DNA from: an uncultured virus (IMG/VR IMGVR_UViG_3300030707_000003)
Lineage: Duplodnaviria; Heunggongvirae; Uroviricota; Caudoviricetes
Virus record (IMG/VR): IMGVR_UViG_3300030707_000003
Direction: 5' to 3' (one strand)
DNA length: 20,000 nt
Shown here: piece by piece, positions 1 through 20,000 of the stretch
Layout of the letters: each line of letters opens with the position of its first letter
Position numbering within the stretch: position 1 is the first letter of the stretch
The notes under the pieces: generated by a model
What the model was told of the DNA's origin: nothing
What the model saw: the letters and a program-made list of their open reading frames with translations, nothing else
Database searches by the model: none
Program-made: the position numbers and the translations under genes

Positions 1-26
1 GTGGTCATTCCCCGGTCGTCTCCCGG

Positions 27-326
27 TCACGCGGTCCCGTCGAGGACCGCCCTGTACCTGTCGTAGTCCTCGCGCCCCATGCGCGCGAACAGATCATCGG
101 CGTCCGGCGGCGGCGGGATAAGAGGCGCGAGCACCTGGGACAGCACGCCCTCCAGTGCGGTGATGCGGGCCGTGATGGCATCCCCGTAGGCAGTGACCGC
201 AGCCCGCATCGCGGAGACTGTCACCACGTCGGTGCCGGAAAGCAGGGCCTCGATCCGGCCGGCGGCCCTGGCGACCGGGTCCGGCTCGGTCCCGCTGCCG
301 TCGCAGTGCGTGCAGGGCCTGGGCAT
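27..326 (-). CDS. Hypothetical protein with N-terminal CxxCxGxG motif
   Basis: GGAGG RBS 6 nt before ATG; CTHCDGSG motif; its stop overlaps a further GGGGA-ATG start running off the left edge. Confidence 0.65.
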   Translation of the reverse strand: MPRPCTHCDGSGTEPDPVARAAGRIEALLSGTDVVTVSAMRAAVTAYGDAITARITALEGVLSQVLAPLIPPPPDADDLFARMGREDYDRYRAVLDGTA

Positions 327-404
327 AAGCGGCCTCCTGGGCGTTGCCCGGTAACTTTACCGGCCCCGGTCTTGGGCGTGACCGTACGCGCCTCCATCAT
401 CACC

Positions 405-656
405 TCATCCCGCTTCCTGCGGCGCCGTGCCGGGGCCGAAGCCGCCGGGCCGGAAGCAGTTCAGGTGACCCTCATCCGGCACCATCTCCTGCGGCCAGGA
501 CATTGAGGCCCAGGCCCTGGCGTAGGCGGCCCGCACCGGGGGCGACTGCGCGGCCCGCTGCGCGCCCTCGGTCCAGAGACCCTCGCCATGCATCGCCAGA
601 TGGTACTCGTCGTAGTCCCGGTCACCCGGGTGGCTCATCACGGGCCGGCTATCCAT
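405..656 (-). CDS. Hypothetical protein (83 aa)
   Basis: GAGGAG RBS directly after the terL stop; normal composition. Confidence 0.6.
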   Translation of the reverse strand: MDSRPVMSHPGDRDYDEYHLAMHGEGLWTEGAQRAAQSPPVRAAYARAWASMSWPQEMVPDEGHLNCFRPGGFGPGTAPQEAG

Positions 657-665
657 CCGCGCTCC

Positions 666-2324
666 TCACCTGATCCTGACCGCCAGCGCCCGGGCGAACG
701 CGGGCGGCAGGCCGCCGCCTGATCCGCCGCCGCTGCGGGCGCAGCGCGGGCAGTCCTCGCCGTGCCCGCCGGCGTACACATGGCCCGCCGCGCACTTCCG
801 GGCATCGGCGGGCAGGTACGCGCTGGCCCAGGACCCGGGCTGCGGCGCGGCGGCCACCGATGCCGTGCGCAGCGGCCCGCGGACGGCCTCGGGGGCCTCG
901 GGGGCCTCGGGGTTCGGGGCGGCGCACCAGATGCAGGCCTGGCGGGCCGCGAGGTACACCTTCCCGCACGCCTGGCAGGACCGGGTCTTCCCGCAGTAGT
1001 CCTTCCACGACGACGACGGGCGGGACAGCAGCCACTCCGCCGCGTACATGATCGCGGTCACCCGGTCGAAGTGGCCCAGGCTGGAGCCGTCCTGGCGCAG
1101 CGTCACCACGCCCGGCGTGGACCCCTCCGCGAGCCGCAGCGACAGGAACTCCCGGCGCAGCATGTCATCGTCGGGGATCTCGATCGCCCGGTCCCGGATC
1201 AGCCGCATCAGGATCTGGGCGCGCCTGCTGGACGCGCCGGCCCCCAGTCTCACCTCCCGGATGTTCCAGCCCCCGGCCGCCATCTCCTGGATCCGGTCAG
1301 CGGCCTGCCACGGGTCCCCGACGATCGGCGCGCCGCCGTACTCCCGTGACAGGGCTCCCGCCGTGCCGAGTACCGCGCCCAGATCCACCTGGCCGCCCCT
1401 CGGCGGCACCCACCCGTACAGCCGGTCGACGATGACGGCCCTGCGCCGGTCGCGGTCCCCGGCGTGCGCGACCGCGACCGCGGAATGGTCCTTCTTCAGG
1501 CCCAGGTCAAACGTGACGACGTACTCGGCGCCGTGCTCCGGCGCCAGCATCCCGTCCCGGGTGCACGCGGCGAGCGCGGCGTCGTCGGCGAGGGCGTCAT
1601 CGGCGGCGGCCCACCGGCACTCGAACAGGCGCAGCCACTGGAACTCCGGCAGCCGCCGCCGCTCGCTGGCGAGTTCGGCCGGGTCCTGCCACGGGGCCGG
1701 GCCGGTGACGATCGACGTCCGCCACAGCGGGTCCTCCAGCGCGTTCTGCCAGAGCCGGTACGACCAGTGCGTGACCGCGCTCGGCGTCGACCCGATCAGC
1801 AGCACCGAGCCGGGGCGCTTGACCATCGAGGTGATCAGCGCGTCGATGAACGTCCAGTCCCGCTCGCTGATCCCGTGGTTGCACACCTCGTCGATGAACA
1901 GCCAGAACGGGGTCTTGCCCCACGCGCCCTCCAGCTCGGAGGAGATGACCTCCAGGACCGCGCCGGTGCGCCGGGCGATCACCCGGCGCTGCTGCACCTC
2001 GACGAGGCCGCGCAGGCTGGGGGTCGCGTCGGTGATCGCCTGGATCTTGCGGACCAGCAGCGCCGCCTGGTCCTTGCCCGCCGCCGCCACGTACATCTCG
2101 TCACCAGGGCGCGCCCTGGTGATCATGACCGCGAGGGTCGCGGCGGCGGCGTCCCAGGTCTTGCTGCGCCCGCGCGCGCGCAGCCAGAAGTGCTTGCGCG
2201 GCCCGTCCCCGGGCTCGAGCAGTGCCTCCATGTCGGCCCACTGGTCCCCGGTGGCGCACTCGCCCCAGGTGCGCCCGTTGTCGAGCACCATCCCGGCGAC
2301 CATTTCCAGGGCGCCGTCACCCAT
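666..2324 (-). CDS. terL: Phage terminase large subunit with C-terminal Cys-rich extension
   Basis: Walker A-like RARGRSKT, Walker B WLFIDE, motif III GSTP, 'RLFECRW' linker, RNase H-like nuclease FDLGLKKDHSAVAV ... GDPWQ ... HFDRVTA. Confidence 0.9.
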   Translation of the reverse strand: MGDGALEMVAGMVLDNGRTWGECATGDQWADMEALLEPGDGPRKHFWLRARGRSKTWDAAAATLAVMITRARPGDEMYVAAAGKDQAALLVRKIQAITDATPSLRGLVEVQQRRVIARRTGAVLEVISSELEGAWGKTPFWLFIDEVCNHGISERDWTFIDALITSMVKRPGSVLLIGSTPSAVTHWSYRLWQNALEDPLWRTSIVTGPAPWQDPAELASERRRLPEFQWLRLFECRWAAADDALADDAALAACTRDGMLAPEHGAEYVVTFDLGLKKDHSAVAVAHAGDRDRRRAVIVDRLYGWVPPRGGQVDLGAVLGTAGALSREYGGAPIVGDPWQAADRIQEMAAGGWNIREVRLGAGASSRRAQILMRLIRDRAIEIPDDDMLRREFLSLRLAEGSTPGVVTLRQDGSSLGHFDRVTAIMYAAEWLLSRPSSSWKDYCGKTRSCQACGKVYLAARQACIWCAAPNPEAPEAPEAVRGPLRTASVAAAPQPGSWASAYLPADARKCAAGHVYAGGHGEDCPRCARSGGGSGGGLPPAFARALAVRIR

Positions 2325-2877
2325 CTGCGGGGACCGCCTTCAGTGCCCGGCGCCGGGCGACGATCTCCGCGCCGGCTGCGATGTGCGCGCCGAGCGCCGC
2401 GTCCTCGGCCTTGCGGGTCAGCCCCAGGTCGTCCATCAGCTTCGCGTACGACGCCGGGTCCAGGCCGAGTGCCTTGCGCGCCTGGTCGGCGCCGCGCTCG
2501 GCGATCCGCCACGTCTCGATCAGCGCCTTGGTGCCGGGCATGGGCGGGAGCATCATCGCGGCGATGCTGCCCTGGACGGACATCAGCTCATCCATCCAGG
2601 CGTAGATCACATCGGTGATCACCTCGGCCCGGGCCCACGCCTGCAGCGCCCTGGCGTACATGGGGTGGCGGAGGTAGTCGGGGTAGTCGCCGCTTCGCAG
2701 CACGTCCCGGATGAACCGGGCCGTGCGCTCCTCGATCAGCCACCCGGCCGGGTAGTACGCGTCCCGCTTGCCGGACTTCTTCTTCCCGACCGGGACGCCC
2801 TGCAGCGGGGTCGCTCCGTCTTTCGCGTCACGCGGGATGTTCGGGCGTCTTCCGGCCACACGGCTCCCCTCTGGCAT
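2317..2877 (-). CDS. Probable terminase small subunit (start may be GTG at 2859)
   Basis: Directly upstream of terL and overlapping it by 8 nt; about 180 aa helical protein with ALGLDPASYAKL, resembling the LGLxP motif of P27-type TerS. Confidence 0.65.
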   Translation of the reverse strand: MPEGSRVAGRRPNIPRDAKDGATPLQGVPVGKKKSGKRDAYYPAGWLIEERTARFIRDVLRSGDYPDYLRHPMYARALQAWARAEVITDVIYAWMDELMSVQGSIAAMMLPPMPGTKALIETWRIAERGADQARKALGLDPASYAKLMDDLGLTRKAEDAALGAHIAAGAEIVARRRALKAVPADG

Positions 2878-2892
2878 GGGATGATGGGAACC

Positions 2893-3105
2893 ATGGGATC
2901 AACGAGCATCACCGTGGATCAGGACACGGCGATGGAGCTGCGGCAGATCAAGAACGACATGTCCCGGGCGGCGGGGCGGGTGGTGCCGCTGCCAGCGGTG
3001 ATCATGACGCTGATCGCCTGCTGGCGGGAGCGGCAGCCGCGAGATCACGTCGCTGCGGTGATGGCCATGACAGACAGGGAGCTGAGCCGTGGCCGGCACG
3101 GGTGA
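2893..3105 (+). CDS. Putative ribbon-helix-helix-like DNA-binding protein
   Basis: Real 3' part of shadow ORF 1048..3105: MGSTSITVDQDTAMELRQIK...LPAVIMTLI fits a beta-strand/helix/helix pattern; alternative ATGs at 2881 and 2884. Confidence 0.55.
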   Translation: MGSTSITVDQDTAMELRQIKNDMSRAAGRVVPLPAVIMTLIACWRERQPRDHVAAVMAMTDRELSRGRHG

Positions 3106-3126
3106 TGACCCGGTGAGCGATCACCG

Positions 3127-3318
3127 GTGCTGGGCGTGCGCGATGAGCGAATGGCTCGGGAGGCCGCCGGCCCGTTTCGGGTCACGGGCGGCGATCTGGG
3201 CCTTGCTCTGCGCCGGTTTCTCGCTGGGCTGCGCGACAACCTGGACCTGTGCGTCCAGTCGATGACGCGTGTCCCCGTCCGGGCCGTGACGCTGACCGGG
3301 GAGGATGAGACGCCGTGA
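3127..3318 (+). CDS. Hypothetical protein; start uncertain
   Basis: Fills the gap and ends in a GTGA overlap with the next gene; a competing frame exists in the 5' half. Confidence 0.35.
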   Translation: MLGVRDERMAREAAGPFRVTGGDLGLALRRFLAGLRDNLDLCVQSMTRVPVRAVTLTGEDETP

Positions 3319-3578
3319 GCGACATCTGCATCGTGATCACCGAGGACCGGCACGCTGACACGGAGGTCACGCCGTTCGCCGGCGAGGCGGAGGCGCTCGC
3401 GTTCGCGGAGCAGCAGGCTCAGGACGGCGCGCCTGATCCTGAGTCGATCACCGCTGAGGACCGCGAGCTGACCGATGGCATGAGAGCGGACGGCTGGCTC
3501 TGGTACTGCCGCTACAGCGGCGAGGGCGACAGCGTGCGGGTGGTCCGCCGCGAGCTGCGCGGGACGGCGGCGCCGTGA
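3315..3578 (+). CDS. Hypothetical acidic phage protein
   Basis: GGAGG RBS, GTGA coupling at both ends, high GC3. Confidence 0.75.
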   Translation: MSDICIVITEDRHADTEVTPFAGEAEALAFAEQQAQDGAPDPESITAEDRELTDGMRADGWLWYCRYSGEGDSVRVVRRELRGTAAP

Positions 3579-3775
3579 AGATCCTGTGGCACTCCATCCC
3601 GCCGAAGTGGGAGTTCACGCCCTACGGGAAATCGATCCCGGAGCCGAACCTGTCCTGCCAGTCGCACGGGCTGATGATGCCGATGCCGGACTGGGGCGGA
3701 CGCTGCTGGTACTGCGCCTTCGATGAGGCGAAGGAGCGGCTGGCGGAGTTCCCGCTGCGGGAGGACGAGACGTGA
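3575..3775 (+). CDS. Hypothetical protein with CxxH...CxxC
   Basis: GTGA coupling at both ends; high GC3. Confidence 0.7.
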   Translation: MKILWHSIPPKWEFTPYGKSIPEPNLSCQSHGLMMPMPDWGGRCWYCAFDEAKERLAEFPLREDET

Positions 3776-4293
3776 GCGACCTGGCAGCTTTCGCAGCCGC
3801 CCGGCTGGATGAGCGCCAGAAGATGGCAGGCGAGCCGCGCACCTGGAAGGTAGCCCACCACGACTGCCGCGAGCCCCAGTGGGACCCCTGCACGGAGGAC
3901 CCGTGCTCTTACGCCGCCGAGTGCGCTGAGGGCAGCTGCGGTCACCGCGTCATCGAGGGCAGCGACGGCATGACGATCTACGACGAGGGCGGTCACACGG
4001 AGGCGGAGGCCGCGCTGATCGCCGCGCACGACCCGGCCTGGGTGCTCCGTGACGTGGCGGCGAAGCGGGCGATCCTGGACCTCTACGCCAGGACGGAGGC
4101 TGCCAGGGACGAGTGCGAGGCGAGGATCCGGGCTGCCGCCAGCGCGCCCGCGGGCACCGTGCTGTCACCCGCCTGGGCGCGCGACCACGTGGACGCGGAA
4201 CGGGAACTGCGCGCGCTTGAGCCTGTGGTTCTCGCTCTCGCCGCCATCGACAGTGATCACGCTGACTACGACCCGGGATGGGCGGTCCCGTGA
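3772..4293 (+). CDS. DUF6221-family-like actinobacterial phage protein
   Basis: MSDLAAFAAARLDE ... IAAHDPAWVLRDVAAKRAIL ... LAAIDSDHADYDPGW matches the pattern I recall for DUF6221. Confidence 0.8.
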   Translation: MSDLAAFAAARLDERQKMAGEPRTWKVAHHDCREPQWDPCTEDPCSYAAECAEGSCGHRVIEGSDGMTIYDEGGHTEAEAALIAAHDPAWVLRDVAAKRAILDLYARTEAARDECEARIRAAASAPAGTVLSPAWARDHVDAERELRALEPVVLALAAIDSDHADYDPGWAVP

Positions 4294-4296
4294 GCG

Positions 4297-4449
4297 GTGG
4301 CTGACCTGATCGTGGCGGTCTCGTTCCTGGTGACCCTGGCCTGCGGGATCGCTGCCGCGGCCGCGCGGGACCCGTGGTGGCTGGCGGGCATGGCCACCGG
4401 GTTCATCGCGCTGCCCGCCTGCCGTAACCACATCACCAGAGGTCCCTGA
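4297..4449 (+). CDS. Small two-TM membrane protein (50 aa; not in ORF track)
   Basis: Hand translation MADLIVAVSFLVTLACGIAAAAARDPWWLAGMATGFIALPACRNHITRGP; starts 3 nt after the previous stop; high GC3. Confidence 0.6.
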   Translation: MADLIVAVSFLVTLACGIAAAAARDPWWLAGMATGFIALPACRNHITRGP

Positions 4450-4466
4450 CGTGCGATAATGGGCAG

Positions 4467-4826
4467 ATGAGCACGAGGGCCGGGCGCCAGGAACTGCCTG
4501 CCGCTGACCGGGAGCGGCGCCGGGCGGCACGCGCCGGCAGCGACCGGCAGGCACGCGAGCGCATCCTGTCCGGGATCGTGCCGGGCGACCTGGCCGGCTA
4601 CGTGGTGATCCGCGAGACCTGGCCGCACATCGCGTCCGCTCACGGAGGCCATCGTGCGCCCCGCAGCTCGCTGGTGACGGATCGCGCTGAGGCGGAGAGC
4701 GCCGCCGCCCGCGCCCAGGCCCATGCCGACATCGACGCGGACGAGGCTGACTGCACGACCGTGTACTGGGTCGCCGAGGTCCGCAGGGCAGCCCCGCGTC
4801 CCGTCAGCGGGGAAGAGGACCGGTGA
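4467..4826 (+). CDS. Hypothetical protein
   Basis: High GC3; GTGA-coupled to the next gene; possible leaderless -10 (GATAAT) upstream. Confidence 0.65.
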   Translation: MSTRAGRQELPAADRERRRAARAGSDRQARERILSGIVPGDLAGYVVIRETWPHIASAHGGHRAPRSSLVTDRAEAESAAARAQAHADIDADEADCTTVYWVAEVRRAAPRPVSGEEDR

Positions 4827-5098
4827 GCGCGGCGAACGACGCTTACAACGACGAGGCCAGGGTCGCCGGCCGGGTTCACGCCGAAGCGTGCGAGGCAGCG
4901 CGGATCGCCTTCTACGACTCGATCGCGCCCCAGCGGGCCGTCTACGAGGCGGCGGCCAGGGCGGCGGGGGAAGCGCACCCGGCGGCTATCGCACAGGCGC
5001 GCGACGGCCGCGCCGCGGCGGCGCGGCCGGCCTTCGAGTGGGACGACACGACTCACAGGCTTGTCCCGGCCCGCTCCGGGGATACGGTGACACCGTGA
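4823..5098 (+). CDS. Hypothetical Ala-rich protein
   Basis: GAGGA RBS; GTGA coupling at both ends. Confidence 0.65.
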   Translation: MSAANDAYNDEARVAGRVHAEACEAARIAFYDSIAPQRAVYEAAARAAGEAHPAAIAQARDGRAAAARPAFEWDDTTHRLVPARSGDTVTP

Positions 5099-5250
5099 GC
5101 AGGCCGGACCGGATCATGTTCAGCACTGCGGCGGCAGGATCGGGCTGCGCAGCCGGATTCGCACAGGGCGCGGGACTCCCGGCAGCCGCGGTCATCTGCT
5201 TCAGTGTCATGGCCGCCGGCTTCCTGCTCCTGATCGCCCTGCCGCGTTAG
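5095..5250 (+). CDS. Small membrane protein (51 aa)
   Basis: 3' end of ORF 4723..5250 from the coupled GTG; hydrophobic AAAVICFSVMAAGFLLLIALP. Confidence 0.55.
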   Translation: MSRPDRIMFSTAAAGSGCAAGFAQGAGLPAAAVICFSVMAAGFLLLIALPR

Positions 5251-5526
5251 GCCCCGCAGATTTCCCGGTGCCCTGTCATGCCGCGCACGCAGGCCCGTCC
5301 AGCCACGACCCGCAGGCTCCGCACCAGAACCGCCCCGAGCACGGACGCGGCAGCGCCCTCACCGCGGACGGCTTCGCCCCGGGCGGCGACGGGACCGGGA
5401 CCATCGGGTGAGCGTGCGGGTGCGGCGCGTGAGCACCCGCATTCGCGCAGCAGGACGGGCCGCAGTACCTCGCGCCGGGCATGGCCACCGGATCGCCGCA
5501 GGCGGCGCACAGGCGGGCGCTTCCGC

Positions 5527-5802
5527 TCACAGCCACTCCCCGCACGCCGTGCACCGGCCGTCGCTGATCGCCTCAGCCGGGTGCGGGCACCTCGGCGCGG
5601 CGCTTCCCGCAGCCTCAAGATCGTCGCGGAGTCCGGCGCTCTCCCTGATGGCCGCGTCCAGCGATGTCCGCAGGCGCCCGTTCTCAGCCGACAGCCGCGA
5701 CACGTCAGCCTCAAGATCCGCGATCCGCTCACGATCAGCGGTGCGCTCCTCCCGCTGGCGCTCCCGCCACGCCGCCTGGTACTGGGCGTTCGTCCTCGGC
5801 AT
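5527..5802 (-). CDS. Small basic/coiled-coil protein with C-terminal CxH...CxxC; possible DNA-binding protein
   Basis: MPRTNAQYQAAWRERQR basic helix, heptad IADLEADVSRLSAENGRL, CPH...CTACG; leaderless promoter upstream. Confidence 0.7.
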   Translation of the reverse strand: MPRTNAQYQAAWRERQREERTADRERIADLEADVSRLSAENGRLRTSLDAAIRESAGLRDDLEAAGSAAPRCPHPAEAISDGRCTACGEWL

Positions 5803-5902
5803 AAGCCCAGCGTAACACTGCCTAACGTAAGGAGCGGCCGGACCGGGGCGAAACTAACGTAAGGACAGGCCCGGAACGGCGCCGCGGGCCCTGATCCTTA
5901 CG
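5803..5902 (-). promoter_or_regulatory. Extended -10 (TGtTACGCT) leaderless promoter with repeated CTAACGTAAGGA boxes
   Basis: Minus strand reads TGT-TACGCT-gggctt-ATG; 12-bp direct repeats at 5822-5833 and 5854-5865; inverted 8-bp copy at 5895-5902. Confidence 0.6.
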
Positions 5903-6203
5903 AAACATCGTTCTCCGGCCCCGGCAGGACCACCGGCCGCGACGGCAGGTCCCCCGGCGGCCCCGTGATCACCCCCTCCCGCGCCAGCGCCCACACATCC
6001 GCCGCGAACCGGTCAGCCACGGCCCTCAGCGGGTCAGGAGGCGCGCCCTCCACCGACGCCCAGTACGCGTCCACCCCCCACTCCACCACCGCCGCCAGCT
6101 GCTGCCCCGACGCCTTCCAGCGGGCATACACCCGCCACGGCAGCTTCACCGACGTGTGCACTGACCTGGGCACGCCCGTCTCCCGGCAGAACAGAAGGGA
6201 CAA
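5898..6203 (-). CDS. Hypothetical protein, possibly RHH-like
   Basis: GGAGGTGA RBS before TTG; SVHTSVKLP-helix-helix pattern. Confidence 0.6.
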   Translation of the reverse strand: MSLLFCRETGVPRSVHTSVKLPWRVYARWKASGQQLAAVVEWGVDAYWASVEGAPPDPLRAVADRFAADVWALAREGVITGPPGDLPSRPVVLPGPENDVS

Positions 6204-6475
6204 AACGGACTCACCTCCCGGAACACGGGAAATATGCAGGGCGGGTAGTCGGGGTCAGGGACGGCCGGTCACCGTCTCAGCGATCACCCGGGCGCGGCGC
6301 GCGTCATCCGCGGGCGTCATCCCATCCCCCGCGTGCGCGCTGCCTGCCATCCCTCACGTATCCCATGGTCTGGACTTGCCCGCGCTGCCCGCTCGCGCGG
6401 TGCCGTGACCTGGGGCGATGCGCGCTGCCTGCCCTGGCATGCTCCGTGGTCTGGAGTACAGATCAGAGCACGGGG

Positions 6476-6505
6476 TTGACGCTGCTTCCACGTTGGGTAT
6501 ACCAT
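6476..6505 (+). promoter_or_regulatory. Sigma-A/HrdB-type promoter
   Basis: TTGACG (6476-6481), 18 nt, TACCAT (6500-6505) at the head of the plus-strand array. Confidence 0.7.
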
Positions 6506-6547
6506 GAGTGCATGATGACGGACAGCAAGCCAGGAGGCGGTCCCGGG

Positions 6548-6755
6548 ATGAGCAGCCAGGATGCAAGTTGCAGTGCAGATTCTAGCGGCATTGCGGAGAC
6601 GTACGGCCAGCTGGTCGCGCGGTATGACCGGCTCATCGGGGCGCTGCAGCGTGACGGCAGGCAGGTGCCGAAGGCTAAGCGGTTCGCTTGCCATGCGGAG
6701 GCTGCTTGACGAGCGGAACGCCGCCATCGGGCGGATGTTCCCGGACCAGATCTAG
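6548..6755 (+). pseudogene. Small gene, probably frameshifted near 6683 (or an intact 53-aa ORF 6548..6709)
   Basis: AGGAGG RBS at 6532-6537; the high-GC3 frame switches at AAGCGG-T-TCGCTT; removing one T gives ...KAKRSLAMRRLLDERNAAIGRMFPDQI*. Confidence 0.35.
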
Positions 6756-6768
6756 CCAGGAGGATTCG

Positions 6769-7116
6769 ATGACCAGGACAGAGGCGATGGACCTGACGGC
6801 GCAGACCTGGGACGGCAGGCCGCCATGGGTGCGGGCATGCTCGCTTCCCGGGTGCGTGATTACCTCGGATCACCAGCACGGGACGCAGCGCGAGGCCGCG
6901 GCTGATGAGCCGGCGCAGTGGGCCCGGCAGTACACCGCGGGATACGAGCACGGCCGCAGTGACGCGAGGTTCTGCCGTGACCCGCGCGAGGGCGCGCTGG
7001 CCGCGATTCCGGCTGAGCTGCCTTTCGAGACCGGCGCTCAGTACGTGGCGCGTCATCTGCCGGTGGCGTGGCGGATCGGCTACACGCGGGCATGGGAGTT
7101 CTATTCCGCGCGGTAG
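6769..7116 (+). CDS. Hypothetical protein (115 aa, starts MTRTEA)
   Basis: CTAGCCAGGAGG motif/RBS directly upstream of ATG 6769. Confidence 0.75.
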   Translation: MTRTEAMDLTAQTWDGRPPWVRACSLPGCVITSDHQHGTQREAAADEPAQWARQYTAGYEHGRSDARFCRDPREGALAAIPAELPFETGAQYVARHLPVAWRIGYTRAWEFYSAR

Positions 7117-7126
7117 CGAGGCAGGA

Positions 7127-7168
7127 GCCTGACCGGCAGGCACCGCGGTCCGAGCCCGCGGCAGGCAC
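7127..7168 (+). other. tRNA-like (acceptor + T-arm) intergenic structure
   Basis: GCCTG/CAGGC outer stem stacked on CCGCGG-TCCGAGC-CCGCGG hairpin with a 7-nt T-loop-like loop. Confidence 0.5.
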
Positions 7169-7200
7169 GGGAAATACTCACCTAGCCAGGAAGGTGCGAG

Positions 7201-7434
7201 ATGACGACTAGAGAAGTGATGAGCGCCAGCTACGGGATGCCGACCATGGTCGGGGCACCGCAGATCCGCAAGGGATACCGCGTGTACCCCGAGACGGACG
7301 CCGGCGCGGCGGATGCGCCAGGCGTGGTCACTGAGATGAGCCGCGACGGCGTCGTCGTCAGGCTGACGCTCGCAGACGGCCGGATGCTGCACTACGGCTA
7401 CGGCGACCGCGTCTTCGCGTCGACTCCCTTCTAG
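7201..7434 (+). CDS. Hypothetical protein, small beta-rich (SH3-like pattern)
   Basis: Motif/RBS upstream; IRKGYRV...GVVTEM...VVVRLTL pattern. Confidence 0.75.
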   Translation: MTTREVMSASYGMPTMVGAPQIRKGYRVYPETDAGAADAPGVVTEMSRDGVVVRLTLADGRMLHYGYGDRVFASTPF

Positions 7435-7442
7435 CACCACTG

Positions 7443-14073: not shown

Positions 14074-15135
14074 TCAGGCCACGGCCGCCATGATCGCCGG
14101 GGACTCATCGCCGCGCAGCCCCGCCGACGCAAGCATGACGGGCGTGACCCGGCGGCCGTAAAAGCGCACCAGGTAGGACAGCCACACCCGGAACTCCTCA
14201 TCAGTGAACATCGCATGGCAGTCGTCACACGCGGCGAAATACAGCTGGTCACCCTCATGCATCGGGGGGGCCGCGCGGCGCAGCGAGCGGTGCCCGCATC
14301 CCTCGCACTGCACGCCGAGCAGCTTGTCGAGGTCCGGGTTCGTCTCGCCCATCACCGCCCGGGCCAGGTAGTCCAGGCGCAGCACCTCGCTGCCGGCGTC
14401 CGCGCCGCCCGCTTCCACGATCACGGTGCCGGGCGCGGGCCGGGGCGTGGCAGCGGCGACCGCGGCATCCCACCCGCCGCTGCCGCGGCTCAGGCCGGCG
14501 GCAGCGGCGACGCGCTCCCCCCAGCCCCGGCCGGGGTCGGCAGCCGGCGTCCCGCAGCCGATCGCGGCGACGAGCACGGGCCGCGTCATCGGCTCCGGCT
14601 GCAGGCCCGTGAGCACGCTCACCCGCTCCCGCAGCACCCTGGCGGACTCGCGGACCACGTCCTGGGCGTGCCTGCCGAGCGCCCTCGCGCGCTGCTCCTG
14701 CGTGTCCGGCGGCGTCAGCGTCGGGTCCACCCGCGCCACCCGCTCGTGCCAGGCGATGGCGCAGTCGGTGATCGCCCGCATCACCTCGTCCACGTCGCAC
14801 CGCACCGGGACGGACGGGCCGAACGGGATGCGGACCAGGATCTCCCCCGTCACGTGATCCAGCAGTGCCGGCCACAGCCGCGCCCACGTCGCGGGAAACG
14901 CCCGCAGCGCCGCCTCGATGATCCGCGCGTCGGAGTCGCAGAACGCCCGCGGCCCCCGCGCCGGGCACCTGATCGTGGTGCCGTCCTCCTGCCGCTGCCG
15001 GACCGCGGACGAGCACCACTCGCCGCGGGCGCACTCCCGGTCCCCTCCCGGGTCAGCCTGCCGCTCCAGCCGCTGCCGCTCCAGCCTCTCGTTGTCCGCC
15101 CGGAAACTGACCCGCCAGTACTGGCCACGGCCCAC
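14074..15135 (-). CDS. Cys-rich actinophage protein, possible late-transcription regulator
   Basis: N-terminal C..C..FC cluster, C-terminal CEGCG...ACDDC zinc ribbon; GGGGAG RBS before GTG 15135 (ORF track start 15177). Confidence 0.7.
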   Translation of the reverse strand: MGRGQYWRVSFRADNERLERQRLERQADPGGDRECARGEWCSSAVRQRQEDGTTIRCPARGPRAFCDSDARIIEAALRAFPATWARLWPALLDHVTGEILVRIPFGPSVPVRCDVDEVMRAITDCAIAWHERVARVDPTLTPPDTQEQRARALGRHAQDVVRESARVLRERVSVLTGLQPEPMTRPVLVAAIGCGTPAADPGRGWGERVAAAAGLSRGSGGWDAAVAAATPRPAPGTVIVEAGGADAGSEVLRLDYLARAVMGETNPDLDKLLGVQCEGCGHRSLRRAAPPMHEGDQLYFAACDDCHAMFTDEEFRVWLSYLVRFYGRRVTPVMLASAGLRGDESPAIMAAVA

Positions 15136-15214
15136 GGCATGCTCTCCCCGGGTGCGCAGGTGGATGCTGATGCGCAAGGTTAACGCGGGACGGCGGGGAA
15201 TGGTGCCAGCAGGG

Positions 15215-16213
15215 TCATCCTCCCTTGTGCCGGGTGCCCATGGGCACCACCGTGCGCTCCCGGCGGGCGATCCTCAGCGCCTCGGCCGCCTTCTCGGTCG
15301 ACACGTGCAAGTCGCGCTTGATCCTCGCCTGGGACACCGGGCCGTAGGTCTCCAGCATCGCCGAGACGTGCGGCGCGAGGCCGGCCGGGCTCATGCTCCG
15401 GGACCGCGCCGCGGTGAGCCTCAGGGCGAACTCGGGACCATGCTCGGGGCTCGCCTGCGGGCGTGCTCCGGGACGGGCCTGAACGCTCGCCTCAGGACGG
15501 CCCCCAGGCCTGGCGGCGGGCTCGCCCGCAGGCGGTCCTGAGGCGAGCGCCGAGACGGCCTCCGAGGCTCGCTCCACGTCGATCCCGTGCACGAGCTGCC
15601 ACACCACGGCCGAGTCCGCGCGGGACTTCCACCGGCTGCCGTGGACCGACCTGAGCCGGGCGATGGCCGCGCGGCGCACCTGCTCCCGGTCCAGCGCGGC
15701 ACGGTACGACGTCACCTGCCAGAGCACCATGCGGCGCCACAGCGGGAACGTCTGGCAGGGGGCCAGCAGCCAGCGGGCCAGGGGGATGCCATCGCGGCGG
15801 TCCTCGGCCCGCTTGCGCGCGACCTTCCGCCACCGGCTCAGCTCCAGCAGCGCCGCCCACAGGGCCGGGGCCACGACATGCAGCGCCCGGCCGAGCCAGT
15901 CGCCCGGCGGCGAGCCGTGGGCGTTGACATACAGGGTCAGCCCGATCAGCGCCCACGCGAGCAGGCGCGGCGCGACATCGGCGCGGCGCTGCTCGATCGC
16001 CCGCCGCGACTCCGCGATCATGGCCAGGATGCCGATGTCGATCAGGACGGGGTACAGGACCGGGTAGCCGGGAAGATGGTGCGTCACCGCCAGCCGGGCG
16101 ATGGTCTGGAAGCTCACCGCGAAGCCGATCAGGGCGACGGCGGCGAGCAGCGGGTTGCCGCTGAGCACCCGGGCGGCGGCAGCCTTCATGTCATCCATCC
16201 TGTCTGCGGTCAC
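15215..16213 (-). CDS. DUF2637 / SpdA-like membrane protein of actinomycete conjugative elements
   Basis: GFAVSF..I..LA ... YPVLIDIGIL ... TLYVNAHG ... LHVVAPALWAALLE four-TM pattern; IPLARWLLAP...WRRMVLW; C-terminal HTH-like SQARIKRDLHVSTEKA. Confidence 0.85.
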   Translation of the reverse strand: MTADRMDDMKAAAARVLSGNPLLAAVALIGFAVSFQTIARLAVTHHLPGYPVLYPVLIDIGILAMIAESRRAIEQRRADVAPRLLAWALIGLTLYVNAHGSPPGDWLGRALHVVAPALWAALLELSRWRKVARKRAEDRRDGIPLARWLLAPCQTFPLWRRMVLWQVTSYRAALDREQVRRAAIARLRSVHGSRWKSRADSAVVWQLVHGIDVERASEAVSALASGPPAGEPAARPGGRPEASVQARPGARPQASPEHGPEFALRLTAARSRSMSPAGLAPHVSAMLETYGPVSQARIKRDLHVSTEKAAEALRIARRERTVVPMGTRHKGG

Positions 16214-16249
16214 GGGGCACCGGGGAGCGCTCCGGGAGATCGGTCACGG

Positions 16250-16549
16250 TCACGCCGCCTCCCGCCGCCTGAGCCGCTGGCGCTGCGCCGGCGACAGGCC
16301 GCCCCAGATCCCGAACGACCCGGCGTCGTACTGATCCTCACTGTGAGCCAGCGCGTACTCAAGGCATTCCGCCCGGACCTCGCAGGCCATGCAGACGCGT
16401 TTCGCGGGGCGCGCGTCGCCGCCCTTGGCGGGAAAGAAGAGCGCGGGATCGACTTCGGCGCACAGCGCCCGGTCAGCCCAGGCCATCTCCGACGCGATAG
16501 CGGTCGCGGGCACGACGTCATCCGGGACCGGGTACAGGCTGGCGGTCAT
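16250..16549 (-). CDS. whiB: WhiB-family Fe-S transcription factor
   Basis: WADRALC...DPALFFP...AKRVCMACEVRAECLEYAL...FGIWGGLS: four Cys plus the G[IV]WGG turn. Confidence 0.96.
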   Translation of the reverse strand: MTASLYPVPDDVVPATAIASEMAWADRALCAEVDPALFFPAKGGDARPAKRVCMACEVRAECLEYALAHSEDQYDAGSFGIWGGLSPAQRQRLRRREAA

Positions 16550-16570
16550 GTCTTATCGCTCCCCTGCCGG

Positions 16571-16791
16571 TGTCCGTTTATCACGCTGCGTAGTCGCAGC
16601 GGTGTCCAGAATGCCGCTCCCCCGTGTGCATCTGCTGTCCAGAATGGCGTGCAGACGGCTCGCGCGCACGCGCCTACGCGCGGATGGGAAGCGGCCCTGT
16701 CCATTCTGGACATCCATGTGCAGTCTCACGGTGAGTCACGCTGACCGGGCGCTGGCGAGGAGAAGATCACGGTCCTGGCGCAGGGTGTCCA
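16571..16791. repeat. TGTCCA(GAATG) direct/inverted repeat cluster; candidate clt locus
   Basis: TGTCCAGAATG at 16603 and 16636, inverted CCATTCTGGACA at 16701-16712, TGTCCA at 16698 and 16786, TGTCCG at 16571. Confidence 0.7.
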
Positions 16792-18754
16792 TGGCGTCCC
16801 AGGTGTTGACCCCAGGCGTGCCCCGGTATCGCCCCTTTGTCGGCTTTGTCACGGCTCCCGTGCTGGTCAGGTCGCGGAGCTGCACATGCACCGAGGAACG
16901 GCTCAGGCCGGTGTGCGCCACGAGCTGCTCGGGAGAGACTCCCTCCGGTCCGGCCGTCATCAGGTCGCGGGCGAAGCGCAGCCAGCGGCGGCGCATCTCG
17001 CTGCTCAGGTCAGACTCGGATGGAAGATCCAGCCCGGCGAGACTGGCAAGATCGGGGATGCTGGCCACGTCGGCCTCGATCCGCGCCAGCCGGTCAGAGA
17101 AGTCCAGCACATCGGCATCCGGCTCGTGCGTCTCATCCATGGCTGCCTCCGGTGCGGGGGAGTGGTAGCCCGCTGTTACTGCGGCGGCGTACTGCGGGGC
17201 CAGCTTGCGGAACGGCTCGGGCAGCCGCAGCCACCGTGCGTCGAACTCGTCCTGCAGGTGGCTCGCGTACAGGCGCAGCGGCGGCCGGGACAGCGCGGCG
17301 TTCGCCGACGCGATCTGCCGGACAAGGTCATGCGGCAGTTCGGGTGCGCGGTGCGGCTCGCACGGCGCGTCCCTGCCGATCCTGGCAAGGAAGCTGCCCG
17401 CCTCCTCGAGCTTGGAGGCGTCGTACCGGCTGTAATCCTCGCCCACGGCGAAAGTCCCGTGGCGGGCCTCGGAGACGGCGAAGCAGATCCGGGCCAGGAG
17501 GTTCGCCCGCGTCTGCTCGGTCCGGACCGACTCGGCGAGCGCGCCGTGCTGGGTGCTGACAACGACATGCACCGCCACGCCGCTGCCCTGCGACGCGATC
17601 GTGGCGACGTGGCGGGCGCACTCGGCGTCGCCGTTGCCCTCGCTGGTGACGCCGTTGGCCTCGTCAATGACGACGAAGATCGCGGGGCATTCCTCGGAGG
17701 GCTCGACCTGCTCGGCACCGTCGTAGGCGTGCATGCCGCGGGCCTCGATCTCGGCGACGGCGGTGCGGAGCAGGATCCGCGCCTCGGGGATGGTGGTGGC
17801 AGGCCAGCCGAGTGCCTCCATCCACGGGCGCGCAGCCCGGCCGCCTTTCATGGCGATCAGCCACGGCGGCGCGGCGTCGGGGCAGCTGGTGATGGCCGCG
17901 AGCATCAGGCTGAGCTGGTTGCTCTTGCCGCTTCGAGTTCTCCCGATGATCAGCCAGTTGACCAGCAGCTTTACCCGCTTCCACCGGCCCTGCTCGTCCA
18001 TGCCGATCGCGGCCGGCTCGGTGATCGACTGCGGCACCAGGTCCGGGGTCCACCGGATCGGCTGCGCTGCGAGCGGGTTACGGCGCCGCAGGTGGACGAG
18101 CACCAGGGACGGGTTGCCGTGGACCTTCGCGACCCGGACGCCGCCGTGCGGGACGTAGCCGGCGAGCGCCGACTCGATCAGCGGGACGATCCGCTCGATG
18201 GTCGCGACGGTCTGGCGGCCGGCCCACAGCTTCACGGTCAGGATCTCGGCCGGCCCGGAGCTGGCGACAGCGGTCACTCCAGAGCCCCAGACGTCCCATG
18301 CCTGGGCGTGGTGCTGCCACCACGCATCCCACTCGGCGATGACGGCGACCGTGCGGGAGCGGTCGCGCGGGCGCTTGTGGATATACCAGGGGATGCCCCA
18401 GGCGGTGCCGAGCGCGCCGAGGACGGCGAGCATGACCGAGGTCACGCCGAGCCACGCGGCGGCGCACAGCCAGCCGCCGGCCGCGACCGCTGACAGCCGG
18501 GCGTACCACTGCTCGGCCGGCCGGTCCCACCTGTGCGGGGCGTGGGCGTGCATGCCGATCACCGCGACGGCCGCCGCGACGGCAAGCTCGCCGCGCCAGT
18601 GCGGGAACAGGCGGACCGCGAGCCCGGCGCCCAGGAAGACGGCCGGGACGGCGAGCGGGACCGTGACATGCCGGTTGCGCCACAGGAAACCCGACCCCGG
18701 TCTCAGATCATGAGACTGGAGCGGCGGCGGGTGCGGCGGGACAGCGGGCGGCAT
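16736..18754 (-). CDS. traB: FtsK/SpoIIIE-family conjugative DNA translocase (TraB-like), 672 aa
   Basis: N-terminal TM segments, Walker A IIGRTRSGKS, MKGG, Walker B FVVIDE, STQ, C-terminal winged-helix-like SPEQLVAHTGLSRSSVHVQLRDL...GRYR; ATG 2 nt after the upstream stop. Confidence 0.88.
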   Translation of the reverse strand: MPPAVPPHPPPLQSHDLRPGSGFLWRNRHVTVPLAVPAVFLGAGLAVRLFPHWRGELAVAAAVAVIGMHAHAPHRWDRPAEQWYARLSAVAAGGWLCAAAWLGVTSVMLAVLGALGTAWGIPWYIHKRPRDRSRTVAVIAEWDAWWQHHAQAWDVWGSGVTAVASSGPAEILTVKLWAGRQTVATIERIVPLIESALAGYVPHGGVRVAKVHGNPSLVLVHLRRRNPLAAQPIRWTPDLVPQSITEPAAIGMDEQGRWKRVKLLVNWLIIGRTRSGKSNQLSLMLAAITSCPDAAPPWLIAMKGGRAARPWMEALGWPATTIPEARILLRTAVAEIEARGMHAYDGAEQVEPSEECPAIFVVIDEANGVTSEGNGDAECARHVATIASQGSGVAVHVVVSTQHGALAESVRTEQTRANLLARICFAVSEARHGTFAVGEDYSRYDASKLEEAGSFLARIGRDAPCEPHRAPELPHDLVRQIASANAALSRPPLRLYASHLQDEFDARWLRLPEPFRKLAPQYAAAVTAGYHSPAPEAAMDETHEPDADVLDFSDRLARIEADVASIPDLASLAGLDLPSESDLSSEMRRRWLRFARDLMTAGPEGVSPEQLVAHTGLSRSSVHVQLRDLTSTGAVTKPTKGRYRGTPGVNTWDAMDTLRQDRDLLLASARSA

Positions 18755-18756
18755 CG

Positions 18757-19599
18757 TCAGTGCTCGGCAAGCTCGCGGTGATGCGGCGAGTTCCCGCCGA
18801 CCTCGCCGAGGGTGGTGTTGATCAGCACCGAGACGGCGTCCGCGCCGTCGGTCATGCATGACGACGCGGCATGCAGGTGGGCCGCCGCCCGCTGGACGCG
18901 CTCCCACACATGCGGCGGGTAGTGGGCGTCCGGCTCGGACAGCGCGACGGCGAAGGAGTCAAGCTGGCCTCCCTGGAAGTCGAACGCCTCGGCCGTCGTG
19001 GCCATGGTCCGCTGCTTGGCCCGGATCCCGCCCGCCCGGGCGTGGCCGAGCAGCACGCCGAGCGCGGCGAACAGGTCAGCGCCGGCACCGGTTCCGGGAC
19101 TCGTCATCGCAGGTGTCCTTTCCTGGGCCGGGGATGGCCCGGCTGCTGATCGCGGGCGGTAAGGAGGCTGCGGGGGAGGGGCGGGCATGGACCTTGGCCG
19201 GCCGGCCGCTGCTATCGGGACGACGTCGGCCACCGTTCCCGGCTCTGGCGGGTCAGGGTCCGTCGTGCGGGGGAAGTTCGTCATCCGCGCCAGCACGGGC
19301 CTGCGCGGCGGCCGGTTCTGGCCCTCCGAGCGCTTGTGCTCCCGGCTGGCCAGCCAGTTCGCCGAGGCGGCCGACGCCACGATCCGGGGCACCGTCGCGC
19401 CGGTCACATGCCGCGCGGACCGGACCCCGCGGCCGAGGGCCTTCCCGCCAGCACGCCGGGCCTGACGGGTGCGCGCGGCCACGGGCGGCGGGACGTGCCG
19501 CTCCATCCGCCGGCCGGCACTCACGAGGTAGGGGCCGGACAGCAGGACGACGAGGCCGGACAGCAGCAGCGGGCCGATGACGGACACCGGGCGGGTCAC
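18757..19599 (-). CDS. Transfer-region protein: TM + Pro-rich linker + helical C-terminal domain, with internal start at 19107
   Basis: GTGA-coupled start at 19599; TM VIGPLLLSGLVVLL; AGGAAAGGA RBS before in-frame ATG 19107. Confidence 0.7.
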   Translation of the reverse strand: MTRPVSVIGPLLLSGLVVLLSGPYLVSAGRRMERHVPPPVAARTRQARRAGGKALGRGVRSARHVTGATVPRIVASAASANWLASREHKRSEGQNRPPRRPVLARMTNFPRTTDPDPPEPGTVADVVPIAAAGRPRSMPAPPPQPPYRPRSAAGPSPAQERTPAMTSPGTGAGADLFAALGVLLGHARAGGIRAKQRTMATTAEAFDFQGGQLDSFAVALSEPDAHYPPHVWERVQRAAAHLHAASSCMTDGADAVSVLINTTLGEVGGNSPHHRELAEH

Positions 19600-20000
19600 C
19601 CGCCGATCCACGATGCGATCGCCGCGGCGTACTGCCCGGCCGGTACCGCGACGTAGGCGTAGATCTGGTGCAGGACCCCGCCCGCCGTCAGGCCGAGCAC
19701 CAGGGGGAGCACCGCAGCGGTGATCATCCCGCTGCCGGGCGACCAGATCAGGTCCGTGACCACGCCGGTCAGCAGGCACAGCGCGGTCACGGTCAGGACC
19801 GCGAACGCGACGCCGGAATGCAGGCCGCCGAGGAAGCCGGCGATCGTGGCAACGGCGGTGACGATCCACCCGCCGAGGGAGGTGACCGCGACCGCGCTGC
19901 CGCCGGCGAACATCAGGACCGTGGCGATGCGGGCCAGCCACGGGCTCGCGGCCGGGACGTGGTGCAGGTGCCGGGACAGGAGCCACGCCGCCGCGAGGGT
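19596..20000 (-). CDS. Multi-pass membrane protein (Spd-like position), 5' truncated by window edge
   Basis: The frame of ORF 19596..19913 stays open to base 20000; several hydrophobic segments. Confidence 0.75.
   Translation of the reverse strand, partial: TLAAAWLLSRHLHHVPAASPWLARIATVLMFAGGSAVAVTSLGGWIVTAVATIAGFLGGLHSGVAFAVLTVTALCLLTGVVTDLIWSPGSGMITAAVLPLVLGLTAGGVLHQIYAYVAVPAGQYAAAIASWIGG

Follow-up and report, generated by a model that had tools for sequence, protein, structure and literature searches.

TraB proteins of the pSVH1, pIJ101 and pSAM2 type are described, in the parts of PMC4447253 that treat them, as membrane-anchored FtsK-like hexamers with SpdB2-type partners, whose C-terminus recognizes direct 8-bp clt repeats. 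Virion genes and a tra region have been reported together on one replicon, pZL12/phiZL12 (Zhong et al. 2010, J Bacteriol 192:3747, as conveyed by its title and by citations of it), and pZL12-like plasmids such as pSLE1 are 86–99 kb in size, with pSLE1 portrayed in an extract of PMC4487206 as syntenic with pZL12 and as containing phage particle genes. SpdB2 homologues have been noted in phiC31 and VWB (Thoma et al., in a brief mention), and FtsK/SpoIIIE-like ATPases are present in actinophages according to excerpts of bioRxiv 10.1101/2024.02.16.580700. The idea of a conjugative phage, raised for the present locus by a sequence-only reading, is therefore not new, having one plasmid-phage precedent for the combination in pZL12 and further precedents in the SpdB2 homologues of phiC31 and VWB.

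The locus analyzed here, the window, is a 20,000-nt stretch of DNA from an uncultured virus (IMG/VR IMGVR_UViG_3300030707_000003). On balance we consider it probable that the window covers about 40% of a phage-like element with a TraB-like transfer module (Table 1); the element would come from a peat actinomycete, be abundant, and be either extrachromosomal or packaged.

Table 1. Annotated features of the 20,000-nt window
Feature	Coordinates	Strand	Basis
Two small ORFs 3' of TerL (99 aa, 83 aa)	27–326, 405–656	minus	GC3 frame analysis
Terminase large subunit TerL, C-terminal CxxC zinc ribbons	666–2324	minus	phrog_9
Probable TerS, 186 aa	2317–2877	minus	Overlap with TerL start; synteny
Divergent block of small early genes, including DUF6221 (3772–4293)	3315–5098	plus	
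Two small genes (5527–5802, 5898–6203) and lower-GC intergenic region	5527–6687	minus	
About nine small early ORFs without family	6688–10484	plus	
DUF3631 protein, 558 aa	10831–12507	plus	Pfam DUF3631, E 5.2e-19
Small serine recombinase, resolvase/invertase size, 228 aa	12770–13456	plus	Pfam Resolvase, E 9.7e-26
Module tail: 97-aa protein (13671–13964), 367-aa Cys-rich protein (14074–15177)	13671–15177	minus	
DUF2637 membrane protein, SpdB2-like	15215–16213	minus	Pfam, E 2e-20; TM segments
WhiB-family regulator	16250–16549	minus	Pfam WhiB, E 2.7e-20
Candidate clt-like site	16550–16735	n/a	Conserved core and repeats
FtsK/TraB-like dsDNA translocase (pump), 672 aa	16736–18754	minus	
279-aa protein, 5' of pump gene	18757–19596	minus	GC3 frames, hydropathy
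Polytopic membrane protein, truncated by window end	19596–>20000	minus	GC3 frames, hydropathy

The two small ORFs 3' of TerL gave no family match in Pfam/PHROGs-type profile searches, and a third follows just beyond the window edge, as read from a 460-base extension in L012. The DUF6221 gene is recognized by both Pfam (E 3.9e-14) and phrog_6326 (E 9.9e-12). The 484-nt lower-GC intergenic region carries repeats (family D18), and CTAACGTAAGGA is found at both 5822 and 5854; the 5527–6687 region is a candidate regulatory switch. The extended Shine-Dalgarno motif CTAGCCAGGARG stands before six of the roughly nine early ORFs that follow; it has six exact matches and one with a single mismatch, every one on the plus strand, with 0.10 expected. 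The DUF3631 protein is probably a replication protein; a 40% identical copy is found in the related contig C236, and in the relative L014 a DUF3854 (Toprim-like) domain is fused to DUF3631. The serine recombinase also matches phrog_95 and phrog_125. The module-tail proteins match phrog_597 and phrog_1467 weakly; the 367-aa protein is retained in C236, L051, L053 and L057, its counterpart in the siphovirus G406 matches phrog_1467 and phrog_1568, and its nearest Atlas clusters are 55–92% viral.

As the sequence-only reading had described, the terminase block and the membrane protein/TraB-like/WhiB/DUF2637 cluster (15215–20000) are co-oriented, both lying on the minus strand with 14.4 kb between them, and the WhiB gene stands between those of the pump and the DUF2637 protein. 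Its statement that nothing separates the blocks holds in so far as profile searches of the interval revealed no host-like genes or integrase, and no tRNA, long direct or inverted repeat or att-like repeat lies there, but it had overlooked the serine recombinase. The terminase and pump blocks are one element. Their TerL–TraB–DUF2637 linkage is retained in C236, a 22.5-kb MAG contig with the order g29, pump, DUF2637, g25, recombinase, DUF3631, TerS, TerL, in which protein identity to the window is about 40–66% (66% for the recombinase, which holds the same position, and 49% for TerL). Both strand switches are spanned by Logan contigs from four runs in two studies (1–14041, 9621–16236 and 11382–14353), these runs being not fully independent since they may be source samples, and the depth in run X2 is flat at 148–189 across all 30 bins, with no coverage break or junction. 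A chimeric assembly, or an AICE and a prophage as independent neighbors, is thus highly implausible: no point in its support was found, although the window ends are open, and it is contradicted by the gene order kept in C236 at such divergence, by the bridging contigs and flat depth, by the lack of internal att-like repeats, tRNA or host genes, and by G406, where the pump module again adjoins the terminase.

A 42,714-bp contig at depth 148 extends 28.7 kb beyond TerL, and the longest contig with an identical pump protein is 77 kb. Because a 7-Mb chromosome at depth 148 would take about 75% of the run, the depth appears too high for a chromosomal location and the element is likely to be present at high copy. 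We read the element as at least 50 kb long and as either a phage-plasmid or a phage, possibly a temperate tailed one.

TerL matches phrog_9 (E 2.8e-27) and scores 23.5 bits against Pfam TerL_ATPase, slightly below the 23.7 cut-off, with no tblastn match among 50,697 phage records. Across 77 relatives, hardly any variation affects K55 of Walker A or D145/E146 of Walker B, and the cysteines C450/C453/C464/C467 are conserved. The 186-aa ORF, which gave no direct family match in profile searches, is probably TerS through a chain of steps: 11 of 15 metagenome loci retain it 5' of TerL, and it resembles (BLASTP E 3e-6) a protein of the G384 island that itself matches phrog_83 TerS. The terminase genes are the only virion genes of the window, with no portal, capsid or tail gene in it. 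Of the genes that the sequence-only reading had proposed seeking in the flanks, a portal was found in the relatives L017 and C306, where a gene about 4.4 kb past TerL encodes a portal+MuF+NUDIX protein of 1446 aa, but the 14 kb past the portal in C306 had no capsid or tail match in PHROGs or Pfam. The backbone could be satellite-like, given its distant TerL relatives: G384 has a TerL of the window's family in an integrated island of about 11 kb with host genes on its flanks (tyrosine integrase, HTH, DnaB-like helicase, TerS, TerL and the major head protein phrog_777), and on 14 kb of L015 TerS/TerL are accompanied by an FtsK-like and a Rep_1-like gene. Together with the lack of capsid and tail matches in C306, these would fit a capsid-hijacking or capsid-forming satellite or island, an incomplete phage with packaging genes (TerS, TerL, perhaps portal) and a transfer module. 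We consider this quite improbable, as window DNA sits in the 42.7-kb and 77-kb contigs, the close relatives C236 and C306 total about 47 kb, and the large portal–MuF fusion and numerous small early genes are phage-like.

The early region of the element contains, besides the DUF3631 gene and the small serine recombinase, a conserved module of six genes to which the pump belongs, encoding the polytopic membrane protein, the 279-aa protein, the TraB-like pump, WhiB, the DUF2637/SpdB2-like protein and the Cys-rich protein. The pump module is present in 10 IMG/VR viral contigs; the 279-aa protein lies 5' of the pump in five of these ten loci and the polytopic protein in six, and both are found in C236. 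One of the contigs, G406, is a complete siphovirus (88,938 bp, terminal repeats, CheckV 100%) in which a distance of 5.6 kb separates the module from the TerL, portal, major capsid, tape measure and tail genes that lie downstream of it. The module is therefore an old phage one, not the recent phage–AICE fusion implied by the earlier term phage–AICE hybrid. Such a fusion was rejected, since the pump family is found in predicted viral genomes, is only 24–30% identical to plasmid or AICE pumps and occurs in 2 of 401 sampled Actinomycetota genomes, and profile searches of the window gave no GntR-type Kor/TraR regulator and no integrase.

The pump gene starts at the ATG at 18754, not at 18907, and its product has TraB architecture: N-terminal membrane helices are followed by an FtsK-fold motor, whose Walker A stands at 271 (GRTRSGKS) and Walker B at 360 (FVVIDE), and the C-terminal part forms a winged helix at about 598–645. 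It matches phrog_31069 (E 3.7e-18) and passes Pfam HTH_IclR (23.1 bits, GA 22), while FtsK_SpoIIIE (14.7 bits) stays under its GA of 24. A PDB profile search retrieved TcpA (6o1w, E 1.9e-8) and FtsK (2iuu, E 1.6e-5), and Foldseek on the AF2 model (pLDDT 87.2) retrieved FtsK (2iut, E 3.2e-16) and TcpA (6o1x, E 4.1e-16). A G096 protein aligns over the full length by tblastn (residues 61–694, E 2.3e-28, 26% identity), passes Pfam FtsK_SpoIIIE and has a C-terminal HTH; its locus is AICE-like, devoid of phage genes and holding DUF2637, NlpC/P60 and integrases. We infer that the pump would bind and pump DNA and might mediate transfer.

The clt that had been invoked without coordinates now has a candidate position. 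Directly after the pump stop codon lies a conserved GC-rich core, CGCGTAGGCGCGTGCGCGCGAG (gene orientation), and TGTCCAGAAT occurs around it in three exact copies, at 16603 (+), 16636 (+) and 16703 (−), all inside 110 nt, with 0.28 expected for the entire window. In nine of ten elements examined a core and three to six lineage-specific repeats follow the pump stop codon, and the core pattern is absent elsewhere in 598 kb of loci. GGAC-type repeats pair with (S/V)R(S/A) in the recognition helix in five of five cases, and CGCGAACA repeats pair with a GRT recognition helix in L055 and L057, which share only 39% identity overall without being mutual closest relatives, the covariation resting on nine sequences. 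The region thus looks like a clt-like loading site. It also occupies the promoter region of the WhiB gene, immediately 5' of its start codon, and TraR of pSVH1 has targets upstream of spdB3 that comprise 14-bp repeats as well as an inverted repeat (in the relevant part of PMC4447253), so the repeats might be transcription-factor operators for the WhiB–DUF2637 operon. We regard this as rather unlikely, since the site follows the pump stop whatever comes next (WhiB in the window, a YdjM-like hydrolase in both L051 and L058, others elsewhere), the repeat type tracks the winged-helix residues, and the module lacks a conserved gene for a separate repressor.

With the pump architecture, the candidate site and DUF2637, a family found in 316 plasmid records (299 Streptomyces) against 4 phage records, the proposed TraB/Spd/clt-like module is supported. 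Since one element carries both an enzyme for packaging and a pump of plasmid style that has a recognition site of its own, virion-free spread between cells may occur. The pump would assemble as a membrane-anchored FtsK-type hexamer, its winged helix reading the lineage-specific repeats just 3' of its own gene, and, with DUF2637 and further membrane proteins assisting, would drive the dsDNA of the element across the membrane or the cross-wall at septa. Adjacent compartments or hyphae could thereby become accessible to the element without virions, with TerS/TerL and portal handling ordinary packaging. If true, one element would spread both by packaging and by cell-to-cell DNA transfer. The module may instead act within infected or lysogenic mycelium, in plasmid-prophage segregation across sporulation or vegetative septa (compare SpoIIIE/FtsK), superinfection exclusion or host takeover. 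PHROGs classes these families as “moron, auxiliary metabolic gene and host takeover”; FtsK-like, WhiB-like and Lsr2-like genes are common in actinophages, including ones without known transfer (excerpts of bioRxiv 10.1101/2024.02.16.580700); the complete phage G406 encodes two ParB-like genes; and the small recombinase could resolve plasmid multimers. A self-specific cis site is compatible with both readings and does not discriminate between them. We nevertheless judge an intramycelial role unlikely, as the nearest non-phage homologues of the same architecture have DUF2637 and a cell-wall hydrolase as neighbors in AICE-like contexts, and DUF2637 is overwhelmingly a Streptomyces-plasmid family.

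Among known systems, the best solved relatives of the pump are TcpA of the Clostridium plasmid pCW3 and chromosomal FtsK (15–23% identity), but TcpA works alongside a type IV secretion system, and the window has none. The FtsK-like genes of Thermobifida phage P1312 and Streptomyces phages Mandalore and Naboo are phage-borne like the window pump but distant (27.6% over 250 residues for P1312), and only a coding repeat, with no core-plus-repeats site, follows the P1312 gene. The temperate Streptomyces phage VWB has a WhiB (gp13, 48%) and a DUF2637 protein (gp24, 32%; Gilgamesh gp79 also matches) in its early region, upstream of primase/polymerase and terminase, with no FtsK-like match in the 16.5 kb examined; gp24 is presumably the SpdB2 homologue meant by Thoma et al. 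The pZL12 type, in the partial accounts cited above, resembles the window element in combining virion genes and a tra region on a single replicon, but its TerL family differs and the window is without GntR, kilB or ParA. The S. anulatus plasmid NZ_CP108377.1 (89.7 kb) has a GntR regulator, an FtsK-like match, kilB and terminase inside 15 kb; the window pump is 28% identical over 243 residues to the plasmid protein, after whose gene no core-plus-repeats site was found. With the TraB–clt–Spd systems the window shares the architecture, a repeat site by the gene and a DUF2637 partner, a homologous pair of which stands in the AICE-like G096 locus. It differs from them in its 24–30% identity, its below-threshold Pfam FtsK_SpoIIIE score, the absence of TraR/Kor, and a pump family in viral contigs, not plasmids. 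In contrast to clt, the repeats of the window family are 7–10 nt long and lie in both orientations around a GC-rich core, and this clt-like site, with repeats that appear to track winged-helix residues, is the new point of the analysis.

A chimeric assembly is effectively excluded as the source of the linkage between the terminase genes and the pump, an FtsK/TraB-like double-stranded DNA translocase. The window is covered by Logan contigs from four peat-metagenome runs of two studies, some of which may be source samples, and as single contigs run across 1-14041, 9621-16236 and 11382-14353 (a further one covers 1-5172), each strand switch falls inside an unbroken contig. Depth in run X2 stays between 148 and 189 across all 30 window bins. 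The sequence-only reading had placed terS-terL and a TraB/Spd/clt-like block on a single element, a candidate conjugative phage or phage-AICE hybrid; with flat depth and contigs running across the switches, nothing points to a chimera or to a pair of adjacent elements. The linkage of TerL, pump and DUF2637 that it had proposed to look for in relatives is kept in C236. This contig, which comes from an Actinomycetota MAG, is 22,491 bp long and has the gene order of the window: 279-aa protein, pump, DUF2637, Cys-rich protein, recombinase, DUF3631, DUF6221, TerS-like protein and TerL. Identity to the window is 66% for the recombinase, 40% for the DUF3631 protein and 49% for TerL; WhiB was not detected in this contig. 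The window itself sits in a 22,430-bp metagenome contig that adds only 460 bases past TerL, and no overlap was found between this extended end and the opposite end of the window, in a comparison covering all but about 2 kb of the far end.

Two “replaced” joints, 5033/13477 and 15374/18207, are carried by contigs at depth 53-303 in all four runs, with 31 and 37 other letters between their sides. They may come from variants present side by side, having something else in place of 8.4 kb of early genes or of the segment from DUF2637 to the pump; with sides this short, the reading is uncertain. These two higher-depth joints, like the low-support ones, were dropped as structural evidence on account of their short sides and are taken as related variants.

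Genes were called by third-position GC, the G+C content of the window being 72%. The sequence-only description of the two blocks was correct as far as it went; it had overlooked the serine recombinase and had proposed a clt without giving it a position. Between the terminase and pump blocks no tRNA, Rfam family, host-type gene or att-like repeat was detected, and a promoter and terminator scan of 13400-20000 found none. An NCBIfam search of the window ORFs returned nothing useful, and the window had no Megablast match among phages or plasmids.

Features of the window and their coordinates
Feature	Coordinates	Strand	Basis or remark
Two small ORFs	27-326 and 405-656	-	third-position GC
TerL	666-2324	-	phrog_9 E 2.8e-27; Pfam TerL_ATPase 23.5 bits vs cut-off 23.7
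186-aa ORF	2317-2877	-	overlaps TerL
Plus-strand block, ~20 small ORFs	3315-13456	+	includes DUF6221, DUF3631, recombinase
DUF6221	3772-4293	+	family match
Paired CTAACGTAAGGA repeat	5822-5871		between two small minus-strand genes
Lower-GC region, 484 nt	6204-6687		
CTAGCCAGGARG ahead of early genes	6526-10820	+	
DUF3631 protein, 558 aa	10831-12507	+	family match
Resolvase-type serine recombinase, 228 aa	12770-13456	+	family match
97-aa protein, then 367-aa Cys-rich protein	minus-strand right block	-	
DUF2637	15215-16213	-	
WhiB	16250-16549	-	
Candidate cis site	16550-16735		
FtsK-like pump gene, 672 aa	16736-18754	-	start = ATG at 18754
279-aa protein	18757-19596	-	
Polytopic membrane protein	upstream of 279-aa gene	-	truncated by window end

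Within the plus-strand block, an extended ribosome-binding motif, CTAGCCAGGARG, precedes six early-gene start codons, with six exact matches and one of a single mismatch against 0.10 expected; its placement suggests that the ORF called at 6688 truly begins near 6769. The sequence CTAACGTAAGGA is present twice at a spacing of 32 nt, and the lower-GC region holds a repeated GCGCGCTGCCTGCC...GGTCTGGA unit together with a TTGACG/TATACC promoter-like pair. These two regions may form an immunity or origin region.

The element extends well beyond the window. A 42,714-bp Logan contig of depth 148, aligned on 1-14041, continues for 28.7 kb past TerL, and a contig of 76,977 bp is on record with an identical pump protein. 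The MAGs carrying relatives are about 7 Mb in size. At depth 148 a chromosome this large would use about 1.0 billion letters of run X2, which has 1.37 billion, and would exceed all of runs X7 and X8. From this we infer a high-copy free or packaged replicon; the very high depth is consistent with a free one. An AICE is a 9-24-kb element combining an integrase, att sites, Rep and TraB. Neither a tyrosine or large serine integrase, an att repeat nor a tRNA was found in the 20 kb, and a size above 50 kb and the presence of a terminase likewise depart from the AICE type. The feature of tailed phages that is present is a terminase large subunit with conserved ATPase and nuclease residues; beyond the terminase, no portal, capsid or tail gene lies within the 20-kb window. 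We read the element as a probable phage or phage-plasmid, no shorter than 50 kb. In a phage-plasmid of pZL12 type, partition genes (ParA/ParB) and plasmid maintenance accompany the virion genes. A family search found no ParA or ParB gene in the window, and the small serine recombinase could resolve multimers.

The pump has the fold, Walker motifs and PHROGs matches of the FtsK/SpoIIIE-type motor that characterizes TraB. It matches two FtsK/SpoIIIE-like PHROGs families, with E values of 3.7e-18 (phrog_31069) and 1.7e-15, and carries Walker A GRTRSGKS at residue 271 and Walker B FVVIDE at 360. Pfam FtsK_SpoIIIE (PF01580) scores 14.7 bits, under its gathering threshold of 24, and the one domain that Pfam sees is HTH_IclR at residues 598-637 (23.1 bits against a threshold of 22). 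When a profile built from 33 members of the family was compared with solved structures, the matches were TcpA of pCW3 (E 1.9e-8) and FtsK (E 1.6e-5), and a Foldseek search with the AlphaFold model (mean pLDDT 87.2) returned the FtsK motor 2iut_A (E 3.2e-16, TM 0.65 on target) and TcpA (E 4.1e-16). Five long helices occupy residues 21-150 of the model; the segments 32-50 and 96-114 are strongly hydrophobic, and N-terminal membrane association is predicted. At 608-645 the model contains a helix-helix-strand-strand winged helix with pLDDT above 90, a C-terminal domain like the one by which TraB recognises clt, with putative DNA binding.

The pump family has more than 175 members, all of them unnamed proteins from metagenomes or MAGs, and occurs in at least 2 of 401 sampled genomes, a floor set by the stricter filter used; IMG/VR has no exact match to a 40-mer from the pump gene. 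Thirteen actinomycete plasmids (12 from Streptomyces) encode FtsK/SpoIIIE proteins to which the pump is 24-30% identical over the motor. A protein of G096, the second of the two sampled genomes, aligns over 656 positions at 26% identity (E 2.3e-28), passes the Pfam FtsK_SpoIIIE threshold, has a C-terminal HTH and is neighboured by DUF2637, an NlpC/P60 hydrolase and integrases, while a second copy in the same genome is flanked by an AAA_25 Rep-like gene and an integrase. Judged by gene content, both contexts are AICE-like, with phage genes absent. By this full-length match, the HTH and the DUF2637 neighbour, the pump is probably a remote homologue of AICE-type TraB, alike in architecture and partner. 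The Kil-Kor pairing is another matter: the plasmid comparators have a GntR regulator, but the 30 ORFs of the window include neither a GntR TraR/KorA protein nor a member of any other repressor family.

The genes around the pump recur in viral genomes. The family is present in 10 IMG/VR contigs, where tblastn finds, adjoining the pump, WhiB in 7 of the 10 loci, the polytopic membrane protein in 6, the 279-aa protein in 5, and DUF2637 and the Cys-rich protein in 3 each. Pfam DUF2637 lies downstream of the pump above threshold in four of eight loci, below threshold in one and is absent from three, on a scan of 26 of their 43 downstream ORFs. Among these contigs is G406, a viral record of 88,938 bp that has terminal repeats and is rated 100% complete by CheckV. 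Its genes include those for an endolysin, a tyrosine integrase and two ParB-like proteins, besides replication genes. The G406 pump, at 43807-45858, is followed by a hydrolase, DUF2637 and a Cys-rich protein homologue, and past this module by a TerL of another family, portal, MuF-like protein, major head protein, adaptor, tape measure and tail proteins. A YdjM-family membrane hydrolase takes the place of the window's WhiB in the gap between pump and DUF2637 at three viral loci (L051:12238-12915, L058:12254-12922 and L059:12970-13833).

Proteins of SpdB2 type are oligomeric integral membrane proteins with about four transmembrane helices, encoded next to traB. The window's DUF2637 protein (Pfam E 2e-20), encoded beside the pump, has two strong transmembrane segments and weaker ones, and cultured phage VWB encodes a WhiB of 48% identity and a DUF2637 protein of 32%; from the VWB match, the window protein may be of SpdB2 type. 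Another DUF2637 protein is encoded by cultured phage Gilgamesh, and Thermobifida phage P1312 carries a distant FtsK-like gene. DUF2637 is also found in 316 plasmid records, 299 of them from Streptomyces, and in one plasmid record its gene comes last in an operon that diverges from a GntR regulator. For the Cys-rich protein, the viral share of the nearest Atlas clusters is 55-92%.

Between the pump stop and the start of WhiB lie 186 nt, in which TGTCCAGAAT recurs three times without mismatch (two direct copies, one inverted) inside a stretch of 110 nt, against 0.28 expected in the whole window and with no copy elsewhere in it. A clt is a cis-acting site whose short direct repeats are particular to each element. 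This interval, with its three exact 10-mers in both orientations, is a candidate clt; the same repeats may instead be operators, possibly of the WhiB-DUF2637 operon. The comparison covered twelve pump carriers, namely ten viral loci together with C236 and the window; two of the twelve end inside the gene. In nine of the ten remaining elements a common layout lies within about 150 nt of the pump stop: one or two motif copies, a conserved core with the consensus ACGCGCG[CT]AGGCG...GCGCGCGAG, and then three to five further copies. The exception, L059, has a pump with an insertion and an uncertain stop. The core pattern has one match per element in eight elements, always at the site, and none in the rest of the 598,142 bases searched, a total in which overlaps between loci are included repeatedly; the core of L058, the pump locus of G406, is a variant that the pattern misses. 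No such core-plus-repeats site was found at a pZL12-like plasmid or in phage P1312.

Repeat motifs of the candidate site in nine pump-carrying elements
Element	Motif	Copies at site / copies in locus
Window	ATTCTGGACA	3/3
L051	TGGACTC	6/8
L052	GGACAGT	5/6
L053	CCGGAATTCCGG	4/5
L055	CGCGAACA	4/7
L056	TGGAGGA	5/7
L057	CGCGAACA	5/11
L058	CTGGACACC	5/11
C236	GGACACC	4/11

The motif differs between lineages and its copies cluster at the site; the start of the recognition helix differs with it. Helices beginning (S/V)R(S/A) are paired with five GGAC-type motifs, SES with TGGAGGA, GLD with CCGGAA, and GRT with CGCGAACA in both L055 and L057, whose pumps are 39% identical overall and whose closest relatives bear other motifs. 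Across these nine sequences the pattern is suggestive of covariation between the recognition residues of the winged helix and the site motif.

The terminase of the window belongs to a family of 77 relatives, nearly all metagenomic, the best of which is 64% identical; tblastn of TerL against 50,697 phage records gave no match. A TerL profile matched 7 of 401 sampled Actinomycetota genomes, two genome-contig loci, one IMG/VR contig and 15 metagenome contigs, and a single-protein scan of genome contigs found no relative. Since the profile finds nothing in five pump-carrying viral records, the TerL and pump families are not generally linked, and the pump protein has no match in five genomes bearing distant TerL relatives. 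A hint of a second linkage is that TerL relative P0059 and pump relative P0155 share the same longest-contig value, 51,567. The TerL C-terminus (residues 450-535) has two CxxC...CxxC zinc-ribbon-like pairs, with C450, C453, C464 and C467 nearly invariant in 37 sequences, an ending that to our knowledge is unusual for a terminase.

At locus L017, whose TerL DNA is 83% identical to that of C236, a 1446-aa portal, MuF and NUDIX protein is encoded 4.4 kb downstream of TerL, at 12501-16841. The same protein is found on two further contigs of the MAG containing C236, C306 (5444-9877) and C411. Its three domains in one chain make a polyvalent-protein-like fusion, and the C306 copy is broken by frameshifts and stops resembling long-read errors. 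No capsid or tail match was found in the 14 kb past the portal in C306. A join of the end of C236 to the start of C306 was considered and set aside, the 44-nt perfect match being too short for proof.

Other relatives of the terminase occur in varied settings, the more distant ones in small elements such as L015 and the island of G384. FtsK-like and Rep_1-like genes lie upstream of TerS/TerL at L015, which also holds the one doubtful tRNA, a tRNA-Ala, found in scans of seven related loci. An 894-aa protein downstream of a TerL relative (L014:14766-17450) joins a GHKL ATPase, a Toprim (Topo VI-A-like) domain and DUF2399, and is adjoined by a DUF3854+DUF3631 protein. Some TerL and pump relatives are broken by inserts of about 1 kb (L025:3686-6301, L026:516-3131, P0075, P0169 and L059:10001-12870); two of these bear a LAGLIDADG domain (PF14528), and the inserts are probably inteins, in both ATPases. 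The chromosome of the actinomycete genome G384 contains an integrated island, some 11 kb long, with a two-component system on one side and an ABC transporter on the other (L036:14765-L037:5412). The island encodes a tyrosine integrase, HTH_17, a DnaB/AAA_25 helicase, TerS, a TerL of the window's family, a 533-aa major head protein (phrog_777) and three unknown genes, and by this content it looks like a capsid-forming actinomycete satellite. A satellite is a possible reading of the window's backbone too.

A mycelial host confronts its phages with internal cross-walls. The best reading of these data is that of a TraB-clt-Spd-like system owned by a phage, in which the winged helix would load a membrane-anchored pump hexamer at the site that the element itself carries. 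The motor would then drive the element's double-stranded DNA across a septum or into an adjacent hypha. We infer function throughout here, and the pump may possibly shift DNA inside the mycelium for segregation only. There is also a wider proposal, which we put forward tentatively and regard as rather doubtful: that uncultivated temperate actinophages of a widespread lineage enter neighbouring compartments or cells as naked double-stranded DNA through their own TraB-like pump, self-recognition lying in the conserved core, the changeable repeats and a co-evolving winged helix. If this is true, each phage would pump its own genome only, and mycelial hosts would offer a second, capsid-free infection route peculiar to them. 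A phage pump with a self-specific loading site would let the genome spread through and between hyphae without lysis or particles; the boundary between phage and conjugative plasmid would then be blurred, and soil gene flow and phage abundance would be read differently. Because the core is flanked by repeats that change with the DNA-reading helix, the candidate site makes the idea directly testable.

The concept of phage-borne transfer is already known, from pZL12 and from SpdB2 homologues in phages. Transfer of pZL12 has reportedly been shown. The pZL12-like pSLE1 carries phage particle genes (PMC4487206), and a GntR regulator, an FtsK-like gene, kilB and a terminase occur together on the 89.7-kb plasmid NZ_CP108377.1. 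Thoma et al. (2015; PMC4447253) describe TraB, a clt with 8-bp repeats and Spd proteins, and suggest that SpdB2 homologues on the actinophages phiC31 and VWB might aid the spread of phage DNA, while a 2024 preprint (bioRxiv 10.1101/2024.02.16.580700) reports FtsK-like and WhiB-like genes in many actinophages. Our literature search found no description of the pump family or its site, and the DUF2637 papers it returned are, by title, not phage-related. What is new beside these systems is a divergent, apparently phage-specific TraB-like family with a modular recognition site, tied here to an unusual terminase family.
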